A stretch of 64,000 nt of DNA, taken from assembly GCA_040879385.1 (NCBI GenBank), contig JBBDKM010000057.1, positions 4,838 through 68,837 on the forward strand, written 5' to 3'. The position numbers were made by a program, and so were the translations under genes. How positions within the stretch are numbered: position 1 is the first letter of the stretch; each line of letters opens with the position of its first letter. The notes beneath the pieces are model-generated. The model saw nothing but the letters and a program-made list of their open reading frames with translations. It did no database searches and was not told the origin of the DNA. Below are positions 1-64,000 of the stretch, in pieces. Source of the stretch: Thermoanaerobaculia bacterium (lineage in GTDB: Bacteria; Acidobacteriota; Thermoanaerobaculia; UBA5066; Gp7-AA6).

Positions 1-621
1 CGGCTTCCGGCCCATCGTCTCGAAGAAGACCTTCCGCGCCAGCGTGTACCCGTTGGTCTGCAGGCCGACCGACGGGAGCCCCACGGCCACATCCCCGGCC
101 GCGATCCGCGAGCCGTCGAGGATCCGGTCGCGCTCGACGACGCCGACGATCGTGCCGGCCACGTCGTACTCGCCGGCCGCGTAGAACCCCGGCATCTCGG
201 CCGTCTCCCCGCCGAGAAGCGCCGTCGCGTTCTCCCGGCACGCGCGCGCGATCCCCTCGATCACGCTCTCGATGACGCCCGGCTCGACTTTCCCCGTCGC
301 GATGTAATCGAGGAAGAACAGCGGCTTCGCGCCCTGGACCAGGATGTCGTTGACGCAATGGTTCACGAGGTCCGCGCCGCACGTGTCGTGGCGGCCCATC
401 TCGAACGCCACCTTCAGCTTGGTCCCGACGCCGTCGGTGGAGGCGACGAGCACGGGCTCCCGGTACTTCGAGAAGTCCGGCCGGAACAGGCCCCCAAAGC
501 CGCCGACGTCGCCGAGCACGCCCGGCGTGAACGTCGAGCGGATGGCCGACTTCGCGCGAGCGAGCGCGGTGGCCTTCGCGTCGATGTCGACACCGGCTGC
601 CGCGTAGCGGGAGTCCTTCAA
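1..621 (-). CDS. purM: Phosphoribosylformylglycinamidine cyclo-ligase (AIR synthase), 3' end runs off the window
   Basis: Minus-strand translation (TTG)[30 protein letters not shown]...[10 protein letters not shown]...[24 protein letters not shown]...[11 protein letters not shown] matches PurM along its length. An in-frame stop lies immediately upstream of a TTG start at 621. Absent from the ORF track because it is open at the window edge. Confidence 0.88.
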
Positions 622-1071
622 GGCGTCCGATTATAGCCAGCGCGCCGCAGGATGACGCCCGCCGGCGTTTCGGCCGCCGGCTCGTAGCCGCGGCGGCACC
701 AATCCGCGAGCACGACCCCGCCGCCTCGTCGAACCACTCGATGATGTGGTGCAGATAGGGCGAAGCTGGGCGGAGGTCAAACAGCACATCCACGGCGCAG
801 ATCTCGGGCAGCACGAGCGCCCGCTCACCCGGGCGAAGCTCCCGCGCGAGAACCTCGAAGAACTGCGCCTGCGGGCCGTTCAAGAATACCTTGCCTCCAC
901 GGGTTGCGACGGGCCCCGCGCGATGGGAAACGCATTGTCTTGATGCCGGTCCAGGCGTACGGGACGGGCAGGCCCGTCGCCGCGAGGAAGTACGGCGACA
1001 GGCCCACAGGCCGACGGCCGTCGTGACTAGGATAAAAAGGAGCTGCGGGACCCGGTCGCGAGCCGGCAGCT

Positions 1072-2007
1072 TCATGGCGTTTCCGGCGACCCGTCCCCCG
1101 GCTTCCGGGCGATCGCGTAGACATTTCCGAGGGGCACTGACAGCGACACGCGTCCCAGGGCCCCGCCCCCGAGCAGCGCGAGAAGCGGCCCCTTCAGGAA
1201 TCCTGCCAGGGGAAGCAGCCGGAAGAGATAGCGCAGAGAATAGCGATTCCAAGCTGCCGCCACACGCTCCACCCGAAAGCCGCGCCGCTCGAAGAGTCGC
1301 CGGAGCGTCTGCGGCCCGAAGAGGTAAGTGTGCTCGACGTCCACGATCGGGCTCTCTTCCCCGAGCAAGCGCGCGGAGACGGCGTCTACATTGTGGTTCA
1401 GGCAGAGGACCAGGCCGCCGGATTTCAGCATCGTGAAGCATTCATCGAGCGCGGCCGCCGGGTCCGGAAGGTGATCGAGGACCTGGAAGAGACAGACGAC
1501 ATCGAAGCTCTCGGCTGGAAAGAGCCCAGGCCGGATGACGCCGACGAGGATGCGCGCGCGGATTGCCGCGTTGGCCCGCGCGACGGCCTCCGAGCTCGGC
1601 TCGACGCCGTGCGCGTCCGCGTACCCCTGGCGCAGAGCCTCCTCGAGAAAGAACCCGTTACCGCAGCCGATCTCGAGCAGAGACCCACGCCGCGCCCCGA
1701 AACGCTCGAGATCTCTCAGGTATCCGCCGTAGGTCGCTGCCAGGTTCTCGACTTCGTCTCCGTAGTCGAACGTGCTCCGCTCGTAAATCCGCGCGATCCC
1801 CTCGGGGTCGGCGGCCGGGTCCGAGCGAACCAGGCCGCACGAAAGGCATCTCACGAGCCGGTAGTGCATGCCGTCCGGCAAGCGGCGGGCCGAAAAGACC
1901 TCCGTGCTGAAGGCGTCGGGGGCGAGGCGCGCGGAATAGATCTCGGAGGCGTTGCCCAGGCTCCCGCAGATCGCGCAGCGGGTGGGCGCGAGCGCCGCGT
2001 CGGTCAT
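1072..2007 (-). CDS. Class I SAM-dependent methyltransferase with N-terminal Cys4 zinc-ribbon
   Basis: MTDAALAPTRCAICGS...CLSCG zinc ribbon, then LLEIGCGNGFF (motif I) and VVCLFQVLDHLPDP (motif II/III). ATG at 2007 overlaps the GT2 stop (ATGA). The 417-aa track ORF is an upstream over-extension. Confidence 0.8.
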   Translation of the reverse strand: MTDAALAPTRCAICGSLGNASEIYSARLAPDAFSTEVFSARRLPDGMHYRLVRCLSCGLVRSDPAADPEGIARIYERSTFDYGDEVENLAATYGGYLRDLERFGARRGSLLEIGCGNGFFLEEALRQGYADAHGVEPSSEAVARANAAIRARILVGVIRPGLFPAESFDVVCLFQVLDHLPDPAAALDECFTMLKSGGLVLCLNHNVDAVSARLLGEESPIVDVEHTYLFGPQTLRRLFERRGFRVERVAAAWNRYSLRYLFRLLPLAGFLKGPLLALLGGGALGRVSLSVPLGNVYAIARKPGDGSPETP

Positions 2008-2978
2008 TCCCGGGAGTCCGGCGTCTTTCCCGCGGGGGCGTTCCAGATGCTTTCCACGACGTAGGGCGGGCGCCGCTTGACCTCGTCGTAGATGTGCATC
2101 AGATAGGACCCGATGATGGAGAGGGACAGAAGCTGAATGCCGCCCAGAAACAGCATCAGGACGATGAGCGTTGTGAACCCGAGCGGCACGAGCTGCGGCG
2201 CGAAGATCCGCACGAGCACCTGTGCGACGATGGCGAGCAGCGAAGCGACGACGATCACGAAAGCCAGCACGTTGATGAAGTCGAGGGGAACGTAGGAGAA
2301 GGACAGGATCGCCTTCCGCGCCCACCCGATATTACGAAGCAGCGAGTTGGTCGACCGGCCGAACATCCGCTCGGGCCGCGTGTAGGGCACCCCCGTCTGC
2401 TCGAAGCCGGCCCAGGCTCGCAGGCCCCGGACGAACCGGTTGTTTTCCGGCAGGGCGTTCAGGACATCCACGACCCTTCGGTCGATCAGCGCGAAGTCTC
2501 CCGCATCGAGAGGCACGTTGACGTAGGAGACCGCCCGGAAGGCCCGGTAGAAGGCCTTGTACGCGGCATTCCAGAGCGCGCTCGCCTGCCGCCGGGTCCG
2601 AACGCCGTAGACGACGTCGAAGCCCTCGCGCCACTTCGCAAAAAACGCCGGGATCAGCTCGGGAGGGTCCTGCAGGTCGCCGTCGAGCAGGACGACGGCG
2701 TTGCCCGTCGCGATCCGCATTCCGCTGGTGAAGGCGTTCTGCGAGCCGAAGGAACGGGCATGGTTGACGACGACGACGCGGGGGTCGCGCGAGGCGAGAT
2801 CCTTGAGCACAGCCCGGGCATCGTCCGGGCTGCCGTCATTGACGAAGATGACCTCGTACTCCACTCCGAGGCCAGCGAAAACCGTCCGGAGGCGCTCGTA
2901 CATGATCGGAACGGCCGGCGCGTCCCGGTAACAGGCGATGACCGCGCTCAGTTTCGCGGACGCGGGCCGGGAGCTCAT
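2004..2978 (-). CDS. Family-2 glycosyltransferase, polyprenyl-phosphate sugar transferase (GtrB/ArnC/DPM1-like) with two C-terminal TM helices
   Basis: LSAVIACYRD...VIFVNDGSPDD...LLDGDLQDPPE (DXD region) and a C-terminal hydrophobic pair FVIVVASLLAIVAQVL / LIVLMLFLGGIQLLSLSIIGSY typical of the DPM1/ArnC/GtrB subfamily. ATG at 2978 overlaps the epimerase stop. Confidence 0.85.
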   Translation of the reverse strand: MSSRPASAKLSAVIACYRDAPAVPIMYERLRTVFAGLGVEYEVIFVNDGSPDDARAVLKDLASRDPRVVVVNHARSFGSQNAFTSGMRIATGNAVVLLDGDLQDPPELIPAFFAKWREGFDVVYGVRTRRQASALWNAAYKAFYRAFRAVSYVNVPLDAGDFALIDRRVVDVLNALPENNRFVRGLRAWAGFEQTGVPYTRPERMFGRSTNSLLRNIGWARKAILSFSYVPLDFINVLAFVIVVASLLAIVAQVLVRIFAPQLVPLGFTTLIVLMLFLGGIQLLSLSIIGSYLMHIYDEVKRRPPYVVESIWNAPAGKTPDSRE

Positions 2979-3982
2979 CGGCCGGCCGCGGCGGTTCGCG
3001 CCGTCTCGTTCGCGCGGCACCATTCGACCATGCGCCGAAAACCCTCCTCGAAGGTGTGCGCCGGGCGCCAGCCGAGATCGCGCTGGATCTTCCGCGCGTC
3101 GGCAACCCAGGTGCTCGTGTCCCACCGCCGATCCGGCATGGAGCCCCATTCGGGCTCGCACGTCAGGCCGAGCGCCCGGCGGGCAATCTCGACGGCCTCG
3201 CGGATCGACGTCTGCGTTCCCGTTCCCACGTTGTAGATCGCCCCGGCCTCGCCTCCCGGCGGGCGGGCCGCGGCCAGGAGATAGGCCCGGCACACGTCCT
3301 CGACCGACACATAGTCGCGCGCGATTTCCGGGTGGACGAGCGGGGGCAGCTTTCCGGCCAGTCCGCATCGGATCAGTGTCGGAATCAGCCGCCCCGGGTC
3401 CTCGTAGGGCCCGTAGACGGAGTAGAGGCGCAGCGTCGTGACGGCGAAGCCTTTGTTCTGCGCGACCCAGCGGCAATACATCGTCGCCGACGCCTTGGTG
3501 AGAGCGTACTCGCTGTTGGGCTCGAGCCAATCGTCTTCGGCCGGAGCGTGATCCTTGCAGCCGTATTCCGACGAGGATCCCGTGTTGACGACGCTCTCGA
3601 CGCCGGCCGCCTGGCAGGCCTGCAACAGATGCATCGTGCCGAGAACGTTGGTCTGTACCATCCGCTCGGCCGACTCCTGCCACGAGTAGGCTCCGTACAC
3701 GGCGCAGTGAAAGACCCGTTCGGGCCTCGCCTGGGCGACGACGCACTCGACGGATTCGCGGTCGCGGAGGTCTCCCTCGTAAATCCGCGCGTCGTCCCGG
3801 ATCGAGTCGATTCTCCACGTCTGATCGTGGCGGTGGGCCAGCAGGTGGACCTCGAAGCCCTCCCGCAGAAGGTGGCGCGCCAGGTTGGCGCCCACGAAAC
3901 CGGTGGCGCCCGTCACGAGCGCCCGCTTCGCGCTACTCACAGCGCTCGGCCACCTGGAGGTAGACCGCGCAGCCCGCCGCAT
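2975..3982 (-). CDS. NAD-dependent sugar epimerase/dehydratase (SDR family)
   Basis: ALVTGATGFVGANLARHLL (Rossmann GxxGxxG) and YALTKASATMY (catalytic YxxxK). Start is ATG 3982 or GTG 3940; either overlaps the upstream methyltransferase stop. Confidence 0.85.
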   Translation of the reverse strand: MRRAARSTSRWPSAVSSAKRALVTGATGFVGANLARHLLREGFEVHLLAHRHDQTWRIDSIRDDARIYEGDLRDRESVECVVAQARPERVFHCAVYGAYSWQESAERMVQTNVLGTMHLLQACQAAGVESVVNTGSSSEYGCKDHAPAEDDWLEPNSEYALTKASATMYCRWVAQNKGFAVTTLRLYSVYGPYEDPGRLIPTLIRCGLAGKLPPLVHPEIARDYVSVEDVCRAYLLAAARPPGGEAGAIYNVGTGTQTSIREAVEIARRALGLTCEPEWGSMPDRRWDTSTWVADARKIQRDLGWRPAHTFEEGFRRMVEWCRANETARTAAAGR

Positions 3983-4658
3983 TCAGGACGGGTGCGCGCT
4001 CGAGCGCGAGCTCGATCGACTTGAGGGCCCTGGCCAGCCAATCGGGGCAGAAGAAAGGCACGAGACCGACGTAGACCCTCGCGCGCACGACGCCGCCCAG
4101 CTCTCGCACCCACCGGTCGAGCACCGCCGGCGCGTAGGACTTCTCTCCGTGCTCCCGGTGATAGCGGGACAGTTTCTCGATGCACTTGAGCACGGGATTG
4201 TAGCCGTTGGGCTCGAGCACGATCAGGACCGGTGCCAGCCGGAAGGCTTCGCGCAGAACGTCCACCGGCCGCTCGAGGTGGTGGAGAACCCCTCGCAGAT
4301 GGGCGATGTCGAAGCTGCGATCCGGCAGGGGCACGGTGTAGGCGTCGTGCGCGGCGAACGTGATCGGCCGGCCCGCGATCTTCTGCCGGGCGACGGCGAT
4401 CGCCTCGCGAGCGGGATCGAACCCGTACATGCTTGCCGGCCGCCCCGCTTCGAACAGGTCGATGGTGTAGGTGCCGTCGCCGCACCCGACGTCGAGGATC
4501 CGCTTTCCCGTAAAGTCGGCGGCGGCCAGGGCCGCTTCGGTGAGCCTGCGGTTGGCGAGCTTGCTACTGAGCCTCGCGTTCGTCGTGTAGAGGTAGCCGC
4601 GGTTGTGGGTCGCGTCCCGATCGAACGCATCGACCGTGACGGCCGGCCGGCGGGTCAC
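3933..4658 (-). CDS. Class I SAM-dependent methyltransferase
   Basis: ILDVGCGDGTYT motif I and DIAHLRGVLHHLERP. GTG at 4658 overlaps the transketolase-C stop (GTGA). Forms the C-terminal third of the spurious 564-aa track ORF. Confidence 0.75.
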   Translation of the reverse strand: MTRRPAVTVDAFDRDATHNRGYLYTTNARLSSKLANRRLTEAALAAADFTGKRILDVGCGDGTYTIDLFEAGRPASMYGFDPAREAIAVARQKIAGRPITFAAHDAYTVPLPDRSFDIAHLRGVLHHLERPVDVLREAFRLAPVLIVLEPNGYNPVLKCIEKLSRYHREHGEKSYAPAVLDRWVRELGGVVRARVYVGLVPFFCPDWLARALKSIELALERAPVLNAAGCAVYLQVAERCE

Positions 4659-5584
4659 CCGGCGACCATTTGCAACGTCTGCAGGGCCGTGGCGACGATC
4701 GATTCCCTGGAAAGGCCGTGCACCCGCTGCATGTATTCCTGCCCTCCAAAGGGCGCACTCGGGACCGTCCGGACTCCGCACCGCACCAAGCGGCACGGCA
4801 GCCGGTGCTCGGCGATGATCTCCGCCACGAGCGAGCCCAGGCCCCCGGTCACGCAATGCGCCTCGACGGTGATCGCGAGCGGAACGCGAGAAAGCTCCGC
4901 GACGAGGTCCTCGACGGGCGGCGGGGTCACGCTGGCGACGACGACGGCCGAGCACGAAACGCCCTGGCGGGCCAGGTCGTCGGCCGCTGCCGCGGCCTCG
5001 CTCGAAATCGCGCCCATCGCAATGAGCGCCAGGTCGCTGCCCTCGCGAATCCGCTGCGCCCGGCCGATTGCAAAGCGACCCCCCAGTCCCGGGACCGTCG
5101 TCTCGTCGTCCTTTCCGATGCGGTAATAGACGGGACCCGGAAGGTCCCAGGTGGCCCGGAACGCGGAGCGCGCCTGCTCGTGATCGGCCGGTGCCAGACA
5201 GGTGATGCCTGGCTGGGCGCGCATCAGCGCCACGTCCTCCAGGCCATAGTGCGTCGGGCCGGCGTGGCCGTACTCGAATCCCCCACCCACGCCGACGATG
5301 CGTACCGGCAACTGGTGAAAGATCGGCCCGTTGCGAATGAACTCGTAAGGACGCAGCGACGCAAAAGTCGCGATGGAGTAGACAAACGGCAGAAACCCGG
5401 CTTCGGCCAGGCCGGTCGCTACCCCCACCATGTTCTGCTCCGCGACACCGACGTTGAAAAAACGATCGGGGAAGCGGTCGGCAAACGGCTCGAGCACGCT
5501 GTAGCCCAGATCTCCGGTCAAAAGGAGCACGCGCCGATCCGCCTCGGCCAACTCCAGGAGCGTCCGAACGAACGCGGCTCTCAC
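4655..5584 (-). CDS. Transketolase, C-terminal (pyrimidine-binding) subunit of a split transketolase
   Basis: MRAAFVRTLLELAEAD...FNVGVAEQNMVGVATGLAEAGFLPFVYSIATF...GPTHYGLEDVALMRAQPG match the Pyr and C-terminal domains of the two-subunit transketolase family. Confidence 0.9.
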   Translation of the reverse strand: MRAAFVRTLLELAEADRRVLLLTGDLGYSVLEPFADRFPDRFFNVGVAEQNMVGVATGLAEAGFLPFVYSIATFASLRPYEFIRNGPIFHQLPVRIVGVGGGFEYGHAGPTHYGLEDVALMRAQPGITCLAPADHEQARSAFRATWDLPGPVYYRIGKDDETTVPGLGGRFAIGRAQRIREGSDLALIAMGAISSEAAAAADDLARQGVSCSAVVVASVTPPPVEDLVAELSRVPLAITVEAHCVTGGLGSLVAEIIAEHRLPCRLVRCGVRTVPSAPFGGQEYMQRVHGLSRESIVATALQTLQMVAG

Positions 5585-6405
5585 GACGCTTCCTCGACCT
5601 CGCGGAGGGCTTGCCGGAACTCGTCATCGGACATCGGCCAATAGTGCCACTTGATCTTTCCTTCCATGAAGGACACGCCCTTGCCGAATCGCGTGCGGGC
5701 GACGAGGACGTGCGGCGAGCCGGCCGGATCGAGCCGGTCGACCGTTTCCGCGAGGGCCGCGACGTCGTGCCCGTCGACCTCGTGCACGTCCCAGCCGAAG
5801 GCCCTCCAGCGAGGCGCCATGGGCGTCAGGGACAAGACGTCCTCGGTGTACCCGAAGGCCTGCTGGCCGTTCAAGTCCACGATTGCAACGAGGTTGCCGA
5901 GGCGGTGATGCGCGGCGAACATGACCGCTTCCCACAGCGAGCCCTCGTTGCATTCGGCGTCGCTCACGAGGACGAAGACTCGTCGGGAAGACCCCTGCAG
6001 CCGGGCGGCCAGCGCGGCCCCGGCGCCGATGGAGAGGCCGTGTCCGAGCGACCCGGTCGAGAACTCCACGCCGGGCAGGGTGTGCTCCGGATGGACGCCC
6101 ACGTCGCTGCCGTCCGCGCAGAACGTGTCGAGGGCTTCGGCGGTCAGCCAGTCCTTGAGCCGGAGTGCGGCGTACAGCGCGAGAGCGGCGTGTCCCTTCG
6201 AGAGGATGAAGCGGTCGCGCTCGGGATCGGCCGGACCGTCTCCCCGGAGGATCCCACCGTAGAGCGCGGCGACGATGTCGGCGATGGACAGGGCGGACCC
6301 GATGTGCCCGACATGCGCTCTCTTGGACTGCTCCAGAACAATGCGACGGATCTGCCGCGGCGAGAGGGTTCCCTTCTGCACGTTCGGTTGCTTCGATCTT
6401 AACAT
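5581..6405 (-). CDS. Transketolase, N-terminal (ThDP-binding) subunit
   Basis: GHIGSALSIADIVAALY...SKGHAALALYAAL...GSLGHGLSIGAGAAL...VSDAECNEGSLWEA (ThDP/Mg motif). Start taken at internal ATG 6405 (MLRSKQ...). Overlaps the C-subunit start by 4 nt. Confidence 0.9.
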   Translation of the reverse strand: MLRSKQPNVQKGTLSPRQIRRIVLEQSKRAHVGHIGSALSIADIVAALYGGILRGDGPADPERDRFILSKGHAALALYAALRLKDWLTAEALDTFCADGSDVGVHPEHTLPGVEFSTGSLGHGLSIGAGAALAARLQGSSRRVFVLVSDAECNEGSLWEAVMFAAHHRLGNLVAIVDLNGQQAFGYTEDVLSLTPMAPRWRAFGWDVHEVDGHDVAALAETVDRLDPAGSPHVLVARTRFGKGVSFMEGKIKWHYWPMSDDEFRQALREVEEAS

Positions 6406-6416
6406 GCGGCCGACAT

Positions 6417-8168
6417 TCAACGGCTCGGCAACGAAGAGACGGGCGTTTCCCTCGGACGAAAAATCGCACCGCCGCGCAGGTTCGCGACGGGGCGGTAACG
6501 ACTCTCGATCCATGCCGCGAGCCGCAGACCGAAGCCCCGTCCAAACTGCTCGACGCCGAACTCCTGCGCCGGCCGGTCGAAAATGACGATGACGTCCGGA
6601 GGCCGCGTTTCAAACCGTCGAATCAGCACCTCCTCCGCGTGGGCGTCCAGCCAGCCCGGCATGTGGCCAAGAAAAGGCGAGGCGTCGTGGACGCCGAACA
6701 GGACATCGAGGCCGCTGGTCTCCGGGAGAAAGAGCGCTCGCTCCCCGGGACGCAGCTCCTGTCCGATTCGGGCGTAGAGGTTTCCGAGGCGCCTGTCCGG
6801 AAAGATGTCGCCCCGCAGCGTCGCAACAGGGACCCTGCCTTCCTCTCTCAAGCTTTCAATCCCATTGGCCGCCCAATACCAGGCCATGGGAAGCAGAACG
6901 AGCGTCCACACCAATCGGGCCCAGCGGGCGGAGGAGGAACCCCCCGGAAGCCGATCGGGAACCAGACACAGCAGGAGGAGGAGCCAGGTCAGACAGGTCG
7001 CAAAGTGGGACACACCACTGTATGGGCTGGCGAGGTCCCGGGAAACGGCCGTGCGCAGAGCGACGAGGCCCGCGAAGAGACCGAAACCGATGAAAAAGTC
7101 GCGTCCGGGCCTCCTCTTGTCGAACCAGGCGAGGAGCACGACCGCAAAAGCCGCCGTCATCGACAGACAGATCGGGTGGACCTGCGGCAGGAGACTGCGG
7201 CCCCGAAACAGATCCGCCGTACAGAGAAGCGCCAGCGGACCCAGGGTCAGCCACCAGCGTTTCTTGCTCTTCTCCCGCGCGAGGCACAGCCCGGCCAGAG
7301 ACACGAGGAGGATCAGCTTCGACAGCTCCCACGCCGAATTGAACAGGGCTTCGCGCCAGTCTACCGTGGCGAAGCCCGCGACCTTTCGGGACAGCAGCCG
7401 CCATTCCGGTGGCATCGACGCCATCGGCCAGAGGTGGCTGTCCTGCCTCAGAGAATCCAGGGAAGCGCCGGCGCCGAGCACGATGACCACTCCGAGGGAA
7501 GCTGCGGCGGAAAAGCCGACGAGACAGCGGAACACCCACGCCACACCTTTCTTGCCGTCCGTGACCAGAGGAGCGCAGAGCCCGAGGATCGCCGCCAGCC
7601 CGATCTCCTGCTTCGCGCACAACGCCAGCCCCGCCAGGATCCCTGCCGCGTACGCGCGCCAGAGCCCGCGTTCGCGCGATGGCATGAGCAGAAAGGCCCC
7701 GATGGAGAAGCAGAGCGCATGAACGGCCGCAGGACTGTACGGGAGGATCATTCGCGCCGGCCGAGGCGCGAGCACCGACAAACCGACGATGAGCCCGACG
7801 AGCGCGAGCCGATCCAGGCGAGAAAGAAACGGCCGGGCCGCAGCCAGGAGGAGAAGCCCGGCGACAATCGCGGGAATCCAGTTGGCGAGGAGATACCAGG
7901 TCAGCGAGAACCCGAAGGGCTTTCCCGTGGCTGAGAACAGGAGTGGCGAGAGCGGCCCGTACTGAATATAGAGGTCCCGATACAACCGCTCCCCTTGCGC
8001 CATCCGCTGAGCGAACGACAACCAGACTCCCGGATCACCCGTCGTGTCGAGCCATCGTCCTCCGGCCCAAATCCCGGCCGCCGAGGTAGCGGCCAGAAAC
8101 GTCAGCTCGACGCTCCAGTCGCGCAGCCACTCGAGGGCCCGACGCGCCCTGCCGGGCTGTTCGCTCAA
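6417..8168 (-). CDS. Polytopic membrane protein, putative GT-C-fold glycosyltransferase with C-terminal soluble domain (paralog 1)
   Basis: More than 10 predicted TM helices. First loop GERLYRDLYIQYGPLSPLLFSA. C-terminal domain VIVIFDRPAQEFGVEQFGRGFG...AAWIESRY. TTG start overlaps the paralog-2 stop (TTGA). Family assignment is an inference from topology and operon context. Confidence 0.5.
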   Translation of the reverse strand: MSEQPGRARRALEWLRDWSVELTFLAATSAAGIWAGGRWLDTTGDPGVWLSFAQRMAQGERLYRDLYIQYGPLSPLLFSATGKPFGFSLTWYLLANWIPAIVAGLLLLAAARPFLSRLDRLALVGLIVGLSVLAPRPARMILPYSPAAVHALCFSIGAFLLMPSRERGLWRAYAAGILAGLALCAKQEIGLAAILGLCAPLVTDGKKGVAWVFRCLVGFSAAASLGVVIVLGAGASLDSLRQDSHLWPMASMPPEWRLLSRKVAGFATVDWREALFNSAWELSKLILLVSLAGLCLAREKSKKRWWLTLGPLALLCTADLFRGRSLLPQVHPICLSMTAAFAVVLLAWFDKRRPGRDFFIGFGLFAGLVALRTAVSRDLASPYSGVSHFATCLTWLLLLLCLVPDRLPGGSSSARWARLVWTLVLLPMAWYWAANGIESLREEGRVPVATLRGDIFPDRRLGNLYARIGQELRPGERALFLPETSGLDVLFGVHDASPFLGHMPGWLDAHAEEVLIRRFETRPPDVIVIFDRPAQEFGVEQFGRGFGLRLAAWIESRYRPVANLRGGAIFRPRETPVSSLPSR

Positions 8169-9883
8169 GAGCCCGCCCCTCGAAAGGCCACGAAGACCTC
8201 GGCCCCCGTGACCCGAACCGGGCGCCGGGCGTAGTGCTCCTCGATCCAGGTGCGCGTCCGCTGCCCGTATCCCTGTCCGAAGAATCCACGCCCGTACTCG
8301 CCCGCCGGTCGTTTCACGATGACGATGACGGCCGGCCGCGCGCGCTCCAACTCCCCGATGAAGTCGCTCTCGTTCGACTCCGTCAGGTAGCCCGGGATCG
8401 AGATCTTGCGTCGCATCGGATTCGGGCGTCCGGCGAGAAAATTGACGACGCCGCCTTCGGGAATCACGACGAGCCCATCGCCCTCTCGTGTCTCCGCGCG
8501 CACCGCCGCGGCCACCGTCGTCAGCTCACCGGCCGTCGACGGGAGCGCGGACAGCATGCCGCCGGTTCCCGGCACTGGCACGCGGTCATCGGCGGCGTAC
8601 TGCATCGTCCGACCCAGGAAGGAGATGGCGATGAGAGTAGCGAGCGCACCGTCCAGGGCCGCCCGGAACCGGACGCGCACGAGCCGCTTCGTCTCCCCAG
8701 CCACGAGGACCCGCAGCAAGCCGGCCGCACACACGATGGCAATCAGGAGAGGCGGCGCCACGTAACCCGCGTCGGCGATGTGAAAGAGCCTTCGATGAGA
8801 AGCCAGCAATCCCAGGCACCCGAAGGCAACCAGGGCCGCGGCTCGCGGGCCTCGCCGCCGGACCAGGCCGGCCCCCAGGGCCAGGAGACAGAACGACGGC
8901 GCCGCGCTGAAGACGACGGCGCCCGACCCGGCACCGACCGCCGCGAGAATCAGGAGGCCCAAGAGAACGACCACCAGCCGCCGGAGCCAGCGCGCGGCCT
9001 CTGCCGGATGGGTGCCACGGGCGGCGAGCGCCCCGGCGAGCGAGATCGCGCCGATCCAGAGCGCGGTCGAGTACAAGAGAAGCGGAATGCCGTCGCGCCA
9101 ACCCCGGAAGACCGACAGCACCGACCCGACCGGCGTCTCCGCGGGGATCCCGACCAGCAACACGGGCGCCTCCCGCAGGAGTGCCGCCGGACCGGCAGCC
9201 GCAGCGAACCCTCCCAGCGTTGCGGCGAACGCCAGTGCGGCCACCCCCGCGATCCGGAGGGCCTCTCGGCGGAAGCCGCCGCGGGACCGGAGCCGGACCC
9301 ACACGGCCGCGAGCACCGACACGAGGGCGATCACGCCCCATTCGGTGCGGCAGAGTCCCGCAAGGCCGACGCAGACGCCCGCCGCCACATTCCTCCCCAT
9401 CGCGCGCCCGGAGCCGGTCCCCGAGGCGAGCCCGCACGCAACGAGCGCGAAGCCCGCGGGATGCCAGATCCGGTATCCCATGCCCAGGATGGCGCCGCCC
9501 GAGTTGGGCATGAAGACGAGAGTCGGGACGGCCAGCGCGGTCCACAGCGAGGCCCCGCGCCGATCGGTCAGTTGTCGCAAAGCGAAATGCAGGGCCGCCA
9601 GAACACCGCAGGCCCCCGCGGCTCCGGAGAACGCCAACGTCGAAAAGCTCGATCCAAGGAGACGAAAGAAAACCGACTGGAAATACGGCGTGAACGGACC
9701 GAACCAGTACACGACGTCCCGATAGAGCAGCGCGCCGCCCGCCAGGGCATCCGCATACAGCCACTCTGTGCCGGAATCGATGAGCGCATCGGACCACTTG
9801 CCGCGGGAAACGAGGAAGAGCGCGGCGGTCGCGGCCGCCGCTGCGCAGACGAAAACGGCCGCCGCCGTCCGCCCGCGCCTCAC
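8165..9883 (-). CDS. Polytopic membrane protein, putative GT-C-fold glycosyltransferase (paralog 2 of 6417..8168)
   Basis: Similar in size and architecture to the downstream gene: GALLYRDVVYWFGPFTPYFQSVFF loop and C-terminal VIVIVKRPAGEYGRGFFGQGYG...TWIEEHY. GTG at 9883 overlaps the kynU stop (GTGA). The 1010-aa track ORF is an over-extension through kynU in another frame. Confidence 0.5.
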   Translation of the reverse strand: MRRGRTAAAVFVCAAAAATAALFLVSRGKWSDALIDSGTEWLYADALAGGALLYRDVVYWFGPFTPYFQSVFFRLLGSSFSTLAFSGAAGACGVLAALHFALRQLTDRRGASLWTALAVPTLVFMPNSGGAILGMGYRIWHPAGFALVACGLASGTGSGRAMGRNVAAGVCVGLAGLCRTEWGVIALVSVLAAVWVRLRSRGGFRREALRIAGVAALAFAATLGGFAAAAGPAALLREAPVLLVGIPAETPVGSVLSVFRGWRDGIPLLLYSTALWIGAISLAGALAARGTHPAEAARWLRRLVVVLLGLLILAAVGAGSGAVVFSAAPSFCLLALGAGLVRRRGPRAAALVAFGCLGLLASHRRLFHIADAGYVAPPLLIAIVCAAGLLRVLVAGETKRLVRVRFRAALDGALATLIAISFLGRTMQYAADDRVPVPGTGGMLSALPSTAGELTTVAAAVRAETREGDGLVVIPEGGVVNFLAGRPNPMRRKISIPGYLTESNESDFIGELERARPAVIVIVKRPAGEYGRGFFGQGYGQRTRTWIEEHYARRPVRVTGAEVFVAFRGAGS

Positions 9884-11082
9884 GTCACCACGGCCGGCCG
9901 GTCGAGCCAGCGGCGCCAGGCTCCGGTAGCGCGGATCTCGTCGATCGCCGCGAACGCCCGGTCGAGCTCGGCGTCCTCCGTGTAGAAGTGCGGGGCCATG
10001 CGAATCCCGACTCCCGGCCGGTAGTCCACGACGACGTCCCGAGCGTTCAACTCGCGCGAGACCTCGAGCGCATTGTCGAAATCGACCGAGGCCGTGCCGG
10101 CCCGGCGGCGCGGGTCGCGAGGCGTCGAGGAACGGAAGCCGCGCGCCTCGGCGAGCGCGATCAGCCGTCCGGTCTGCCGAAGCGATTTCTCGCGAATCGC
10201 CTCGAGGCCCGCCCGCCGCACGATGCGCGGGCCCTCGCGAGCCGCGTAGAGAGCGGGCACCGCCGGCGTGCCGAGAAGAAAACGGAAGGCGTCCTGGCGG
10301 TAGCGCATGGGAGGCGCCTCGAAGGAGAACGGGGCCGGATGGGCCATCCAGCCGGTCAGCGCCGGCGTCAGGCGGGCTCGCAGCTCCGGACGCACATAGA
10401 GGAACGCGCCTCCGGGGCCGCCGCAGAGCCACTTCAGGACGCCGCCGACGAGGACATCCGCGCCGAGCGCCTCGACGTCCACGGGCAGCGTCCCGACCGA
10501 CTGATACGCGTCGAGCGCGAAGAGGGAGCCTGCCCGGCGGCACTTTTCGGCTATCGCCGCCGCATCGAGGACGAAGGCGCTCTTGAAGAGGACGTGCGAA
10601 ACCGCGACGAGCGCCGTCCGGTCGTCGATCGCGTCGCGGATCCGCTCCTCGTCGGCCGAGAGCCCGTCGCCTCCCGGCGAGGGCACGGTCACGACCTCGG
10701 CGCCGAGCCGGCGCCCGAGCGACTCGTAGACGTACCGGATCGAGGGGAATTCTCCCTCGGCCATCACGATGCGATTCCGGGGACCCGAGTAATCGAGACA
10801 CGACATCAGCACGGCCGACGCCGTGGTCACGTTCGGGAGCATCGAGACGGTTCCGGGACTCGCGCCGAAGAGCGGCGCGATCTCGTCCCCCACGGCGACG
10901 GACATCTCCCACCAGGAGTCCGCCCAGGCGCGCACGCCGCGAGTGGCCCAGGTCCCGGCGTACTCGGCGAGCGCCGCGGCGGCCGCTCGCGGCATCGCTC
11001 CGAGCGAGTTGGAAATGAGGTAGGTCGAGCTTTCGAGGATCGGAAACTCGGAGCGGTGGCGCAGGAGCGGATCGGAGGCCAT
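9880..11082 (-). CDS. kynU: Kynureninase-family PLP-dependent hydrolase
   Basis: DPLLRHRSEFPILESSTYLISNSLGAMP, WWEMSVAVGDEIAPLFGA and VLVGGVLKWLCGGPGGAFLYVRPE (PLP-lysine region) align with bacterial kynureninase (for example the YLDGNSLGARP and CTYKYLNGGPG regions of the Pseudomonas enzyme). Confidence 0.75.
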   Translation of the reverse strand: MASDPLLRHRSEFPILESSTYLISNSLGAMPRAAAAALAEYAGTWATRGVRAWADSWWEMSVAVGDEIAPLFGASPGTVSMLPNVTTASAVLMSCLDYSGPRNRIVMAEGEFPSIRYVYESLGRRLGAEVVTVPSPGGDGLSADEERIRDAIDDRTALVAVSHVLFKSAFVLDAAAIAEKCRRAGSLFALDAYQSVGTLPVDVEALGADVLVGGVLKWLCGGPGGAFLYVRPELRARLTPALTGWMAHPAPFSFEAPPMRYRQDAFRFLLGTPAVPALYAAREGPRIVRRAGLEAIREKSLRQTGRLIALAEARGFRSSTPRDPRRRAGTASVDFDNALEVSRELNARDVVVDYRPGVGIRMAPHFYTEDAELDRAFAAIDEIRATGAWRRWLDRPAVVT

Positions 11083-11271
11083 CAGCGTTCCGCGGCGCGG
11101 ACGGGCTGGCCGTTCTTGTACACGATCCGGCCGCCGGAGACGACGAGCAGAGAGTTGGGGACAGGCGGCGCGCCCGTCCCATCGATGAGTGTGGCACCCC
11201 GGATGGCGATCACCGCGGCCAGGTCGCTCGATCCGCGCAAAGCGGGCACGTTCGGGCGGGCGGGCGAAACG

Positions 11272-12675
11272 CTACTTCGCGTCGAGCGCGTGTTCCTTCT
11301 CGCGCTCCTCGTCCTCGATCTCGACCGGGTAGATGCCGGTGAAGCAGGCCGTGCAGGTCGCCTGCTGCGGCCGGCCGAAGGCTTCGAGCATGCCCTCGAC
11401 GGAGAGGTAGCCGAGTGAATCCGCCTCGATGAACTTGCGGATCTCCTCGACGGACTGGTTGGCCGCGATGAGCTCGCTCCGGGTCGGCGTGTCGATCCCG
11501 TAGTGGCAGGAGTTGACCGTCGGCGGAGAGGAGACGCGCACGTGGACCTCGCGCGCCCCCGCCTCGCGGAGCATCCGGACGATCTTGCGCGACGTCGTCC
11601 CGCGCACGATCGAATCGTCCACGAGAACGATGCGCTTGCCCTCCACGACCTCGCGCACCGGGTTCAGCTTGACCTTGACGCCGAAGTGGCGGATGGCCTG
11701 CTTGGGCTCGATGAAGGTGCGCCCGACGTAGTGATTGCGCACGAGGCCGAGCGTGAACGGGATCCCCGACTCCTCGGCGTAGCCGAGGGCGGGGTACATG
11801 CCGGAGTCCGGCACCGCGACGACGACGTCCGCCTGCGCCGGATGCTCCTTCGCCAGGCGCCGCCCGAAACCCTGCCGCGAGGCCGCGACGCTGCGCCCGA
11901 AGACCATGGAGTCCGGCCGCGCGAAGTAGACGTGCTCGAAAACGCAGGGCGTCGAGACGGGGAAGGCGAACCGGTGCGAGGAGAATCCCTCGCGCGAGAG
12001 TTTGACGATCTCGCCGGCCTCGACGTCCCGCTCGAAGCGCGCGCCGATGAGGTCGAAGGCGCACGTCTCGGAGGCGACCACCGGCGAGCCTTCCCGCACG
12101 CCGAGCGACAGCGGCCGGATCCCGTTGGGGTCGCGCGCGGCGAAGATGCCCTCGCGCGACAGGATCACCAGCGAGTAAGCCCCGCGCACTTCGAGAAGCG
12201 CGTCGGCGATGGCGCCGGTGAGCGTGGGCGCCTGGGAGCGGGCCACCAGGTGAAGGATCACCTCCGAGTCGGAGGTCGTCGTGAACAGCGCGCCTTTCGA
12301 CTCGAGCACCGCCCGGATCTCGCGGGCGTTGACGAGGTTCCCGTTGTGGGCGAGCGCGAGAGGGCCGCGCCCGGTGGCGAAGACGATCGGCTGGGCATTC
12401 TCGAGGAGCGAGGCGCCGGCCGTCGAGTAGCGCACGTGGCCGATCGCGGTCCTGCCGGGGACGCGCGAAAGCCTTGCCTCGTCAAAGACATCCGCGACGT
12501 AGCCCATCTCGCGCTCGACCCGGATCCGGCCCTCGTCGAGCGCGGCGATCCCCGCCGACTCCTGGCCCCGGTGCTGGAGGGCGTAGAGGCCGAGGTAGGC
12601 GAGATTGGCGGCGTCCTCCGAATCGCAGACTCCGAAGACTCCGCATTCGTCGGAGAAGCCACTCCGATTAGCCAT
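11272..12675 (-). CDS. purF: Amidophosphoribosyltransferase
   Basis: Propeptide MANRSGFSDE then catalytic CGVFGV. GATase-II and PRTase domains (VVAVPDSG, IVLVDDSIVRGTTS). C-terminal CxxC iron-sulfur ligands. Confidence 0.95.
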   Translation of the reverse strand: MANRSGFSDECGVFGVCDSEDAANLAYLGLYALQHRGQESAGIAALDEGRIRVEREMGYVADVFDEARLSRVPGRTAIGHVRYSTAGASLLENAQPIVFATGRGPLALAHNGNLVNAREIRAVLESKGALFTTTSDSEVILHLVARSQAPTLTGAIADALLEVRGAYSLVILSREGIFAARDPNGIRPLSLGVREGSPVVASETCAFDLIGARFERDVEAGEIVKLSREGFSSHRFAFPVSTPCVFEHVYFARPDSMVFGRSVAASRQGFGRRLAKEHPAQADVVVAVPDSGMYPALGYAEESGIPFTLGLVRNHYVGRTFIEPKQAIRHFGVKVKLNPVREVVEGKRIVLVDDSIVRGTTSRKIVRMLREAGAREVHVRVSSPPTVNSCHYGIDTPTRSELIAANQSVEEIRKFIEADSLGYLSVEGMLEAFGRPQQATCTACFTGIYPVEIEDEEREKEHALDAK

Positions 12676-12730
12676 TGGAAACCAATCTTAACACTCGAAC
12701 CGCGGGGGTTAATCCCGCGGCGGCGTCCGG

Positions 12731-13585
12731 CTACGCGTCCGGGATCCGCGTCGCCGTTTCGAGGCTCGCGCCTTGCGGAATGCCGGCGAGCCATTCGGGA
12801 TACGGCCAGTCCGACGGCTGCAGAAGCAGATGACAGCGGCCGCGGTTCGCGAGGAGCTCGGGACCGGTCAGCCGCGTCCCCCGCGCGAGGTACCAGGCGA
12901 AGTAGCCGAGCTCATCGCACCAGCGCAGCACGCGGGCGGCGTTCTCGACCATGGGCAGCTCCGGATTCGAGTGCATCTCGACGAGGAAGCGCGTCTGCCG
13001 GCGCCGCGCACAGCCGCGGCCGCCCGCGAGGACCAGCGCCTCGGCGCCCTCCACGTCGACTTTCACGAAGTCGGGGAACAGGCCATAGGTGACCTCGAGC
13101 CGGTCGAGGGTGATCGTGGGAACGTCCATCGAAAGGCCCGCCTTCGCGGCCGATTGCGCATGACCCGGGTACATGCTTCCCGCCGCGCCCGTTCCGACCG
13201 TCCAGAGCCGCACGCGATCGCCCGCGCGGTCCGACACGAAGGCGCAGACGAAGCGCACTCTCTCGGACAGGCGGTTGCGAACGATGTTCTCGGCGGCAAT
13301 GGCAAGAGCCTCGGCGTTCGGCTCGACGAGCAGCAGGTCCGTGACGCCGGGCGACGCGAGCTCCAGGAGGGCCGCCTGCCCCATGTTCGAGCCGACGTCG
13401 AAGATGACCCTCGCGCGCATCGAGCAGGCGAGCAGCCAGGCATCGTCGTAATCGGGGGACTCGCGGACCACCGAGTCTCGCACCACGAGAGGCATTCCGA
13501 GCAGCGTTTCCCTCCGGAGAGGCGCCGGCAGCCGGGCTACCCGGCGCAGAAGACTCGACGCTCTCGAAAGCGGCGTACGGGTCAT
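12731..13585 (-). CDS. FkbM-family methyltransferase
   Basis: VIFDVGSNMGQAAL and KVDVEGAEALVLAGG motifs characteristic of FkbM-domain methyltransferases. Confidence 0.8.
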   Translation of the reverse strand: MTRTPLSRASSLLRRVARLPAPLRRETLLGMPLVVRDSVVRESPDYDDAWLLACSMRARVIFDVGSNMGQAALLELASPGVTDLLLVEPNAEALAIAAENIVRNRLSERVRFVCAFVSDRAGDRVRLWTVGTGAAGSMYPGHAQSAAKAGLSMDVPTITLDRLEVTYGLFPDFVKVDVEGAEALVLAGGRGCARRRQTRFLVEMHSNPELPMVENAARVLRWCDELGYFAWYLARGTRLTGPELLANRGRCHLLLQPSDWPYPEWLAGIPQGASLETATRIPDA

Positions 13586-13683
13586 GCGTCCCCCCTCTTC
13601 TCCGCCGGTCGTAACGGTCCGGGGTCATGCTAGCACTCAACCGTAATCCGCGGACGGCGGCGCTCGTCCAATTCCCCGAGGTG

Positions 13684-15345
13684 ATGATGAAGCTCCCCCG
13701 CTCCCGCTCTCTGCTCGCGCTCGCGGGCGCCGGGGCACTCGCGCTCGCCGGCACGACCGGCGCGCGCACCGATGCGCTGACGCCGCGCGAAGAAGCCCTC
13801 CACGTCCTCAACCGTCTGGGCTTCGGTCCGCGCCCGGGCGACGTCGAGCGCGTCCTCGCGATGGGCCGGGCGAACTGGGTCGCCGCGCAACTCCACCCCG
13901 AGCGAATTTCCGACGCCGCGGTCGAAGGCAAGCTCGCACGCCTCGAGACGCTAACCCTGTCGAACGCCGAGCTCATCGCGCGTTTCGAGGTTCCCTTCCG
14001 CGAGGCGAAGAAGAAGCTCAAGGCCGAGCGGGCCGCCATGGAGAAGGAGGGAGACGAGGGGGCGGCGGACAACGCTCGCGGGTTGCTGCGGAAACTGATC
14101 CCGCCCGAGAGCCGCCCCCGAAGGATCCTCGACGAGCTGACGTCCGCGCGCATCCTGCGGGGCGCCGAGTCAGAGCGGCAGTTCAACGAGGTCCTCGTCG
14201 ACTTCTGGATGAACCACTTCAATGTCTACGCCAACAAGGGGGCCGGCCGCGTGGCGATCACCTCCTTCGAGCGCGACACCATTCGCCCTCGGATCTGGGG
14301 AAAATTCGAGGACCTGCTCCTGGCCACGGCCGCCTCCCCCGCCATGCTGGCGTACCTCGACAACGCGCGCTCGGTGGCCGACGAGGCGCACCGCCCGGCC
14401 GGAATGTCCCGTCCCGGCGCGGACGCGAAGGCGCTGCGGGGCTTAAACGAGAACTACGCCCGCGAGCTCATGGAGCTCCACACTCTCGGCGTCGACGGCG
14501 GATACTCGCAGGCGGACGTCACGGAGCTCGCGCGCCTCCTGACCGGCTGGTCGATTGCGCTCCCCCGCGGCGGCGTCGAAAAGGCGGCGTCCCGGCGGCG
14601 GGCGAAGGAGACGGCGGAGCCCGGCACGTTCGTCTTCCGCGCCCGGCTGCACGACTCGGGCAAGAAGACGCTCCTCGGGACCACGTTTCCGGCCGGCGGA
14701 GGAATGGAGGAAGGAGAACGCGCGATCCGCCTCCTCGCCCGCCAGCCTGCCACCGCCCGGCACATCGCGTACCGGCTTTGCCAGCGCCTCGTGGCCGACG
14801 AGCCGCCGCCGCCGCTCGTGACTCGCGTCGCTCTACGCTTCGAGGCGACCGGAGGGGACCTGCGCGAAACGGTGCGCGCGATCGTCGAGAGCCCCGAGTT
14901 CTTCGATCCGCGGTACTACCGCGCCAAGGTCAAGTCGCCGTTCGAGTACGCGGTCTCGGCGATCCGGGCGGGCGGCGGCTCGACCGACGGGCGCGCCATC
15001 GCGAAGCGGATCGCCGAGATGGGTCAGCCGCTCTATCTCTGCCAGCCGCCGACAGGCTATGAGGACACCGCCCAGGCCTGGGTCAACTCGGGAGCGCTGC
15101 TGGCCCGGTTGAACTTCGCAATCGCTCTGGCGCAGGGGAGGATCCCGGGGACCTCCGCCGGGCCGGCCGCGAAGACGTCTGCGCCCGCACAGGAGCTCGG
15201 GCGGGGCCTCTCGGGCAGCGAGCTGTCGGCCGAGACCCTGGAGACGATTCGACGGCGCGTCGCCGAAGACGATTCGGCGGCTCCCGAGCTCGCGGCCCTC
15301 ACGGCGGGCCTCGTCCTCGGCAGCCCGGAATTTCAGAGGCAGTAG
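13684..15345 (+). CDS. DUF1800 domain protein (secreted)
   Basis: Signal peptide MMKLPRSRSLLALAGAGALALA. VLVDFWMNHFNV and ELHTLGVDGGYSQADV are hallmark DUF1800 stretches. The track ORF begins 19 codons upstream at 13627. Confidence 0.85.
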   Translation: MMKLPRSRSLLALAGAGALALAGTTGARTDALTPREEALHVLNRLGFGPRPGDVERVLAMGRANWVAAQLHPERISDAAVEGKLARLETLTLSNAELIARFEVPFREAKKKLKAERAAMEKEGDEGAADNARGLLRKLIPPESRPRRILDELTSARILRGAESERQFNEVLVDFWMNHFNVYANKGAGRVAITSFERDTIRPRIWGKFEDLLLATAASPAMLAYLDNARSVADEAHRPAGMSRPGADAKALRGLNENYARELMELHTLGVDGGYSQADVTELARLLTGWSIALPRGGVEKAASRRRAKETAEPGTFVFRARLHDSGKKTLLGTTFPAGGGMEEGERAIRLLARQPATARHIAYRLCQRLVADEPPPPLVTRVALRFEATGGDLRETVRAIVESPEFFDPRYYRAKVKSPFEYAVSAIRAGGGSTDGRAIAKRIAEMGQPLYLCQPPTGYEDTAQAWVNSGALLARLNFAIALAQGRIPGTSAGPAAKTSAPAQELGRGLSGSELSAETLETIRRRVAEDDSAAPELAALTAGLVLGSPEFQRQ

Positions 15346-15356
15346 GCAGGACGAAC

Positions 15357-16598
15357 ATGTTCGATCGTCGGATCTTCCTCAAGTCCTCCAGCCTGGCTCT
15401 CATTGGCGGCGGGCTACTGCCCAGCGTCTTCGTCCGCATGGCGCAAGCCGGCGCACCGGGAAGCCGCCGCGTCCTCGTCGCGATCTTTCAGCGGGGCGCC
15501 GTCGACGGCTTGAACGTTCTCGTGCCCTACGGAGAGAAGGCCTACTACGACGCGCGGCCGACGATCGCCGTCCCGCGACCGGGCGCGGCCGGGAAATCGG
15601 CGCTCGATCTCGACGGCTTCTTCGGGCTCCACCCGTCGCTTTCTCCGCTGCTCCCGTTTTTCCGCGACCGGTCGGCGGCCTTCGTCCACGCCGTTGGCAG
15701 CCCGGATGCGACCCGCTCGCATTTCGACGCGCAGGACTTCATGGAGTCCGGCACCCCCGGCGTCAAGTCCACACGGGACGGGTTCCTTTCGCGGGCTCTG
15801 GCCGAAAGCGTCACGAAGGCTTCCCCTCTCCGCGCGGTCGCCATGGCGCCGGCAATGCCGCGGATCCTGGCCGGAGCGTCCGGCGCGATCGCGCTGACGA
15901 GCCTCGAGGGATTCGGCATCCGCGCCGGCGCCGCCAGCGATCCGGCCGCGGAGTCCTTCGAGTCCATGTACGCGGGTGCGGCCGCCGGCGCCCTGCGGGC
16001 CACGGCCAAAGAGTCCTTCGAGGCCGTGCGACTCGTGCGGTCGGCCGACCCCTCGAAGATCTCGGCTGCGAACGGCGCCGACTATCCGCGCGGCCCCCTC
16101 GGACAATCCCTGAAACAGATCGCCCAGCTCGTCAAGGCAGACGTGGGGCTGGAGGTTGCGTTCACCGACGTCGGCGGTTGGGACACGCACGCGGGCGAGG
16201 GCGGCGGCGAGGGGCAGCTTGCCAACCGGTTGCGCGACTTTGGCCTCTCGATCGCGGCGTTCGCGAAGGATCTCGGCTCGAAAATGGCGGACGTCACGCT
16301 CGTCACGATGTCGGAGTTCGGCCGAACGGTGAAGGAGAACGGCAACCGCGGCACGGACCACGGCCACGCCAACGTCATGATGCTCCTCGGCGGAGACGTG
16401 AAAGGCGGAAAGATCTACGGGCGCTGGCCGGGGCTCGACGCCGCGCATCTTTACGAGAACCGCGACGTCGCGGTCACCACCGATTTCCGGGACGTCTTCG
16501 CGGAAGTGCTGGCCAAGCGAGCGGGGGTGGCGGACCTCGAACGAGTCTTTCCGGGTTACGACTGTGACGAAGGCAAGCGTCTGGGGTTGATCGCGTAA
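15357..16598 (+). CDS. DUF1501 domain protein (Tat-signal, sulfatase/phosphatase-like fold)
   Basis: Twin-arginine signal DRRIFLKSSSLALIGGG. DVGGWDTHAGEG and GTDHGHANVMMLLGGDVKGG are typical DUF1501 motifs. Standard DUF1800/DUF1501 gene pair. Confidence 0.85.
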   Translation: MFDRRIFLKSSSLALIGGGLLPSVFVRMAQAGAPGSRRVLVAIFQRGAVDGLNVLVPYGEKAYYDARPTIAVPRPGAAGKSALDLDGFFGLHPSLSPLLPFFRDRSAAFVHAVGSPDATRSHFDAQDFMESGTPGVKSTRDGFLSRALAESVTKASPLRAVAMAPAMPRILAGASGAIALTSLEGFGIRAGAASDPAAESFESMYAGAAAGALRATAKESFEAVRLVRSADPSKISAANGADYPRGPLGQSLKQIAQLVKADVGLEVAFTDVGGWDTHAGEGGGEGQLANRLRDFGLSIAAFAKDLGSKMADVTLVTMSEFGRTVKENGNRGTDHGHANVMMLLGGDVKGGKIYGRWPGLDAAHLYENRDVAVTTDFRDVFAEVLAKRAGVADLERVFPGYDCDEGKRLGLIA

Positions 16599-16855
16599 GG
16601 GCGGCCGTGCACATCACCGACTACGACCTCGCGCCTCCCGCCGAAGAATCCGTTCCCGCTCCCGGGGGATTTTCAACCCAAGCCCCGCTGACGCGACGCC
16701 TGAGCCCCCATCTCCATCGTCTCCTGGCTCGTCTCCGGGTCCTGGCATCCCCGTCGCGCCAACGCCCGGATCGGGCTCAGGTCGCCCTGCGCGAGTCCTC
16801 GGTTCTGAGCTACCGGCGACCCAACGCCGCGCGGTAGGCCGTACGCGGCGCTCAG

Positions 16856-16927
16856 CGCGGCGGCAGGTCAATCAGAACGACGTCGGAGCTCTCGCGGTAG
16901 CGGTCGAAGAGGATCTGCTTGCCGTCA
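16856..16927 (-). pseudogene. Relic of the last ~25 codons of a Ser/Thr-kinase-propeller paralog
   Basis: Minus translation [24 protein letters not shown] compared with the kinase-1 terminus [24 protein letters not shown] (about 85% nt identity across 17777-17850). Abuts the hepT stop codon. Confidence 0.6.
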
Positions 16928-17341
16928 GACGGCCGGCAACCGCTCGCGAATCACGGCAGCAAACTGCAACAGGTCGCCGAGACGGTTGCGCAAGACGTCC
17001 TCGACGACGGCCAGATCGACAGCGTCGTACCCGTGCACGAGAACGTTTCGGAACCCCACCATGTTTCGAAGGGTCCGCGTCAGTTCGGGCGCGATCCAGC
17101 CGCCGCGCTCGAGCAGGTCGAAGAGCTCGCGATTGGTGCGAGGCTCTCCCATCCTTTCGTCAGACACGATGTGGGAAGCCACGTCCAGGGCAGCCTGAAT
17201 CGCAAGCTGGAGAGTGTGCTCGATGAACCGCCGCTCGCGAATGTCCTGGCGGATCCTGTCCGGTTGGGCGAGCGTCCGAAGGTCGCTCACACACGTCTCG
17301 ATCTCCCCGAGCTTCTTCGCGATCAGCTCAGGGTCGGTCAT
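16925..17341 (-). CDS. hepT: HepT-family toxin (DUF86, type VII TA, tRNA-targeting RNase family)
   Basis: RNVLVHGY = Rx4HxY catalytic motif. 138 aa. 4-nt overlap with the upstream nucleotidyltransferase. Confidence 0.85.
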   Translation of the reverse strand: MTDPELIAKKLGEIETCVSDLRTLAQPDRIRQDIRERRFIEHTLQLAIQAALDVASHIVSDERMGEPRTNRELFDLLERGGWIAPELTRTLRNMVGFRNVLVHGYDAVDLAVVEDVLRNRLGDLLQFAAVIRERLPAV

Positions 17342-17742
17342 GAGACTGCGCGCTCGAGCTTCCGATAGCGGCGAAGGATCGGGAGCAAGTCGAAGTACTC
17401 GTTGCGGGCCTTCACCTCGAAGTCGATGCGCGCGGACCGGTTCGCCTCGCAGAGGAGCCGGCCGTCTCGAAGGACGCGGTGCACGAGATCGACGGGCGCC
17501 GAGTTGAGAACGACCACCTGGACCGCTCGTCCCAGGAGACGTTCTAGTTCTCCTTCGAGAGTGAGATTGGGCGAATCGAGCGTTCCACGCGGCTTGTCCG
17601 CATAGAGCACCGCCACATCCACATCGCTGCCGGGTCCGGCGGTCCCCCGGCCTTCACTGCCGAACAGATAGACCGCGATGCTCCCTCGGGGCCGCGCGGA
17701 AAAGTAATCTCGAAGCTGCTCCTCTGTGTCCGTCCCCTGCAT
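17338..17742 (-). CDS. mntA: MntA-family minimal nucleotidyltransferase antitoxin
   Basis: LFGSEGRGTAGPGSDVDVAVL = GSx10DxD nucleotidyltransferase motif. Partner of hepT. Confidence 0.85.
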   Translation of the reverse strand: MQGTDTEEQLRDYFSARPRGSIAVYLFGSEGRGTAGPGSDVDVAVLYADKPRGTLDSPNLTLEGELERLLGRAVQVVVLNSAPVDLVHRVLRDGRLLCEANRSARIDFEVKARNEYFDLLPILRRYRKLERAVS

Positions 17743-17776
17743 TCTGAACAGTATAGCGGCGGCGCCCTCGGTCTGC

Positions 17777-20434
17777 TCAGCTCGGCGGCAGGTCGATCAG
17801 GACGATGTCGGAGTTCTCGCGGAAGCGGTCGAACAGGATCTGCTTGCCGTCGGGCGAGACGTCGAAGCTCTTCATGTCGAATTCCGGCTTCAGGTTCGTC
17901 AGCTGGCGCAGGCGGCCGGTGGAAAGATCGAGCAGCCAGAAATTGATGCGCCGGAACGCTCCCTGCATGACGACCACGGACTTGCCATCCGGCAGGAATC
18001 TGTAGCGGTCGCCCCCGCCCGGGACGTCGCACTCGGGCACGGAAAAGGCCTGTCCCTCGGGCGATACGCCCCGGATCCGAACTGCCGAACCGCGTTTGGC
18101 TTCCGAGTAGAGGATGAATCTCCCGTCAGGCGACCAGACCGGATTGGAGATGACCGCGTCGACCCCGTCGACCAGGCGCACCGGCGCTCCCCCGTCCACG
18201 GGTACCTCGAGAAGCGGAGTCGCCTTCCCGTCGCTCGCGACAACGGCGATCCACTTTCCATCCGGAGACCAGGATGGGGCGCCGCCAACCCCGACGGTCT
18301 CCGCGATCGGTCGCGCGCCGGTGCCGTCGGAGGCCATCAGGTAGAGATGCGCCCGGCCTTCACGCTCAACCGGAAAGCAGATCTGGGTCCCGTCAGGAGA
18401 AATGGTTGGCGCTTGCGCCACGGTGCCGTCGCTCCCTTTCCAGAGCTCCAGCTCGGAGCCATCCTTGTGCTTCCACAGTCCGTTCGTGCCACCCTTGGAG
18501 GAGAGATACAGGAGGTAATCGGGCGCGAATCGCGGAGCGGCCGCGCTCCTGGTCGGCAGCTCGAAGTGGCTCACCCCCGACTCATCGACGACGTGGTCCG
18601 TGATGGGTGCCATCCAGAGGTTTCGGAGGGGGTTGGCCACGGTTGCGGCGAGCCGGCGCCCATCGGCACTGGCGCTGACGGACTGGTACTCCTCCACTCC
18701 CGAGGTCATCGCGTGCGGAATCCGTCGCTCGACATCCATCGCATAGAGACCCGACCCGGAGCCGTCTTCCCGCGTGGCCAAATAGATGAGTGTGCGGTCG
18801 TCGAGCATGGCCGGATAGGTCACCCGCGAATCGTGGTGAGTCAAACGCTCCGCGGCTCCGCCGGCAGAAGCGATCCGCCAGAGATCCGAGTTGTTTGGAG
18901 GTCTCCCGTGGACGAAATAGACGTAGCGGCCGTCCGGAGACCAGGTCGGAAAGTGATTGTGGATTCCAGGCTTCTCCTTGAAGATCTCCCTGGGACTCCC
19001 GCCGTTATGGTCGGCAATGAAGATCGGATCGCCCGGGTCCACCGAATGGAAGAGGAGCCTGGTCCGGTCCGGAGACCATACCGGCTCAACGGCGTTCTTG
19101 AGGAAGGGGCGCGGCAACCCGCCCATAGTGGGCACGAGCCAGGAGTCCACTAGTTTTCCGTCCTTCTGCATACGCGGCAACGACACCTGAGCCCCATCGC
19201 CGGAGAAGCCGAGGTCGCGAGTCCGTCTCCCGGCAAGGGACGGGGCCTGTCCCTTTGTGAGATTCAGGAACTCGCCGCCGCCCACCTGGCCCACCCAGGC
19301 GTCGAACGAGCCACCGCGGTCGGAGACAAAGGCCACGAACTTGCCGTCGGATGAAATCGCCGCACCGAGCTCAGAGCCTTGCCAGTCGGTGAACCGCGTG
19401 AACCGGGCGCCCGCCAGCGGGTTCTTCCAGAAATAGTCGCGCTGCCGCAGACGCCATCCCGCGATCCCGAAGGCGACGAGAATCGCCGCGGCGATTGCCG
19501 CCGGAATCCACCGGCGCCGTCGGCTCGGCGGAGCCACCGGCACAACAGCTTCGATCGCGCTCGTCGCTTCGGAGAGATGATCGCGAAGTGTCGCCAGATC
19601 GCGCGCGAGGTCTTCGGTCGACGCGTAGCGACTCTTGGGCCCCTTCGCGAGACACCGTTCGACGATCCATCGCAACTGAGTTGGAACCCTGGAGTCGATC
19701 GTTGCGATTGGCTGCGGCTCCTCCCGGATGATCGCCGTCAGTGTCTCCGGGGCCGAACCGCGGACGAACGCGGGCCGGCCCGTCGCCATCTCGTACAGAA
19801 TCGAGCCGAACGAGAACTGGTCCGACCGGAAGTCGATCGATCCGCCCGTCGCCTGCTCGGGTGACATGTAGCCGACAGTGCCGAGGATGACGCCCTCTTC
19901 GGTGGCTCCCGAGACCGTCGGCGCCTGCGTCCTCCCGCTGCCGCTCGAGTCCGGTTGTGTCAGCTTCGCCAGCCCGAAATCCAGGATCTTGACCAGGCCG
20001 TCCTCGGTCACCATGACGTTCTCGGGCTTCAGATCCCGGTGGACAATGCCCGCGGCGTGTGCCTTCCCCAGGCCTTCGGCCACCTGCGCGCCGATCTGAA
20101 GGAGACGCTTCGTCGGCAGCGCCCCCTCCGAGAGCGCCGCCCGCAACGACTCTCCCTCCACCAGCTCCATCGCGATGTAGGAGACCGAATCCGCCGACCC
20201 GATATCGTAGATCGTGACGATGTTGGGATGATTGAGCGACGAGGCCGACCGGGCCTCGCGTTCGAACCGCTTCAGACGCTCGGGGTCTGTCGAGAGCGCC
20301 GCCGGGAGCACTTTGATCGCCACCTCGCGCCCCAGCCGCGTGTCCCGCGCCCGATACACCTCCCCCATCCCGCCCGCGCCCAGCGGCGCGAGGATCTCGT
20401 AGGGGCCGAGGCGTGAGCCGGCGGAGAGTGTCAC
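17777..20434 (-). CDS. Ser/Thr protein kinase fused to TM segment and TolB/PD40-like beta-propeller (paralog 1)
   Basis: [22 protein letters not shown] (P-loop), [46 protein letters not shown]. Repeated PD40-like blades (SPDG.../WSPDG...). GTG start. Confidence 0.9.
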
Positions 20435-20460
20435 GGAGTTGGCGTAATCCTACCTTCAGC

Positions 20461-20760
20461 GCGGCGGCAGATCGATGAGAACGATGTCGGATGGCGATCC
20501 ATTTCCCGTCCGCAGACCAGGAGGGCGCTTCGCGAACTTCGAGCGACTGCGCGATCAGCCGCGCGTTCGTGCCGTTGGAGGCCATCGAGTACAGGCGCCC
20601 TCGCCCCTCACGGCGAATCACAAGGCAGATCTGGGTCCCATCGGGAGAAACCGCAGCCGCAGCGGCTACAACCCCGTCACTCCCCTTCCACAACTCCGTT
20701 TCCGAGTCGTTCTGGAACTTCCACAGTCCATCCGCCCCGCCCTTGGACCGGCAGAAATGG
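20461..20760 (-). pseudogene. 5'-truncated, internally deleted fragment of a kinase-propeller paralog
   Basis: Minus translation ...[67 protein letters not shown] is joined out of frame to [11 protein letters not shown], i.e. a deletion of about 0.5 kb relative to kinase 1. Confidence 0.6.
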
Positions 20761-20876
20761 TCATTCAGGTCTCTTTGATCGGTCCCTCGCGGCGATCGGC
20801 CACAGCGCTCCGTCTTGGATCCGGCGATCCCCTGCCCGACGCGCGTCGACGCAAGCCTGGGATCCGGAATCCGGGC

Positions 20877-21314
20877 CTACCAGCCCTTGATCACCGCGAT
20901 ATCGGGCATCGGATAGTGCTTGACGTTCTGGGTATAGATCTTCCCGCCGGTCGCCGCGGCGGTTGCGGCCAGGATCGCGTCGTTCACGTCGATGCCGTGC
21001 GACGGATGCCAGCGTCGATAGAAGGCTCCCGCCGCATCGACGATCTCGCGCGTCACCGCTTCCGTTCGAAACCGCGACAGGAGCGACAGGGTCGCGGCCT
21101 CTTCGGCGGGGCGCAGGAAGAAGACGACCTCCGCGCGATGGATCGCGCCAGTCCACAACTCGGCGCCGGGGTCCCGCGACAACTTCCGCAGCAAGCGCGC
21201 CGCCTTCGGCTCGCCGCGCAGGTGCCAGATCAGGATGTCGCTATCGACGTACGCGCGCACGCTTGCCCTGCTGGTGCCGCTCGAAGCCGCGTCGAAACGC
21301 CTCCCGCGACTCAC
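20877..21314 (-). CDS. vapC: PIN-domain toxin
   Basis: AYVDSDILIWHL (first acidic residue) and GIDVNDAILAATA (PIN motif). True start probably GTG near 21257 (VRAYVD...). Confidence 0.8.
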   Translation of the reverse strand: MSRGRRFDAASSGTSRASVRAYVDSDILIWHLRGEPKAARLLRKLSRDPGAELWTGAIHRAEVVFFLRPAEEAATLSLLSRFRTEAVTREIVDAAGAFYRRWHPSHGIDVNDAILAATAAATGGKIYTQNVKHYPMPDIAVIKGW

Positions 21315-21522
21315 GTATGGAGCTCTCCGGACGCTCGGCCCGATTCCAGGCGCCGAGCGTCTCTGACCAGACGTCCCGGGACTCCGATCCCTCGAGCTGC
21401 CGGGCCCTCAGATGAATGGCCTCCTCGAGAAACCGGCGCTTCGTCATCTTGAGCTTTCGGGTCACTCTTTCCATCTCATCCAGAGCGGCCTCGTTCAGCC
21501 GGGCCGAGAAAATCCTTTCCAT
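21241..21522 (-). CDS. vapB: Ribbon-helix-helix (CopG/VapB-type) antitoxin
   Basis: 93 aa. N-terminal MERIFSARLNEAALDEMERVTRKLKMTKRRFLEEAI fits an RHH beta-strand plus two helices. Overlaps the vapC start. Confidence 0.7.
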   Translation of the reverse strand: MERIFSARLNEAALDEMERVTRKLKMTKRRFLEEAIHLRARQLEGSESRDVWSETLGAWNRAERPESSIRESREAFRRGFERHQQGKRARVRR

Positions 21523-21529
21523 GCAGGGC

Positions 21530-21560
21530 CCCCTTACGTAAGCATGATAACGTAAGACCG
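21530..21560. promoter_or_regulatory. Candidate VapB operator: perfect palindrome CTTACGTAAG plus half-site repeat ACGTAAG
   Basis: cttacgtaagcatgataacgtaag lies about 10 nt upstream of the RHH antitoxin start. A GC-rich hairpin (gcccctgtcc...ggacaggggc, ~21602-21646) follows in the divergent truA/vapB intergenic region. Confidence 0.4.
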
Positions 21561-21695
21561 AGGTTGGGTCCGGCTGCCCTCCGCGGGGGCACGCCCGAGC
21601 GCCCCTGTCCTCCGCCCCGGTCCCGGTCGCCTCGGGGACAGGGGCCGCGATCTCCCCCGCCTTCCGCCCGCTGCCAATCCCGGTAGACTCCGCGC

Positions 21696-22427
21696 GTGCC
21701 GGCCTGGAAGCTCACGCTCGAATACGATGGAACCCGCTACAGCGGCTGGCAGTCGCAGAAGAACACGGACAAGACGGTGCAGGGCACTCTCCTGCGGGCC
21801 GCGCGGGAGGTCCTGGGCGAGGATGCCACCTGCGGCGGCGCCGGGCGCACCGACGCCGGCGTCCACGCTCTGGAGCAGGTCGCGCATCTCAAGGCGCGCA
21901 AGTCCCTCCCGGAAGGCGAGATCGCCTGGCAGCTCAACGAACGGCTCCCGTTCGACGTGCATGTCCTGTCCGTCCTCGAGGCTTCGCCCAAATTCCATGC
22001 GCGCCACGACGCGACGAGCCGGACGTACCTCTATCGGATCTCCCGGCGGCGCACAGCCTTCGACAAGCGTTTCGTCTGGTGGGTGAAGGACCGGCTCGAT
22101 GTCGCCGCAATGCGGCGCGCGGCGAAGCTCTTCGAGGGCCGGCACGACTTCGCCTCGTTTTGCGAGAACCCCGAGGGTCAGGAGTCCACACTCGTCGTCG
22201 TCGAGAAGAGCGACGTCGTCGAGGCGGGCCACGAGATCCACGTGCGAATCACCGCCTCGCATTTTCTCTGGAAGTTGGTCCGGCGCCTCGTCGGCGCGCT
22301 CGTCGAAGTCGGCCGCGGAAACCTCGACGGCCCCGGCGTCGAGGCGCTCCTGCGCGAAAAGTCCGCGGCTCCGGCGAAGTGGACGGCGCCGCCGTCGGGC
22401 TTGTTTCTCGAAAAGGTCGTCTACTGA
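21696..22427 (+). CDS. truA: tRNA pseudouridine(38-40) synthase
   Basis: WKLTLEYDGTRYSGWQSQ and GAGRTDAGVHALEQVAHL (catalytic Asp region). GTG start. Confidence 0.9.
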   Translation: MPAWKLTLEYDGTRYSGWQSQKNTDKTVQGTLLRAAREVLGEDATCGGAGRTDAGVHALEQVAHLKARKSLPEGEIAWQLNERLPFDVHVLSVLEASPKFHARHDATSRTYLYRISRRRTAFDKRFVWWVKDRLDVAAMRRAAKLFEGRHDFASFCENPEGQESTLVVVEKSDVVEAGHEIHVRITASHFLWKLVRRLVGALVEVGRGNLDGPGVEALLREKSAAPAKWTAPPSGLFLEKVVY

Positions 22428-22431
22428 GCCA

Positions 22432-23197
22432 GGATCACTGGGACCCCGATCGGTACGCGCGCTTCGCGGCCGAGCGCCGGCAGCCGTTTCTCGATCTCCT
22501 CGCGCTCGTCTCGCCGATCCCGGGGGGCCGAGCGGTCGACCTCGGCTGCGGCACGGGAGAGCTCACGCGGGAGCTGCACCAGCGGACCGCCGCCGCGGAG
22601 ACGCTCGGAGTCGACTCCTCGCCGGCCATGCTCGCGAAGTCCGAGCCGTACGCGGGCGGCGGCGTCCGGTTCGAGCCGGGAGACATCGGGACCTTCGCGC
22701 CCGAGCGGATGTTCGACCTCGTGTTCTCCAGCGCCGCGCTCCACTGGGTCGCCGATCACGACGCGCTGCTGGCCCGGCTGACCCGCGCCGTCGGTCCGGA
22801 CGGCCAGCTCGCCTTCCAGGTGCCCGACAACTTCGACCATCCCTCGCACCGCGCGGCGGAAGAGACCGCTTCGGAGGAGCCCTTCCGCTCCGAGCTCGGC
22901 GGGACGGCGCATCCCCGCAACGTTCTCGCCCCGGAGGCCTACGCGGTGATCCTCGACCGCCTCAGATACGCCGAGCAGACCGTGCGGCTGCAGGTCTACG
23001 GTCAGCGGCTCGCCTCTCGCGAGGACGTCGTCGCCTGGGTGGAGGGCTCGCTCCTCTCGGAGTACCGTCGCCGGCTCTCGCCCGAGCTGTACGCGTCCTT
23101 CGTCGACGAGTACCGGCGGGAGCTCTTTCGCAGGATCCCGGACGAGCGCCCGTACTTCTTTACCTACCGCCGCATTCTCGTCCGCGCGAGGCGATAG
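22432..23197 (+). CDS. tam: Trans-aconitate 2-methyltransferase
   Basis: SQDHWDPDRYARFAAERRQPFLDLLALV...VDLGCGTGELT...LAFQVPDNFDHPSHRAAEETA is collinear with E. coli Tam. No canonical start codon directly after the truA stop (CTG at ~22429, or GTG ~22380 overlapping truA), so the start is uncertain. Confidence 0.8.
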
Positions 23198-23212
23198 GGG
23201 GCTCTACAGCAC

Positions 23213-23403
23213 GTGTCGGCGGCTTCGATCGCCGAGCGTCGTGTCCCGCGCGCGGTACATCTCCCCCATCCCGCCGGCGCCGAGGAAAGGCAGGATCAGG
23301 CCGGGTTCTACAGGACGTCGGCGGATTTCCTCAGCCCGCGCCGAGCGGCCCGAGGATCTCGTAGGGACCGAGACGAGAGCCGGCGGAGAGTGTCACGGAG
23401 GCT
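23213..23403 (-). pseudogene. Scrambled 5' fragment (~35 codons) of a kinase paralog
   Basis: Minus strand: GTG ACA CTC ... [21 protein letters not shown], a ~45-nt insertion, then [25 protein letters not shown], then junk. The GTG overlaps the vapC stop (ccGTGAca). Confidence 0.55.
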
Positions 23404-23821
23404 TATGTTCCTTCGTTTCCTTGCGCGCTGCCCGATTGAGTGCCTCATCGAACGCCGAAAATCGGACCTGACGCGCGCCGGCCCGGTAGAGAGAGAGGTA
23501 GGACGCGAGGTGAAGGCTGTCAAAGCCGCGAAGATGATGCTTCTCGGCAAGATCTCCAGCGCTGCGGTAGACCGCCTCGCTGACCTCGATGGTCAGATAC
23601 CGGGGCCAGTCCCGCTCGAAGTCGTTCCTGGCTCGATCGTACCCGGCGCTCGTGAGTCCTCCCTCGCGTCGCTGGCGGGCGAGTGCCGCCCGCGCTTCGG
23701 CGTAGGCCACGACGGAAGTCGCTACGAGCTCGGCGCGATCCACGAGCTCCCGAATCAGGGCCGACCCTTCCTCCTCGACGTACAGCTTAACGAGGCTGCT
23801 CGTGTCGAGATAACCGATCAA
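23393..23821 (-). CDS. vapC: PIN-domain toxin
   Basis: MIGYLDTSSLVKLYVEEE and GFDSLHLASYLSL (PIN acidic residues). 142 aa. Overlaps the antitoxin by 4 nt. Confidence 0.85.
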   Translation of the reverse strand: MIGYLDTSSLVKLYVEEEGSALIRELVDRAELVATSVVAYAEARAALARQRREGGLTSAGYDRARNDFERDWPRYLTIEVSEAVYRSAGDLAEKHHLRGFDSLHLASYLSLYRAGARQVRFSAFDEALNRAARKETKEHKPP

Positions 23822-24090
23822 CGACGGTCCTCAAGGACCATCTCCGATGTCGCCTTCTTCCCCTTCCGCAAGGCCGTCCTCGCACTTCCCCGAGGTTTGC
23901 CGCCGCTCCAGTTCGCGACCCTTTCGCGGACCAGGATCCACCCCCAACGCGCCTCTTCCGTCTCTTCGATCGGTGTCAGCGCCGCGAGCGGCTCACCCCG
24001 ATCCGTCACGACGATCCGCTCGCCTTCCCCGGCGCGCCTCAAATACTCGCTCAGATGATCCTTGAGGGCCCGGACTCCAATACGTGTCAT
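23818..24090 (-). CDS. Phd/YefM-type antitoxin
   Basis: MTRIGVRALKDHLSEYLRRAGEGERIVVTDRGEPLAALTPI is a typical Phd/YefM/VapB N-terminus. GGAGG 9 nt upstream. Inverted repeat gtggcc-N19-ggccac at 24106-24136 is a plausible operator. Confidence 0.8.
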   Translation of the reverse strand: MTRIGVRALKDHLSEYLRRAGEGERIVVTDRGEPLAALTPIEETEEARWGWILVRERVANWSGGKPRGSARTALRKGKKATSEMVLEDRR

Positions 24091-24249
24091 GGGAAGTAAC
24101 CTCCTGTGGCCATAAGGATAACATTAATGAGGCCACATTGGGTCTCAGCACGACGGGCGCGTCGCCGGGTTCGGCTCCCGCGACGGCAAGAGGCTCGCTT
24201 CCGTCGACCCCCGGATCGGTTGCCTGAACGCGGCGGCCGGAGACGCCTG

Positions 24250-24952
24250 GCTACCGCCGCGCGAGCGCGCAGCCGAAGGCCTTCGTCTCGGCCGGCCGGA
24301 TCGGCTGCCCCGCGAGCAGGGCCTCAATCGCCGATTGCAGGTCCGGAGCGGACAGCTTCGAGGCGATCCGCCCGTGGTAGCGCAGCGTGCCGCTCGAGTC
24401 GAAGAGGAATGCCTCCGGTGTGCGCCGGGCGTCTAGGAGCTCCGGCGATGCGCCCCTCCGGGTTCTTGATGATGTCGAAGGTGTGGCCGTGCTCTCGCGC
24501 GTGAACCCGGGCCTCCTCCGCGGTCTCCAGCGTCCCCGAGTTGACGCCCACGAAGGTCACGCCCCTCTTTGCAAACGCCGTCGCCATGTCCCGGATCAGA
24601 TCGTTGTAGTAGTTGGAGTAGGGACAGATCGTGGATATGAAGAGGATGACGACGGCGCCGTGGGTCTTCCTCGCCTCGGCGAGCGAGAGGCGGGGCCCGT
24701 CGGCTCGCAGGCGTACCAATCAGTATTGTTGATGAGACCGACACCTTGGTCGCGCCGTCCCTCCACGGATCGAAATCGCAGCGGTTCTCGATCGCGCTGC
24801 CGAGGCGCCTGTAGGTGCCCTTCAAATCGCACGAGCCCGGAGACCGACTACAGCCGGTGCGCGATCATGCCGCGACCCGCTGGCGCTGCCAGAACCAGCA
24901 CCGTGACGACGACGGCCAAACGGTAGGAGCCGCCGGACACCATCTCAGCCAT
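24250..24952 (-). pseudogene. TlpA/ResA-like thioredoxin-fold protein (CxxS active site) disrupted by at least 3 frame breaks
   Basis: Segments in three frames: MAEMVSGGSYRLAVVVTVLVLAAPAG (membrane anchor) / FDPWRDGATKVSVSS / HGAVVILFISTICPYSNYYNDLIRDMATAFAKRGVTFVGVNSGT...DIIKNPEG / AFLFDSSGTLRYHGRIASKLSAPDLQSAIEALLAGQPIRPAETKAFGCALARR*. Confidence 0.55.
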
Positions 24953-25020
24953 CCTTCCAGGAGGTGCTTCACCCGGCATGCTTTTCGATCCGCGATTCGC
25001 CGGAGAATCACCGAGCGCCG

Positions 25021-25200
25021 TCATCTCCACCAGCTCGGGCCGACTTCACTGAGGATGAGCCTGCTCGAATCGGTGAGGATCGTATACGCGTAAAACCGCC
25101 CGTCGGGCGTACCTTCGATCGTCAGCGCCAGCACGCGCCCCTGCGTCCTGCCGCGGTCGAAGAAAACACGAGAACGGACACAGCCACTGCGGCTCGCCAG
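25021..25200 (-). pseudogene. Possible relic of the terminal propeller blade of a kinase paralog
   Basis: Minus translation ...RVLALTIEGTPDGRFYAYTILTDSSRLILSEVG resembles kinase C-termini (MMTPDGKSYAYNCSRDLADLFLVTGVR; [12 protein letters not shown]...). Lies directly 3' of kinase 2. Confidence 0.35.
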
Positions 25201-25252
25201 AGGCGGCACCGCACGGCCATAGTCCATTTCCGTCGTTGCACTTTCAAGGCCG

Positions 25253-27790
25253 CTATCGGACACCGGTCACGAGAAACAGGTCCGCCAGGTCCCTCGAGCA
25301 GTTGTAAGCGTAGGACTTCCCGTCGGGCGTCATCATGAGATCGGCATTCCAGATGCCGACCGGGTCCTGCGGCGTGATCGTTTTCCACGGCTCACGCCGG
25401 CCGGTCGAGAGCTCCACCCGAAAGACCCGAAAGGGCAGCTCGTCGATGTTCCACGCATACGCGAAACGGCCGTCTTCGCTCCAGTTCCTCCAGATGTAGT
25501 CGGTCGGCAGGAAGCCTGCGACAGGCCGTCGCTCCCCTCCATCAGTCGGGTAAATCCAGAAGTCGTTGCCCGTTTGCACGACCACGAAATGCCCGTCGGG
25601 GGAAATTGAAGCGCATTCCGCATTCACGCCCTCCAGGGTGACCGCCCGCGGGGGCCCCCCGGCGAGCTCTTGCACATAGAGCCTCCCCCCGTGTCCTTTT
25701 TCATGAGCGCCAAAGAGCAGCCGCCGCCCGTCCTGCGACCATCGGACGTAGAGGCGGTCATACCCTTCGATGGTCCCTCGCTCGAGCAGCCTCTCCTGAC
25801 CCGCGCCAGTGGGAACGAGAACGAGCTGCGCCGGCGGCCCCGCACGAACCACGGCCGCCCATTTCCCGTCGGCCGACAGCTCCGAAGCAAACCCCTCGCC
25901 GAGCTTCTTTGGAGGAGAGCCGTCGCTCCGGCGCAGATAGAAGCCGCCATTCTCATTGTCGAGCAGCATCTTTCCGTCGGCGGAGAGACCCATCGCGTTC
26001 GAGGACCCGAAGATCGTCAGATTCCGCTCTCTCGGTTCGCCCGCGGAACCTGCCCAGACTTCGTATCGGCGACGGTGGACGCCGAGGAGCATTCGTCCGT
26101 CTCTTGAAACGTCTTCCACGGTCAGGCCGTGGGGCATTCGCAGCAGCACGCGCTCCCTGCCCGCGAGGGTCACTGCCCGAAGCGTGCTGCCACCGCCCCG
26201 TTCATCCGTAGCGAACCAGATCTCGTCGCCCGAAGGGCTCCAAGCGAGGCTCCGCACGTCCCATCCCGAGACCGCGCGGCTCACGACCTCCATCTCGTGC
26301 CCGGAGACATCGGTCGCATGGAGGCGGTGCTCTTCAAGGTACGCGATGAGGTCCCCCGCCGGGGAAAAGCGTGAAAGAAAAGAGTGGCCCCGATGAATGA
26401 CCTTCCCAACGGGAAACTCGAGTTGGTCGCCCCGAACCACCATCATCTGCTTGCCGTCGGGGCTCCAATCGGCCCACCGGACATCTTCCGCTATTTCCCT
26501 GGGAGCTCCTCCCGCCAGCGGGGCCGTGGCGAGAGTTCCGCTCACGTAGAACCAGCCCTGGTCGATCTGAATCCTCCCCGTGATGATGGCGAGCTCACCG
26601 CTCGAAGAGAGGGAAACCAGACTCGCATCGGGAAGATCGAGTCTTTGCGACTCGGGAGCCTCAGGTCGCGTCAGGAAGATGCGGGGAGGGTCGCCGTCCC
26701 ATCGAGCGCTGTAAACGATTGTACGGCCGTCGGGTGTAAAGCGGGCTGCGCTGACGAAGCCACTGCGAAACGTGAGCCTCTGAAATGACGGCTGTGAAAG
26801 CGGCGGCTCTTTCCAAAGCATCCTGCCGGCGAGGAGACTCGCCGCGAGGAGGGCAGCCGCGGCGAGCACCTGATTCAGGCCCGTCCTGCGGCGCGGCGCC
26901 GCGGCGAGGGTCCCGCCGGAGCTGGCTTCCGAGAGGTGCCCCCCGATGGTCGCGAGCTCGCGCGCGAGGTCCCTGGTCGAGGCGTAGCGGGCTTCGGGAT
27001 CCTTGGCGAGGCAACGCTCGACGGTCCAGCGCAGCGGCGCTGGCGCTTGCGGGCTGACCGTGGCCATCGGCGCGGGTTCCTCGTTGATGATGGCCGAGAG
27101 CGTTTCCGCTCCGGTCTTTTTCAGGAACGCCCGCTTGCCCGTAGCCATCTCGTAGAGAATCGATCCGAAGGAGAACTGGTCCGACCGGAAGTCGACCAGC
27201 TCCCCGCTCGCCTGCTCCGGCGACATGTAGCCGACCGTCCCCACGATCATCCCGGGGCTCGTGCCCGTCTCCGTCGGCAGATGGGATCCCTCGTCGCTGC
27301 CCGACCCCACGTGCGTCGGCTTCGCCAGACCGAAGTCCAGGATCTTCACCAGCCCATCCTTCGTCACCATCAGGTTTTCGGGCTTCAGGTCCCGATGCAC
27401 GATCCCCGCTTCGTGCGCCTTTGCCAGTCCTTCCGCGATCTGGGTTGCGATCGGCAAGAGCTTCCGGGTCGGGATCGCTCCGCCCAGAAGAAGCTTGCGG
27501 AGCGTCTCTCCTTCGACTTTCTCCATCGCGAGGTAGGAAACGCCGTTTGCCGACCCGATGTCGTACACCGTAACGATGTTCGGGTGGTTCAGGGCCGACG
27601 CCGACCGCGCCTCCTTCTCGAATCGCCTCAGACGCGACGCGTCCAACGAGAGCTCCGAAGGCAGCACCTTGATCGCCACCTCACGATCGAGCCGCGTATC
27701 CCGCGCCCGATACACCTCCCCCATACCGCCCGCACCGAGCGGCGACAGCACCTCGTAGGGACCCAGGTGCGCGCCGATGCGAATGGTCAC
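25253..27790 (-). CDS. Ser/Thr protein kinase fused to TM segment and TolB/PD40-like beta-propeller (paralog 2)
   Basis: [64 protein letters not shown]40-like repeats through to ...MMTPDGKSYAYN. Confidence 0.9.
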   Translation of the reverse strand: MTIRIGAHLGPYEVLSPLGAGGMGEVYRARDTRLDREVAIKVLPSELSLDASRLRRFEKEARSASALNHPNIVTVYDIGSANGVSYLAMEKVEGETLRKLLLGGAIPTRKLLPIATQIAEGLAKAHEAGIVHRDLKPENLMVTKDGLVKILDFGLAKPTHVGSGSDEGSHLPTETGTSPGMIVGTVGYMSPEQASGELVDFRSDQFSFGSILYEMATGKRAFLKKTGAETLSAIINEEPAPMATVSPQAPAPLRWTVERCLAKDPEARYASTRDLARELATIGGHLSEASSGGTLAAAPRRRTGLNQVLAAAALLAASLLAGRMLWKEPPLSQPSFQRLTFRSGFVSAARFTPDGRTIVYSARWDGDPPRIFLTRPEAPESQRLDLPDASLVSLSSSGELAIITGRIQIDQGWFYVSGTLATAPLAGGAPREIAEDVRWADWSPDGKQMMVVRGDQLEFPVGKVIHRGHSFLSRFSPAGDLIAYLEEHRLHATDVSGHEMEVVSRAVSGWDVRSLAWSPSGDEIWFATDERGGGSTLRAVTLAGRERVLLRMPHGLTVEDVSRDGRMLLGVHRRRYEVWAGSAGEPRERNLTIFGSSNAMGLSADGKMLLDNENGGFYLRRSDGSPPKKLGEGFASELSADGKWAAVVRAGPPAQLVLVPTGAGQERLLERGTIEGYDRLYVRWSQDGRRLLFGAHEKGHGGRLYVQELAGGPPRAVTLEGVNAECASISPDGHFVVVQTGNDFWIYPTDGGERRPVAGFLPTDYIWRNWSEDGRFAYAWNIDELPFRVFRVELSTGRREPWKTITPQDPVGIWNADLMMTPDGKSYAYNCSRDLADLFLVTGVR

Positions 27791-28467
27791 GACGAATCCG
27801 CTCCGTCGCGCTCCGCCCCGGTCTCGGTCGATTCGGGAACCGCGAAGATGCGGATCGTCAGGGCAACCGACCCGACCTTGAGCTTGTCGCCGTCGGAGAG
27901 CGGCACCGCGGCCTCGACTCTCTTCGCGTGAAGAAAGGTCCCGTTCTTGCTGCCGAGGTCCTCGAGGGTGGCGCTCTCGTCGGCCACGAAGATGCGGGCG
28001 TGGCGACGCGAGACGCTGCGGTCATCGATGGACACGGCGGCGCCCGGGTCGCGGCCGATGATCGTCTCCCCCGGCTCCAGGGGAATGCGCAGCCGACCGC
28101 GTACCAGCCAGTGCACGGACTTGCGGCCGGAAACGACCGAGCGCTTCCCGGTCGCCTCCTGCGCCGTCCCGGAGAACGCGTAGCCGAAGCGGTGCACCGT
28201 GCGCACGAACTGAGACTCGTGCGCGTCGTCCCCGATCGCCTCGCGCACCTCGGCGAGCAGGCTCGTCACCGTGCCGTCTGAAACGAACGTCTCGGGCCAC
28301 AGGTGTCTGTGGATCGCTTCCTTGGCGACGGCCTTCGGACGATTCGCCAGCAGGAGCTCCAGGAACTGAAACGTCTTCGGCTGCAGGTGAACCTCTTCGC
28401 CGCGCACGAAGAGCTGGCGAGTTTCCGAATCGAGCAGGCACTCCCCGAACCGCACGCGCATCACCAC
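27787..28467 (-). CDS. Transcriptional regulator: OmpR/PhoB-type winged-helix DNA-binding domain plus C-terminal FHA domain
   Basis: N-terminus ETRQLFVRGEEVHLQPKTFQFLELLLANRPKAVAKEAIHRHLWPE...FVRTVHRFGYAF (trans_reg_C). C-terminus GETIIGRDPGAAVSIDDRSVSRRHARIFV...LEDLGSKNGTFL (FHA: GR...SR.H...D.S.NGT). Stop overlaps the kinase-2 start (4 nt). Confidence 0.8.
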   Translation of the reverse strand: MVMRVRFGECLLDSETRQLFVRGEEVHLQPKTFQFLELLLANRPKAVAKEAIHRHLWPETFVSDGTVTSLLAEVREAIGDDAHESQFVRTVHRFGYAFSGTAQEATGKRSVVSGRKSVHWLVRGRLRIPLEPGETIIGRDPGAAVSIDDRSVSRRHARIFVADESATLEDLGSKNGTFLHAKRVEAAVPLSDGDKLKVGSVALTIRIFAVPESTETGAERDGADSS

Positions 28468-28594
28468 CCCCGGAAATAAGCCGGAGATTCCCCGCGAATT
28501 CGCAACGACTCCGGCGCGCCCTGAGCGAGATCTTGATTATCGCGCAAAGGGCATCCGAAACACGGATGACCCGGCGCTCCGAAAGGAGTCGCCC

Positions 28595-29128
28595 ATGTTC
28601 TGCCGCGATGAAGGGTCACGCCACCGCCACTTCGGTACCGTCTTCGTTCTCGTGCTCCTCGCTCAAATCGACGAGGCCCTTGGAGGGGAACCCGGACAGC
28701 CAGTTCAGGTCGCGCGGGCCTCCAACCTTCCCTCGATCGTGGTGCGGGCGGTTCAGGACGCCGCCTCGAAGCTCGCGACCCCGGCCTGCCGGGAGATCTT
28801 CTCCGACTTCCGCGATGTGGGCGGAAACACCCTGCAGAGGAACCTCGATGCGCTGGGCGTGTCCGGCGCGGACTATCTCGGGTGGACCCTCTTCTACGAC
28901 GGCCAGGGAAAGCGGATCTGCGAGTCACGAGGAATCCTTGCCGCGACTTCGCCGGGAAGCCGCGCCGTTTTCGTCTGCACCGAGCAGTTCTCGGCCGTCG
29001 CACACCGGGAGCCAGGCCTGGCGGCGGCCCTGATCATCCACGAGGAGCTCCACTCGCTGGGGCTCGGCGAGCGCCCGCCGGACAGCAAAGCCATCACCGC
29101 GCAGGTGATCGCGAGGTGTGGAAAGTGA
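28595..29128 (+). CDS. Hypothetical protein with HExxH motif (possible small zinc metallopeptidase-like protein)
   Basis: AAGGAG 7 nt upstream of ATG 28595. AALIIHEELHSLGLGE motif. High GC3. No family recognised. Confidence 0.45.
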   Translation: MFCRDEGSRHRHFGTVFVLVLLAQIDEALGGEPGQPVQVARASNLPSIVVRAVQDAASKLATPACREIFSDFRDVGGNTLQRNLDALGVSGADYLGWTLFYDGQGKRICESRGILAATSPGSRAVFVCTEQFSAVAHREPGLAAALIIHEELHSLGLGERPPDSKAITAQVIARCGK

Positions 29129-29853
29129 GCGCGATCGTGAGGCCCCCGCTGCCACCCGCGGCCCGCGCCCTTGCGTCGGGCGGGGAGCTGGAAGGGCCGG
29201 AAGCCCTGCTGGCGCGGGCTTGCGCCATGGGGATCCCGTGGGAGCGACTGCTCCGCCGCGAGATCGCAGCCGAGACGACGCTGCGCGCGTTCTTCGTCGA
29301 GGTGGACGGGAACTGGCCGCTCTGGGCCGCTCTGGCCGCGCTGCCCTTCTGTCCGCTCCAGTCGTGGCGCGTTCGCGACCGGCTCGAGGGGCTCTCCTCG
29401 GAGGCTCGCAGCGTCGGTTGCCCCAGGGCCGCCCGCGCGCTGCGCGCCGTGTTCCGGCACCTCTGCGGCAAGGCGAGCGGCTGCGCCTCGGCGCCGGCCT
29501 TAGCTCGGCACCTCTGGTTCGCCTACCAACGCGTGCTCGTCCTCCAGCACATCGGGCGGGCCGCGCACCGCAGTCACGGCAGCTACGAGGAATGCGTCGC
29601 CTGCGTCACCGCGAAAACCACGTGCTGCCGCGCCGACGCCGAGTGGGCGGTGCGCCGGGAAGACCGCCCCGGGAAGTCTCACCTTCTCGACGACGCCATG
29701 CGCAAGGCCCGCGAGGAGGGATTCGAGATCCCGCACCAGTCGACCGAGGCGCGAGCTTTTCGCCGCCTGCGCAGCGTCGCGCGCTCTTCGCCGCACCTGG
29801 TCCCGCGCGCTCCCGCGCTCCAGAACGGGAACGGTTCGGAGGATCTGGAGTGA
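29125..29853 (+). CDS. Hypothetical Cys-rich protein
   Basis: GTG overlaps the upstream stop (GTGA). Codon GC3 ~87%, consistent with coding. SYEECVACVTAKTTCCRADAEW cysteine cluster. No family recognised. Confidence 0.4.
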   Translation: MSAIVRPPLPPAARALASGGELEGPEALLARACAMGIPWERLLRREIAAETTLRAFFVEVDGNWPLWAALAALPFCPLQSWRVRDRLEGLSSEARSVGCPRAARALRAVFRHLCGKASGCASAPALARHLWFAYQRVLVLQHIGRAAHRSHGSYEECVACVTAKTTCCRADAEWAVRREDRPGKSHLLDDAMRKAREEGFEIPHQSTEARAFRRLRSVARSSPHLVPRAPALQNGNGSEDLE

Positions 29854-30038
29854 TCCACATTTCTGCGACGCGTTCAATTCGCCGGATCGTACTGGGGGTC
29901 GCGAGAGAAATCGCCCCGCTCGCAGCTTCTCGAGCCGCGAAGGTTGTTTCGTTTTCGACACCGAATTTGAACTGGTCTCCACATTGCTCTTTGGGAAGTC
30001 ACCACGAAAGTCGTGGAAAGTACTTTGGAGGTTTAGTC

Positions 30039-32981
30039 ATGCGAAGTCTTCACCGATATACCTGGTTCCTGGCCCTCTTTTGCATCCTCGCGGCGACCGC
30101 CGCAACGGCCCAGACGACGGGTGCGATCACGGGAACCGTCAGCGACGCGAGCGGGCAGGGTCTGCCGGGCGTGACGGTCGAAGTCCGGGGGGTCGCTCTC
30201 CAGGGCTCGAAGACCGCCGTCACGGGCCGCAACGGCGAGTACCGGTTCCCCTCCTTGTCTCCCGGCTCGTACACGATCACATTTGCGCTCGCGGGCTTCG
30301 GCAAGACTCAGACGAACGCGCAGGTCTTCCTCGACAAGAACGTCGTCGCGGACGCGACGCTCCAGATCAGTGCGCAGGAAGACATCACGGTCACGGGCGA
30401 GGCGCCCGTCATCGACGCGACGTCGTCTTCCACGGGCACCAACTTTACCGCCGACTTCTTGAAGACGCTGCCCATCGGGCGCGGCTTCCAGTCTGTCGCC
30501 ACGAAGACCCCGGGCGTCATTCAGGGATTCGGCGCCGACGCGACCAACTTCAACGTCCAGGGCGCCACGGGCGCCGAGAACGCCTTCATCATCGACGGCG
30601 TCGATACGACCGAGATCCAGTACGGCCGGCAGGGCAAGGCCGCGCCGAGCGAGTTCATCCAGGAAATCGAAGTGAAAGCGGGCGGCTACTCGGCCGAATA
30701 CGGCCACGCGCAGGGTGGCGTTTTGAATGCGATTACCAAGCAGGGAGGCAACTCCTTCCACGGCGACGTATTCGGCTACTTCGCAGGCCGGCCCGGCGAG
30801 GCCGACTCCGGGAACTTCTGGCAGGCGAAGGACGACAATCTCCAGGCCAAAGCCGACAGCCTGGGGACCGTGCGCGCACAGACCGACCCCATCCGGAACA
30901 CGCTGCGTAACGACTACGGCGCGGATCTGGGGGGGTACTTCATGAAGGACCGCATCTGGTTCTTCGGCGCGTACGACCGCGTGCACCAGGATCAGAAGAA
31001 TTATCTGAACGATCCCGTTGGACACTGCAGCGGCCCATGCGACGCGGGCCCGGGAACCGGAACCCTGACCGGCCAATCGCTGTCGACCGTCGTGGATCAG
31101 GACCTCTTCGCCGGCAAGCTCACGTTCCAGGTGCTGGAAGGTCTCTCGATCGTCGGCTCGATCTTCGGGGACCCGACGACCACGGGGCCGAACCTGGCCA
31201 CGCCGATCGCCGGTGCCGATCCGGGCACGTATCTGGGAACGCTCAAGCAGGGCGGCACGGACTACACCGGCCGGCTGACGGGCGTCGTCAAATCGAGCCT
31301 GCTCTTCGAGCTCCAGGGCGCGCTCCACGCCGAGAAGACCGTGCAGACGCCCGACAACTCGACTGATCGCCGCTTCATCACGGTGACGCCTTCCGGGGTT
31401 CCGGCGACGGGCGGCTTCGGCTTCCACCGGGACCAGAGCTTCAACCGCACGTACTTCCGCACCGCCGCAACTTATTTCGCGAATCTGGCCGGCACGCATG
31501 AGTTCAAGGTCGGCGGCGACTACGCCCATGTCAGCTCCGACAGCAAGCGCGTGTATACGGGGCCCGCGGGAATGAAAGAGACGGTCTTCGTCTACAACAC
31601 GGCGGCAGGCCCCGTCTATCAGCACGAGTACAATGCGATCAACGCGCGCAACGCCACCGGCGACCCGATCGAGGTCGACATAGCGCCGGGCGGCACGGTC
31701 TCCCGCACGAACAACACCGGCGTCTTCGCGCAAGATCGCTGGCAGCTCCTGCCGGAATTGACCCTGAACCTCGGGGTCCGCTGGGAAGACCAAAAGGTCA
31801 AAGACGTCGACAATCGCACGCAGATCCACATCAACGACGAGTGGATGCCGCGTGTCGGTTTTGCGTGGGATTTCGCCGGCGGGGGGCGCTCGCGCCTCTA
31901 CGGCAACTACTCGCGCTTCTACCAGACGATGCCCTCGGACATCAACATCCGCGCCTACGGCCTCGAGGTCACGACGGCGGTCTACAACTTCGACCCGAAC
32001 AGCGCCGTCGGAGACCCGGCCGCGTGCCTGGCGCCATACAGCGTCTGCGCTCCGGGAACGAACCCCGCAAACAAGTTCGGGTCGTCAAGAATCAAGACCG
32101 GCGGGTCCTTCGGTGAGCCCACGCAGCCGGGCCTCCAAGGTCAGTTCTCCGACAACATCACCCTCGGCGTCCAGTACGAAATCGTTCCGAACTTATCGGT
32201 CGGCGTCGAGGCTCTCTACAGAGATCTCGGCCGCGTCGTCGAGGACGGCGGCGTGCTGGATTCCAACGGAGACTTGAATTACTTCATCTTCAACCCGGGC
32301 ACGGTTTTCACTCTTCCGGGGGGCACAGAGGCGGTCGGCGCCGGGATCACGCCGCCGAAGCGTTACTACCGCGCCTTGCAGTTCACCGCCCAGAAGCGCT
32401 TCTCGAACCAGCTGCAGTTCCTCGCCTCGTACGTTTTATCGAAGCTCGAAGGCGACTACGACGGAGTCTTCCAGACCTCGACGGGGCAGCTGGATCCGAA
32501 CATCAACTCGGCCTACGACTACCCCATCTTCCAGCAGAACGCCCGCGGCTACCTGACCAACGACCGCCGGCACGTCGTCAAGCTCGATGGCTCCTACATC
32601 ACGCCGTTCCGCCTGACGCTGGGCCTCTCCGCCTTCTACTACTCGGGCACACCGCTCAACCGGTACGGCTACTACAACGACTACCGCAATTACGAGCTGT
32701 TCCTTCTCCCGCGCGGCACCGCGGGGCGCACCCCGAGCATCTACGACGCGGACCTCCACATCGGGTATCTGCTTCCGCTCGGGCCTGTCGACTTCAATGT
32801 CGGCTTGGACGTTTTCAACGTCCTGAACCTGCAGCGCACGGGCTCGCAGGACCAGCGGTTCGACCTCTCCGGTGGAGACCCTCCGGGCGAGAACCCGGGC
32901 ACGTTAAATCCCAACTACCTGCAGCCGGTCACTTTCACCGGGCGCCGCAACGTGCGGATCTTCGGGAAGGTGTCGTTCTAG
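30039..32981 (+). CDS. TonB-dependent receptor-like outer-membrane protein with N-terminal carboxypeptidase-regulatory-like domain
   Basis: GGAGG 8 nt upstream of ATG. Signal peptide MRSLHRYTWFLALFCILAATAATAQ. TGAITGTVSDASGQGLPGVTVEV (CarbopepD_reg). Plug-like EDITVTG...IDGVD. C-terminal aromatic residue (F). The 1287-aa track ORF is a 5' over-extension. Confidence 0.85.
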   Translation: MRSLHRYTWFLALFCILAATAATAQTTGAITGTVSDASGQGLPGVTVEVRGVALQGSKTAVTGRNGEYRFPSLSPGSYTITFALAGFGKTQTNAQVFLDKNVVADATLQISAQEDITVTGEAPVIDATSSSTGTNFTADFLKTLPIGRGFQSVATKTPGVIQGFGADATNFNVQGATGAENAFIIDGVDTTEIQYGRQGKAAPSEFIQEIEVKAGGYSAEYGHAQGGVLNAITKQGGNSFHGDVFGYFAGRPGEADSGNFWQAKDDNLQAKADSLGTVRAQTDPIRNTLRNDYGADLGGYFMKDRIWFFGAYDRVHQDQKNYLNDPVGHCSGPCDAGPGTGTLTGQSLSTVVDQDLFAGKLTFQVLEGLSIVGSIFGDPTTTGPNLATPIAGADPGTYLGTLKQGGTDYTGRLTGVVKSSLLFELQGALHAEKTVQTPDNSTDRRFITVTPSGVPATGGFGFHRDQSFNRTYFRTAATYFANLAGTHEFKVGGDYAHVSSDSKRVYTGPAGMKETVFVYNTAAGPVYQHEYNAINARNATGDPIEVDIAPGGTVSRTNNTGVFAQDRWQLLPELTLNLGVRWEDQKVKDVDNRTQIHINDEWMPRVGFAWDFAGGGRSRLYGNYSRFYQTMPSDINIRAYGLEVTTAVYNFDPNSAVGDPAACLAPYSVCAPGTNPANKFGSSRIKTGGSFGEPTQPGLQGQFSDNITLGVQYEIVPNLSVGVEALYRDLGRVVEDGGVLDSNGDLNYFIFNPGTVFTLPGGTEAVGAGITPPKRYYRALQFTAQKRFSNQLQFLASYVLSKLEGDYDGVFQTSTGQLDPNINSAYDYPIFQQNARGYLTNDRRHVVKLDGSYITPFRLTLGLSAFYYSGTPLNRYGYYNDYRNYELFLLPRGTAGRTPSIYDADLHIGYLLPLGPVDFNVGLDVFNVLNLQRTGSQDQRFDLSGGDPPGENPGTLNPNYLQPVTFTGRRNVRIFGKVSF

Positions 32982-33004
32982 ACTACAACCCAACGGTTCA
33001 TTTC

Positions 33005-33034
33005 GAGGGGCCCCTTGCGGGGCCCCTTTTTTTC
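33005..33034. terminator. Rho-independent terminator, likely bidirectional (TBDR on +, GWxTD gene on -)
   Basis: gaggggcccc-ttgc-ggggcccc followed by TTTTTTT. 24 nt after the TBDR stop. Confidence 0.7.
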
Positions 33035-33046
33035 CCCCGGAACGGA

Positions 33047-34120
33047 TCAGTCGTTCGACTGGTCCGGTCCCTGTGCGGCCAGCTCGAGGGTGGTCAACAC
33101 GTTGGGATCTCTCTGCAGCACGGCGACGCCGTAGCCCCGCTTCGTGAGGAACTCGAACTCGACCTCGGCGAATCGCACGGCGGCAGGCAGGCGGTCGCGC
33201 CGGTAGTGCCAGACATCTCGCGTTCCCTGGAGGTGCTCGGTGGTGAGCCCGTCGCGCGGGGCGTACACGAGCCGCGTCGAGCCGTCGGGATTGCTCCGCG
33301 GCTCGAGCAGTGGCGCCGCTCGCAAGGTCTGGACGGCGTCGTCTTCGGGCATCAGGGGCCGCTGTCCGATATAGCTCGGCGGACCCAGAAGAACGAACAC
33401 CATCCCGCGGTCGGTCCCGCTTCCTTTCGCCTCGCCGTCGTTGAACCGGCTATCCGCAAAACGGACACGGCGCTCGATCTCCGCCCGGTATTCGTTCTCC
33501 GGGGTCTCCGGCGTCGGGTCCCGACGCTGCCAGAAGGCAGCGACGAACTCGGCGCGCGTGACCGGGTCGCTGATTCGCTTCCAGTCTTCCTTCTCGCTCT
33601 TGCTGTTCAGGAACCGAAGCGCGCCGTCCGCCCACTTCTCGTCGATCGGCAGGGGCGGTACCGGCGCCGATCGCTGAAAGCGCGCGTACTCCTCGGCGAG
33701 CCCACCCTCGCCCGACTCCCGCCCGCGCGAGCCCTCCCCCCGCACGCTCCGATACAGCTCGACCACGGACTTCGGATACGTCCCGGGATCGAGCCGCGCC
33801 GCCGGCGACGGCGACGAGGCCACATAAGCCTCGAACGCTGCGCGCGCCTGTGCGGTCCGCCCGAGCGCCGCGAGGTTGACGGCGCGGTAGAAGGCGATGG
33901 CGGACTCGAGCTTCTTTCGCGACGTCTCGAATTCCGGTTTGCGGCCTTCCTCGTCCAGCGTTTGCAGCGTCGAGAGCGAGGCTTCGTAGGCGCCGTGCGT
34001 GAACTGCCCCTTCGCGCGATTGAAGAGCTCGGCCAAGGACGGAGCGGGCGCATCCTGCGCGGCGACCCGGCCGGCGATGCTGAGGAAAGCCGCGAGAGAT
34101 AAGGCTGCGATGCGTTTCAT
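33047..34120 (-). CDS. GWxTD domain protein (secreted)
   Basis: Signal peptide MKRIAALSLAAFLSIAGRVAAQ. Core KEDWKRISDP...FVAAFWQRRDPTPETPENEYRAEIERRVRFADSRF...GSGTDRGMVFVLLGPP matches the GWxTD domain. Confidence 0.75.
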   Translation of the reverse strand: MKRIAALSLAAFLSIAGRVAAQDAPAPSLAELFNRAKGQFTHGAYEASLSTLQTLDEEGRKPEFETSRKKLESAIAFYRAVNLAALGRTAQARAAFEAYVASSPSPAARLDPGTYPKSVVELYRSVRGEGSRGRESGEGGLAEEYARFQRSAPVPPLPIDEKWADGALRFLNSKSEKEDWKRISDPVTRAEFVAAFWQRRDPTPETPENEYRAEIERRVRFADSRFNDGEAKGSGTDRGMVFVLLGPPSYIGQRPLMPEDDAVQTLRAAPLLEPRSNPDGSTRLVYAPRDGLTTEHLQGTRDVWHYRRDRLPAAVRFAEVEFEFLTKRGYGVAVLQRDPNVLTTLELAAQGPDQSND

Positions 34121-34173
34121 GATTGGCCTCCTGGAGAATCTCACTGTATACCTCTCGCCCACTGTCGGCTCAC

Positions 34174-35809
34174 TCACTTCAATCCGCTGACGAGGTAGAG
34201 ATCAGCCAGTGTTCGCTGGTATGAGTAAACATAGGATCTGCCATCATCAGCGATGAAGAAGCTCGTGATGCCCCAAAAGCCGGCAGGGTCGGCCGGGACG
34301 ATCTGTTTCCATAGGCCCCTGTGCCCTGTCGCGACATCGAGGCGGGAGATGCTGAACGTAGTTCCAGTCCTCTCCATGAGATAGACACTACGACTGTCCG
34401 GCGTCCACTGAAGCGGCCGATCGCCCGGATACACTCCCGGGAGAAGCTTCGACTCTCCGCTTTCGACCGAGTACCGAGACAGCCTTCCATCCGGACCGTT
34501 GGCGAATACCCAAAGGCCATCCGGGGAAACAGGCTTCGATGCCCGAATCGGACGTATACCCTCGGGAGTGATCGGTCGAGGCCGGCCACCCGCAAGCTCC
34601 TTCACATAGAGGCGCAGGCCATGTCGGGGTTCTTCACCTGCCACCAGGAGGCGCCGGCCGTCGGGGAAAAACGAGGCACCGCGAAGAGTGAGTCCGTCGG
34701 GCGAAAGGGGCTTCGGCTGCCCCGATTTCGTGGGCACGAGAACGATTTGTCCGGCTGAAGCGTTCGCCCTGGAAACGACCCAGAGCCCGTCGGAAGACAA
34801 AGTGCCGCAGCCTCCGTCGAAGAGTCGGGTCGGAGCCGAGCCATCGGTTCGGCCCAGATAGAGCCGATAGTTCCCTCCGACACCGGCCCCCGACTCGTCG
34901 AAAGTGAAACTTTTCCCGTCTGAAGACAGATCGCACGCGAAGGAGTAGTCGAGCCAAGACAGATCTTTTTCTACGCTTTCGCCAGGTGCAAGACCAGTAA
35001 TTTGCATGCTCGACGTGTGCTCTCGTACGAGAACGCTTCCGTCGCCGGCAACGTCAAGAAGCGTCATGGGCGCCGGACTACGCAACAGAACGCGCTCGTT
35101 CCCCGAAAGGGACACGGCGTAGAGCGTATCTGCGATTCCTTGTCTCGACGCCGTGAACCAGACTTCCCGGCCCTCTCGGGACCAGGCGAGGCCGCTCATG
35201 CTTGTGAAGCCTGAGGCAAGCGTCTTTTTCCCACCTTTGCGATCCACCACCGCGACCGAGCCCCCGTCGTCACCGGGGTCCGGATTGTCCAGGAACGCTG
35301 CCAGATCGCCTCGCGGGGAAACCCGCGGGGAGCGAATCTCTCCTGCCGTCACGTAGAGCACGCTGCCGATGGGGTACTCCATCCGAACCGTCCCTCCCAC
35401 GTTGCGTATGACGAGGAGGCTCGATCCGTCGGCTGCCCAGTCTGCGGCCGTCCGCGATCTGTGTGGCAATCGGCAAAAGCTTCCGGGTCGCAAGCGCTCC
35501 GCCCACGATCAGCTTGCGCAGCGTCTCCCCTTCCACCCTCTCCATCGCGATGTAGGAGAGCCCGTTTTCGGACCCGATGTCGTACACCGTGACGATGTTC
35601 GGGTGGTTCAGCGCCGAGGCCGACCGCGCCTCCTTCTCGAAACGCCTGAGCCGCGAAGCGTCCGACGCCAGCTCCGAAGGCAGCACCTTGATCGCCACCT
35701 CACGCGAGAGCCGCGTGTCCCGCGCACGGTACACTTCACCCATACCGCCGGCGCCCACAGGCGCGAGCACCTCGTAGGGACCGAGACGCGTTCCGCTCGC
35801 GAGGGTCAC
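34174..35809 (-). pseudogene. Kinase-propeller paralog with large internal deletion and frameshift
   Basis: N-terminal 125 aa are intact ([31 protein letters not shown]...LPIATQIA), then an out-of-frame junction into the propeller ([19 protein letters not shown]...), with loss of the catalytic loop, DFG, TM and first blades. Track ORFs 35270..35809 and 34174..35493 are the two pieces. Confidence 0.75.
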
Positions 35810-35813
35810 GCGG

Positions 35814-38375
35814 TTACCGAATCCCGTCCAAGGCGAAGAGGTTCGATGAGTACTCGCTCATTTGGCGGACATAGGACTTCCCGTCTCTCGAGATGACGAC
35901 GGCAGAAATCCAACCACCCGGATCGGGAGAGAACTGCATCCAGGGCTTGCGCTCGCCCGTGGCAGGGTCGAGAAGAAAGACTCCCGGGAACACCGGCCTG
36001 CGAACGAAGAGCCGGCGCCCGTCCTGACTCCACTGGATGGGGAATTCCGGAAGGTGGCGAGACTCGAGTCCGCGGACCGGCTGAGGATCCCCGCCTTCGA
36101 TCGGATAGAGCGACGCCTGCTTCTTTTCATCCATCCCCACGACGAGCTTTCCGTCCGGCGAAACGACGCTGCCGCCAAAATTGGGCAGGTAGACGCCCTG
36201 CGGTGTGATCGGTCTGGGAAGTCCGTCCGAGATGTTCTGAAGGTAGATCCGCGGCTTCGCGCCGGCAGCGTTTGCCGCGAAGACGATCCTCTTCCCGTCG
36301 GGAAGCCAGTTCGCCCAGCCGACGGTGTTCAGACCTCCATTCGGAAGCCGACGGGGCTCGCCCGCCCCCGCTGGCAGCAGATCGATCTCGTCGGCGATTC
36401 CGGTCGACGTCGCGATCACCCAGTTCCCGTCCGGGGAAAGAGCGCGCGCGTAACCCCGGCCGATCAGCACCGGAGGACTCCCCGCCTCGCGGAGGTAGAT
36501 GGTCGAGCTGGTTCCATAGGATTCAATCTCGTTGAAGAGAAGGCGGCTTCCGTCAGCCGACAGGTCCACGGGTTGCGTGCCGGCTAGATGCGAGAGGTTG
36601 CGCTCGCCGGAATCGCCCCGGAGGCGTCCAGAGGCCCTGGAGCGGTTCGTCCCCTTCTCGAGCAGGACTCGACCGGTCCGAGAGATGTCGCGGATCTGGA
36701 AATCGCCCGCCAGCGATGCGAGGAGCCGATCGCGGCCGTTCGGAGTCACCGCGCGGAGCTCGGTTGCACCCCCTTCGATCTTCGCGTACCAGATTTCGTC
36801 GCCGCGCGGAGACCAGGCGAAGAAATCGCAGTCCGCCGCCTGACGAAGCCTTTTGACCTTTCCGTGATGATCGACGAGCGCCAGTCCGCCCGGTTCGATG
36901 AACGCGATCAAGTCTCCCTTCGGAGAGACGCGACAGCCGCGGATCGAGCTCCGGATCTGGGCGGAGGCCCCCCTTTCATAGAGGACCTTTCCGACCGGAA
37001 ACTCGAGACGGTGGTTTCCATCGACCGAACGCACGACGGCCAGGGTCTTCCCATCCGGCGACCAGTCTGCGTCCCACACGTTCTCGAGCAGCTTGCGTGG
37101 AGAGCCACCGGCGAGCGCCGCCTGGGCGAGCGTTCCGGGCGACGTATCTCCGCCATCCTGAAGAAATGCCATCTGCCCGCCCTTAGAGATCGAACAAATG
37201 TCCCTTGCCGGAATGCCGAGTGGCCGGGATTCGGGACTTCCAACCCGCCCCATGAAAAGTTCGTCGCCGTCTTTGCGCCACGCGGCATAGACGAAGGTCT
37301 CGCCGTCAGGGGCAAATCGGGCCGTCATGATCCCCTGCTCCTCGAAAGTCACCTGTCGGAACCGGGGAGAGTCGCCGCCCGGGGCCGGCCGTGGCCACTT
37401 CCAAACGAGCAAGGAGCCGAGGATGACCACGGCCAGGGCGAGAGAGGCGGTCAGGACTTTCTGTCTCCGGAGTCCCAAGCGACTCCGAGGCTCGCCGCGC
37501 CACGCCAGCTCGTCGGACAGATGACCAGACAAACCGACCAGATCGTTCGAGAGATCGCGCGTCGAGGCGTAGCGGCCCTCCGGCTCCTTGGCCAGGCATC
37601 GCTCCACGATCCAGCGCAGCGGCGCCGGCGCCTGCGGAGCGACCTCGGTCATCCGCGGAGGCTCCTCGTTCAAAATCGCCGACAGCGTGTCCACCGCCGT
37701 CTTCTTCTGAAACGCCCGCTTGCCCGTGACCATCTCGTAGACGATCGACCCGAAGGCGAACTGGTCCGAACGGAAGTCCACGACCTCGCCGCTCGCCTGC
37801 TCCGGAGACATGTAGCCGACCGTCCCCACGACCGTCCCCGGGCTCGTCCCCGTCTCGGTCGGAAGATGCGGCCCCTCGTCGCTGCCCGAGCCCACGTGCG
37901 TCGGTTTCGCGAGGCCGAAGTCCAGGATCTTGACCAGGCCATCTTTCGTGAGCATCAGGTTCTCGGGCTTCAAGTCCCGGTGAACGATCCCGGCTTCGTG
38001 CGCCTTGGCCAGGCCTTCCGCGATCTGCGTGGCGATCGGCAACAGTCTCTTCAGAGGGAGTGCGCCGCCCACGAGCAGCTTGCGCAGCGTCTCCCCCGTT
38101 ACCAGCTCCATCGCGATGTAGGAAACGCCGTTCTCCGACCCGATGTCGTGGACCGTGACGATGTTCGGGTGGTTCAGCGCGGAGGCCGAGCGCGCCTCCT
38201 TCTCGAAACGCTTCAGCCTCGACGCATCCGACGCCAGCTCCGAAGGCAGCACCTTGATCGCCACCTCGCGTGAGAGTCGCGTGTCCCGCGACCGATACAC
38301 CTCGCCCATGCCTCCGGCGCCGAGCGGCGAGAGCACCTCGTAAGGGCCGAGACGCGCGCCGGAAGCGAGGGTCAC
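35814..38375 (-). CDS. Ser/Thr protein kinase fused to TM segment and TolB/PD40-like beta-propeller (paralog 3)
   Basis: [62 protein letters not shown]40-like repeats. Only 5 nt from the TBDR-2 stop. Confidence 0.9.
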
Positions 38376-38379
38376 GCTG

Positions 38380-41331
38380 TCAAGGACTCAGAAAGAGACG
38401 CGAACGGCCGCGCGAAAGAGGCCGCGGGTCCGAGCGACCGGTGACCTCCCCGTACACCACGTTGTCCTGCGCCTGATTGGGATCGTGGATCGTCGCGGGA
38501 TATCCCGCTGGCTGACTGACGGTCCACTCGTCGTTTCGGAAAGTCGCGATCTGCTTGTCGAAGACGTTGAAGAGGTATGCCTGGAGTGTCACGGTCGCAG
38601 GGCCGACGACGACCGGGTACGAGAGCGTGAGGTTGGTCCCCCACAGCGTCGGCAGCCGCCCCGCCGAGCCGCGCGGATCGAGGTAGATGACCGAGCCGTA
38701 GAATTCGTTCAGGTAGCCAGTTCGGTTGAGCGGCGCACCCGACTCGGCAAACGCCTGGAGGCCGATGGAGAGGCGCCACGGCGTTACCCAGTAGCCGTCC
38801 AGCCGGAAGCGGTGAGGTCGGTCGAGGGCGAGAATCCCGTATGCGTTGTGCGACATCTCGGGATAGTCGAAGTCGGCGTTGATGCCGGGCCAGGTCTATC
38901 CATAGGGGCCCTGGTTGACGCCGCCGTCGTAGTTCCCCCGCAAGGACGAGTAGACGTAGCTCGCCTGGAGCCAGAGGCTCGTGCCGATCGACTTGCGCGC
39001 GAGGAGCTCGAGGCCCCGATAGATACGGCTGACCGAAGGGACGGCGGGGCCTGTTGAGGAGCACTGACGCCAGTCGAAATCGAGCCCGTTACACGTCGGA
39101 ATGTCTCCACTGGCGATATCGCCGCTCGAGCCGGGATTCACCAGGCCGCATTGGCTGAAGTTGGTTTCGGGGAAGCTGTAATCGAGATCACAGCGATCCT
39201 CGAGGACGTTGCGTAGGGTGCGGTAGGTCCCCTTCAATCCGACCGTCAGCGTAGGCCCGAGCATCCTTCCCACACCCGCCGTGAGCTCGTCCTGGTACCA
39301 CCCCCGAGCACCGGAGTCCACGGCGTCCCCGAAGGCGCCGCCGCCACCCAGGGCTTCTTCGTGTCCGATCACGTTCTCGTCCTGCGTCACGCTGACAGGG
39401 TCGAAGTTGTAGGTCCTGAAAAACGTTCCCATCCCGAACACCAGCACCGCCGCGACGGTCGGCAGGGCGTAGGAAAAGCGACCGGCAAAAGCGTAGAGCT
39501 TCGTCTCGCCGTTTCGCCAGGGGTCCCAGACGACGCCCAAACGGGGCTGCCACTGGTCGCCGAAGCTCAGGACGGTCTGACCCGCGTAGTTGCGTGTCTG
39601 CTCGCCGTCCCACCGCAGGCCCAGGTTGACTGTCAGACCCGGCGCGGCCTTCCATGAGTCCTGCAGGTAGACGCCGTAGTCCAGAACCCGCGCGCCGAGC
39701 GGACGGCCCGGAACCACCGTTGGGTCGTCGGGACTCACTGCGTAGAAGGAATGTTCGTAGTAGAGCTGGCCGCGCTCGTTTCGGATTCTGACGCGCTGGC
39801 CGCCCGTGAAGAAGTTCAACGCGGTTGTTCGACCGTTCTGATAGTCGCCGCCCAACTTGATCTCGTGGTCGTCCGCGTAGAGCGTGAGCCCGGCGGCGTA
39901 CTGTTGACGTTCCGACGTGCTGTGGTCGTCGACGCCGAAGATCCGGCCGTATCCTCCCGTGATCGAGTTAGGCTCGAACGGAAGGGCGCATGGATCGTCG
40001 GGCGTGCCGCCGGCGCATGTCTGGTCTTCATACCGGATGCCGTCCGGAGGTGTGAGGGCGTTCTCGTTTTTGTGGTACGAGCCCTGGAGCGTCGCGATCG
40101 CCCGGGAGCCGTAGAGCTGCGTGGCGCGAACGCCGAAATCGGTGCCGCCCTGAAACCGCTCGGAGTACCAGGTCGAAGGGTCGGGACTCACGGGCGGCGT
40201 CGCCTCGCCAACACCCAGGCCCTGCCGCGGATCGGCGCCCGCCGCACCCGAGCTCTTTGTCGGGTCGGCGAACACCGTGCCGACGATCGTCGTCGAGCTC
40301 GCCGCGTTCCAGGTCAGCTTCCCGGAGTAGAGGTTGTTCGTCGCATCGAGGGGGAACCGATCCTCCGTCGAAACGTAGGTCGACGATTGCAGCCGCGACA
40401 GCTCACTCTGGATCGTGACACGGTTGTAGGCGCCGAAGAACCACAGTCTGTCCTTGAGAAGGAAGCCGCCCAGGTCGACGCCGTAATCGAATCGCTCGCC
40501 GTCGGCGAGACGCATCTCGGCGATGCCCGAGTCTCCTGGCTTGAGCTCTCTCTCGGCCGCAGTCGACGTCGAGTCGTAGTAGAGAAAGCCGTCGCCGTGA
40601 AACGTGTTGCCTCCCGACTTCGTGATCACGTTGATGACGCCGCCGAGCGCCCGGCACTCGGCCTGGTAGCCTCCTGTCTTGACCTCGACCTCCTGCACGA
40701 ACTCGTTGTTGATCGCCTTGCCCTGAACTCCCTTGAAGACGTTCGTCGTGTTGACGCCGTCGATGATCCACTGGTTCTCGGCGGAGGTCGCGCCGTAAAC
40801 GGTCAACGCCAGCGAGCGGCCCTCCGTGGTGCCGCGATCGGTCGAGACACCGGGGTTCGACTTCACGATGTCTGCGTAGTTGCGGGCCGTCGGCAAATGC
40901 GAGATCACGCCGCTCGTGTAGTTCGTGCCGGTCGTGGTCGAAGTCGAGTCGATCAACGGAGCCTCTCCCGTCACCGCGATCTGCTCTTCCAGCGCGGGCT
41001 CGAACACCAAGTCGGCGCTCGATGTCGCGTCGAGCGAGACGGTGGCCGACTTCTCGGCGGGACGGAACCCGGGAAGGGCCGCGCGAACCCCGTAAATTCC
41101 CGGCGGAAGGGCCGGGAATCGGAACCGGCCCTCGCTGTCTGTCGCCCCGACGCGCACGCCCTGGAGACTTGCGCTCGACGCCTGCACCGAGACGCCGGGA
41201 AGCGCGCCTCCGGCAGTGTCCCTCACGACTCCCTCGATCAGCCCTGTCGTCTGCGCGACGGCTAAGCTGCAAACGAGCAAGCCGCAGAAAGACAAGCGGA
41301 GCGACGCCGAGAACCTCGGCCTGATTGGCAT
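38380..41331 (-). pseudogene. TonB-dependent receptor-like OMP (CarbopepD_reg type) interrupted by a single in-frame TAG
   Basis: Track ORFs 38896..41331 and 38380..38856 are in the same frame (516 nt apart), separated by one amber codon: ...GNYDGGVNQGPYG * TWPGINADFDYPEMSHNAYGIL... The whole protein is collinear with the 30039..32981 receptor. Could instead be a sequencing error. Confidence 0.7.
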
Positions 41332-41541
41332 GGGAGTAACCCCCCAGTTGAGCCATTCTCATGCCGGCGCGTTGCGGAGATCAAGAACGATCCGGGATCG
41401 GCGGTCGCGACTCACGAGAATTGGTCGGCGGAAACGCAGAATTCTGGATTTAGGGAATGACGATTTTGTAAGGGTTTCTGTGAAAGATCCTCAGAATGTG
41501 CACGTTAGATGAGATTCAAGAGTCGAGTATCGTCAGTCACA

Positions 41542-41727
41542 TCACCGAAGCCCTTCGACCAGGTAGAGGTCCGAAGTGCACCGCATGAGGCTGTAGGCGT
41601 ATGAGCGGCCGTCGGGCGTAATGCGGACTCGGGAGTCGCGCGCACGGTACACCTCGCCCATCCCGCCGGCGCCAAGCGGGCCGAGCACCTCGTACGGGCC
41701 AAGCCGCGTACCAGCCGGAAGTGGCAT
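41542..41727 (-). pseudogene. 61-aa in-frame N-terminus/C-terminus fusion relic of a kinase-propeller gene
   Basis: [33 protein letters not shown] fused directly to [28 protein letters not shown]. About 2.4 kb of kinase and propeller is missing between them. Confidence 0.6.
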
Positions 41728-41761
41728 CGAAAATCTGGCGAGATCCTATCTCGCCGCGCGG

Positions 41762-43981
41762 CTACAGGACGTCGGCGGCTTCGATTGCGCGGGCGAAGGC
41801 GGTGCGCCAGAGCTCCGTCAGCGAGGCGACGGGCTCGTCGATCAGCGGCCGGCTGCGCACGTCGATGCGGAGACGGTCGCCGCCGACCCAGCCGGCGGCG
41901 GAGAACGGCACGCGCTTTTCGGCCGCGGCGGCGCAGACGGCGGTCTCGTGCTCGGGGGCGAAGGAGATAACGGCGCGGCCGGTCGTCTCCCCGAAGAGCA
42001 GCGCGCTGTGCCGCGCGGCGCCGTCGAGGGAGATCGTCGCTCCGATCTCAGCCTGCATCGCGGACTCGGCGAAGGCCACCGCGAGGCCGCCGTCGGAGAC
42101 GTCGTGCGCGGAGGCCAGGAGCCCCCCTTCGGCCAGGGTCGCGAGCAAGTCGACGAGGCGCTTCTCGTGCTCGAGATCCAGCTCCGGGCACGGGCCCTCG
42201 TCGCGGCCGCGGATCGTGCGGAGGAACTCCGAGGCGCCGAGCTCGTCGCGCGTCTGGCCGAGGAGCGCGACGAGGTCGCCCGAGCGGCGGAACGGGACGC
42301 GCACGTGTTTGGAGACGTCTTCCAGAAGGCCGACCATGCCCACGGTGGGAGTCGGAGGGATCGCGCGGCCGTCGGTCTCGTTGTAAAAAGAGACGTTGCC
42401 CGAAACTACCGGCGCGTCGAGTGCGCGGCAGGCGTCCGCGATCCCGCGGACCGCGGCCTCGAACTGGGCCATGACCTCGGGCTTCTCGGGGCTGCCGAAG
42501 TTCAGGCAGTCGGTGATGGCGAGCGGCCGCGCCCCGGTGCAGGCAATCGAGCGCGCGGCCTCGGCGACGGCGATCGCGCCCCCGCGGTAGGGGTCGGCCA
42601 TGCAGAAGAAGGGGTTCACGTCGCTCTTCATCGCGATGCCCTTCGTCGTGCCCTTCACGCGGATGACCGCGGCGTCGCCGCCCGGGCGCTGGACGGTGTT
42701 GGTCTGCACCATGTGGTCGTACTGCGTCCAGATCCAGGACTTCTCGGCGATGTTGGGCGAGGCGAGAAGACGGCGCAGGGTCTCGCCGTAGTCCGCGGGC
42801 TCTGGCTCGCTCTGCCAGAGAAACGGCCCGGAGGCCGGCGCGAGTGCGGCCCGCGGCCGGTCGTAAACCGGGGCGCGATCCGCCAGCGGCGCCGCGGGCA
42901 GGTCCGCGACGATCCGGCCCTCGAAGAAGAGAACGACCCTTCCTGAGTCGGTGACGCGGCCGATCTCGACCGCGTCGAGCTCCCACTTGTGGAAGATGGC
43001 GAGGACTTCGTCGAGTCGGTCGCGGCGGGAGACGAGGAGCATGCGCTCCTGCGACTCGGAGAGCATGATTTCGTACGGCGTCATCCCGGTCTCGCGCACG
43101 GGCACCTTCGAGAGGTCGAGCTCGACGCCGCTGCCCGCGCGCCCGGCCATCTCGAAGGTGGAGGACGTCAGCCCCGCCGCGCCCATGTCCTGGATGCCGA
43201 CGACGGCATCCGTCTGGAAGAGCTCCAGGCAGGCCTCGAGCAGGAGCTTCTCGGTGAAGGGGTCGCCGACCTGCACCGTCGGGCGCTTCTGCTTCGCCTC
43301 GTCGGCGGCGAACTCCTCGGAGGCCATGGTCGCGCCGTGAATGCCGTCGCGCCCCGTCTTCGAACCGACGTAGACGACAGGGTTGCCCGCGCCCTCGGCC
43401 CGCCCGAGGAAGATGCGGTCGGCGGCGACGAGGCCGAGGTTCATGACGTTGACGAGGATGTTGCCGTCGTAGCCCTTGTGGAACGTCGCCTCGCCGCCGA
43501 GCGTCGGGATGCCGATGCAGTTGCCGTAGCCCGCGATCCCGCGCACGACGCCGTCGACCAGGTGCTTCATACGCGGCGCGTCGAGGCGCCCGAAGCGCAG
43601 CGAGTTCAGCGATGCCATCGGTCGGGCGCCCATCGTGAAGACGTCGCGCAGGATCCCGCCCACGCCCGTGGCCGCGCCCTGGTAGGGCTCGATGAAGGAG
43701 GGATGGTTGTGCGACTCCATCTTGAAGACGACCGCGAGGCCGCCGCCGATGTCCACGACGCCGGCGTTCTCGCCGGGCCCCTGGATGACGCGCGGCCCTG
43801 TCGTCGGGAAATTCTTCAGGTGCACGCGCGAGGACTTGTAGGAGCAGTGCTCGCTCCACATCGCCGAGAAGATGCCGAGCTCAACGAGGTTCGGTTCGCG
43901 GCCGAGGATCTCGAGGATCCTGGCGTACTCCTCTTCCGAGAGGTTGTGCTCGCGGACGAGATCCGCGGTGATCGCGGTCAC
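41762..43981 (-). CDS. purL: Phosphoribosylformylglycinamidine synthase subunit II
   Basis: GTG start [25 protein letters not shown]-synthase-related domains ([28 protein letters not shown]). About 739 aa. The 859-aa track ORF is an over-extension. Confidence 0.95.
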
Positions 43982-44673
43982 TGCGCCGCCAGCGCCGCCA
44001 CCGCGGACTCGAACATGCGGATCCCCATCGCGTTGCCGAGGAGGCCCTCCGAGCAGCGGTCCGGATGCGGCATGAGCCCCACGACGTTGCCCTCGCGGCT
44101 GCAGATGCCGGCGATGTTGCGGGCGGCGCCGTTGGGGTTCGCGGCGTCCACGATGCGCCCCTCCGGGTCGCAATAGCGGAAAACGACCCGCCCTTCCCGC
44201 TCGAGCGCGTCGAGCACCTCCGGGGGAGCCGTGTAGTTGCCCTCCATGTGCCCAATCGGCATCTTGACGACGCTCCCCTTCTCGTACAGCGACGTGAACG
44301 GCGTCGCGGCGTTCTCGACTCTCATGTGCACGTCGCCGCACACGTAGCGGAGGCCGCGGTTGATCTGCATCGCGCCGGGCAGGAGGCCCGCCTCGAGCAG
44401 CACCTGGAAGCCGTTGCAGATCCCGAGCACCGCGCCGCCCTTTCGGGCGAACAAGGCCACGCTCTCCATCACGGGCGAGAAGCGGGCGAGCGCTCCGGCG
44501 CGGAGGTAGTCGCCGTACGCGAAGCCGCCGGGAAGGATGACCGCGTCGGCGCCCTTGAGATCCGTGTCGTGGTGCCAGATGTACTCGGCCTCGCAGCCGA
44601 GGAGGTCTTTCGCGATGTGGTGGCAGTCGGCGTCGCAGTTGGAGCCGGGGAAAACCACGATCCCGAACTTCAT
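43978..44673 (-). CDS. purQ: Phosphoribosylformylglycinamidine synthase subunit I (glutaminase)
   Basis: [16 protein letters not shown]. Catalytic [10 protein letters not shown] and MPHPDR. Overlaps purL (GTGA) and purS (ATGA). Confidence 0.95.
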
Positions 44674-44913
44674 TGCACGACCTTGACGTCGAACCCTTCG
44701 ATCACGGTGTTGGCGAGGAGCTCCTCGGCCATCTTCCTCGCGTCGGCCTCGACAGCCTTCGGGTCGCTTCCCGCGACGTCGAGGAAGAAGATCTTGCCCG
44801 CGCGCACGTCGCGCACGGCGCCATGTCCCAGACGGCCGAGCGCGGCGGCGATCGCCTTGCCCTGCGGGTCGAGAACGCCCTCGCGAGGAAAGACCCGGAC
44901 CTCCACCTTCATG
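44670..44913 (-). CDS. purS: Phosphoribosylformylglycinamidine synthase subunit PurS
   Basis: 81 aa. [29 protein letters not shown] is the typical PurS fold signature. Confidence 0.9.
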
Positions 44914-45676
44914 CGTCGAATGCCTCCAGGCCCTTGATCTGGTCCGCGATGTCGAATGGAACGTCGAACCCGGAGCGTTCGAGGGCCCGCGCGAGCACGG
45001 CCCGCACGAGCTCCGGAGTGTTGTTGGTTCGGGAGAGGTGCGTCGCGATGACGCGCCGGAGCCGCGGGCCCGCCGCGCGCCGGATCGCATCGGCCGACTG
45101 GACGTTCGAGAGGTGCCCGTAGCCGCCCGAGATGCGCTTCTTGAGAGGCCAGGTGTACGGGCCGTCCCGGAGCATGTCCTCGTCGTGGTTCATCTCGACG
45201 AGCAGCGTCGTCGCCGCGCGCAGGAAGTCCACGAAGTCCGCCTCGGCGCGCCCGAGGTCCGACGCGATCACGAGACGCGCGCCGTCGGACTCGAACGCGT
45301 ACGCCACGGACTCCGCCGCGTCGTGCGGTGTGGCGAAGGCGCGAAAACCGAGCTCGCCCACGCGGTCGTCCCGCCCCGGGGTGATGCGCACGAAGGGCGT
45401 GAACAGGTCGCCTTCGAACCCGATCGCCGAAGCGGTTCCCACCGTCGTGAAAATCGGGCAGTTCCAGCGCCGCGCGAAGACGGGAGCGCCGCTCGAGTGG
45501 TCGTTGTGCTCGTGCGTCAGGAAGAGAGCCGCGATCGACTCCGCCGGGATCCCCCGGGCTTCCATCCGCCGCTCGATCTCCCGGGCCGAGAGACCCGCGT
45601 CGACGAGGACTCGGGTCCGCCCCGACTCGACGACACACGCGTTGCCGCCGGAGCCGGAAGCGAGGACGATGACCCG
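44909..45676 (-). CDS. MBL-fold metallo-hydrolase
   Basis: [13 protein letters not shown] (HxHxDH) and downstream His/Asp ligands. Start probably GTG ~45676 ([14 protein letters not shown]). Confidence 0.75.
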
Positions 45677-45710
45677 CACGTTTGAAACTGTACCAGAAAC
45701 GCGGCGCGAC

Positions 45711-46163
45711 TCAGCGCTTCCCGGTCGAGCCGAAGCCGCCCGCATCGCGCGAGGTCGGCGGAAGTTCTTCGACCGTTTCGAGTTTCGCGCGCGCGACGGG
45801 CGCGAGGATGAGCTGGGCGATGCGCTCTCCGCGCGCGATCGTGACCGGCTCGGCGCCGAGGTTGGCGAGAATCACGCCGATCTCGCCCCGATAATCGCTG
45901 TCGATGGTGCCGGGGCCGTTCAGGAGCGAGAGGCCGTGGCGCAGAGCCAGGCCGCTGCGCATCCGGACCTGGCCTTCGTAGCCCTCGGGGATCGCGACCG
46001 CGAGCCCCGTCGGAACGAGCGCGCGCCCGCCCGGCAGAATCGTCAGGGACTGCGACACGGCCGCGCGCAGGTCGCAGCCGGCCGCGCCCGGCGTGGCATA
46101 GGACGGCAGCTCGAGACCCTCCCCGTGGGGCAGCACCGCGACGGGCACCACGAGATCCGCCAT
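45711..46163 (-). CDS. dut: dUTP diphosphatase
   Basis: [27 protein letters not shown] are Dut motifs. 150 aa from internal ATG (MADLVV...). Confidence 0.9.
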
Positions 46164-46250
46164 CGGTCGTATTGAATCAGAGTGCCGCGGCCGAAAGATA
46201 CGGCCTGGATTCTTTCCATCCCGATGGACAAAGTCCGGACCTGACCCCAT

Positions 46251-47519
46251 TCAGAGCGCGAGGTCGGGCGCGGAGACGGGGAGCTTGCCGACGTTGCCGA
46301 CGACCGAGAGCGACAGGACTCGGCCGTCGAAGAGGCGCTCGGCTTCCTCGCCCACCTCGACCTCGCAGACCGCCTCGACCTTCGCGATCCACTCCTCGGG
46401 CGTCACGATACGCCCGAAATAGAACTCCTGCCGCGCCGCGAGCGACATCCGGGACACCGTCGACTCGAGGGCCAGGATCATGTTGCCCTCGAGATTCTCC
46501 TTGGCCCGGGCCAGCTCCTGCGGACGCACTCCCCCGCGTTTCAGCTTCTTGAGCTCCCGCAGTGTGACCTCGAGGACGCGCGGCAGGTTCTTGGGTGCGC
46601 AGGCGGCGGAAATGGTCTCGTAGCCGCCAAGCCGATAGGCGCTCCACGAAGACCCGATCGAGTACACGAGACCGCGCTTCTCGCGGACCTCCTGAAAGAG
46701 CCGTGAGGACATGCCTCCGCCGAGGATGACGTCGAGGAGGCTCGCGGCGAACCGCCGCGCGCTCGCCTGGGACGGCCCCTCGACGCCGAGACAGACATGG
46801 ACCTGCTCGAGGCCTCGCCGCGTCTTGAGCGCGAGGTGCTGATGCGATCGCGGGCGCCGATTCGTCTCCGGCGGCGAAGGCTTCGAGCCGCCCGGGCGAC
46901 GGTGGAACAGCTGCGCGAGCGCCGCCAGCACGTCCGCCGCGCGCACGCGGCCGGCGACCGCGACGATCAGGTTGCCCGGAGAGTAGCGCGCGCGATAGTA
47001 GCGATAGAGGTCGTCGCGCCCGATGGCGCGCACGGTCTCCCCCGTCCCGAGGATCGGCGCGCCGAGAGGGTGGCTCTTCCAGAAGGAGCGGACGAACGTC
47101 TCGTGCGCGAGATCGTCGGGATTGTCGTTGGCCTCTCCGATCTCCTCGAGGATGACGCCGCGCTCGTTCTCGATGTCGGACTCCTCGAAGGCCGGCGAGA
47201 GCACGACGTCGCCGAGGAGGTCGAGCGCCTCGGCGAAGCGCGTGTCGAGCGTGTGGACGTAGAAGCCCGTGTACTCCTTGGTCGTGAAGGCGTCGACGTC
47301 GCCGCCGAGCCGGTCGATGGCCCGCGCGATCTCGACGTTGGATCGGCGAAGCGTTCGCTTGAAGAGCACGTGCTCCAGGAAGTGCGAGAGGCCCTGCCGG
47401 CGCGCCGGCTCGTCTCCGGAGCCCGCCTTGACGAAGAAGCCCAGCGCGAACGAGCGCACGTCCTGCATCTCGTCGATGAGGACGGTGACGCCGTTGTCGA
47501 GGATGTGTTTGACGACCAT
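46251..47519 (-). CDS. M16-family (pitrilysin/insulinase-like) zinc peptidase
   Basis: GLSHFLEHVLFKRT (inverted HxxEH zinc motif) and downstream Glu region ERGVILEEI. Confidence 0.85.
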   Translation of the reverse strand: MVVKHILDNGVTVLIDEMQDVRSFALGFFVKAGSGDEPARRQGLSHFLEHVLFKRTLRRSNVEIARAIDRLGGDVDAFTTKEYTGFYVHTLDTRFAEALDLLGDVVLSPAFEESDIENERGVILEEIGEANDNPDDLAHETFVRSFWKSHPLGAPILGTGETVRAIGRDDLYRYYRARYSPGNLIVAVAGRVRAADVLAALAQLFHRRPGGSKPSPPETNRRPRSHQHLALKTRRGLEQVHVCLGVEGPSQASARRFAASLLDVILGGGMSSRLFQEVREKRGLVYSIGSSWSAYRLGGYETISAACAPKNLPRVLEVTLRELKKLKRGGVRPQELARAKENLEGNMILALESTVSRMSLAARQEFYFGRIVTPEEWIAKVEAVCEVEVGEEAERLFDGRVLSLSVVGNVGKLPVSAPDLAL

Positions 47520-47525
47520 CGCCGG

Positions 47526-48221
47526 TCAGGGCCTCCGCGGCGTCACACCATAACGCAACGTGTTCGGATCGAAGGCCTGCTGCTGGTCGTTGTCCGCGTC
47601 GCCCGCGATGAAGCGCCACTCGTCGGTGTAATCGCGTTCGCGCCACTTGCGGAGGGCGCGCTGCCGCTTCTTGGCGCGCACGCCGACGATCGGCCCGATG
47701 GTCTGCGGATCTTTCGGGGCGAAGATGCCGGTGCTGAAGGGCGGCGGCGGCGGCGGCGTGGCCGCTTCGCCTCCGCCGAGAAAAGGCGGCTGGGTCGGTT
47801 GGAGCCCCGTGTAGGTGGAAGGCGGCTGGTTGCCGGATCCGGGCGTGCGCCGCGAGCCCTCTCCGGGAAGCCCGCCGCCCGGCGGCAGCGGGCCCTGCCC
47901 CATCGGAACCGCCTCGGGAGAGCCCGCGATGATCACCTGCCACCCGTCGTCGCAGTTGCAGAGAGGCTCTCTCCAGAGCTGGCGGATCGAGCGCGGGCGC
48001 AGGGCGAAGAGCTCCTTGAGCTCGTTGGGATACCGACCGTACCGCTTCTGGAACGCCACGATCGACCGCGCGTACTGCTTTCCGCGGAAGACGAGCTCGA
48101 TCTCCTTGTCGCGCTGGACGATCGTGGCGATCGACGGCCCGACCGCAGCGATCAGGATCGTCAGGATGGCGATCCCGACGACGACCCCCACGAGGGTGAA
48201 GCCGGAAGTCTTCGTCACCAC
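47526..48221 (-). CDS. Pseudopilin/pilin-like protein with atypical N-terminus (Gly instead of Glu at +5)
   Basis: MVTKTSGFTLVGVVVGIAILTILIAAV resembles a prepilin leader plus hydrophobic helix, but GFTLVG lacks the conserved Glu5. Pro/Gly-rich C-terminal half. Confidence 0.45.
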   Translation of the reverse strand: MVTKTSGFTLVGVVVGIAILTILIAAVGPSIATIVQRDKEIELVFRGKQYARSIVAFQKRYGRYPNELKELFALRPRSIRQLWREPLCNCDDGWQVIIAGSPEAVPMGQGPLPPGGGLPGEGSRRTPGSGNQPPSTYTGLQPTQPPFLGGGEAATPPPPPPFSTGIFAPKDPQTIGPIVGVRAKKRQRALRKWRERDYTDEWRFIAGDADNDQQQAFDPNTLRYGVTPRRP

Positions 48222-48619
48222 TCGCTGTACGGCGTCGCGTCCAGCGCGACCTGCGTGGAGGCGCTGTGGACGTCGATGATCCCGGGGACGGCCTCCACGT
48301 TGGGGTCGTCGGACTCGGTGGCCTCTTCCTCGAAGGCGAGCACCCAGTCGGCCGCCTTGGTCATGGGGTCCAGCGGGATCTTGCGGATGTACCCGTCCCT
48401 GATGAGCGTCTGGAGGTCCGGCGGATAGTTGCCCTTGTCGCCCTTGTACTGGTCGATCACGCTCCGGAACGTGAAGAGGTCCGCCCGCAGCGTCGCCTCC
48501 CGCGCGCGCTTGGGCGAGTCGCGCAGGGCAGGCACCGCGATCGCGGCGAGGATCCCGATGATCGTCATGACGACGAGCAGCTCGAGAAGGGTGAAGCCGC
48601 GCTGGGACGTTTTCCGCAT
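48215..48619 (-). CDS. Type II secretion / type IV pilin-like pseudopilin (GspG-like)
   Basis: MRKTSQRGFTLLELLVVMTIIGILAAIAVP is a class-III signal peptide (G/FTLxE). Start taken at internal ATG 48619. Confidence 0.75.
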   Translation of the reverse strand: MRKTSQRGFTLLELLVVMTIIGILAAIAVPALRDSPKRAREATLRADLFTFRSVIDQYKGDKGNYPPDLQTLIRDGYIRKIPLDPMTKAADWVLAFEEEATESDDPNVEAVPGIIDVHSASTQVALDATPYSEW

Positions 48620-49107
48620 CACCAGTCCTTGTAGTACGTCCCGTCCAGCCCCTTCTTGTCGGACAGGGAGTAGACGTCGTAGATGTTCTGGCCGCCCCAG
48701 GCGAAGGAATCGGGCTCGTCCTGATAGGACCGCAGGCCCCACTCGGCCTGGCCCGTCATGGAGTCGATGGGGATGCGGCGCAGGAACTTCTGCTTCTTCT
48801 GGACCTGGCCGATGAGATTCACGCCCTTCACCATCACGTCCATGTCCGGCGGGTAGCCCTCCCCGCTGACCTCGAGCGGGATGAGCCCCGCGTCGGAAAG
48901 CTGCTTGTACTTGTCGATCGCGTCGCGCATCGTCCGGAGCTGGTGCCGCAGCTCCAGCTCCTTCTGGCGCCGCACCGAGTACCGGGCCACGGGCACGGCC
49001 ATGGCCGCCAGGATCGCGATCATGGCGGCCACGACCGCGAGCTCCACCATCGTGAAGCCTGCCGCGTTGCGGCGGGGCGCGACGGAGATCGGGGCCGACA
49101 ACATCAT
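48619..49107 (-). CDS. GspG-like major pseudopilin
   Basis: AAGFTMVELAVVAAMIAILAAMAVP, then RRIPIDSMTGQAEWG...YDVYSLSDKKGLDGTYYKDW collinear with GspG. Confidence 0.75.
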   Translation of the reverse strand: MMLSAPISVAPRRNAAGFTMVELAVVAAMIAILAAMAVPVARYSVRRQKELELRHQLRTMRDAIDKYKQLSDAGLIPLEVSGEGYPPDMDVMVKGVNLIGQVQKKQKFLRRIPIDSMTGQAEWGLRSYQDEPDSFAWGGQNIYDVYSLSDKKGLDGTYYKDW

Positions 49108-51443
49108 CGGATCTCGACGACCGCCTGCGACAGCGTCACGGAGGCTCCCGGCATCTCCATCGGCTCGAACGCCAGCGCCGCGCGCCCGGGAGCAATTCCG
49201 CGCAGCGTGATCTCCGCCACTGCGCGCGTTCCGGAGAGGTCCGGCGACTCGGGAATCTGGATGACGACGCGGTCCGAGTCGATGCGGCTTTCGGCCATGC
49301 CCGTGCCGCTGCCGAGAATGGGACGCACGCCGACGGCCGCCGCGACCGACGGATCGAAACGCACTGTGAGCGTCCCGCCCGGAAAGCCCGCCGCGGAGGT
49401 CGCGCGGACGAGGATCGACTGCTGCTGTCCCGACGACAACGCGATGTAGGCCGGGTCGAAGTCGAGGAGGACGTGGTTCGTGCCGTCGGACGGGCCGGTC
49501 ACGGCCGCCAGCGCCCCCACCGACACGCCGCCCGCCTCCGCTTTCGCGCCCTGCGGCGGCACCTGCTCCCGCGGCGAGGTCGGAGGCGTCGCCGGCTGGG
49601 GCCGGAAGATGTCGGTCGGCCCGCTGCTCGGCGCCAGATTGATCCCGGGGTTCGCCGGGGGTGTCGGCTGCATCCGCGGCGGCGGCGGCTGCTTGCCGGC
49701 GGGCGGCTCGAAGGGCCCGGCGTCGCGCTGCGGGTTCTCGACGCGCGGCGTCCCCTGGTACGAGATGTTGGCGTCGGTGCCGACATAGACGGGCATCAGG
49801 TCTTCCTCGGTGATGTCGGGGATCCGGATGATGTGCGGCGTCAGCGTCAGGACGAGGTCGGTGGTCTTGTTGTCGTTGCCCTTGTACGTGAAGAGGCGGC
49901 CGATGATCGGGATGTCGCCGAGGAAGGGGATCGTCTTCGCGTCGACGGCCTTGTCGGTCCGGTACAGCCCGGCCAGGAAGTTCGTCTCGCCGTCCTTCAA
50001 GCGGATGTTCGAAGAGATCGTCCGCGTCCCGAACTGGGGCTGCGTCGTGCCCGGAGCCAGTCCTTCCTGATTCGAGACTTCCACCATCAGCTTCAGCGTC
50101 ACCTCCTTGTTGTGGTGGACGCGCGGCTCGACCTCGATCTTGATGCCGACGTCCTGGTACTGGAAGGACGTGATCGGGACGATGTTGCCGCCGCTGATGT
50201 TGCCCGAGTTGAAGCTCGTCACCGGGACCGGCACCTTGCTGCCGATCAGGAGCTGCGCCTTCTGGCCTTCCGAGATGCGGAGCTGGGGCTTGGCGAGGAG
50301 CTCGGAGTTCGTGTTGTCCTTGATGAACGTCAACGTCGCGGAGGGGATGGTGAAGCCGAACGAGTTGACGTTGAGCTTGTTCAACTGGCTCCAGCTGAAG
50401 GCACCGGTCGGAAGCGCCGCGTCCAGGTTGGTGATGCCCCCGGGCGCGGGAACCGACGCCCCGACCTCATTGCGCGGTTTGAGCTGCAGACCGAGCTGCT
50501 CGAGCTTGCTCGTGTTGATCTGCAGCAGCTCCACGTCCACGACGACCTCGGCGACCTGCTTGTCGTTCTGCTCGACAATGCGCTCCGCGACGGCCACCTT
50601 GTCGGACGTGTCGCGCAGCGTGACCGAATTCTCCGCCTTGTTGACGGAGATGCGGGTCGTCTGCAGAAGCGCCCGCAGCGCGTTGGCCACTTCGGTGACT
50701 TCGGCGTTGGAGAGGAAGAAGGTCCGGATGACCAGGTCCTCGTAGGTCTTGCGATTCTGCGGTGTGTCCGCGGCGATCAGGATGGTCCTCTCGTCGATGA
50801 CCTTGTAGAAGTGGTTCTCCTGGCGCAGCAGCGTCTCTAAGGCCTTCTGGAACTCGATCGAGGACAGGACGATCGAGACGTTGTCGTCCTTCAACTGCGG
50901 ATCGAAGACCACGTTGATCCCGGCCGCATCCGCGAGCGCCCGGTAGATCTGCTTGATGGGCTTGGGCTGCGGAAAGTTCAGGTTGATGGGACGGTCGCTC
51001 GCGGGCTCGAGCATCGGGGTCACCGCGCGCATGCCCTTCGCCTTCTTCTTCATCCTCTGCATGTTCGAGTCGGCGTTCTTCTCGGCGTCCTGGCGGACCT
51101 TCTCTTCCCTCGCCTTGCGCAGCTCGACGTCCGCGTAATCGTTCGTCGGATCGAGCAGTACGGCCTGCTCCAGCTCCACGGTCGCGAGGTCCGGCCGCCC
51201 GGACGCCCGGTACATCTTGCCCTTCTCGAAGTGAAACTGTGAGGCGCGCAGGCGCGCGCGCGCGAGCGACGCCTTGTACCCCGCGTTGCCGGGCTCGAGA
51301 TCCAGCGCTCGGGCGTAGTTCAGGACCGCGAGATCCCAGTGGCCGAGCGTCTCCTCGTCGCGAGCATTCCGAAACGTGTTCGAGCCCGCGCACCCCATCG
51401 TCACGGCAAGCAACGCCGCCAGCGAAATCTTCCGGAGCTTCAT
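49104..51443 (-). CDS. Secretin (GspD/PilQ family) lipoprotein with N-terminal TPR-like region
   Basis: Lipobox MKLRKISLAALLAVTMGCAGS. Secretin core LAKPQLRISEGQKAQLLIGSKVPVPV...ETNFLAGLYRTDKAVDAKTIPFLGDIPIIGRLF. Pro-rich linker. Confidence 0.85.
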   Translation of the reverse strand: MKLRKISLAALLAVTMGCAGSNTFRNARDEETLGHWDLAVLNYARALDLEPGNAGYKASLARARLRASQFHFEKGKMYRASGRPDLATVELEQAVLLDPTNDYADVELRKAREEKVRQDAEKNADSNMQRMKKKAKGMRAVTPMLEPASDRPINLNFPQPKPIKQIYRALADAAGINVVFDPQLKDDNVSIVLSSIEFQKALETLLRQENHFYKVIDERTILIAADTPQNRKTYEDLVIRTFFLSNAEVTEVANALRALLQTTRISVNKAENSVTLRDTSDKVAVAERIVEQNDKQVAEVVVDVELLQINTSKLEQLGLQLKPRNEVGASVPAPGGITNLDAALPTGAFSWSQLNKLNVNSFGFTIPSATLTFIKDNTNSELLAKPQLRISEGQKAQLLIGSKVPVPVTSFNSGNISGGNIVPITSFQYQDVGIKIEVEPRVHHNKEVTLKLMVEVSNQEGLAPGTTQPQFGTRTISSNIRLKDGETNFLAGLYRTDKAVDAKTIPFLGDIPIIGRLFTYKGNDNKTTDLVLTLTPHIIRIPDITEEDLMPVYVGTDANISYQGTPRVENPQRDAGPFEPPAGKQPPPPRMQPTPPANPGINLAPSSGPTDIFRPQPATPPTSPREQVPPQGAKAEAGGVSVGALAAVTGPSDGTNHVLLDFDPAYIALSSGQQQSILVRATSAAGFPGGTLTVRFDPSVAAAVGVRPILGSGTGMAESRIDSDRVVIQIPESPDLSGTRAVAEITLRGIAPGRAALAFEPMEMPGASVTLSQAVVEIR

Positions 51444-51469
51444 CAGGACTACCCCTTCTCCCATGTTCG

Positions 51470-52096
51470 TCACGGCGTGATTCCCAGGCGGCGCGTCTCG
51501 GATTCCGCGAACCCCACGAAGCCCACGTCGATCGACTCGTATCCCACCTTACGCAGTACGAACTTCCCGAAGAGAACGTCGCCGGTGCGGACGTTGAGAA
51601 TCTGATCTCCCTGCTGAATCACCGCGATGGGGCGATCCCTCGGCCCGAAGGTGCCGATGAACTTGAAGCTGACCGCCGGCGGCGCGGGCGTCGGCGTCAA
51701 CGGCGGCGGCGGCGGCGGGCCCACGAAGCGGATATCGCCCGGCACCGGCGGCGCGGGCGTCGGCGTGGGCTGCGGAGGCCGCGTCGGCTCGCTCAGGCCG
51801 AAGAGATCGCGGCCGGTGTCGGCGAAGCCCCGGGCCGGGCGGGCCCCCAGGTCCTCGACCGAGAGAAGCGGCACCTCGTCGGGCGAGACTTCCTTGCTCG
51901 CGGAGCGCCTCGCCCCGCGCGGGGGTCCGGCGTCTTCCGCGAAGACCCCGTCCGGGGCCGGTCGGGCGGGTCCCGGCCGAGGGGGCGCCGGCGCCGCGCC
52001 CGGGCGCCACCGCACGATCGCGAGGACGAGGACGACGGCGAGCACCGCGAGCAGGATCGCCTGCTTGCGCGAGCCGAGCGACTGGCCGAGCTTCAT
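51470..52096 (-). CDS. Hypothetical TM protein, possibly PilP/GspC-like
   Basis: MKLGQSLGSRKQAILLAVLAVVLVLAIV anchor, Pro-rich spacer, C-terminal beta-rich IAVIQQGDQILNVRTGDVLFGKFVLRKVGYESIDVGF. Its position between pilO-like and secretin genes supports a PilP role. Confidence 0.4.
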   Translation of the reverse strand: MKLGQSLGSRKQAILLAVLAVVLVLAIVRWRPGAAPAPPRPGPARPAPDGVFAEDAGPPRGARRSASKEVSPDEVPLLSVEDLGARPARGFADTGRDLFGLSEPTRPPQPTPTPAPPVPGDIRFVGPPPPPPLTPTPAPPAVSFKFIGTFGPRDRPIAVIQQGDQILNVRTGDVLFGKFVLRKVGYESIDVGFVGFAESETRRLGITP

Positions 52097-52727
52097 CGGC
52101 TCGCCTTCCGCGCCGGCAGGGCCGCCGCCGACGCCGCGTCGGGCTTCCCGGGAGGCCCTTCCCGCTCGTCGAAATAGGTCACCAGGTCCATCTGAACCTG
52201 CACGGATCCCGGTTGCTCCGGATCGCGCTGTATGGAGACGGTCCGCACGGCGAGCCAGCGGCGGCTCCCCTCGAAGGCCTTGAGGAGGCGCTTGAACCGC
52301 GGATAGTCGCATCGGACCGAAAAGCTGATCTGCATCTGGGTCAGCGGGAGCGCCTTGTCGGGGGTGGTGCTGTAGGAGATCTGCGCCGCCGCCACACCCG
52401 CCTGCTCGAGGATCGCGTGCAACTCGGCGACGACGGAGGCGAGCAGCGCCCGCTGCGTCCCGATGCGCCGGCCGTAGAACTCCTCGATCGCGTCCGACAC
52501 GCCCGACAGCCGCTCCTCCTGCGCCGAAATCCGCGCCGCCTCCGCCTCGCGCTTCTCGACCGATTGCTGCAGCTCCACGCGCCGGGCCTCGAGGGCCTCG
52601 CGCCGGGTCTGCGAGCTCGCCCGATAGGAGAAGAACAGCGCGAGGTTCCCGGCCGCGAAAAGCGCGGCGGCGGCGGCGAGCGGCAGCCGGCGCTGCCAGG
52701 AGGGGCGGCGGACGGTCACGGTCACGG
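52093..52727 (-). CDS. PilO-like pilus/secretion assembly protein
   Basis: GTG start overlaps the pilN-like stop. Single TM (LPLAAAAALFAAGNLALFFS), coiled coil, C-terminal periplasmic domain. Inferred from position and architecture only. Confidence 0.5.
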
Positions 52728-53297
52728 GCGCTCCTCCGCGTGATAGCGGGTCTCGAGCTGGAACCCGAAGGGGTCCGGAGCTCCCGCCTCCCCCGCCGAT
52801 TCGCTGCGCAGCACGACGTCGGCGAAGACGGGGTCCTTCGCGAGCGCCGTGATCGTCGGCACGACCGCCTCGCGGCCGCGCGCCACCAGCTGCATGTCGA
52901 GCCAGACCTCGCCGGGCAGGCCGAACCGGGGTTGCAGGCGCGCGACCCCGACCTGTCCGGGCAGGGTGCGCTCCAGCCGGGCCAGGAGCCGGGTCCACGA
53001 GAACTGCCGCTCGGCGGCGATGCGCGTCAGGCCGCGGCTCTCCTCTGCGAGGGCCGAGAGCCGGTACGAGGAGAGGGCCGTTTTCGCCGCGTTCGCCTTC
53101 TGGTCGGCCCGCCGGCCGCGGTCTTCGAGGGCCGCGATCGACCCGCGCGTGTCCGCCACCCCGCGGCGGTACTCGGCGATCAGCCGCAGGTTGGCAACGA
53201 GAAAGGCCGCGCCGATCACGAGCAGGACGACCGCGGCGGCATAGAGCCGTCGGTCGTCCCGAAAGGGGCGCCTGGCGAAGTTCCAGGTCCGGCTCAT
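52722..53297 (-). CDS. PilN-like assembly protein
   Basis: N-terminal WNFARRPF followed by TM (AAAVVLLVIGAAFLVANL), as in PilN. 191 aa. Confidence 0.55.
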   Translation of the reverse strand: MSRTWNFARRPFRDDRRLYAAAVVLLVIGAAFLVANLRLIAEYRRGVADTRGSIAALEDRGRRADQKANAAKTALSSYRLSALAEESRGLTRIAAERQFSWTRLLARLERTLPGQVGVARLQPRFGLPGEVWLDMQLVARGREAVVPTITALAKDPVFADVVLRSESAGEAGAPDPFGFQLETRYHAEERP

Positions 53298-54211
53298 GGG
53301 CTTCCGTACACCGCGGCGAAGCCGGCCAGGAGCTCGGGCCGCGAGGCCACGCGCTCGTCGAAATCCGGGGCGGCCTCGAAGAGCCCGGCCGAGATCGGAA
53401 CCACGGCGACCGGGAAGGCGCCGGCTCGCGCGAGCTCCCCGCCCGGCAGCTCGTCGTGGACATAGACGGCCTTGAGCCCCGGACCCCGGAGCTTCTCGGC
53501 GTAGTAGGACAGCGACAGGCGCGCCTCGCGGTCCTGGTCTTCGTCGTCCTCGGGCGGCCGCTGCCGGAAAAAGATCGGCACGCCGTCCCGCGCGATGAAG
53601 AACGCCAGTGTTCCACGGGAGCGGTGCAGCAGCGCGTAGTCGCCCTCCGCCTTCGACGACAGCCGGGCCGCGAGGCCCTCGAAGAGAGCCAGGCTCGCGG
53701 GCGCGAGATAGCCGATCCGCACGCCGAGGTCCTCGAAGGCGCGCTCGATCGAGGCGATCGCGTCCCGGGGCGCCGCGGCGACGAGCACGCGCTTCTCCTC
53801 GGACAGGACAGGCATGGCCTGCCAGACGACGTCGAGCTCCGCGGTCGACCCGGGCAGGAGCTTTTTCAATTTCCAGAGGATCATCTCGCGCCCCGCGTCC
53901 TCGTCGGCCGGCAGCGTCTCGAGCTCGACGGTCAGGATCTTCGCCCAGGCGTCGGGATACACGACCGAGGCGCGCGCCAGGCGGCCGCCCGAGAGAGCGC
54001 GGGCCGCCTTCACGGCTTCCGCGAGCGCTTCGCGCGTGACCAGAGGAACCCCACCGGGGCCGGCGTGCAGCGCCCCCGACGGATAGCGGAAATGCCGCGC
54101 CTCCTCGAAACCGGGTGGCGAATCACGGCGCACCCGCGCGTAGGTCACGCCGTCTTCGAGCAGGCAGAAGACGTGCGGCGGCACCACGGAACTCAGGAAC
54201 GGCAGCTTCAC
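53294..54211 (-). CDS. PilM-like cytoplasmic assembly protein
   Basis: 305 aa cytoplasmic protein immediately upstream of pilN-like with 4-nt overlap. Weak actin-like fold features. Assignment mainly by synteny. Confidence 0.45.
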   Translation of the reverse strand: MKLPFLSSVVPPHVFCLLEDGVTYARVRRDSPPGFEEARHFRYPSGALHAGPGGVPLVTREALAEAVKAARALSGGRLARASVVYPDAWAKILTVELETLPADEDAGREMILWKLKKLLPGSTAELDVVWQAMPVLSEEKRVLVAAAPRDAIASIERAFEDLGVRIGYLAPASLALFEGLAARLSSKAEGDYALLHRSRGTLAFFIARDGVPIFFRQRPPEDDEDQDREARLSLSYYAEKLRGPGLKAVYVHDELPGGELARAGAFPVAVVPISAGLFEAAPDFDERVASRPELLAGFAAVYGSP

Positions 54212-54232
54212 GCGATCGCGCTCCCGACTCGT

Positions 54233-55870
54233 CTAGTCGACAAAGGTCACCTTGTTGATCTCCTTGAGGGTCGTCGTGCCCTCGAAGACCTTGGCGAGGG
54301 CCGCGTCGCGCAGGAAGATCATTCCCTCCTCGCGCGCCGCCTTCTTGATCTCGGCCGCCGGGCGGCGCTCGAGGATGAGTCCGCGAATCTTGTCGGAGAG
54401 GTCGAGCAGCTCGGCGATCGCCATGCGGCCGTGGAAGCCCGTGCCGTCGCACTCGAGACACCCCTTGCCCTCGTAGAACTTCTGGCCGCGGAGCTTCTCC
54501 GGGTCGAGCCCCGCTTCGAGCAGCAGCTCCGGCTTGATCTCGACCGGCTCCTTGCAGTGCACGCAGATCTTGCGGACGAGCCGCTGCGCCAGCACGCAGT
54601 TCAGGGCCGAGACGAAGTTGTACAGCTCGACCTTCATGTTGAGGAAGCGGCCGAGGACGTCGACGACGTTGTTGGCGTGGACCGTGGTGAACACGAGGTG
54701 GCCCGTCAGCGCGGACTGGACGGCGATCTGGGCCGTCTCCTCGTCACGGATCTCGCCGACCATGATCTTGTCGGGGTCGTGGCGCAGGATCGACCGCAGG
54801 CCGCGCGCAAAGGTCAGCCCCTTCTTCTCGTTGACGGGGATCTGGGTCACGCCCCGGAGCTGGTACTCGACCGGGTCCTCGATCGTGACGATCTTGTCCT
54901 CGACGGACTGGATCTCCGAGAGGCAGGCGTAGAGGGTCGTCGTCTTGCCCGAGCCGGTGGGCCCCGTGACGAGCACCATGCCGTAGGGCTCGCGGATGAA
55001 CTTGCGGAGCTTCTTCTTGGTCTCCGCGTCGAAGCCGACGACCTCGAGGTTCAGGCTCTTGAACTCGGCGTTGGCCGACTCCTTGTCCAGGATGCGGATG
55101 ACGGAGTCCTCGCCGTGGACGGTCGGCATGATCGAAACGCGGAAGTCGATCGTGCGGCCGCGCACGCGGAGCTTGAAGCGGCCGTCCTGGGGGATGCGCT
55201 TCTCGGCGATGTCGAGCTCCGACATGATCTTGATGCGCGAGATGATCGTGCCGTGGTGGCGCTTGTCGATCGGGTCCATGGCCTGGTAGAGCACCCCGTC
55301 GATGCGGTACTTGATCAGAACGACGTTCTCCTGCGTCTCGATGTGGATGTCGGAGGCGCGGCGCTGGATCGCGTTGAACACGACCGAGTCCACGAGCTTG
55401 ATGATCGGCGAGGTGTCCTGGGTGATCCGGTCGATCGTGAGGGTCTCCTCGCCCTCCTCGTCCTCGGACACGAGCTGCATCCGGAAATCCTCGGTCGCCT
55501 CGTCGAGAACCCGCTGCGAGGACTCGCTCTTCTGGAGGATGTCGGCGATGGCGGTGCGGCTTCCGACCTTGACGCGCAGCGGCAGCCCCACGAGAAGCTG
55601 CAGCTCGTCGAGCCGCACGACGTCCGTCGGGTCGGCGCAGATGATCGTCAGGGCCTTCTCGGTGCGGCTCTCGGGCACGAAGCCGTAGCGCAGCATCCAC
55701 TCCACCGGGACCGACCGGAAGAGGTCGGCGTCGACGCGGAACGCGGGGATGTCGACGTACGGGAGGCCGAGCCGCTCGGCGAGCGCGATCGCCTGGGCCT
55801 CCTCCTCCGCCCGGGAGGAGAAGCGGACCGCGTCCGCGACCGACTTGCCGTTCGAGACCTGTTTCGCCAT
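54233..55870 (-). CDS. gspE: Type II secretion / type IV pilus assembly ATPase (GspE/PilB family)
   Basis: Walker A LVTGPTGSGKTT. Asp box, Walker B and His box (VGEIRDEETAQIAVQSALTGHLVFTTVHANN). Tetracysteine CVHCK...CLECDGTG. 546 aa from ATG 55870. Confidence 0.9.
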   Translation of the reverse strand: MAKQVSNGKSVADAVRFSSRAEEEAQAIALAERLGLPYVDIPAFRVDADLFRSVPVEWMLRYGFVPESRTEKALTIICADPTDVVRLDELQLLVGLPLRVKVGSRTAIADILQKSESSQRVLDEATEDFRMQLVSEDEEGEETLTIDRITQDTSPIIKLVDSVVFNAIQRRASDIHIETQENVVLIKYRIDGVLYQAMDPIDKRHHGTIISRIKIMSELDIAEKRIPQDGRFKLRVRGRTIDFRVSIMPTVHGEDSVIRILDKESANAEFKSLNLEVVGFDAETKKKLRKFIREPYGMVLVTGPTGSGKTTTLYACLSEIQSVEDKIVTIEDPVEYQLRGVTQIPVNEKKGLTFARGLRSILRHDPDKIMVGEIRDEETAQIAVQSALTGHLVFTTVHANNVVDVLGRFLNMKVELYNFVSALNCVLAQRLVRKICVHCKEPVEIKPELLLEAGLDPEKLRGQKFYEGKGCLECDGTGFHGRMAIAELLDLSDKIRGLILERRPAAEIKKAAREEGMIFLRDAALAKVFEGTTTLKEINKVTFVD

Positions 55871-55881
55871 GCCGTCCTTCC

Positions 55882-57093
55882 TTACGACTTGATCGCCGAC
55901 ATGAGCCGGAACATGGGGAGATACACCGACAGGAGGATCGTCACGATGACGCCTCCCATGATCACGAGGATCGCCGGCTCGACGAACGAGATGACGCGGG
56001 CCAGCAGCACGTCGATCTCCTCGTCGTAGAACTCGGACACCGAGGACAGCATCTCCTCGAGCGCCCCCGAGGACTCGCCGACCTTGATCATTTCGATGGT
56101 CAGGTCCGTGAGGATCCCCGTCCCGTCGAGGGCCCGCCAGAGCTCCCCGCCTTCGCGCACCTTCGGAATGACCTCGGTGATCCTGCGGGAGATCCACCGG
56201 TTGCCGATCGCGTCGGCGGCGTTCTCCAGCGCCGGCACGAGCGGCGTGCCGCCCCCGAGGAGGGTCCCGAGGCTGCGCGTGAACTGGGTGATGGCGAACC
56301 GCCGGAAGATCCCGCCCACGACGGGGACCTTCAGCACCGCGGCGTCGAGCCACTGCCGCCCGGAGGCGGTCTTGAACCAGCGCGAGGCGAAGAAGCCGGC
56401 CGTAGCAAAGCCTCCGAGGAGAAAGAGGATGTTGGCCTTCAGGAAGTTCGCGACGCCGAGCACGACGACCGTCAGCAGGGGCAGGTCCGCCTCGAAGTCG
56501 GCGAAGAACTCGGCAAAGCGCGGGATCACGTACGTCATCAGGATCGCGATGAGCCCGATCGAGAGCGCGATCAGGATCACCGGATACACGAGCGTCGAGA
56601 CGACCTTGCGCGTCAGCGCGATGACGGTCTTCTGGTACTTGAGATAGCGCCGCAGAACGCTCTCGATCTCACCCGACTTCTCGCCGGCCTTCAGCGAGGT
56701 CCAGTAGAGCCGGGGGAAGAGGTCCCCTTGCGCGGCGAAGGCCTCGGAGATGGAGGCCCCCGAGTTGACCCGATCGCACACGTCGCCGAGCACGCGCCGC
56801 AGGACCGGGTTCTTCTGTCGCTCGAGGAGCAGCTCGAAGCAGCGCACGACCGGAAGCCCCGCCTTGAGCAAGGCGATCAGCTCCTGGTTGAAGACGAGGA
56901 AGTCGCTCATCTTCACCCGGCCCTTCGAGGCGGTCTTCCCCCCGACGAGCGTGAAGCCCTTGCGCTTGACCTCGAACACGTGTCCGCCGCGGCGCTCGAT
57001 CTCGAGGCGCGCCGCGCCGATGTCGGCCGCCAGGACCGCCTGTTCGGCCACCGAGCCGTCGGGCCATCCGGCCCTCACGCGAAACTCGCTCAC
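55882..57093 (-). CDS. gspF: Type II secretion / type IV pilus platform protein (GspF/PilC family)
   Basis: Two GspF repeats (FNQELIALLKAGLPVVRCFELL... and FTRSLGTLLGGGTPLVPALE...) with three TM helices. Start GTG ~57093. Confidence 0.85.
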   Translation of the reverse strand: MSEFRVRAGWPDGSVAEQAVLAADIGAARLEIERRGGHVFEVKRKGFTLVGGKTASKGRVKMSDFLVFNQELIALLKAGLPVVRCFELLLERQKNPVLRRVLGDVCDRVNSGASISEAFAAQGDLFPRLYWTSLKAGEKSGEIESVLRRYLKYQKTVIALTRKVVSTLVYPVILIALSIGLIAILMTYVIPRFAEFFADFEADLPLLTVVVLGVANFLKANILFLLGGFATAGFFASRWFKTASGRQWLDAAVLKVPVVGGIFRRFAITQFTRSLGTLLGGGTPLVPALENAADAIGNRWISRRITEVIPKVREGGELWRALDGTGILTDLTIEMIKVGESSGALEEMLSSVSEFYDEEIDVLLARVISFVEPAILVIMGGVIVTILLSVYLPMFRLMSAIKS

Positions 57094-57812
57094 GGCTGCT
57101 TCCCCGCCGCCTTCGGGGCCGCGGGGCCCTTCTCGGGGCCCTCGGCGCGGGGCGTCTCCTGGGCCAGGAGAATCAGAATGAGAGCGCTCTTGGACTTCTC
57201 CTCCCTCGACGCGCCGACGACCAGCGTCTGCCCGAGGGTCACCGGCATCGAGGCGCGGTAGAGGGTTTTGAGGAAGGCGGCGTAGCCCGGCGGGTTCCAC
57301 AGCTTCGAGAGCGCGAAGGGCGAGAGCACGAGTTCGTTGCCGGCGCCGGGGTTGCGGATCGTGAAGTCGATGTTGTAGCCGCCCGCGAACTGGTACTGGA
57401 CGCGCCCCGCCTCGACCCCGCGCAGCACCGCCGAGTCGATCAACGAGTAGTCGTTGAACTGGAAGAGCGACTTCAACTTGGCCCCGAGCCCCCCGATCTC
57501 GCGGGCGATCGATCCGGCGGGAACGTCCGCGCGCGCGCGCACGAGCTTGACGGCGAACGTGAAGCCGCGCGGCGGCTGGTCGAAAGCGGCGAGGACCTTG
57601 CCGATCTGCTCGAGCTTGGCGGGGCGGTCGGTCACCGTCATCGCGTTCAACTTCTGGGTCAGGGTGATCGAGGCCGACTCGGAGAGGTGGGGCCGGATCA
57701 GAAGCATCGCTTCTTCGACGCGCTTGTGCTTCAGCACGTAGACGCGCACTCCCGCCTCATCCGCCGCCCGAAGAGGCAGGGCGGCAAACACGATCGCGGC
57801 GAGCATGAGCAT
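57090..57812 (-). CDS. Hypothetical secreted protein
   Basis: Signal peptide MLMLAAIVFAALPLRAADEAG. No recognisable family. Sits between the anti-sigma factor and gspF. Confidence 0.4.
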   Translation of the reverse strand: MLMLAAIVFAALPLRAADEAGVRVYVLKHKRVEEAMLLIRPHLSESASITLTQKLNAMTVTDRPAKLEQIGKVLAAFDQPPRGFTFAVKLVRARADVPAGSIAREIGGLGAKLKSLFQFNDYSLIDSAVLRGVEAGRVQYQFAGGYNIDFTIRNPGAGNELVLSPFALSKLWNPPGYAAFLKTLYRASMPVTLGQTLVVGASREEKSKSALILILLAQETPRAEGPEKGPAAPKAAGKQP

Positions 57813-57898
57813 GTGCACGTGCACGTGGAAGAGAAGCGGCTTTGTTTTCACGCGATTGACAACCGCGGCACAGCGTCGGCCGCCTTCGGGCGGAGGCC

Positions 57899-58423
57899 CT
57901 AGATGTCGAGCCCCCGATCCACGATCCACACCACGCGGGGCTCCTCCCGGCCGGCACCGGGATTCAAGTCGTAGACCGTCGCCTCCGAGGTCACCGCCAC
58001 GGCCTCGCTCGGGAGGGCGGCCGGCTGCACGGGAGCGGCCGGCGCCGGGGCGATCCCGCGCGCCACGACTTCGGCGTCCGGGCGGCGTCCGCCGGGGATC
58101 GCCAGCAAGAGGACGGCGACCGCGGCCGCCGCGGCGGCCCCGCCGGCAAACCGCCGGTGCGACGCGCCCCCGATCCGACGTTCGGTTTCCAGGAAAGCCA
58201 CGCCGGTCTTGACCGCCGCGAGGATCCGCTTGGCGTCGGCGGCGGGGACGTCCTCGCGCATCGGCCGCGCGAAGAGGAACGTCGGATCCTGCGCCGCGGC
58301 CAGGTCCCGGCACGAGACGCACGCGGCGAGGTGCTCGCGCAGGATGCGCCGCTGCGGAGCCGGAAGCGCGTCGCGCAGGTAGTCATCGAAGCTGCCGCGC
58401 AGGATCCCGCAGATCGGGCTCAC
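57899..58423 (-). CDS. Putative zinc-finger anti-sigma factor (single TM)
   Basis: GTG overlaps the sigma-factor stop (GTGA). N-terminal HLAACVSCRD (HxxxCxxC) and TM AAAAAAVAVLLLAIPGG. Confidence 0.6.
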   Translation of the reverse strand: MSPICGILRGSFDDYLRDALPAPQRRILREHLAACVSCRDLAAAQDPTFLFARPMREDVPAADAKRILAAVKTGVAFLETERRIGGASHRRFAGGAAAAAAVAVLLLAIPGGRRPDAEVVARGIAPAPAAPVQPAALPSEAVAVTSEATVYDLNPGAGREEPRVVWIVDRGLDI

Positions 58424-59046
58424 GACGAGAGCCTCCCGCGAAGGAACTCGGGATACAGCCGGCCGATCTCCTTGCGCAGGATGCGGCGCGCGTTGAAGAG
58501 GTGGTTGCGGACGGTCGACTCGCCGCAGCCGAGGATCTCGGCGATCTCGCGCGTCTCGCAGTCCTCCATCTCCTTCAGGACGAACACCGCCTTCTGCTTC
58601 TCCGAGAGCCGGCCCGAAACTGCCTCGAAAAGGCGCGCCAGCTCCGAGTCTTCCGCGGTGCGGGTCGCCTGGGCGGCCGTGGAGTCCTCGCGCTCGCGCA
58701 CGAGATGGAGTGTGGCGCCGTGGGCCCGCTCGCGGCTCCGGGCGCTGCGGAGGAAATCGATCGCGAGGTTGATGGCGATCCGGTAGAGCCAGGTGTTGAG
58801 CGAATACCGCTCGTCGTAGCGGTGCAGCTCGCCCCAGACGCGGAGGAAGACCATCTGCGCCACGTCGCGGGCGTCCTCGCCGTTGCCGACGACCCGCCGG
58901 GCGAGCGAGACGACGGTCGGAGTCTTTCGGGTGACGAGGGTCTCGAATGAGAGCATGTCTCCGCCGCGGGCCCGGATAGCCAGGTCCCGGTCCGGGAGCT
59001 CGGCCAACTCCTGGCGTTCCCGGTTTTCGCTGTAGACGAGCTCCAT
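58420..59046 (-). CDS. ECF-subfamily RNA polymerase sigma-70 factor
   Basis: Region 2 MVFLRVWGELHRYDERYSLNTWLYRIAINLAIDFLR and region 4 AVFVLKEMEDCETREIAEILGCGESTVRNHLFNARRILR. Start taken at MELVY (59046). MGALL (59094) is also possible. Confidence 0.85.
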   Translation of the reverse strand: MELVYSENRERQELAELPDRDLAIRARGGDMLSFETLVTRKTPTVVSLARRVVGNGEDARDVAQMVFLRVWGELHRYDERYSLNTWLYRIAINLAIDFLRSARSRERAHGATLHLVREREDSTAAQATRTAEDSELARLFEAVSGRLSEKQKAVFVLKEMEDCETREIAEILGCGESTVRNHLFNARRILRKEIGRLYPEFLRGRLSS

Positions 59047-59140
59047 CAGTCGAAAGGTCTCCTCCTGCCGCTGTATACGGAGGAGGGCGCCCATTCGTTG
59101 GGGCGGTTTCCCCCGTCCTAAGCCTCTGAATCTTAAATCT

Positions 59141-60469
59141 TTGTGCGCGTCCCGGCAAGCAATCCGAGGGCCCGTCGGTGATAATCGCACCGCTTTGCTT
59201 GCCTACCGGGCGCTCTTCGCCCTGACTCTCGCCGGTTACGCTCCCTGGGCCCTCGCCCGCTCGCTCCTCGGCAGGCGTCGGATGGGGGACATTCGGGGGC
59301 GGCTCGGCAAGTCTCCGTACCCGGATCTGGCGGGCGGAGTCTGGATCCACGCGGTCTCGGTCGGCGAGGTCGGCGTGGCTCGCCATCTCCTGAGGGCGCT
59401 ACGCAACCGGCTTCCCGACGGCAGGTTCGGCGTCTCGGCAACGACGGAGGCCGGACGCGCGCTGGCCGAGAGCACGCTGGCCTCGCAGGCCTCGGTCTTT
59501 GCGTTTCCGTTCGACCTCGCCGGGCCGGTCGAGCGCGCGTTGAACGGCGTGCGGCCCGGCCTCATCCTTCTGATCGAGACCGAGATCTGGCCGCTCTTCC
59601 TCGAGCGCGCAGGCAGCCGCGGCATCCCGGTGGCGCTCACGAACGGGCGCATCTCGGAGCGCTCCTTCCGGAGATACCGGCTCGCCCGGCGATGGCTGGC
59701 GCCGACGCTCTCGCGCATCGCGCTCTTCGCCATGCAGTCGCAGGAGGACGCGCGCCGGATCGAGGCTCTCGGCGCGCCGCCCGAGCGCGTGCGCGTGACG
59801 GGCAACCTCAAGTACGACCTGGAGCCGCCGGCTCCCTTTCCCGACGCAGAGCGGTTGCGCGAGGCTGCGGCCGGACGGCCGGTGCTCGTCGCCGGCTCCA
59901 CGGGCGAGGGGGAGGAGGCGCTGGTGCTCGACGCCTGGAGCCGTCTGCCCCGCCGGCCGCTGCTCGTGCTGGCGCCCCGCCGGCCCGAACGTTTCGACGG
60001 AGTCGCGGAGCTCGTCGAATCCCGGGGCCTGCGCCTGTCGCGTCGCTCCGCTCCCGACTCCCGAACCCCGACTCCGGACGTGTTCCTGCTCGACTCCATC
60101 GGCGAGCTCGGTTCGGTGTACCGGGAAGCCGCGGTGGCCTTCATCGGAGGGAGCCTCGTCCCGAGCGGCGGCCAGAACCCCATCGAAGCCTGGGCGGCGG
60201 GTGTGCCCGTGATTGCGGGGCCCCACATGGAGAACTTCCGGGACGTTGCCGCGCGGGGCGAAGACCTCGGGCTGCTTTCCCGCGTCCCCGACGCCGCGGC
60301 TCTCGCGCCGGCGATCGCCGCCGCCCTCGACGCGCCGGAGGAGACCGCGCGCCGGGGGCAAGAGGCGGCCCGCTTCGTCGCCGCCAGCCGCGGAGCCGCC
60401 GAGACGACGGCTGGCGCGGCGCTTGCCCTTGCGCCGGCCCTCGCGCGCGGGCCAGTATCCGCTCGGTGA
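59141..60469 (+). CDS. waaA: 3-deoxy-D-manno-octulosonic acid (Kdo) transferase
   Basis: N-terminal LLAYRALFALTLAGYAPWALARSLLGRRR...GRLG, VWIHAVSVGEV, and C-terminal GGSLVPSGGQNPIEAWAAGVPVIAGPHMENF match WaaA/KdtA (GT30). Confidence 0.85.
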   Translation: MCASRQAIRGPVGDNRTALLAYRALFALTLAGYAPWALARSLLGRRRMGDIRGRLGKSPYPDLAGGVWIHAVSVGEVGVARHLLRALRNRLPDGRFGVSATTEAGRALAESTLASQASVFAFPFDLAGPVERALNGVRPGLILLIETEIWPLFLERAGSRGIPVALTNGRISERSFRRYRLARRWLAPTLSRIALFAMQSQEDARRIEALGAPPERVRVTGNLKYDLEPPAPFPDAERLREAAAGRPVLVAGSTGEGEEALVLDAWSRLPRRPLLVLAPRRPERFDGVAELVESRGLRLSRRSAPDSRTPTPDVFLLDSIGELGSVYREAAVAFIGGSLVPSGGQNPIEAWAAGVPVIAGPHMENFRDVAARGEDLGLLSRVPDAAALAPAIAAALDAPEETARRGQEAARFVAASRGAAETTAGAALALAPALARGPVSAR

Positions 60470-61491
60470 CCCCGCTCGAGCCGCTCTCCCGCCTCTACGG
60501 CAAGGCCGTGAGCCTGCGCGCGGGCTGGTACGTCTCGGGACGGCTCGAGTCGCACGCGCTGCCCCGGCCCGCGATCTCGGTCGGCAATCTCACCTTCGGC
60601 GGCACGGGCAAGACGCCCTTCACCGAGTTCCTGGCGCGGCGGTTCCGCTTCGAGGGCCGGACCCCCGCCGTGCTCTCGCGAGGCTACGGACGCCGGTCCC
60701 GCGGCGTCGTCGTCGTGTCCGTGGGCCAGGGCCCGCTCGTCGCGCCCGAGGAAGGCGGCGACGAGCCGGTCGCCCTGGCCAGAGCGCTTCCGGGAGTCAT
60801 CGTCGTCGTCGCGGAGCGGCGCGCGGACGCGGCCCGGCGGGCGGCCGACCTCGGCGCGGATCTGCTTCTCTTAGACGACGGCTTTCAGCATCTGGCCGCC
60901 CGGCGCGACGTCAACCTGCTGCTCCTGGATTCCCGTGACCCCTTCGGCGGGGGAAGGCTTCCCCCCTCAGGAAGGCTGCGGGAGCCGATCGAGGCCCTGC
61001 GGCGGGCCGACGCGATCGTCTTCACGCGGGTCGATCGCGCGGCGCCGCCGGCCGAGGCCCTCGCGGCGATCTCCCGCCTTCACCCCGCGGCCCCGGTCTT
61101 CCGCGCGCGGATCCGGGCCTCGGGCCTGCGCGACGAGAGCGGCTCCCCGGTGGAGGTAGCCGAGATCGCCGACCGCCGGTCGATCGCCGTTTGCGGCATT
61201 GCGACTCCGGCGGAGTTTTCCGCGTCGCTCGCCGAGCTCGGCGTGACCCCCGAGGAGCGGCTCGAGTTCCGCGACCACCAGCGTTACGGGCAACGCCAGA
61301 TGGCGAGGATCCGGAGGGCCGCGGAAACCGCGGGGGCCGCCTTTCTCGTGACGACGGAGAAGGACGCGGTCAAGCTGTCCGGGCGTCTACCCGTCCCGAT
61401 GCTGACGGTCCGGCTCTCCGTCGAGGTCGCCGAGGCGGGCTTCTTCCCGTTCGTCGCGTCGCGGCTCCCCGCCAGGGAGCCTGCACGGTGA
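60466..61491 (+). CDS. lpxK: Tetraacyldisaccharide 4'-kinase
   Basis: ISVGNLTFGGTGKTPF (P-loop) and LSRGYGR. GTG overlaps the waaA stop. The track ORF 59692..61491 is an over-extension. Confidence 0.9.
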   Translation: MTPLEPLSRLYGKAVSLRAGWYVSGRLESHALPRPAISVGNLTFGGTGKTPFTEFLARRFRFEGRTPAVLSRGYGRRSRGVVVVSVGQGPLVAPEEGGDEPVALARALPGVIVVVAERRADAARRAADLGADLLLLDDGFQHLAARRDVNLLLLDSRDPFGGGRLPPSGRLREPIEALRRADAIVFTRVDRAAPPAEALAAISRLHPAAPVFRARIRASGLRDESGSPVEVAEIADRRSIAVCGIATPAEFSASLAELGVTPEERLEFRDHQRYGQRQMARIRRAAETAGAAFLVTTEKDAVKLSGRLPVPMLTVRLSVEVAEAGFFPFVASRLPAREPAR

Positions 61492-62474
61492 GCGACGCCG
61501 CCGCGTCCTCGGGACGCCGCCGCGCGCGATCGGCCGGCCGGCACCGCGCCGAGCTCGGCCTCTTCCGGATCGCGGCCGGCGCGCTGGCGCTTCTTCCGCG
61601 AGGCGCGCGGGAGGGCCTGGCCCGGCGCCTCGCACTGCTGGCCGTGCGACTCGGGGCATCGCGGCGCCGCATCCTGCTCGACAACCTCGCGATCGCGTTT
61701 CCCGAGAAGGACCCGGCGGAGATCGCGCGGATCGCCCGGGACTCGGCCGCGTCGCTCGGAGAAGCGTTCGCGGATTTCCTCGAGGTCTCGGCGATGTCGG
61801 AGGAGCGGATCCGCTCGCGGATCCGGGTGGTCGGGGAGGAGAATCTCCGTCAGGCGCGGGCGCGGGGCAAGGGCGTCTTCCTGCTCTCGGCGCACTTCGG
61901 GGGCTGGGAGCTCGGCGCGATCCGCGCGGGGCTGCTCGGAGAGCCGATCGCGCCCGTGGTGCGCCCGCTCGACAACCCCCTGCTCGAACGGGAGCTCTCG
62001 CGGCGGCGGACCCGGTTCGGAAACCGCCCGATCGCCAAGCGCGAAGCCGCGCGCGACATCCTGCGCGCCTTGCGCCGCGGCGAGACCGTCGCGATCCTCG
62101 TGGACCAGAACGTGCTGGCCCGCGAAGCGGTCTTCGTCCCCTTCTTCGGGCGCCTGGCGGCCACGACGCCGGCGCTCGCCCTCTTCCAGCTGAAGACCGA
62201 CGCGCCTGTCGTTCCGGTGTTCACCTGGCCGGAGGGCAGCGGACGGTACCGCCTCGAGTTCGAGAAGCCCATCGACGCCGAGGAGTTTCGCGCCGGGGGC
62301 GAGCGCGACGCCTCGGTCACAAGGGCCACCGCCCGCTACATGGAGGTGACGGAGGCCGCCATCCGGAAGGCGCCGGCGGCCTGGCTGTGGGTGCACAATC
62401 GCTGGCGGACGAGGCCGGAGAACGAGTCGGGAGTCGGGAGTCCGGAGTCGAGACTGGGGAACCGGGGTTGCTGA
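61488..62474 (+). CDS. Lipid A biosynthesis (Kdo2-lipid IVA) acyltransferase, LpxL/HtrB family
   Basis: LSAHFGGWEL (HX4D-like acyltransferase motif region) and VDQN. GTG overlaps the lpxK stop. Confidence 0.8.
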   Translation: MSDAAASSGRRRARSAGRHRAELGLFRIAAGALALLPRGAREGLARRLALLAVRLGASRRRILLDNLAIAFPEKDPAEIARIARDSAASLGEAFADFLEVSAMSEERIRSRIRVVGEENLRQARARGKGVFLLSAHFGGWELGAIRAGLLGEPIAPVVRPLDNPLLERELSRRRTRFGNRPIAKREAARDILRALRRGETVAILVDQNVLAREAVFVPFFGRLAATTPALALFQLKTDAPVVPVFTWPEGSGRYRLEFEKPIDAEEFRAGGERDASVTRATARYMEVTEAAIRKAPAAWLWVHNRWRTRPENESGVGSPESRLGNRGC

Positions 62475-62504
62475 AACACTCGCAACGCTCATGAATCGTC
62501 TGGC

Positions 62505-63482
62505 ATGAATCGCCTGGTGATCGCGCCCAACTGGATCGGCGATTCGGTGATGTCGCTGCCGTTCCTGCGCGCGCTGAAGGCCGCGCACCCGGGGGACCGG
62601 CTGGCGGTCTACGCGCGGCGCGGCCCGGCGGCGATCTACCGCGCCGAGGGCTCGGCCGACGAGGTCCTGGAACGCTCGGGCCTGCTCGCCGACGCCGCCG
62701 CCCTGCGCCGCGGCCGCTTCGACGAAGCCTGGCTGCTGCCGAACTCCTTTCGGTCGGCAATCGCCGCGCGGCTCTCGGGCGCACCCCGGCGGATCGGATA
62801 CGCCACGGATCGCCGCGGCCCTCTCCTGACCCGCGCCCTCGCCGCCCCGCCGTCGACGATCCACCAGCTTCGTGACTACGACGCGCTTCTCGAGGCCAAC
62901 GGAGTGCGCCCGGACCTGGAAGCCCCTCGCCTTCCGATCCCCGAGGCGGCGGCCGAGAAAGCGCGGGAGGTCCTCGCCGGCGCGGGCCTGTCCCCCGAGC
63001 GCCTCGTGCTGCTCGCGCCGGGCAGCGCCGCGGCCGAAACCAAGCGGTGGCCCTTCGGGCGCTTCGCCGGGCTCGGAGACCGGCTCGCGGAGAGACGGTT
63101 CGGCTGCGCGATCGTGATTGGACCGGGCGAGCGCGACCTGGGCGCCCGCGTCTCGAATGCGGCCCGCGCTCCCCTGCCCGTTCTGGGCGCCGACCTCGAC
63201 CCGGTCGAGCTCGCGGCGGTGCTCAAGCGGGCGCGGCTGGTCGTTTCCAACGACTCGGGCCCGATGCACCTGGCGGCGGCCGTCGGCACGCCCGTCGTGG
63301 CTCTCTTCGGTCCCACCGACCCCGGCCGCACCGCGCCCTCCGGAGCTCCCTCGCGCGTGCTCGACCGCTACGTCTTCTGCTCGCCCTGCTTCCGGGACGT
63401 CTGCCCGTACGGGCATGAGTGCCTGGAGGAGATCGCGGTGGGCGATGTGCTGCGGGCGTGCGAGGGGTTGATCGGCGCGTAG
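62505..63482 (+). CDS. ADP-heptose:LPS heptosyltransferase (GT9, WaaF/WaaC-like)
   Basis: MNRLVIAPNWIGDSVMSLPFLRALK and VVSNDSGPMHLAAAVGTPVVALFGPTDP are signature GT9 regions. Confidence 0.8.
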   Translation: MNRLVIAPNWIGDSVMSLPFLRALKAAHPGDRLAVYARRGPAAIYRAEGSADEVLERSGLLADAAALRRGRFDEAWLLPNSFRSAIAARLSGAPRRIGYATDRRGPLLTRALAAPPSTIHQLRDYDALLEANGVRPDLEAPRLPIPEAAAEKAREVLAGAGLSPERLVLLAPGSAAAETKRWPFGRFAGLGDRLAERRFGCAIVIGPGERDLGARVSNAARAPLPVLGADLDPVELAAVLKRARLVVSNDSGPMHLAAAVGTPVVALFGPTDPGRTAPSGAPSRVLDRYVFCSPCFRDVCPYGHECLEEIAVGDVLRACEGLIGA

Positions 63483-63489
63483 CGCCGTG

Positions 63490-64000
63490 TCACTTCAGCT
63501 CGGTGTTCCAGTAGGCCACGTCCACGAAGTTCCTCCACGCCGGGTGGAACTTGCTCGAGCCGAACTGGCCCACGGGGTGCCAGCGCGGCTTGCGGGGCGG
63601 CGCGACGAGCTTCATCGACGCCTCCTGCGGCGTGCGGTTGCCCTTGCGCACGTTGCAGGACAGGCACGCGCACACGACGTTCTCCCAGGTCGAGCTGCCG
63701 CCCCGCGACAGCGGGATCACGTGATCGAGCGACAGCTCGGAGGAGGAGAAACGGTGTCCGCAGTACTGGCAGCGATTCCCATCCCGCAGATAGATGTTGT
63801 GCCGGGAGAACTTCACGTCCTGGCGCGGCAGCCGGTCGAAGTCCTTCAGGGCGACGACGCGCGGCACGCGGATCGCCATCGAAGGCGTCAGGACGACCTC
63901 GTCCTGCGGCTGCACCGGGATGTCGCACCAGTTCTCGAACTCGTAGGTGGTGTAGTCGGGCAGGACGGCCTTGACGTGGCCCTTGTAGAAAAGGGAGAAG
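63490..64000 (-). CDS. HNH endonuclease-family protein (5' end may run off the window)
   Basis: CQYCGHRFSSSELSLDHVIPLSRGGSSTWENVVCACLSCNVRKGN = Cx2C...H...N...H zinc-finger HNH motif. The reading frame stays open upstream to the window edge. Confidence 0.7.
   Translation of the reverse strand, partial: FSLFYKGHVKAVLPDYTTYEFENWCDIPVQPQDEVVLTPSMAIRVPRVVALKDFDRLPRQDVKFSRHNIYLRDGNRCQYCGHRFSSSELSLDHVIPLSRGGSSTWENVVCACLSCNVRKGNRTPQEASMKLVAPPRKPRWHPVGQFGSSKFHPAWRNFVDVAYWNTELK

Follow-up and report, generated by a model that had tools for sequence, protein, structure and literature searches.

The described systems closest to the locus reported here are Gtr O-antigen glucosylation (GtrA/GtrB/GtrC), the Arn (PmrF) pathway for lipid A aminoarabinose, and the Pgf system of protein O-glycosylation in Streptococcus mutans (PgfS, PgfE, PgfM1 and PgfM2). 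Gtr systems divide the labor between a cytoplasmic polyprenyl-phosphate sugar synthase and a polytopic periplasmic transferase, and have a GtrA-type flippase. The Pgf set is laid out as one GT2, one epimerase-type SDR and 2 polytopic membrane proteins, as is the locus described below. Transferases of the GT-C fold act on polyprenyl-phosphate-linked donors at the membrane's outer face. For miharamycin and amipurimycin, it has been proposed, and is unproven in vitro, that an oxidoreductase acts first and that a split-gene transketolase (TK) then moves a hydroxyacetyl unit to a keto sugar (PMC12247030).

We have examined a gene cluster within a 64,000-nt stretch of DNA (the window) from the MAG of an uncultured member of the Acidobacteriota (Thermoanaerobaculia). 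We favor, with moderate confidence, the reading that the region specifies a lipid-carrier-dependent periplasmic glycosylation system, Gtr/Arn/Pgf-like and assembled from separable parts, in which the lipid-linked sugar would be oxidized, C2-branched or extended, and methylated.

The gene cluster and its setting

Positions 1072-11082 of the window are filled by 9 minus-strand genes (g1 to g9, Table 1), the junctions of which overlap or nearly abut. Their reading frames are backed by codon-position GC, and identical gene models were obtained in independent calls on 2 public contigs (L005 and L006) that are 99-100% identical to this region. A sequence-only reading of the same DNA had described the genes as joined by 4-nt start/stop overlaps. 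Six such overlaps are unambiguous (g1/g2, g2/g3, g4/g5, g5/g6, g7/g8 and g8/g9); the g6/g7 overlap is 8 nt, and g3/g4 is a 4-nt overlap only if g4 starts at the TTG at 6420, the public calls placing this start at ATG 6405 (11-nt gap to g3) or GTG 6381 (35-nt gap). The overlaps alone suggest that the 9 genes are translationally coupled and co-transcribed. Pfam and NCBIfam searches agreed with the families earlier proposed for 7 of the genes; the 2 membrane proteins had no direct match, and g1 fell below a curated cutoff. Neither a flippase gene (GtrA, ArnE/F or Wzx type) nor a nucleotidyltransferase gene was found in the cluster.

Table 1. Features of the cluster and its flanks, in window positions.
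Feature	Position	Strand	Details
g1, kynureninase-family, class-V-fold PLP enzyme	11082-9880	minus	400 aa; Aminotran_5 + KYNU_C
g2, GT-C-fold polytopic glycosyltransferase	9883-8165	minus	572 aa, GTG start; AF2 + Foldseek, hhalign to g3 family
g3, GT-C-fold polytopic glycosyltransferase	8168-6417	minus	583 aa, TTG start; PMT_2 homologues, AF2 + Foldseek
g4, transketolase-like ThDP enzyme, N (PP-domain) subunit	6420 or 6405-5581	minus	Transketolase_N
g5, transketolase-like ThDP enzyme, Pyr+C subunit	5584-4655	minus	309 aa; Transket_pyr + Transketolase_C
g6, class I SAM methyltransferase (MT2)	4658-3933	minus	241 aa; Methyltransf_11/25/31
g7, extended SDR, nucleotide-sugar epimerase/oxidoreductase type	3940-2975	minus	321 aa; Epimerase family
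g8, GtrB/ArnC-type polyprenyl-phosphate glycosyltransferase	2978-2004	minus	324 aa, C-terminal membrane region; Glycos_transf_2
g9, SAM methyltransferase (MT1)	2007-1072	minus	311 aa, N-terminal CxxC...CxxC segment; Methyltransf_23
Decayed third GT-C gene remnant	719-913	minus	C-terminal periplasmic domain only; between g9 and purM
purF, upstream flank, outside the system	11272-12675	minus	GATase_6/7 + Pribosyltran in identical contig
purM 5' part, downstream flank, outside the system	1-621 (621-<1), runs off the window	minus	AIRS/AIRS_C in identical contig

The cluster is not free-standing, and sits between purF and purM. In other loci containing these genes, purF is 82-94% identical and the position of purM is conserved; GC3 is 0.93-0.96 for purF versus 0.75-0.90 for the cluster. 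In the sampled loci of Thermoanaerobaculia, the interval between purF and purM holds relatives of the GT-C genes g2 and g3, while the donor genes inserted there differ; in many Thermoanaerobaculia this purF-GT-C-GT-C-purM scaffold lacks the TK cassette described below. What had been called an operon is a composite of a lineage-wide scaffold and a cross-lineage cassette that is one of several alternative inserts, and the cluster has 3 parts: 2 GT-C paralogues, the six-gene cassette and the kynureninase-family gene. The decayed third GT-C gene corresponds to g3 residues 447-511 (46% identity, 56 bits by tblastn at the equivalent place in L005/L006). In relatives, MT1 is followed by an intact PMT_2 gene (606-608 aa), which on one contig (P0135) lies between MT1 and purM.

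The designation of g1, the first gene in the string, as kynU did not hold by the curated cutoff. It scored 127 bits against the TIGR01814 kynureninase model, for which the cutoff is 246, and its best PDB match was the P. fluorescens kynureninase 1QZ9 (142 bits, PLP lysine aligned). The gene also varies independently of the cassette: homologues are present without it at 3 loci (L018, L027 and L032), the P0135 contig has the cassette and no g1 homologue, and g1 is fragmented or absent at some other loci carrying the cassette. Most likely g1 is a bystander, and it probably lies outside the glycosylation function.

Components of the predicted system

The cassette comprises g4 and g5, which encode the 2 chains (TKN and TKC) of a split TK-like ThDP enzyme, the SAM methyltransferase genes g6 and g9, the extended SDR gene g7 and the GT2 gene g8. 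It was found as a block in 10 Thermoanaerobaculia loci with identities of 57-100%, or 57-88% when 2 near-identical contigs are left out. On a 42%-GC contig (L037) it has a different gene order and lies beside a PMT_2 gene, with identities of 72% for TKN, 70% for TKC, 65% for GT2, 63% for MT2, 59% for SDR and 52% for MT1. Partial cassettes without MT2 were observed in Armatimonadota and in Latescibacterota, where the cassette adjoins 2 PMT_2 genes. A g8-type GT2 was present in 31 of 84 TK-anchored loci (GC 0.39 to 0.74), and the gene directly after TKC was a cassette member in 49 of the 52 loci with enough sequence. The TK and SDR genes remain a conserved pair in different phyla, including loci at which the other cassette genes are not the same, and both are missing from one contig (P0007) that retains GT2, MT1, PMT_2 and a fusion of MT2 with a g3-like GT-C. 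In none of the lineages examined did the cassette include a kinase, isomerase or nucleotidyltransferase. By these comparisons of gene content, the 6 genes are a set that is conserved across distant lineages and moves as a unit. The earlier proposal that the TK, SDR and methyltransferase genes are tied functionally to the GT2 is supported by this recurrence, in varied orders and unrelated contexts. That the combination is not a described pathway also stood: the cassette occurs in several other bacterial phyla, and we found no published description of it.

As the sequence-only reading had proposed, g8 is, by full-length alignment, a GtrB-type enzyme, of the kind that loads undecaprenyl phosphate (Und-P) with a sugar taken from a nucleotide sugar. 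It matched Synechocystis GtrB (5EKP) over residues 6-313 with 230 bits, in an alignment that takes in the C-terminal membrane region. Its best NCBIfam match was PgfS (224 bits, below the PgfS cutoff of 500), and ArnC scored 142 bits in NCBIfam, below cutoff, and 138 bits in a further comparison. Class A cassette GT2s are 62-73% identical to g8 in most metagenome loci.

For g2 and g3, which gave no direct Pfam or NCBIfam match, the assignment to GT-C was borne out by other means. Homologues of g3 contain the PMT_2 domain (PF13231) and are annotated as "glycosyltransferase family 39", and g2 aligned with the g3-family profile over 502 columns (hhalign probability 99.85%); by this comparison the 2 proteins are paralogues. 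The AF2 model of g3 (pLDDT 93) gave Foldseek matches that include STT3, DPY19, ArnT, AftA, PglB, AftD and ALG9, and the top matches of the g2 model (pLDDT 79) were AglB, ArnT, DPY19, STT3, AftA and PglB. TM-scores of both to solved GT-Cs are moderate (0.41-0.54), and by fold assignment from these models g2 and g3 are GT-C-fold transferases. In g3, Asp residues after TM1 and an R64-D65 pair are conserved. In several relatives with the TK cassette (L001 and loci like it), an unrelated 367-aa ORF occupies the g2 position. In class A loci elsewhere the adjacent polytopic proteins mostly have no Pfam match or detectable similarity to g2 or g3, so that GT-C partnership outside Thermoanaerobaculia is drawn from L037 and L119.

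The TK-like enzyme was recognized through Transketolase_N in g4 (E=1.8e-38) and through matches to split-gene TK structures (g4 to 6YAK, 205 bits; g5 to 6YAJ, 193 bits). At the equivalents of E. coli TK H461, D469 and R520, g5 has G, A and K, respectively, changes that the subfamily as a whole shares; the S385 equivalent is not conserved, and R358, H473 and the N-subunit histidines are retained. In each of the 64 subfamily members examined, S-D-A/G stands in place of the GDG motif. Roles for these residues in acceptor and phosphate binding are established in the TK literature. They have also been described in the work on a split-gene enzyme (PMC7661550). By alignment, the subfamily has lost canonical phosphate- and acceptor-binding residues and has kept the catalytic histidines. 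Since these histidines and the ThDP residues are retained, the dihydroxyethyl-ThDP intermediate is probably still formed. Homologues of g5 in other phyla (66-70% identity) always lie inside glycan-type cassettes.

The SDR g7 belongs to the Epimerase family (Pfam E=7e-54), has MoeE5 and UDP-Glc 4-epimerases as nearest structures, and carries SSSEYG, which differs from the dehydratase motif, (S)TDEVYG. It is 57-60% identical to TK-accompanying SDRs of cyanobacteria, Chloroflexota and Pyrinomonadaceae. Residues 5-247 of MT1, Cys-rich N-terminus included, aligned weakly (E=4e-5) with the sugar 3-C-methyltransferase 4RV9. The layout of MT1, a Cys-rich N-terminus followed by a methyltransferase, is like that of a sugar C-methyltransferase.

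Order of tailoring and alternative readings

The probable product of the six-gene cassette is an unusual, modified sugar carried on a lipid. In the route we favor, g8 would load a common UDP-hexose onto Und-P and the SDR would oxidize one hydroxyl of this sugar to a ketone. From a ketose or hydroxypyruvate-type donor, the TK-like enzyme would form dihydroxyethyl-ThDP and add the two-carbon (hydroxyacetyl) unit onto the oxidized sugar, and both methyltransferases would then methylate the product. A flippase encoded outside the cluster would flip the lipid-linked sugar, and g2 and g3 would pass it to an envelope acceptor, candidates being LPS or lipid A, a surface protein or another glycan. That the sugar would be chain-extended or branched and then methylated, as the sequence-only reading inferred, gains support from the changes in the TK active site and the joint loss of TK and SDR. 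The same enzymes might instead do all of the tailoring on the nucleotide sugar, with the SDR giving a UDP-keto-sugar, the TK branching it and the methyltransferases acting before g8 loads Und-P, a possibility to which we give a real, if minor, chance. Such an order follows the logic of the Arn pathway and of the YerE/miharamycin type, and both the extended SDR and the layout of MT1 are reminiscent of enzymes that act on nucleotide sugars. An Actinoplanes EPS cluster has split TK genes beside genes for DegT aminotransferases, which act on NDP-keto sugars. The described cases of ThDP-dependent sugar branching are all on nucleotide-linked keto sugars (PMC12247030). If the GT2 received such a product, it would need to recognize the TK-modified sugar, and for this reason it is unexpected that, in the relative lacking TK and SDR, the GT2 is no less similar to g8 (88% identity) than in TK-bearing relatives (86-88%). 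This unchanged GT2, a weak argument from a single contig, slightly favors tailoring after loading.

It is improbable that TK and SDR act on free sugar phosphates or other small metabolites, to build or shorten a precursor (a rare tetrose, pentose or octulose, for example) that is activated and used elsewhere, so that the link is one of supply only. Some catabolic pathways, such as the sulfoquinovose TK pathway, do use specialized split transketolases, and R358 and the Lys in place of R520 might retain the capacity to bind an anionic group; yet no examined lineage has a kinase, isomerase or nucleotidyltransferase in the cassette, and the gene following TKC is nearly always GT2 or another cassette member. 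We consider it very improbable that the split TK is the housekeeping pentose-phosphate enzyme, feeding ribose-5-phosphate/PRPP to PurF beside an ordinary Gtr-like glucosylation unit. The location between purF and purM would suit this, and split-gene transketolases are active enzymes, as in Carboxydothermus (PMC7661550). However, at 3 or 4 positions that bind the substrate phosphate or the acceptor, the canonical residue has given way to another that is conserved in the subfamily, the same TK accompanies GT2, MT and SDR genes where pur genes are not nearby, the scaffold commonly exists without it, and it is lost jointly with the SDR. That the 9 genes are mere neighbors in one transcription unit, with no shared function, is scarcely credible: operons of compact genomes can mix functions, and neither g1 nor the pur genes seem connected with the other genes, but the six-gene set recurs in unrelated contexts with differing gene orders and GC contents.

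Comparison with known systems

The predicted system has the same division of labor as Gtr, from which it differs in having no GtrA gene and probably in its transferases, which are 2 paralogous PMT_2/GT39-like GT-C proteins; its 4 tailoring genes, as counted here (TK-like pair, SDR and 2 methyltransferases), have no counterpart in Gtr systems. With Arn it shares an ArnC-like GT2 (138-142 bits) and an SDR-type sugar-oxidizing enzyme. For both g2 and g3, ArnT ranks among the best structural matches, and ArnD offers a precedent for tailoring at the Und-P-sugar stage. Unlike Arn, the cluster lacks the ArnA formyltransferase/decarboxylase, the ArnB aminotransferase, ArnD and ArnE/F, g8 falls below the ArnC equivalog cutoff, and ThDP-dependent C-C chemistry and methylation are predicted to replace amination and formylation. 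In NCBIfam, g8 matches PgfS best, and g2 and g3 may be likened to PgfM1 and PgfM2 by gene layout only; Pgf has no TK-like enzyme or methyltransferases, and the host here is a Gram-negative acidobacterium.

The closest solved structure to g4/g5, the Carboxydothermus hydrogenoformans TK (6YAK/6YAJ), shares with them the two-chain architecture, the ligands of ThDP and metal (Asp, Asn) and the catalytic histidines. That enzyme has the canonical R358, S385, D469 and R520 (PMC7661550), but in the present subfamily H461, D469 and R520 are replaced by G, A and K, respectively, S385 varies, and SDA stands for GDG. YerE-type ThDP enzymes of LPS branched sugars differ in that YerE belongs to the decarboxylase superfamily and not to that of TK. 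In the pairing of a split-gene TK with an oxidoreductase, the TK and SDR genes resemble those for miharamycin and amipurimycin, a likeness of gene pairing. Those genes lie in secondary-metabolite clusters, all from Streptomycetes, that act on nucleoside or nucleotide-linked sugars, whereas the TK described here occurs in several Gram-negative phyla, in envelope-type clusters that also encode a GtrB-type enzyme and GT-C transferases.

Composition and setting of the gene cluster

The gene models of the nine-gene cluster rest on the listed ORFs, an inspection of start codons and GC by codon position (window GC is ~69%). The sequence-only reading had joined all nine genes by 4-nt overlaps. Six junctions are unambiguously of this kind; however, g6 and g7 overlap by 8 nt, and g3 and g4 overlap by 4 nt only if g4 is read from a TTG. 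The public gene calls give a shorter g4, which starts at ATG 6405 (an 11-nt gap) or GTG 6381. Public contigs with 99-100% identity to the window carry the same calls; one of them is JBBEBB010000022.1 of the Thermoanaerobaculia MAG GCA_040882545.1. Pfam and NCBIfam mostly confirmed the family calls of the earlier reading: the transketolase (TK) halves, 2 methyltransferases (MT1 and MT2), an extended SDR and a GT2. The gene overlaps suggest that the cluster is co-transcribed; promoter and terminator scans gave chance-level hits only, and no Rfam family, TPP and purine riboswitches included, matched within window 1-14000. GC3 was 0.92-0.96 in purM (1-630) and purF (11272-12687) as against ~0.75-0.90 in the nine cluster genes, a difference compatible with the inserted genes being more weakly expressed or more recently acquired.

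Features located in the window and in comparison loci (L handles)
Source	Feature	Coordinates	Strand	Assignment
Window	g1	11082-9880	-	Aminotran_5 + KYNU_C (Pfam)
Window	g2	9883-8165	-	GT-C fold (AlphaFold/Foldseek); no Pfam/NCBIfam match
Window	g3	8168-6417	-	GT-C fold (AlphaFold/Foldseek); PMT_2 in homologues; no Pfam/NCBIfam match
Window	g4 (TKN)	6420 or 6405-5581	-	Transketolase_N
Window	g5 (TKC)	5584-4655	-	Transket_pyr + Transketolase_C
Window	g6 (MT2)	4658-3933	-	class I SAM methyltransferase
Window	g7 (SDR)	3940-2975	-	extended SDR, epimerase/dehydratase family
Window	g8 (GT2)	2978-2004	-	GT2
Window	g9 (MT1)	2007-1072	-	class I SAM methyltransferase
Window	purF	12675-11272	-	flank of cluster
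Window	purM	621 to past window start	-	other flank; purN next on identical contig
Window	third GT-C gene	719-913	-	decayed remnant
Window	FkbM-type methyltransferase	12731-13585	-	Methyltransf_21
Window	DUF1800/DUF1501 pair	13627-16598	+
Window	NTP_transf_2/Polbeta + HepT-like (HEPN) pair	~16925-17742	-	mapped from L005 427-1244
Window	large Ser/Thr protein kinases	17777-20449, 35814-38387	-	fused to PD40/WD40-like beta-propeller repeats
Window	TonB-dependent receptor genes	29109-32981, 38896-41358
Window	purL	41762-44701	-
Window	heptosyltransferase, LPS type	62475-63482	+	GT9
L001, L002, L010, L012	g1 fragments	~7.7-8.9 kb		two or three out-of-frame parts
L031	g1 remnant	8057-8203		short
L034	sister cassette	8201-13831
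L035	sister cassette	8154-13779
L036	sister cassette	8210-18547
L037	inserted genes	10944-13977		radical-SAM, B12-binding radical-SAM and 159-aa genes, between TKC and GT2
L119	two divergent 821-aa proteins and an 851-aa protein	877-5811, 10892-13447		821-aa proteins PMT_2-TPR, beside cassette; 851-aa protein between MT1 and SDR

We compared the window proteins by tblastn with 27 related genome loci and six further contigs, the latter retrieved through exact protein matches; all, or almost all, of these sequences come from Thermoanaerobaculia/Acidobacteriota. The recurring scaffold is purF - GT-C - GT-C - purM, with little or nothing more between the pur genes in five loci (L022, L026, L029, L030 and L033). 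The TKN-TKC-MT2-SDR-GT2-MT1 block is present as a unit in one subclade (L001, L002, L005-L008 and L010-L013), at 57-88% identity to the window (99-100% in L005/L006), mostly above the 47-64% of the GT-C genes. Other loci carry alternative inserts, either a GT2 with a methyltransferase or a UDP-glucose dehydrogenase with an epimerase, a methyltransferase and a short GT2. The cluster is thus a composite of a scaffold and a separable cassette and, with GT-C genes fixed between purF and purM and donor cassettes variable, the region looks like a hotspot of surface-glycan diversification in the sampled Thermoanaerobaculia loci.

The remnant of a third GT-C gene lies in the 450-bp gap between the g9 stop (1072) and the purM start (~621). 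All that is left is a portion of the C-terminal periplasmic domain, 46% identical to g3 residues 447-511, and the open frame from an ATG at 1075, in a 4-nt overlap with the g9 stop, runs into it. In relatives a PMT_2 gene of 606-608 aa stands intact to the 3' side of MT1; on P0135, a TK-bearing contig, it lies between MT1 and purM.

Elsewhere in the window, the FkbM-type gene just upstream of purF is called in L005 and was not seen in the gene listings of relatives; the DUF1800/DUF1501 pair, divergent from the purF side, keeps its position in L001, L002, L005 and P0135. The NTP_transf_2/HepT-like pair, flanked by the DUF1501 gene and a Ser/Thr kinase, looks like a toxin-antitoxin module. The TonB-dependent receptor genes lie near the large kinases. 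Since purL lies apart from purF and purM, the purine genes are scattered over the window and form no single operon.

The GT-C pair and the kynureninase-like gene

Neither g2 nor g3 gave a match in Pfam and NCBIfam scans, and their fold was set through homologues and structure prediction. Among the matches listed for g3, about one-third contain the PMT_2 domain (PF13231), and GT family 39 is the name given to some. In Foldseek searches of the PDB, the top 19-24 matches of the AlphaFold models (pLDDT 93 for g3 and 79 for g2) were GT-C structures, among them STT3, AglB, ArnT, DPY19, AftA, PglB, AftD and ALG9/12, each with a probability of 1.00 and with moderate TM-scores of 0.29-0.54. The acidic residues expected of the GT-C superfamily after TM1 are conserved: in the first periplasmic loop of 65 g3-family sequences, D45 is nearly invariant and R64-D65 invariant, and g2 keeps the equivalent acidic residues as D36 and D56. 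Also, a 502-column alignment of g2 with the profile of the g3 family had a probability of 99.85%. Together, the profile match, the Foldseek matches and the conserved acidic residues uphold the claim that g2 and g3 are tandem GT-C paralogues. A 367-aa ORF at the g2 position in L001-type relatives proved unrelated to g2.

We considered g3 homologues of 800-870 aa as possible domain fusions. Only the C-terminal extension from P0007, a contig of a relative, matched a window protein (MT2); the other extensions, low-complexity-looking and with no window-protein match, we take to be read-through tails. On P0007 (Logan ERR12037362, 6635 nt) the g3-like GT-C and MT2 share one 867-aa ORF with a ~45-residue linker, which could be a real fusion or an assembly frameshift.

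The earlier call of g1 as kynU stands only in part. The protein has the kynureninase fold, with Aminotran_5 and KYNU_C domains and a full-length alignment to 1QZ9 that brings the PLP lysine into register; however, it scored 127 bits against the cutoff of 246 for the kynureninase equivalog TIGR01814, and a scan of 29 ORFs of the 64-kb window found no KynA or KynB family match. The gene occurs without the TK block in L018, L027 and L032, is missing from TK-bearing P0135, and in several relatives is in pieces, where it appears to be decaying or the assemblies to carry frameshift errors. Because g1 is found without the cassette in some loci and is fragmented or missing in cassette loci, it is not an obligatory partner. 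We also considered g1 as an ArnB-like supplier of a sugar amino group and rejected this, the protein being kynureninase-like rather than DegT-like and varying independently of the cassette.

The transketolase-like enzyme and the distribution of its cassette

Numbering of the E. coli transketolase (EcTK) was mapped onto g4/g5 through an alignment with the split-gene TK of Carboxydothermus (ChTK), motif spacing and the EcTK motif. The equivalents of the catalytic histidines EcTK H26, H66, H100, H261 and H473 and the ThDP- and metal-binding residues aligned, and are at least 90% conserved in the subfamily. In contrast, among EcTK R358, S385, H461, D469 and R520, which bind the sugar phosphate and the acceptor, only R358 is kept: H461 is replaced by G, D469 by A and R520 by K, and the S385 position varies. 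Both G and K were invariant across 23 aligned subfamily members, with A nearly so, and the wider GGGFEYG and GKDD motifs were at least 90% conserved in 120 members. ChTK (6YAK/6YAJ), a characterised split-gene enzyme, retains R358, S385, D469 and R520 (PMC7661550). The GDG motif for ThDP reads S-D-A/G (residues 148-150 of the 274-aa form of g4) in 64 of 64 N subunits (L034-L117), and these keep the metal-binding Asp and Asn. Scores against NF004559 were 256 bits for the N and 185 bits for the C subunit, but its cutoff of 488 applies to the 627-aa fused protein and is out of reach for either half alone. By its predicted active site, the enzyme is not a standard transketolase, and the residue pattern fits one that would still form the ThDP-bound two-carbon intermediate and no longer bind a small sugar phosphate acceptor. 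Tblastn against plasmids returned distant TKs only (at most 41% identity).

Outside that subclade, TKC homologues of 66-70% identity occurred in a cyanobacterium, Chloroflexota and Pyrinomonadaceae, at loci with TKN at 72-76% and SDR at 57-60% identity to the window proteins. There the order is TKN-TKC-short GT2 (~230 aa)-DUF4915-Sulfotransfer_3-SDR, a sister cassette whose TK and SDR are of the same subfamilies and which never has the GtrB-type GT2 alongside. Its hosts include the cultured cyanobacterium Leptothermofonsia sichuanensis E412 (CP072600, L034), Chloroflexota (beside Wzm/Wzt genes) and Pyrinomonadaceae, and a further 30 loci came from metagenomes. A metagenome scan with the TKC alignment yielded 80 loci, or 84 with L034-L037. 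Class A loci, with a g8-type GT2, made up 31 of the 84, most of these GT2s being 62-73% identical to g8 and usually accompanied by MT1, MT2 and SDR; class B loci, with the short GT2 or DUF4915, made up 33, and no locus of the 84 had markers of both. Of the 52 metagenome-scan loci that extend 900 nt or more past TKC, 49 have a cassette member as the next gene, and among 15 loci with ample flanks, 12 contained the SDR.

On L037, a 42%-GC contig, all six cassette genes adjoin a PMT_2 gene; their order differs and radical-SAM genes interrupt them. Identities to the window are TKN 72, TKC 70, GT2 65, MT2 63, SDR 59 and MT1 52%. The insertions suggest yet more elaborate tailoring; more B12-radical-SAM and SPASM genes lie downstream. 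When loci were viewed from the GT2, the arrangement TKN-TKC-GT2-MT1...SDR, without MT2, was seen in a Latescibacterota MAG (L119, with two PMT_2-TPR genes adjacent) and an Armatimonadota contig, and GT2-MT1-MT2-SDR at a contig edge of a Dormibacterota MAG. In L119 MT1 and SDR are separated by a gene for an 851-aa protein, whose sole match, a weak one, is to a biotin/lipoyl domain. Polytopic proteins beside class A cassettes elsewhere had no relation to g2 or g3 detectable by BLAST, HMM or single-sequence hhalign, except that one in L051 weakly matched the C-terminal domain. A universal GT-C partnership is therefore not claimed; outside Thermoanaerobaculia it is documented in L037 and L119 only, and the remaining neighbouring polytopic proteins are unclassified. 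On P0007, which is Thermoanaerobaculia-like, TK and SDR are both gone and GT-C::MT2, GT2, MT1 and PMT_2 remain, so that TK and SDR behave as a sub-module.

The sequence-only reading did not recognise this gene combination as a described pathway, in agreement with our literature searches (on split transketolase, DUF4915, and transketolase with sulfotransferase or polyprenyl/GT-C), which found no account of the cassette and, in the library searched, no paper mentioning DUF4915. One paper records split TK genes in an EPS cluster of Actinoplanes and leaves them unassigned.

A possible tailoring route and its relation to known systems

Taken together, the comparisons show that a predicted GtrB-type polyprenyl-phosphate glycosyltransferase, two predicted GT-C transferases and a TK-like/SDR/methyltransferase set are genetically coupled. 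Had the nine genes been chance neighbours, the set would not be expected to recur in differing orders and contexts as it does, and we exclude that explanation. We disfavour g4/g5 as a housekeeping transketolase supplying PRPP to PurF: the active-site residues are changed, the cassette is also found in loci with no pur gene seen nearby, and many purF-purM scaffolds lack it. A purely metabolic precursor role for TK and SDR is disfavoured by the absence of a kinase or nucleotidyltransferase from the cassette and by the tight adjacency of TK to GT2.

We propose tentatively, as a possibility to which we give somewhat less than even weight, that the split TK-like pair and the SDR form a glycan-tailoring carboligase system joining a two-carbon hydroxyacetyl unit to a keto sugar carried on a lipid or a nucleotide, in an unrecognised and widespread route to envelope sugars. 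In the mechanism that we infer for the window cluster, g8 would place a hexose on undecaprenyl phosphate, the SDR would generate a keto group, the TK-like enzyme would attach the hydroxyacetyl unit and the methyltransferases would methylate the resulting sugar; the lipid-linked sugar would then be flipped and moved by g2/g3 to an envelope acceptor. The g7 motif SSSEYG makes the SDR look epimerase- or oxidase-like rather than 4,6-dehydratase-like, and g9 weakly shares a Cys-rich N-terminus and methyltransferase layout with a sugar 3-C-methyltransferase. The GT2 of the TK/SDR-less contig is 88% identical to g8, a level equal to that of TK-bearing relatives; an unchanged GT2 there mildly favours tailoring after lipid loading. 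LPS is a possible acceptor, given the LPS-type heptosyltransferase in the window, whose predicted GT9 family indicates the LPS inner core. A similar logic of oxidoreductase followed by split TK has been proposed, and never demonstrated, for miharamycin and amipurimycin, and a bioinformatic survey found 13 such TKs, exclusively in Streptomycetes (PMC12247030).

If the carboligase scheme is correct, bacterial envelopes would carry C-branched or chain-extended sugars, methylated in the GtrB-type cassette and sulfated in the DUF4915/sulfotransferase sister cassette, by a route spanning Acidobacteriota, Latescibacterota, Armatimonadota, Cyanobacteria, Chloroflexota and further, mostly uncultured lineages. 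ThDP-dependent C-C bond formation and methylation of a lipid-carrier donor would widen bacterial surface-glycan chemistry, and split-gene TKs, hitherto proposed as sugar-branching enzymes for a few Streptomyces antibiotics, would gain their first envelope-glycan setting. A large body of 'transketolase' annotations would also acquire a function under the scheme; at present these probably cause the pentose-phosphate pathway to be called too often in metabolic models based on metagenomes.

Lipid-carrier monosaccharide glycosylation (Gtr, Arn, Pgf, CsbB/YfhO) decorates LPS, teichoic acids and proteins, and to our knowledge the donor sugars of the described systems are ordinary or aminated. The cluster shares with Gtr its polyprenyl-phosphate glycosyltransferase: g8 matched Synechocystis GtrB 5EKP with 230 bits (E=3e-67; residues 6-313 to 24-331, C-terminal membrane region included), and matched ArnC less well. 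Unlike Gtr, it has no GtrA-type small flippase gene; none of the nine cluster proteins matched a flippase family (Pfam), and junctions that overlap or leave at most 35 nt provide no space for a further gene. With respect to Arn, g8 did not reach the ArnC equivalog NF007986 (142 bits against a cutoff of 529), and the ArnA, ArnB, ArnD and ArnE/F partners are missing, none of the nine proteins matching formyltransferase, DegT aminotransferase, deformylase or small-flippase families in Pfam and NCBIfam; the Formyl_trans_N gene after purM on the identical contig is purN. With respect to Pgf, g8 did not reach the PgfS equivalog NF047588 (224 bits against 500). The functional reading as Gtr/Arn-type lipid-carrier glycosylation was largely borne out, the kynureninase excepted, and the cluster is best filed as a variant of Gtr/Arn/Pgf-type glycosylation with a widespread, undescribed TK-like/SDR/methyltransferase tailoring cassette.

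Follow-up and report, generated by a model that had tools for sequence, protein, structure and literature searches.

An array of intact, mosaic and decaying sensor-kinase genes in an uncultured member of the Thermoanaerobaculia

In the M. tuberculosis complex, the pknH1-tbd2-pknH2 region (RD900), next to embR, encodes tandem transmembrane Hanks-type kinases (PMC7785237). The kinase domains of pknH1 and pknH2 are highly similar and their extracytoplasmic sensors differ, while embR encodes an FHA-domain regulator that is a kinase substrate (PMC7785237). RD900 copies have been lost repeatedly and independently by recombination, and copy number is lineage-dependent; the loss, by homologous recombination, leaves one intact in-frame gene (PMC7785237). 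Nearer in phylogeny, Ser/Thr kinases and winged-helix regulators are described, in the passages searched, as standing out most among the expanded signalling paralogs of Candidatus Solibacter usitatus, and as being under purifying selection, dispersed, old and less than 50% identical (PMC3174227). Those passages describe neither tandem arrays nor relics nor exchange at the domain level, and the word 'pseudogene' does not occur in the text (PMC3174227).

The locus described here belongs to a member of the Thermoanaerobaculia (Acidobacteriota), a soil-type bacterium represented solely by metagenomes. Within the window, the whole 64 kb stretch of DNA that was analysed (GC 65-68%), 25 kb bounded by purL and DUF1501/DUF1800 genes hold three intact copies, one broken copy and five small relics of one sensor-kinase family. 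The genome is a metagenome-assembled genome (MAG) of an uncultured organism, and a gene is called 'intact' here solely because its reading frame is open and its motifs are conserved. Like RD900, the array has a domain-level mosaic and an FHA regulator best matched in the PDB by EmbR. Unlike PknH, its sensor is a TolB-like/PD40 propeller; unlike EmbR, its regulator combines Trans_reg_C with FHA and has no BTAD domain hit. It also lies in another phylum, has many more copies, and its deletions appear illegitimate, leaving dead stubs. With the Solibacter expansions, as far as the searched passages set them out, it shares the phylum and the same two gene classes (PMC3174227). We read the purL-DUF1501/DUF1800 region as a plastic locus in which a lineage-expanded transmembrane sensor-kinase family is probably under birth-and-death evolution (probability roughly 0.8). 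Its features are:

16852..16926, minus strand: relic 1, last 24 codons and stop of a K1-type gene (blastn 91% over 77 nt to the K1 3' end, E 2e-23)
16925..17742, minus strand: toxin-antitoxin (TA) pair MNT (17338-17742)/HepT (16925-17341), downstream of K1 (Pfam)
17777..20434, minus strand: K1, intact Ser/Thr kinase with transmembrane (TM) helix and TolB-like propeller, 885 aa, K1 subtype (Pkinase 166 bits, PD40 122 bits)
20456..20756, minus strand: relic 2, what remains of a K1-like tandem paralog (tblastn/blastn against K1)
20877..21522, minus strand: putative antitoxin (21241-21522, no Pfam hit) and PIN toxin (20877-21260, Pfam PIN)
23231..23396, minus strand: relic 3, K1-type N-terminus (tblastn, blastn, family HMM)
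23393..24090, minus strand: Phd/YefM antitoxin (23818-24090) and PIN toxin (23393-23821), directly upstream of relic 3 (Pfam)
24324..24719, minus strand: redoxin/AhpC-TSA pseudogene, frameshifted, without its N-terminus (Pfam, frame plot)
24757..24834, minus strand: short TonB-dependent-receptor relic downstream of K2 (receptor HMM E 2.6e-4, tblastn E 3.5e-4)
25048..25128, minus strand: relic 4, what is left of the terminal blade and C-terminus in a third-subtype copy ('...GPxWWR' end; two L039 proteins, E 5e-14)
25253..27790, minus strand: K2, intact kinase-propeller, 845 aa (Pfam Pkinase and PD40)
27787..28467, minus strand: winged-helix (Trans_reg_C) and FHA regulator, presumed phospho-dependent partner of K2 (Pfam)
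34174..35809, minus strand: K4, pseudogene, kinase part out of frame with propeller part (tblastn, family HMM)
35814..38375, minus strand: K3, intact kinase-propeller, 853 aa (Pfam; HMM positions 1-859)
38380..41331, minus strand: TonB-dependent-receptor-like gene (CarboxypepD_reg, Plug and barrel) with an in-frame TAG at 38896-38898
41542..41727, minus strand: F61, kinase N-terminus fused in frame to a terminal-blade C-terminus, 61 codons (family HMM, tblastn)

All nine pieces listed in an initial annotation of this DNA are real. They were recovered near the positions given there by tblastn with the three intact proteins, by blastn self-alignment and with a family profile HMM (859 positions, made from 79 homologs), which found no further kinase relics in the 64 kb window. 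The three intact copies carry Pkinase and PD40 above Pfam thresholds, and self-alignment found nucleotide similarity of relics to intact genes, as for relic 1. The 3' relic placed at 16856..16927 and the truncated, internally deleted relic at 20461..20760 correspond to relics 1 and 2, the in-frame fusion at 41542..41727 was recovered as described, and the copy at 34174..35809 does have an internal deletion and frameshift, its two parts being joined out of frame. The 'possible' terminal-blade relic at 25021..25200 proved to be the third-subtype C-terminus seen in L039, one of the related loci (L numbers) used for comparison. At 23213..23403 an N-terminal relic was rightly seen, but it is not truly 'scrambled', because an insertion interrupts it.

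Each of K1-K3 spans HMM positions 1-857/859. Judged from their domains, the intact genes of the family are predicted to encode a Hanks-type Ser/Thr kinase in the cytoplasm, a single membrane helix and, as sensor, a TolB-like beta-propeller in the periplasm. The best PDB match of the K1 sensor domain is TolB. Acidobacteriota carry the family in great abundance: two collections each yielded more than 597 related stretches, almost all of them from this phylum, with many tandem copies in relatives and, at many loci, an FHA/winged-helix regulator gene directly upstream. In the window, the K2 start overlaps the stop of such a gene (GTGA). This regulator, matched to EmbR via its FHA domain, is a likely kinase target by analogy with PknH/EmbR, and might control the adjacent TonB-dependent receptor genes.

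The kinase and propeller halves of these genes have robustly discordant histories, which is a new point. Kinase identity is 83% between K2 and K3 and 88% between K4 and K3; the propellers of these pairs are 41% and 36% identical. The propeller ortholog of K2 is in L027 (70%), and its kinase domain is nearest that of K3 (83-84%); identities between K2 and L027 are 69% (kinase) and 71% (propeller). The corresponding values are 74% and 73% for K4 and L051, 66% and 67% for K1 and L005, and 90% and 65% for K1 and its ortholog in L003. Bootstrap values for the discordance are 99.8-100% versus 0-6.5%. Among the kinase domains of K2, K3 and K4, dS is 0.52-0.63 versus about 1.0 for K2-L027, with the caveat that kinase domains have lower dS even between orthologs (K1-L003, 0.50 versus 1.07); four-fold-site identity taken alone was not significant. 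Recombination among intact paralogs has thus taken place and concerned whole kinase domains. It is old (dS about 0.5-0.6), with the relics uninvolved.

K4 retains kinase residues 1-121 (35447-35809; 84-88% identity to K2/K3) and, at 34177-35445, a stretch of propeller that is the counterpart of K2 residues 440-845. The deletion between the two took out about 316 codons, and with them the catalytic loop, the DFG motif, the TM helix and the first blades. The propeller half, 73% identical to its ortholog in L051, has a dN/dS of 0.165 versus 0.23 in intact genes; constraint is not relaxed, and therefore the deletion is recent or the propeller half is still in use. F61, directly after purL, joins 34 aa with the P-loop (HMM positions 1-34, E 8e-18) to 27 aa of terminal blade (positions 831-859, E 2e-4).

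Relic 1 begins within the HepT stop codon, and its peptide matches the end of the L003 K1 at 23/24 residues. MNT/HepT is bracketed by a direct repeat of 77 nt, made up of this relic and the K1 3' end (17775-17851). Relic 1 is absent from the orthologous site after HepT in L003, and there is GACG(G) microhomology at the junction. Relic 2 matches K1 residues 643-744 (57% aa and 72% nt identity, E 1e-30), followed by an internal deletion and frameshift and then residues 874-885 (last 11 codons) with the stop, 21 nt upstream of the K1 start; the corresponding place in L003 is occupied by an intact tandem gene (2451-5114). Relic 3 comprises K1 residues 1-21 (92.5% nt identity), an insertion of ~59 nt flanked by an 8-nt repeat, and a match to residues ~22-40. 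Its start codon and the stop of PIN2 share bases (GTGA). After Phd/PIN the window keeps ~40 kinase codons, where L058 has an intact kinase after the orthologous pair. Relic 4 adjoins K2 on the downstream side and is 68% identical over 28 aa to the extreme C-terminus of the L039 proteins; its match to the general family HMM was not significant (E 1.1).

The junctions lie within a gene or connect a gene to its neighbour, with 0-5 nt of microhomology, and no chimeric paralog-paralog crossover is found among them. Breaks often lie beside 'PDG', a motif that recurs in the blades, or at a boundary of an adjacent gene. The low microhomology indicates that the deletions were probably illegitimate and did not arise by unequal crossing-over between paralogs. 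Of the initial annotation's interpretation, duplication followed by deletion is upheld: L003 and L058 have whole genes where the window has relics 2 and 3, and relatives carry many tandem copies and further fragments. The junctions, which it had proposed to map for microhomology, do not uphold its placing of the deletions between paralogs. Genes were duplicated in tandem, as tandem pairs here and in related loci show. Co-resident paralogs would next have swapped or homogenised their kinase halves by homologous recombination or gene conversion, a step to which the discordant domain histories point, while the sensor halves diverged. Redundant copies would then have been deleted piecemeal and illegitimately, as argued by the junction anatomy and the intact orthologs in relatives, leaving N-terminal, C-terminal and N/C-fusion stubs that are presumably non-functional by-products. 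For the 77-nt repeat at relic 1, one microhomology-mediated event, which could be homology-facilitated illegitimate recombination or a duplication-deletion, would be simplest. The array is a dense yet ordinary product of duplication, part-swapping and deletion, not a programmed variation system. Fragments of the family also occur in L004, L005, L023, L029, L040, L049, L051 and L061. There are ~2 relics per intact copy in the window versus, by a rough count, ~0.1 across 79 related loci, an unusual density that counts against the birth-and-death explanation as it stands.

In the silent-cassette systems pilE/pilS (Neisseria) and vlsE (Borrelia), expressed genes are diversified by gene conversion, and the initial annotation had speculated that the relics are likewise silent donors for the expressed kinases; on this reading they would be promoterless. 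As in those systems, partial unexpressed copies lie near full-length ones (<=25 kb away) and on the same strand. The idea is also favoured by the 91-92% identity of relics 1 and 3 to the K1 ends and by past recombination between family members. The relics are, however, very short pieces, mostly of the conserved termini (P-loop N-terminus, last blade) and not of the variable sensor; the sole sensor-region relic, relic 2, is also the one with just 72% nucleotide identity to K1, and exact identity with intact genes extends over 12-24 nt at most, without long identity blocks. Nor is the high identity of relic 1 in itself a sign of ongoing conversion, because the K1-type 3' end is about 89-91% conserved even across species. 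The relics are not conserved in relatives, whose own relics have other breakpoints, and the annotation of the flanks includes no gene for a recombinase, reverse transcriptase or invertase. K1 protein is identical across three MAG records, and a second MAG compared over window positions 24174-45382, including K2 and K3, shows 99.98% identity (5 SNPs, 0 indels over 21,209 nt) and no structural variation. Service as donors is scarcely plausible on this evidence. The same comparison bears on whether the fragments, frameshift and in-frame stop are assembly or binning artefacts, such as repeat-induced misjoins of paralogs. The source is a MAG, the kinase-domain DNA of the paralogs is 83-84% identical, and one Logan contig stops within the kinase-like 5' part of K4. 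The second MAG, from another assembly, nevertheless reproduces F61, the receptor TAG, K3, K4, K2 and the 25021 relic, and a contig of the independent Logan assembly is colinear with 27656-35690, across the K4 junction; these comparisons exclude an artefactual origin for F61, K4, the 25021 relic and the nonsense codon of the receptor gene. Relics 1-3 (16.8-23.4 kb) lie outside this comparison, in a part covered by K1 protein identity only, but are likewise non-repeat joins, and repeat collapse cannot make junctions between non-homologous sequences. The chance that the fragments, frameshift and stop are artefacts is close to negligible.

All three toxin genes end within 120 nt of a kinase relic (for the PIN toxin at 20877-21260, 120 nt upstream of relic 2), an adjacency that is unlikely to be due to chance and that the deletion model explains only partly. 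If the TA pairs were mobile cassettes whose insertion broke the kinases, the relics would be insertion scars; the 77-nt repeat around MNT/HepT fits this, and relic 1 resembles an insertion relative to L003. Two of the three pairs, however, are syntenic in relatives beside intact kinases. L003 has MNT/HepT in the equivalent position (80-82% aa identity; gene order K1b-K1-MNT-HepT-DUF1501), after an intact K1 ortholog and without the repeat, and the Phd/PIN ortholog in L058 precedes its intact kinase. The third pair has orthologs in L004 (86% and 91% identity), syntenic with truA and a methyltransferase gene. From this synteny, the adjacencies are older than the truncations. Nor do relics 2 and 3 form complementary halves around a cassette: between them lie the housekeeping truA and methyltransferase genes, conserved at the locus in relatives, and no transposase or integrase is present. 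We regard insertion as unlikely; under birth-and-death evolution the pairs are probably long-standing residents of the array, with adjacent kinases lost or duplicated later. TA cassettes in chromosomal integrons have been proposed to limit large deletions, and here too three pairs (MNT/HepT and two PIN-type) sit in a recombination-prone array with deletion ends abutting them. The flanks have no annotated integron integrase, and a protective effect is not required for the pattern because in 3/3 pairs it is the toxin gene, and not that of the antitoxin, that lies on the deletion side. Some remnants might instead be kept for a function, F61 as a P-loop peptide, K4 as a propeller protein or the relic ends as expression signals. 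F61 has an ATG, an open frame and a purine-rich upstream motif like that of K1, the K4 propeller half is under the constraint given above, and relic 2 ends close before the K1 start. Against this, long open frames arise by chance at this GC content, F61 is not among the called proteins of the public collection, and the analogous N/C fusion in L004 has other breakpoints. The K4 propeller half, having neither TM helix nor signal peptide, could not reach the periplasm. Retention for function is very unlikely.

Decay is not confined to the kinases: receptor and redoxin genes are also hit. The TAG in the receptor gene replaces a Gln codon conserved in homologs, and the second MAG carries the identical split gene. 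In L027, the K2 ortholog is followed by an intact receptor gene, at the side where the window has the short receptor relic. The redoxin gene is intact in the L051 and L054 orthologs.

Gene birth and death, together with exchange at the level of domains, shapes this expanded sensor-kinase family. The locus is a dense but ordinary instance; it adds one more example to a known kind and reveals no new mechanism. The array lies on the minus strand, bounded by purL (41762-43981) on one side and the convergent DUF1501/DUF1800 genes (13627-16598) on the other, in a window of about 65-70% GC. The window was traced to contig JBBDUR010000023.1 of MAG GCA_040903805.1, annotated as a Thermoanaerobaculia bacterium. 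Its copies were re-examined with tblastn using the three long proteins, with a sensitive blastn self-alignment, and with a profile HMM of 859 positions built from 79 full-length homologs. The nearest relatives of the kinase genes are found in Thermoanaerobaculia and other Acidobacteriota MAGs.

Kinase-gene copies and putative toxin-antitoxin pairs of the array
16852-16926, minus: relic 1, 91% identical over 77 nt to the 3' end of K1
16925-17742, minus: MNT/HepT pair, NTP_transf_2/Polbeta and HepT (Pfam)
17777-20434, minus: K1, full-length, Pkinase and PD40 above threshold, all catalytic motifs
20456-20756, minus: relic 2, K1 residues 643-744 (E 1e-30), deletion and frameshift, then the last 11 codons
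20877-21522, minus: unnamed partner (93 aa, conserved, no Pfam match) and PIN (Pfam)
23231-23396, minus: relic 3, K1-type residues 1-21 (92.5% nt identity), then about residues 22-40
23393-24090, minus: Phd/PIN pair, PhdYeFM and PIN (Pfam)
25021-25200, minus: C-terminal relic of a third subtype
25253-27790, minus: K2, full-length, Pkinase and PD40 above threshold, all catalytic motifs
34174-35809, minus: K4, broken copy
35814-38375, minus: K3, full-length, Pkinase and PD40 above threshold, all catalytic motifs
41542-41727, minus: F61, in-frame join of HMM positions 1-34 to 831-859

The initial annotation had described three intact copies, one copy with an internal deletion and a frameshift, and five short remnants. 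All three search methods reproduced K1, K2 and K3 at full length. K4 is also as described: its 5' part (35447-35809) encodes residues 1-121, 84-88% identical to K2/K3, after which the sequence picks up, in another frame, at the position of K2 residue 440. The missing stretch of about 316 codons includes the catalytic loop, the DFG motif, the membrane helix and the first blades. The 3' relic, the truncated and internally deleted relic and the N-terminus/C-terminus fusion likewise held up as relic 1, relic 2 and F61. The 5' relic is indeed K1-type, but it is not scrambled. It is interrupted by an insertion of about 59 nt (23285-23343, minus strand), flanked by the 8-nt direct repeat CTCGGCGC. 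The proposed terminal-blade relic at 25021-25200 gave only E 1.1 against the general family HMM. A short-peptide search with homolog C-termini matched it to the very C-terminal ends of two L039 proteins, which belong to a third subtype (E 5e-14), and it is therefore real. The profile HMM found no additional kinase relics in the window. Neither F61 nor the ORF holding the 25021 relic was present in a public protein collection by exact-sequence look-up. Scans of the window for tRNAs and Rfam families gave no matches, and a promoter/terminator consensus scan of 16.5-25.4 kb gave none above shuffled expectation.

Three MAG records encode an identical K1 protein. A second MAG (GCA_040882545.1) matches window 24174-45382 over 21,209 nt at 99.976% identity, with 5 SNPs and 0 indels, and an independent Logan contig covers window 27656-35690. 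Both are colinear with the window; F61, K3, the K4 deletion and frameshift, K2, the 25021 relic and a nonsense codon in a receptor gene are thus reproducible. No structural variation was seen among the compared samples over 24174-45382, and the array is not an assembly artefact in that stretch. Relics 1-3 lie outside it and are joins of non-homologous sequence, which repeat collapse could not create. In the annotation of such MAGs, split genes and short ORFs resembling kinases represent real remnants of pseudogenes and not assembly noise.

Related loci from other genomes, read with the kinase on the plus strand, preserve states that precede the decay. Locus L003 has the order K1-like paralog (2451-5114), K1 ortholog (5125-7767), MNT, HepT, DUF1501. 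This places an intact tandem gene at the site of relic 2 and makes the MNT/HepT pair ancestral. L058 carries an intact kinase directly after the orthologous Phd/PIN pair, where the window has just relic 3, and L027 has a receptor gene behind its K2 ortholog, at the site of the window's weak receptor relic. Since L100, L129 and L143 show purL-truA-kinase and kinase-DUF1501 arrangements, the array sits in a conserved framework that grows and shrinks. We also considered that relics 2 and 3 are the halves of a single gene that an insertion had broken apart. This was rejected because the truA and methyltransferase genes between them are conserved residents of the locus in relatives.

Several relatives have fragments of their own (L004, L005, L023, L029, L040, L049, L051, L061). 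One of them, L004, carries a fusion that joins N- and C-terminus in frame at breakpoints unlike those of F61: at about 12674-12775, just upstream of purF, kinase residues ~45-66 (…EREARSASS) are fused to the last 15 residues. The same locus holds a 30-residue C-terminal fragment of an FHA regulator (9118-9207), just upstream of a VapB-like/PIN pair, so regulator genes leave relics too. Roughly counted, full copies number 114 and true short relics ~10-15 across the 79 related loci, compared with 3 full copies, K4 and 5 relics in the window. Relic formation is thus general in the family and unusually dense here. A metagenome scan with K1 yielded synteny information only, its nearest relatives being 65-69% identical, and the deletions and the relic 1 duplication are therefore not datable. 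The locus is nonetheless a clean snapshot of a signalling family expanding and contracting, with intact, freshly broken and nearly erased copies side by side and their pre-decay states kept in relatives.

The junctions refine the initial proposal of repeated duplication followed by deletion between paralogs. Duplication then deletion is right in outline, as relatives keep intact genes at the sites of relics 2 and 3. Deletion between paralogs is not supported, because no junction is a paralog-paralog crossover. The K4 junction (…QIADG / ADWAADGSS…) has an overlap of at most 3 nt, and the internal deletion of relic 2 joins …DGKWIA to SDIVLIDL…. Several right-hand break-points fall just upstream of the 'PDG' blade motif; since that motif is where homology is most readily recognised, the association is suggestive only. 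Relic 1 starts within the HepT stop codon. At this junction L003 has GTCTGACGAAGA; the window has GTCTGACGGCAAGCAG..., which encodes the PDGK run of the last blade, and the two share the microhomology GACG(G). The relic 1 peptide matches the L003 K1 C-terminus at 23/24 residues and the window's own K1 at 20/23. A single microhomology-mediated event fits relic 1 best: either a K1-3'/MNT/HepT segment might have been imported by one homologous and one illegitimate join, or a duplication might have been followed by deletion. The DNA of the relic 1 segment is about 89-91% conserved even from one species to another, and its high identity therefore does not require recent conversion. In K1-type genes, the last ~24 codons (window 17777-17851; L003, L004, L005) show roughly 80-91% DNA conservation among species whose propellers have a dS of ~1. 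This local constraint could stem from a signal for expression of the gene that follows, or from codon or structural requirements.

The three non-kinase pairs in the array are putative type II toxin-antitoxin modules, judged by adjacency and matching families. Each of the three toxins stops at most 120 nt upstream of a kinase relic, a closeness unlikely to be due to chance. Two of the three adjacencies also occur beside intact kinases in relatives (L003, L058), and the pairs are therefore residents, not agents of disruption.

Decay at the locus is not confined to kinases and affects receptor and redoxin genes too. A TonB-dependent-receptor-like gene upstream of K3 (38380-41331, minus) has an in-frame TAG (38896-38898) at a position where Gln is conserved in four homologs (…YGQT(D/N)P…). 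It is split identically in the second MAG, and so is either a genuine nonsense pseudogene formed in a single step or a case of read-through. The redoxin/AhpC-TSA gene (24324-24719, minus) has a frameshift after '…NPEGRIA' and lacks the signal-peptide N-terminus found in L051 and L054. Adjoining it is the weak TonB-dependent receptor relic (24757-24834, minus; E about 3e-4).

It had also been speculated that the relics are silent donor cassettes for gene conversion of the expressed kinases. Such cassettes would span the variable part of the expressed gene between long, near-identical flanking blocks, would be conserved in relatives and would leave variation at the expressed locus within or between populations; none of these features was found. 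The N-terminal part of K4 does share exact runs of 35-41 nt with K2/K3, but the longest exact matches of the small relics to intact genes are 12-24 nt. The relics span the conserved termini, not the variable sensor, and relic 2 is 72% identical to K1 at the nucleotide level. They are not kept in relatives: L003 lacks relic 1, and elsewhere positions and breakpoints differ. Between the two consensus MAG assemblies, the compared stretch, which includes K2 and K3, has only the 5 SNPs and 0 indels, and K1, compared at the protein level, is identical in the three records. The flanks carry no annotated recombinase, reverse transcriptase or integrase, and the Pfam annotations of the genes called between window ~7,800 and ~58,400 include no integrase family that would indicate an integron. 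We consider the donor-cassette explanation very improbable.

Exchange among the intact paralogs is a separate matter. Kinase and propeller identities are 83% vs 41% for K2:K3 and 69% vs 71% for K2:L027; for K1:L003 they are 90% vs 65%, and for K1:L005 66% vs 67%. The N-terminal part of K4 is 88% identical to K3 and 74% to L051, and its propeller is 36% identical to K3 and 73% to L051. Four-fold-site identity alone was not significant, synonymous identity being higher in kinase domains even between distant paralogs, and this gene-conversion test was replaced with dN/dS and bootstrap triplets. The kinase-domain relationships receive bootstrap values of 99.8-100%, and the same relationships in the propeller 0-6.5%. 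The dS among K2/K3/K4 kinase domains is 0.52-0.63 and that of K2-L027 about 1.0 in both halves, to be read with the caveat that dS is lower in kinase domains even between orthologs. These discordant relationships of the two halves point to domain-level exchange. Against its L051 ortholog, the K4 propeller half has a dN/dS of 0.165, as low as in intact genes; inactivation of K4 is therefore recent on that time scale. The discordance between kinase and sensor halves is the pattern described in mycobacteria, where pknH1 and pknH2, beside embR, have similar kinase domains and different sensors, and copies are repeatedly lost by recombination (PMC7785237).

Separate kinase and sensor histories are relevant to the rewiring of environmental sensing in the Ser/Thr kinase-rich Acidobacteriota. 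An expansion of Ser/Thr kinases and winged-helix regulators is known in this phylum, and the window fits it (PMC3174227). A stronger reading is that the sensor repertoire turns over actively and under selection: a homogenised kinase half would be recombined time and again onto diverging or newly acquired propellers, with the resident toxin-antitoxin pairs marking or restricting the points where deletions end and the relics left as by-products. We hold this to be possible though rather unlikely. If true, it would mean concerted evolution of one gene half and birth-and-death of the other, a bacterial counterpart of plant receptor-kinase family dynamics that generalises the pknH1/pknH2 case.

K1-K3 are predicted Hanks-type (eukaryotic-like) Ser/Thr protein kinases. 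Their Pkinase scores are 165.9, 158.5 and 161.5 bits (Pfam cut-off 31.7), and all the Hanks-type catalytic motifs, from GxGxx through to SPE, are readable in their translations. K4, whose kinase match ends after residue 121, lacks HRD and DFG and so does not carry the full motif series. The sensor half is a predicted TolB-like/PD40 beta-propeller, with PD40 scores of 122, 35.1 and 56.4 bits for K1, K2 and K3 (cut-off 20.9); the top PDB matches of the K1 sensor are TolB chains (E 2.6e-14). A gene for a Trans_reg_C and FHA regulator (27787-28467) has a stop that overlaps the start of K2. In many related loci the same regulator gene precedes family kinases; none lies directly upstream of K1 or K3. 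The best solved relative of the regulator is EmbR, via the FHA domain. K2 and its regulator are analogous to the PknH/EmbR pair, in which a kinase gene likewise adjoins a gene for an FHA-domain DNA-binding regulator, but do not belong to that family. EmbR combines winged helix, BTAD and FHA, whereas the regulator here has no Pfam match to BTAD, and the PD40 propeller replaces the PknH-type sensor domain. Judging from domain content, a periplasmic ligand sensed by the propeller would activate the kinase. The activated kinase may then phosphorylate the FHA regulator itself, or a target that the regulator binds through its FHA domain, and so control transcription.

Genes for CarboxypepD_reg-type TonB-dependent receptors recur alongside the kinase/regulator modules. 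Upstream of one plus-strand TonB-type receptor gene (30039-32981) lie two overlapping plus-strand ORFs of 177 and 242 aa (28595-29128 and 29125-29853), called as genes in the MAG annotation. Neither has a Pfam match, and their position suggests a putative receptor-regulating pair.

Follow-up and report, generated by a model that had tools for sequence, protein, structure and literature searches.

Three toxin–antitoxin (TA) operons, MntA/HepT, VapBC-1, and VapBC-2, lie in short gaps of a kinase gene array in a MAG of Thermoanaerobaculia (Acidobacteriota), and a significant kinase fragment is found 0–120 nt after each of the three toxin genes. The question is whether the operons entered the array by interrupting kinase genes, or whether the kinases decayed around operons that were already there. 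The stretch analysed (64,000 nt; the window) contains a variable island of ~29–30 kb between purL (41762–44341) and purF (11272–12675), composed mainly of tandem paralogs: FHA/OmpR-type regulator genes and genes for transmembrane Ser/Thr kinases whose sensor domains are beta-propellers. Kinase 1 (k1; 17777–20434; 885 aa; Pkinase, 1.5e-48; PD40, 6e-36) carries its Ser/Thr kinase domain at the N-terminus, together with a PD40/TolB-like beta-propeller and a predicted membrane segment. The TA operons are read in the same direction as the kinases; all window features with coordinates below lie on the minus strand. The comparison sequences were all MAGs or metagenome contigs, and ancestral states were judged by eye, with no dated phylogeny. 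An earlier sequence-only reading had placed the TA cassettes at the junctions of kinase paralogs and had suspected an insertion and deletion hotspot. The placement was confirmed, and deletion and replacement are borne out by the content of the purL–purF interval, which is different in every relative examined.

All three operons are intact. The hepT gene (16925–17341) encodes a type VII TA RNase toxin of 138 aa (PF01934, 3.6e-29; NCBIfam HepT_toxin equivalog, 126 bits, cutoff 60) carrying the Rx4HxY motif (RNVLVHGY). The mntA gene (17338–17742), overlapping hepT by 4 nt, encodes a nucleotidyltransferase antitoxin of 134 aa (PF18765, 1.7e-16; PF01909; NCBIfam MntA_antitoxin equivalog, 86.5 bits, cutoff 60) with the GS...DVD motif. 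The identities to the counterparts in the relative L003 by codon position (0.81/0.92/0.54 for hepT; 0.84/0.89/0.52 for mntA) indicate purifying selection on both genes. The 34-nt spacer from the k1 stop to the mntA start (17743–17776) contains a −10-like GCTATACT box ~8 nt before the start codon. This box is kept in 10 of 12 mntA homologues, while the sequence further upstream is different in all of them; a consensus sigma-70 scan made no call on it.

In VapBC-1, the PIN-domain toxin gene vapC1 (20877–21260; PIN, 5e-15) encodes 127 aa as publicly annotated, or 145 aa from an alternative upstream GTG at 21314; it has 1560 homologues at E ≤ 1e-20, of which the best 120 are 72–99% identical. The putative antitoxin gene vapB1 (21241–21522; 93 aa) overlaps vapC1 by 20 nt, and its product is RHH-like by eye, with no match to a Pfam or NCBIfam profile. 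It is kept as the partner of vapC1 in nine relatives (L004, L084, L125, L126, L128, L129, L132, L133, and L134), and the two genes overlap in every one. Upstream of vapB1 (21523–21640), a palindromic, operator-like CTTACGT...ACGTAAG is located ~12–40 nt before the start and is common to L084, L125, and L128; farther out, a faint trace of the 3′ end of an FHA-regulator gene is seen. VapBC-2 consists of vapC2 (23393–23821; PIN-domain toxin of 142 aa; PIN, 1.3e-9) and vapB2 (23818–24090; Phd/YefM-family antitoxin of 90 aa; PF02604, PhdYeFM, 3.7e-10; TIGR01552, 44.4 bits versus 20.8), which overlap by 4 nt.

The fragment after hepT, relic A (16852–16927; tblastn E 1.5e-7, blastn E 3e-24), comprises the last 24 codons and the stop of kX, a k1-type Ser/Thr kinase that has been deleted. 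The earlier reading had given 16856–16927 and 25 codons; it had recognised a kinase terminus correctly but had put the start 4 nt off. Relic A matches k1 residues 862–884 at 87% in amino acids (tblastn), and within the window at 91% in nucleotides over 77 nt (blastn). The hepT TGA overlaps GAC, the first codon of relic A, and the junction is identical in the independent assembly L002. From the first base of relic A onward, positions 16926–13642 of the window align with positions 9679–12945 of L129 (89.5% over 3288 nt). The homologous block in L129 opens inside an intact 888-aa kinase (7087–9753) with no more than 73.7% identity to k1, and the sequences beyond the two stop codons are also homologous. 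Relic A is thus orthologous to the 3′ end of this intact kinase and not to that of k1, which bears out the earlier proposal of another paralog of which little more than the terminus survives. Every k1-type kinase in four genomes differs from relic A at 7–13 positions of its terminal 75 nt, and relic A is no nearer to k1 than to the kinases of other genomes (7 differences each). The earlier figure of about 85% identity to k1 for the relic after vapC2 was too low (91% for relic A and 92.5% for the first fragment after vapC2), and this degree of identity is not specific to k1.

The age of the deletion can be compared with that of the operon. In L003, k1, mntA, and hepT are colinear with the window as a single 3.5-kb block (76%; HepT 82% and MntA 80% identical in amino acids), while the four-fold sites of the two sequences are only 48–57% identical, near saturation. 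Relic A has just 3–4 derived changes in 75 nt, which indicates that the mntA–hepT cassette is far older than this deletion. The earlier proposal that the cassette had been inserted in place of the paralog does not fit this order.

Nevertheless, several observations point to recent insertion, in which mobile TA cassettes would have integrated into kinase genes and the disrupted kinases would then have decayed. For example, a Campbell-type single crossover with a small circle carrying a TA operon and a kinase-end fragment would leave the kinase end directly repeated on either side of the operon. The 3′ end of k1 and relic A do flank mntA–hepT as an 82-nt direct repeat (89%). In L125, a 168-nt stretch from the 5′ end of the downstream kinase is repeated on the two sides of VapBC-1; the copies agree at 96%, against no more than 84% for the 177 other kinase 5′ ends compared. 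In L128, VapBC-1 has a kinase 5′ fragment on one side and a kinase 3′ fragment on the other. The module boundaries are sharp: inter-genome similarity breaks off precisely at the stop codons of hepT and vapC1, and 25–130 nt upstream of mntA and vapB1. The presence and position of the operons also vary among the relatives: mntA–hepT is absent from the close relative L129, and both mntA–hepT and VapBC-2 are absent from L004. In L004, VapBC-1 lies with an FHA stub between truA and a methyltransferase gene, which are adjacent in the window, L129, and L049. Its vapB1 block (9178–9928, aligned with 21639–20877 of the window at 85.6%) overlaps a clear relic of an FHA 3′ end (residues 187–219, E 6e-6; blastn 83%, E 5e-19). 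In L126 and L134, VapBC-1 homologues (77–80% identity) occupy non-kinase loci.

Recent insertion is, however, unlikely. Relic A and its downstream flank match a different intact kinase in L129 and are not a copy of k1; the second repeat is absent from the k1–mntA–hepT block of L003; perfect matches between the two arms run to 17 nt at most; and the PemK cassette of L125 has no specific repeat. The earlier reading itself had held that the relic after vapC2 is no fresh target-site duplication, and this stands for the relics in general. Its suggestion of a mobile or defence islet found no counterpart: neither an integrase nor a transposase was present among ~40 ORFs scanned, and no recombinase, tRNA gene, att-like repeats, or terminal inverted repeats were found. 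Furthermore, elsewhere vapC1 and vapC2 stand directly before intact kinases.

After vapC1, the window contains relic B (20451–20756; tblastn to k1 residues 643–744, 57%, E 4e-28), a remnant of a tandem upstream k1-type kinase (k0). It comprises residues ~643–744, an out-of-frame internal deletion, and the last 12 codons with the stop at 20456–20458, 21 nt before the k1 GTG, and it is 57–66% identical to all k1-type kinases. An intact kinase is found at the relic B position in L003 and directly after vapC1 in L125 (+15 nt) and in L132 and L133 (+29 nt), whereas in L128 a kinase 3′ relic follows vapC1 with the deletion beginning at the kinase start codon. After vapC2, a kinase 5′ relic is found in two pieces (23192–23400; tblastn E 5e-6 and 9e-5). 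The first (23334–23400) consists of a 4-nt leader and codons 1–21 followed by TGA (95% in amino acids, 92.5% in nucleotides over 67 nt); the second (23192–23305) corresponds to residues ~11–48 (60% in amino acids, 79–85% in nucleotides). In L058, an intact kinase directly follows vapC2 (+24 nt), while L129/L130 and L084 carry orthologous but differently eroded relics. The overlap of the vapC2 TGA with the relic GTG (ccGTGAca), described in the earlier reading, is real. However, VapC2 is 3 codons longer here, reaching into the GTG, and the earlier TAG is kept in L084 and L058; the overlap is thus secondary to the loss of the ancestral TAG and is not an insertion signature. The internal deletions in relic B and the 5′ relic differ between the window and L129, where the former relic follows the same upstream sequence; each lineage is thus eroding its relics independently.

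These comparisons suggest that the TA operons are probably older residents of the inter-kinase spacers, that the neighbouring kinases were deleted later, and that the stubs are scars left by deletion and not footprints of insertion; the direction of each event is what we infer from the relatives. The original layout would have been kinase–TA–kinase, with each operon an autonomous compact unit extending from its own promoter/operator, 25–130 nt upstream of the antitoxin gene, to the toxin stop codon. Fast turnover of the array by illegitimate deletions, paralog-mediated deletions, and segment replacement would then have cut the kinase after each toxin gene down to a stub and left the operons intact: kX to its last 24 codons, k0 to ~100 internal codons and its last 12, and the kinase after vapC2 to ~200 nt of its 5′ end. 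Such erosion around older residents would place TA operons at paralog junctions, and overall it would be fairly ordinary gene-array decay. The order of the operons is conserved in L084, where VapBC-2, a 38-nt kinase 5′ stub, VapBC-1, further TA operons, mntA–hepT, and purF follow one another as in the window, with no intact kinase among the three operons. Gene gain or replacement acts at the hepT-downstream junction as well: in L082 an intact kinase lies 126 nt after hepT and is k2-type, whereas relic A is k1-type. In L085, a kinase 5′ end is found at +21 after hepT.

Kinase and kinase-relic DNA occupies ~10 kb of the ~30-kb island (about a third), so that the adjacency might require nothing special. 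In line with this, kinase-derived flanks account for 4 of the 6 flanks of the TA operons (binomial p ~0.1), and two relics have no TA neighbour. One, directly downstream of purL (41545–41733; tblastn to k1 residues 3–34, 81%, E 8e-11, and to k2 residues 790–845, E 1e-4), joins ~50 N-terminal codons to ~55 C-terminal codons, and shows that relics form away from TA operons too. The other is a pseudogene in the array (34177–35809; tblastn; 8 stop codons in straight translation), in which 121 N-terminal codons are joined to the equivalent of residues 440–845 with frame disruptions; its intact counterpart is present in L051. Coincidence of this kind is nonetheless quite improbable. Relics occur at 5 of ~19 junctions in the island and at all three toxin-downstream junctions, for which the chance is ~10/969 = 0.01 in a rough, post hoc test. 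Moreover, a toxin stop adjoining a kinase start is seen again, for three unrelated TA families, in L058, L082, L085, L125, L128, L129, L132, L133, and L134, although these genomes share ancestry and are not independent trials.

Alternatively, adjacency may have been selected through co-transcription of the TA operons with the downstream kinases; a TA pair could be under kinase control, or a TA operon could replace an FHA regulator. The operons and kinases share a strand, the distance from toxin stop to kinase start is 0–32 nt in the window, L058, L125, L132, and L133, and VapBC-1 is placed between an FHA gene and a kinase in the last three genomes. Such coupling is highly improbable, however: the three downstream kinases of the window are destroyed while the operons are intact and under purifying selection, and kinase–kinase spacing is similarly tight (10–21 nt between relic B and k1 and between L003 k0 and k1, the two junctions that were read). 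The TA families also occur without kinases in L084, L126, L134, and 21 more distant hepT loci (L086–L106); among the latter, only L087 and L100 have weak kinase-like matches, none abutting the TA operon.

Under erosion around older operons, the TA operons presumably outlast their neighbours either because loss of the pair is counter-selected (addiction, post-segregational toxicity) or because the operons are useful. As a counterpoint, the operons can be lost or moved, as L129 and L004 show, and hepT is a frameshifted fragment in L104 and L105. A deletion that reached into hepT from the 3′ side should inactivate only the toxin and is expected to be harmless; addiction alone would thus not explain the scar abutting the hepT stop. 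An ordinary methyltransferase gene likewise has a deletion end-point at its stop codon; the kinase 5′ relic ends a few nt beyond the stop of the convergent methyltransferase gene. Such an end-point fits coincidence as well, and it suggests that part of the precision reflects purifying selection on any functional gene.

All three TA operons, the kinase relics and the kinase gene k1 lie on the minus strand, within an island of about 29 kb bracketed by purL (41762-44341) and purF (11272-12675). Read 5′ to 3′ on that strand, the series opens with vapB2 (24090-23818) and vapC2 (23821-23393), which run into a kinase 5′ relic (23400-23192). Two convergent plus-strand genes, a methyltransferase gene (22430-23197) and truA (21696-22427), then precede vapB1 (21522-21241) and vapC1 (21260-20877), and relic B (20756-20451) lies between vapC1 and k1 (20434-17777). 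Downstream of k1 come mntA (17742-17338), hepT (17341-16925) and relic A (16927-16852), followed by the convergent DUF1501 and DUF1800 genes, another methyltransferase gene and purF. The island also holds TonB-dependent receptor genes, two further intact kinase genes (k2 and k3; three with k1), a kinase pseudogene (34177-35809), a mini-relic (41545-41733), and an FHA/OmpR-type regulator gene that overlaps the start of k2. The content between purL and purF is hypervariable: in L004 (L numbers denote contigs of related genomes or metagenomes) the interval measures about 11 kb and consists of purL, FHA, kinase, methyltransferase, vapBC-1, truA and purF.

The identity of the operons, as proposed in the sequence-only reading, was confirmed by profile searches. 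HepT and MntA both exceed the NCBIfam equivalog cutoffs (126 bits for NF047751 and 86.5 bits for NF047752, respectively, against 60), and HepT also matches PF01934 (101 bits against 23.5). The genes are in the order antitoxin to toxin with an overlap of 4 nt, and the translations contain the Rx4HxY motif of HepT (FRNVLVHGY) and the GSx10-11DxD motif of MntA (GSEGRGTAGPGSDVDV). In these sequence features the operon agrees with type VII HepT/MntA (HEPN/MNT) systems; it differs from typical ones in nothing structural, only in where it lies, next to a kinase 3′ end within a paralog array. Identity to L003 at codon positions 1, 2 and 3 (0.81, 0.92 and 0.54 for HepT; 0.84, 0.89 and 0.52 for MntA) points to strong purifying selection on both proteins. 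The vapBC operons have the type II arrangement, in which PIN toxins (PF01850; 56.6 bits for VapC1 and 39.1 bits for VapC2, cutoff 23.6) are encoded after small overlapping antitoxin genes. VapB2 is of the Phd/YefM family (PF02604, 39.9 bits against 29.8; TIGR01552), whereas VapB1, which has no match among the Pfam, NCBIfam or PADLOC profiles, departs from curated VapBC antitoxins; the vapB1 gene invariably precedes vapC1 in relatives, and a conserved operator-like palindrome (CTTACGT...ACGTAAG) precedes its gene. VapC1 belongs to a very abundant family of unusual conservation: 1560 proteins, mostly from soil or sediment metagenomes and Thermoanaerobaculia MAGs, match it at E ≤ 1e-20, and the best 120 of them are 72-99% identical. 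As representatives of the HepT/MntA and VapBC families, the components are ordinary.

Relic A matches kinases at the protein level (E 1.5e-7) and at the nucleotide level (91% over 77 nt, E 3e-24), and the hepT TGA overlaps its first codon, GAC, as had been described. Its lower boundary, earlier placed at 16856, lies at 16852, and the identity to k1 earlier given as about 85% was measured as 91-92.5% for relic A and the first piece of the 5′ relic after vapC2. Since the hepT/relic A junction is identical in an independent assembly (L002), it is not an assembly artefact. The origin of the relic becomes clear from L129/L130 (GCA_964520415.1), in which purF, vapBC-1 and vapBC-2 are 99%, 97.6% and 95.9% identical, respectively, to those of the window at the nucleotide level. 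L129 has no mntA-hepT; an intact 888-aa k1-type kinase gene (7087-9753) sits there directly upstream of DUF1501. Window positions 16926-13642 align with L129 9679-12945 at 89.5% over 3288 nt, in a block whose start coincides with relic A's first base and lies within the L129 kinase gene, and the sequences beyond the two stop codons are homologous. Because of this orthology, and because the L129 kinase is only 73.7% identical to k1, relic A is assigned to a different paralog, kX. The claim that it comes from another, nearly wholly deleted kinase paralog is thus upheld; from this alignment, relic A is the deletion scar of a real gene. The 91% match to k1 is non-specific, since, over their last 75 nt, the k1-type kinase genes of the window, L003, L004, L005 and L129 all show only 7-13 differences from relic A. 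Duplication of the k1 3′ end was rejected as the source of relic A: it differs at 7 of 75 nt from k1, the L003 k1 and the L129 kX alike, and the sequence downstream of it is the orthologue of that following the L129 kX. The L129 kX as a recent k1/kX recombinant was also rejected, with no segment reaching ≥ 90% identity.

The relative age of operon and scar can be approached through L003, where k1-mntA-hepT gives a single colinear 3.5-kb alignment with the window and the sequence then enters DUF1501 without a relic. Four-fold degenerate sites are 48-57% identical between the two, near saturation, and relic A departs from the family consensus at only 3-4 positions. Barring selection on the relic, it would have been non-coding for only a minor part of the period over which mntA-hepT has stood downstream of a k1-type kinase; on this comparison, mntA-hepT is older than the scar. 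A kinase gene follows hepT elsewhere as well: it is intact in L082 (+126 nt, followed by DUF1501, DUF1800 and purF), and a kinase 5′ end lies at +21 nt in L085. No convincing mntA promoter or start footprint, the sign of a clean loop-out of mntA-hepT, was found in L129.

Relic B (E 4e-28 to kinases) closes with its own stop codon 21 nt before the GTG of k1, in agreement with the earlier description. An intact kinase occupies its position in L003, and intact kinases also follow vapC1 in L125 (+15 nt) and L132/L133 (+29 nt); in L128, vapC1 is followed by a kinase whose first ~700 codons are deleted, the deletion beginning at the kinase start codon. Relic B and the corresponding relic of L129 share the same short upstream sequence but differ in their internal deletions, which indicates continuing, independent erosion of relic B. 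Upstream of vapB1, an FHA 3′ stub is clear in L004; its faint orthologous trace in the window is not significant within the window alone and is interpretable only via L004. In L004 (8962-10132), vapBC-1 and this 33-codon stub lie between truA and the methyltransferase gene, which are 2 nt apart in the window and adjacent in L129 and L049. Such a placement would be the product either of a transposition of the TA block or of duplication and deletion.

The third junction fits the same picture. The 5′ relic after vapC2 matches kinases in two pieces (E 5e-6 and 9e-5), and the vapC2 TGA does lie inside the GTG of the relic, as had been noticed. This is a secondary accident, since an earlier TAG at the ancestral position, kept in L084 and L058, has been lost in the window and L129, in which three more codons are translated up to the TGA inside the kinase GTG. 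In L058, an intact 872-aa kinase begins 24 nt after vapC2, and differently eroded versions of the 5′ stub occur in L084 and L129/L130. The idea that the methyltransferase C-terminus was rebuilt from the antisense kinase relic was discarded: L004 and L049 have this C-terminus conserved, and the relic reaches only slightly beyond the methyltransferase stop codon. A functional coupling between the TA operons and the kinases is highly improbable in our estimation, because the downstream kinases have been destroyed in the window while the TA operons are intact.

Searches for signs of a mobile element gave negative results. No integrase, transposase or recombinase was detected in about 40 ORFs scanned across the 64-kb window, and the window contains no tRNA gene. 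Around the TA cassettes, no terminal inverted repeats were found; among the repeats that a search detected, the direct ones all derive from kinases and the inverted pairs are at the level of chance. The flanks, proposed earlier as a place to look for recombinase or attachment-site remnants, thus yielded nothing but kinase-derived repeats. On these grounds, an IS or other element with terminal inverted repeats and a tRNA-linked island were both rejected, as was an integron: the sequence after each toxin stop codon is kinase-derived and has no shared imperfect palindrome. As neither an integrase nor attC sites, a tRNA gene or att repeats were found, the region does not qualify as an integron or as an integrative mobile element or island. 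It does resemble variable islands flanked by core genes in its size range (from ~11 kb in L004 to ~29 kb in the window), its TA modules and its mildly lower G+C content (0.60-0.68, with 0.70 in the 29-30 kb bin, compared with 0.68-0.72 for the flanks); unlike such hotspots, it has no integrase, tRNA gene or att site, and its PADLOC matches are generic only. Among the latter, MntA weakly matches the candidate PDC-S09, and HepT, VapB and VapC have no match. Residues 10-290 of k1 (17777-20434) score up to 304 bits against the PD-T4-6 defence-kinase models; since the match is limited to the generic catalytic domain, it is not taken as evidence of a defence role.

An insertion of TA cassettes without a recombinase, accompanied by duplication of a kinase end, would account for the 82-nt direct repeat (89%) around mntA-hepT in the window and for a 168-nt repeat in L125, where the sequence before vapBC-1 copies, at 96%, the 5′ end of the very kinase that follows the operon. 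Against this, relic A is orthologous to the L129 kinase, L003 has no repeat, and no specific direct repeat surrounds a PemK cassette in L125; we regard the insertion as unlikely. The two copies of the L125 repeat (9424-9610 and 10418-10585) flank vapBC-1, and any other kinase 5′ end among 177 matches is at most 84% identical. The PemK cassette (L125 18560-20384) is a fourth TA type, an RHH-like antitoxin with a PemK/MazF toxin, and has kinase 5′ fragments on one side and an intact kinase (+71 nt) on the other, so that the arrangement recurs with another TA family.

The TA operons behave as units across relatives. Cross-genome similarity breaks off precisely at the stop codons of hepT and vapC1; its upstream limit lies about 25 nt before mntA, at a conserved GCTATACT box, and about 45-130 nt before vapB1, at the palindrome. 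A scan of 16500-24500 for the sigma-70 consensus gave no promoter calls, so that statements on promoters rest on cross-genome conservation only. In L084, vapBC-2, vapBC-1 and mntA-hepT are kept in the window's order adjoining purF, with other TA operons between them and with no intact kinase, truA or DUF1501 in the stretch. In this kinase-free islet (L084 600-8600), some 7.5 kb contain six or more TA-like modules: vapBC-2, vapBC-1, Phd+PIN, an orphan Phd-like gene, mntA-hepT, AbrB-like+PIN and another PIN, the additional ones being assigned by tblastn similarity and by reading translations. Between the window and L129, the conserved blocks are both vapBC operons, methyltransferase-truA and the DUF1501-to-purF side, and the segments between them are replaced; an FkbM-type methyltransferase gene (window 12731-13585) and an AhpC-like gene (24324-24719) are missing from L129. 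Loss is also reciprocal between the sister genomes: the window has kept k1 and lost kX, and L129 has kept kX. The TA operons themselves are sometimes lost or moved: L129 lacks mntA-hepT, L004 has only vapBC-1 of the three, hepT is a frameshifted fragment in L104/L105, and relatives of vapBC-1 stand at non-kinase loci in L126 and L134.

Taken at the sequence level, these results would best be read as TA operons resident in the spacers between tandem kinase genes, with the array decaying and being reshuffled and the stubs being leftovers of kinases that formerly followed each toxin gene. The persistence of the operons over their neighbours may reflect addiction-type counter-selection against loss, as classically proposed. 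In integron arrays, such an effect was demonstrated by Szekeres et al. 2007 (as cited in PMC2654758), and TA stabilisation of these arrays was taken up again by Richard et al. 2024 (PMC13108822). As in the TA-bearing integron arrays described there, several operons with their own promoters occur in a loss-prone repeated array and persist while neighbours vanish. By contrast, the present locus has no integron integrase or attC, its units are kinase paralogs and not promoterless cassettes, an anti-deletion effect is only deduced for it, and a TA operon is gone from at least one close relative. Addiction leaves the scar's precise contact with the hepT stop codon unaccounted for, since a deletion that runs into hepT from the 3′ side should do no harm. 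Another deletion end-point falls immediately beyond the methyltransferase stop codon, so part of the precision is attributable to the ordinary selection that acts on any functional gene.

Copies that have truncations or internal deletions and keep conserved termini, together with reciprocal loss in sister genomes, are familiar from the birth-and-death decay of tandem paralogs; in contrast to ordinary decay, the scars here are concentrated beside TA operons. Among about 19 junctions, 5 have a relic, and these include all three downstream of a toxin gene (p ~0.01, a post hoc value in which relatives are not independent trials). That the association arose by pure chance, from the density of kinase genes in the island, appears very unlikely to us. 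A more elaborate reading, which we hold to be rather improbable, makes the TA operons specialised residents of tandem-paralog junctions: the conserved kinase 5′ and 3′ termini would serve as portable homology arms for excision and re-integration by host homologous recombination without a dedicated recombinase, and a placed cassette would penalise recombinational collapse of the array. Its footprints would be the kinase-end repeats at mntA-hepT and at the L125 vapBC-1.

The purpose of chromosomal TA operons is still debated among selfish persistence, stabilisation of unstable DNA and defence. The locus is a further example of known phenomena, namely TA operons in a hypervariable region and relics of tandem paralogs, and alone adds an example, not a new principle. 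Its family nevertheless forms a natural comparative series, with the same three TA operons in an array of high gene deletion and replacement across uncultured Acidobacteriota, and complete genomes could give per-gene loss rates for the TA operons versus their neighbours. Kinase stubs beside TA operons should not be taken for insertion footprints.

Several minor features of the array were also found. The last 75 nt (17777-17851) and first ~65 nt (20372-20438) of k1-type kinase genes are 85-92% identical across paralogs and genomes, whereas the bodies (window, L003, L004, L005 and L129) are only 66-77% identical. Across the 3′ 75 nt, synonymous changes are fewer than expected: third positions differ in 4 of the 25 codons, where about 10 would be predicted. 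This conservation could stem from gene conversion or from a signal at the nucleotide level, for example translational coupling to the following gene. A 200-nt stretch of k1 (nt 400-600; 19834-20034) is 94% identical to its L003 orthologue, against 75% overall, which suggests a mosaic or gene-conversion tract. The mini-relic at 41545-41733, directly after the purL stop codon, fuses about 50 N-terminal to about 55 C-terminal codons and has no TA operon near it; at this position, L004 carries an FHA gene and an intact kinase. The pseudogene at 34177-35809 consists of 121 N-terminal codons (84% to k2) and, fused to them, a C-terminal half whose intact counterpart is L051 11324-12587; straight translation meets 8 stops. 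Lastly, short matches to the C-terminal part of a TonB-dependent receptor (residues 696-717 and 753-769) at 24671-24834, beside or within the AhpC-like gene region, may represent another relic.
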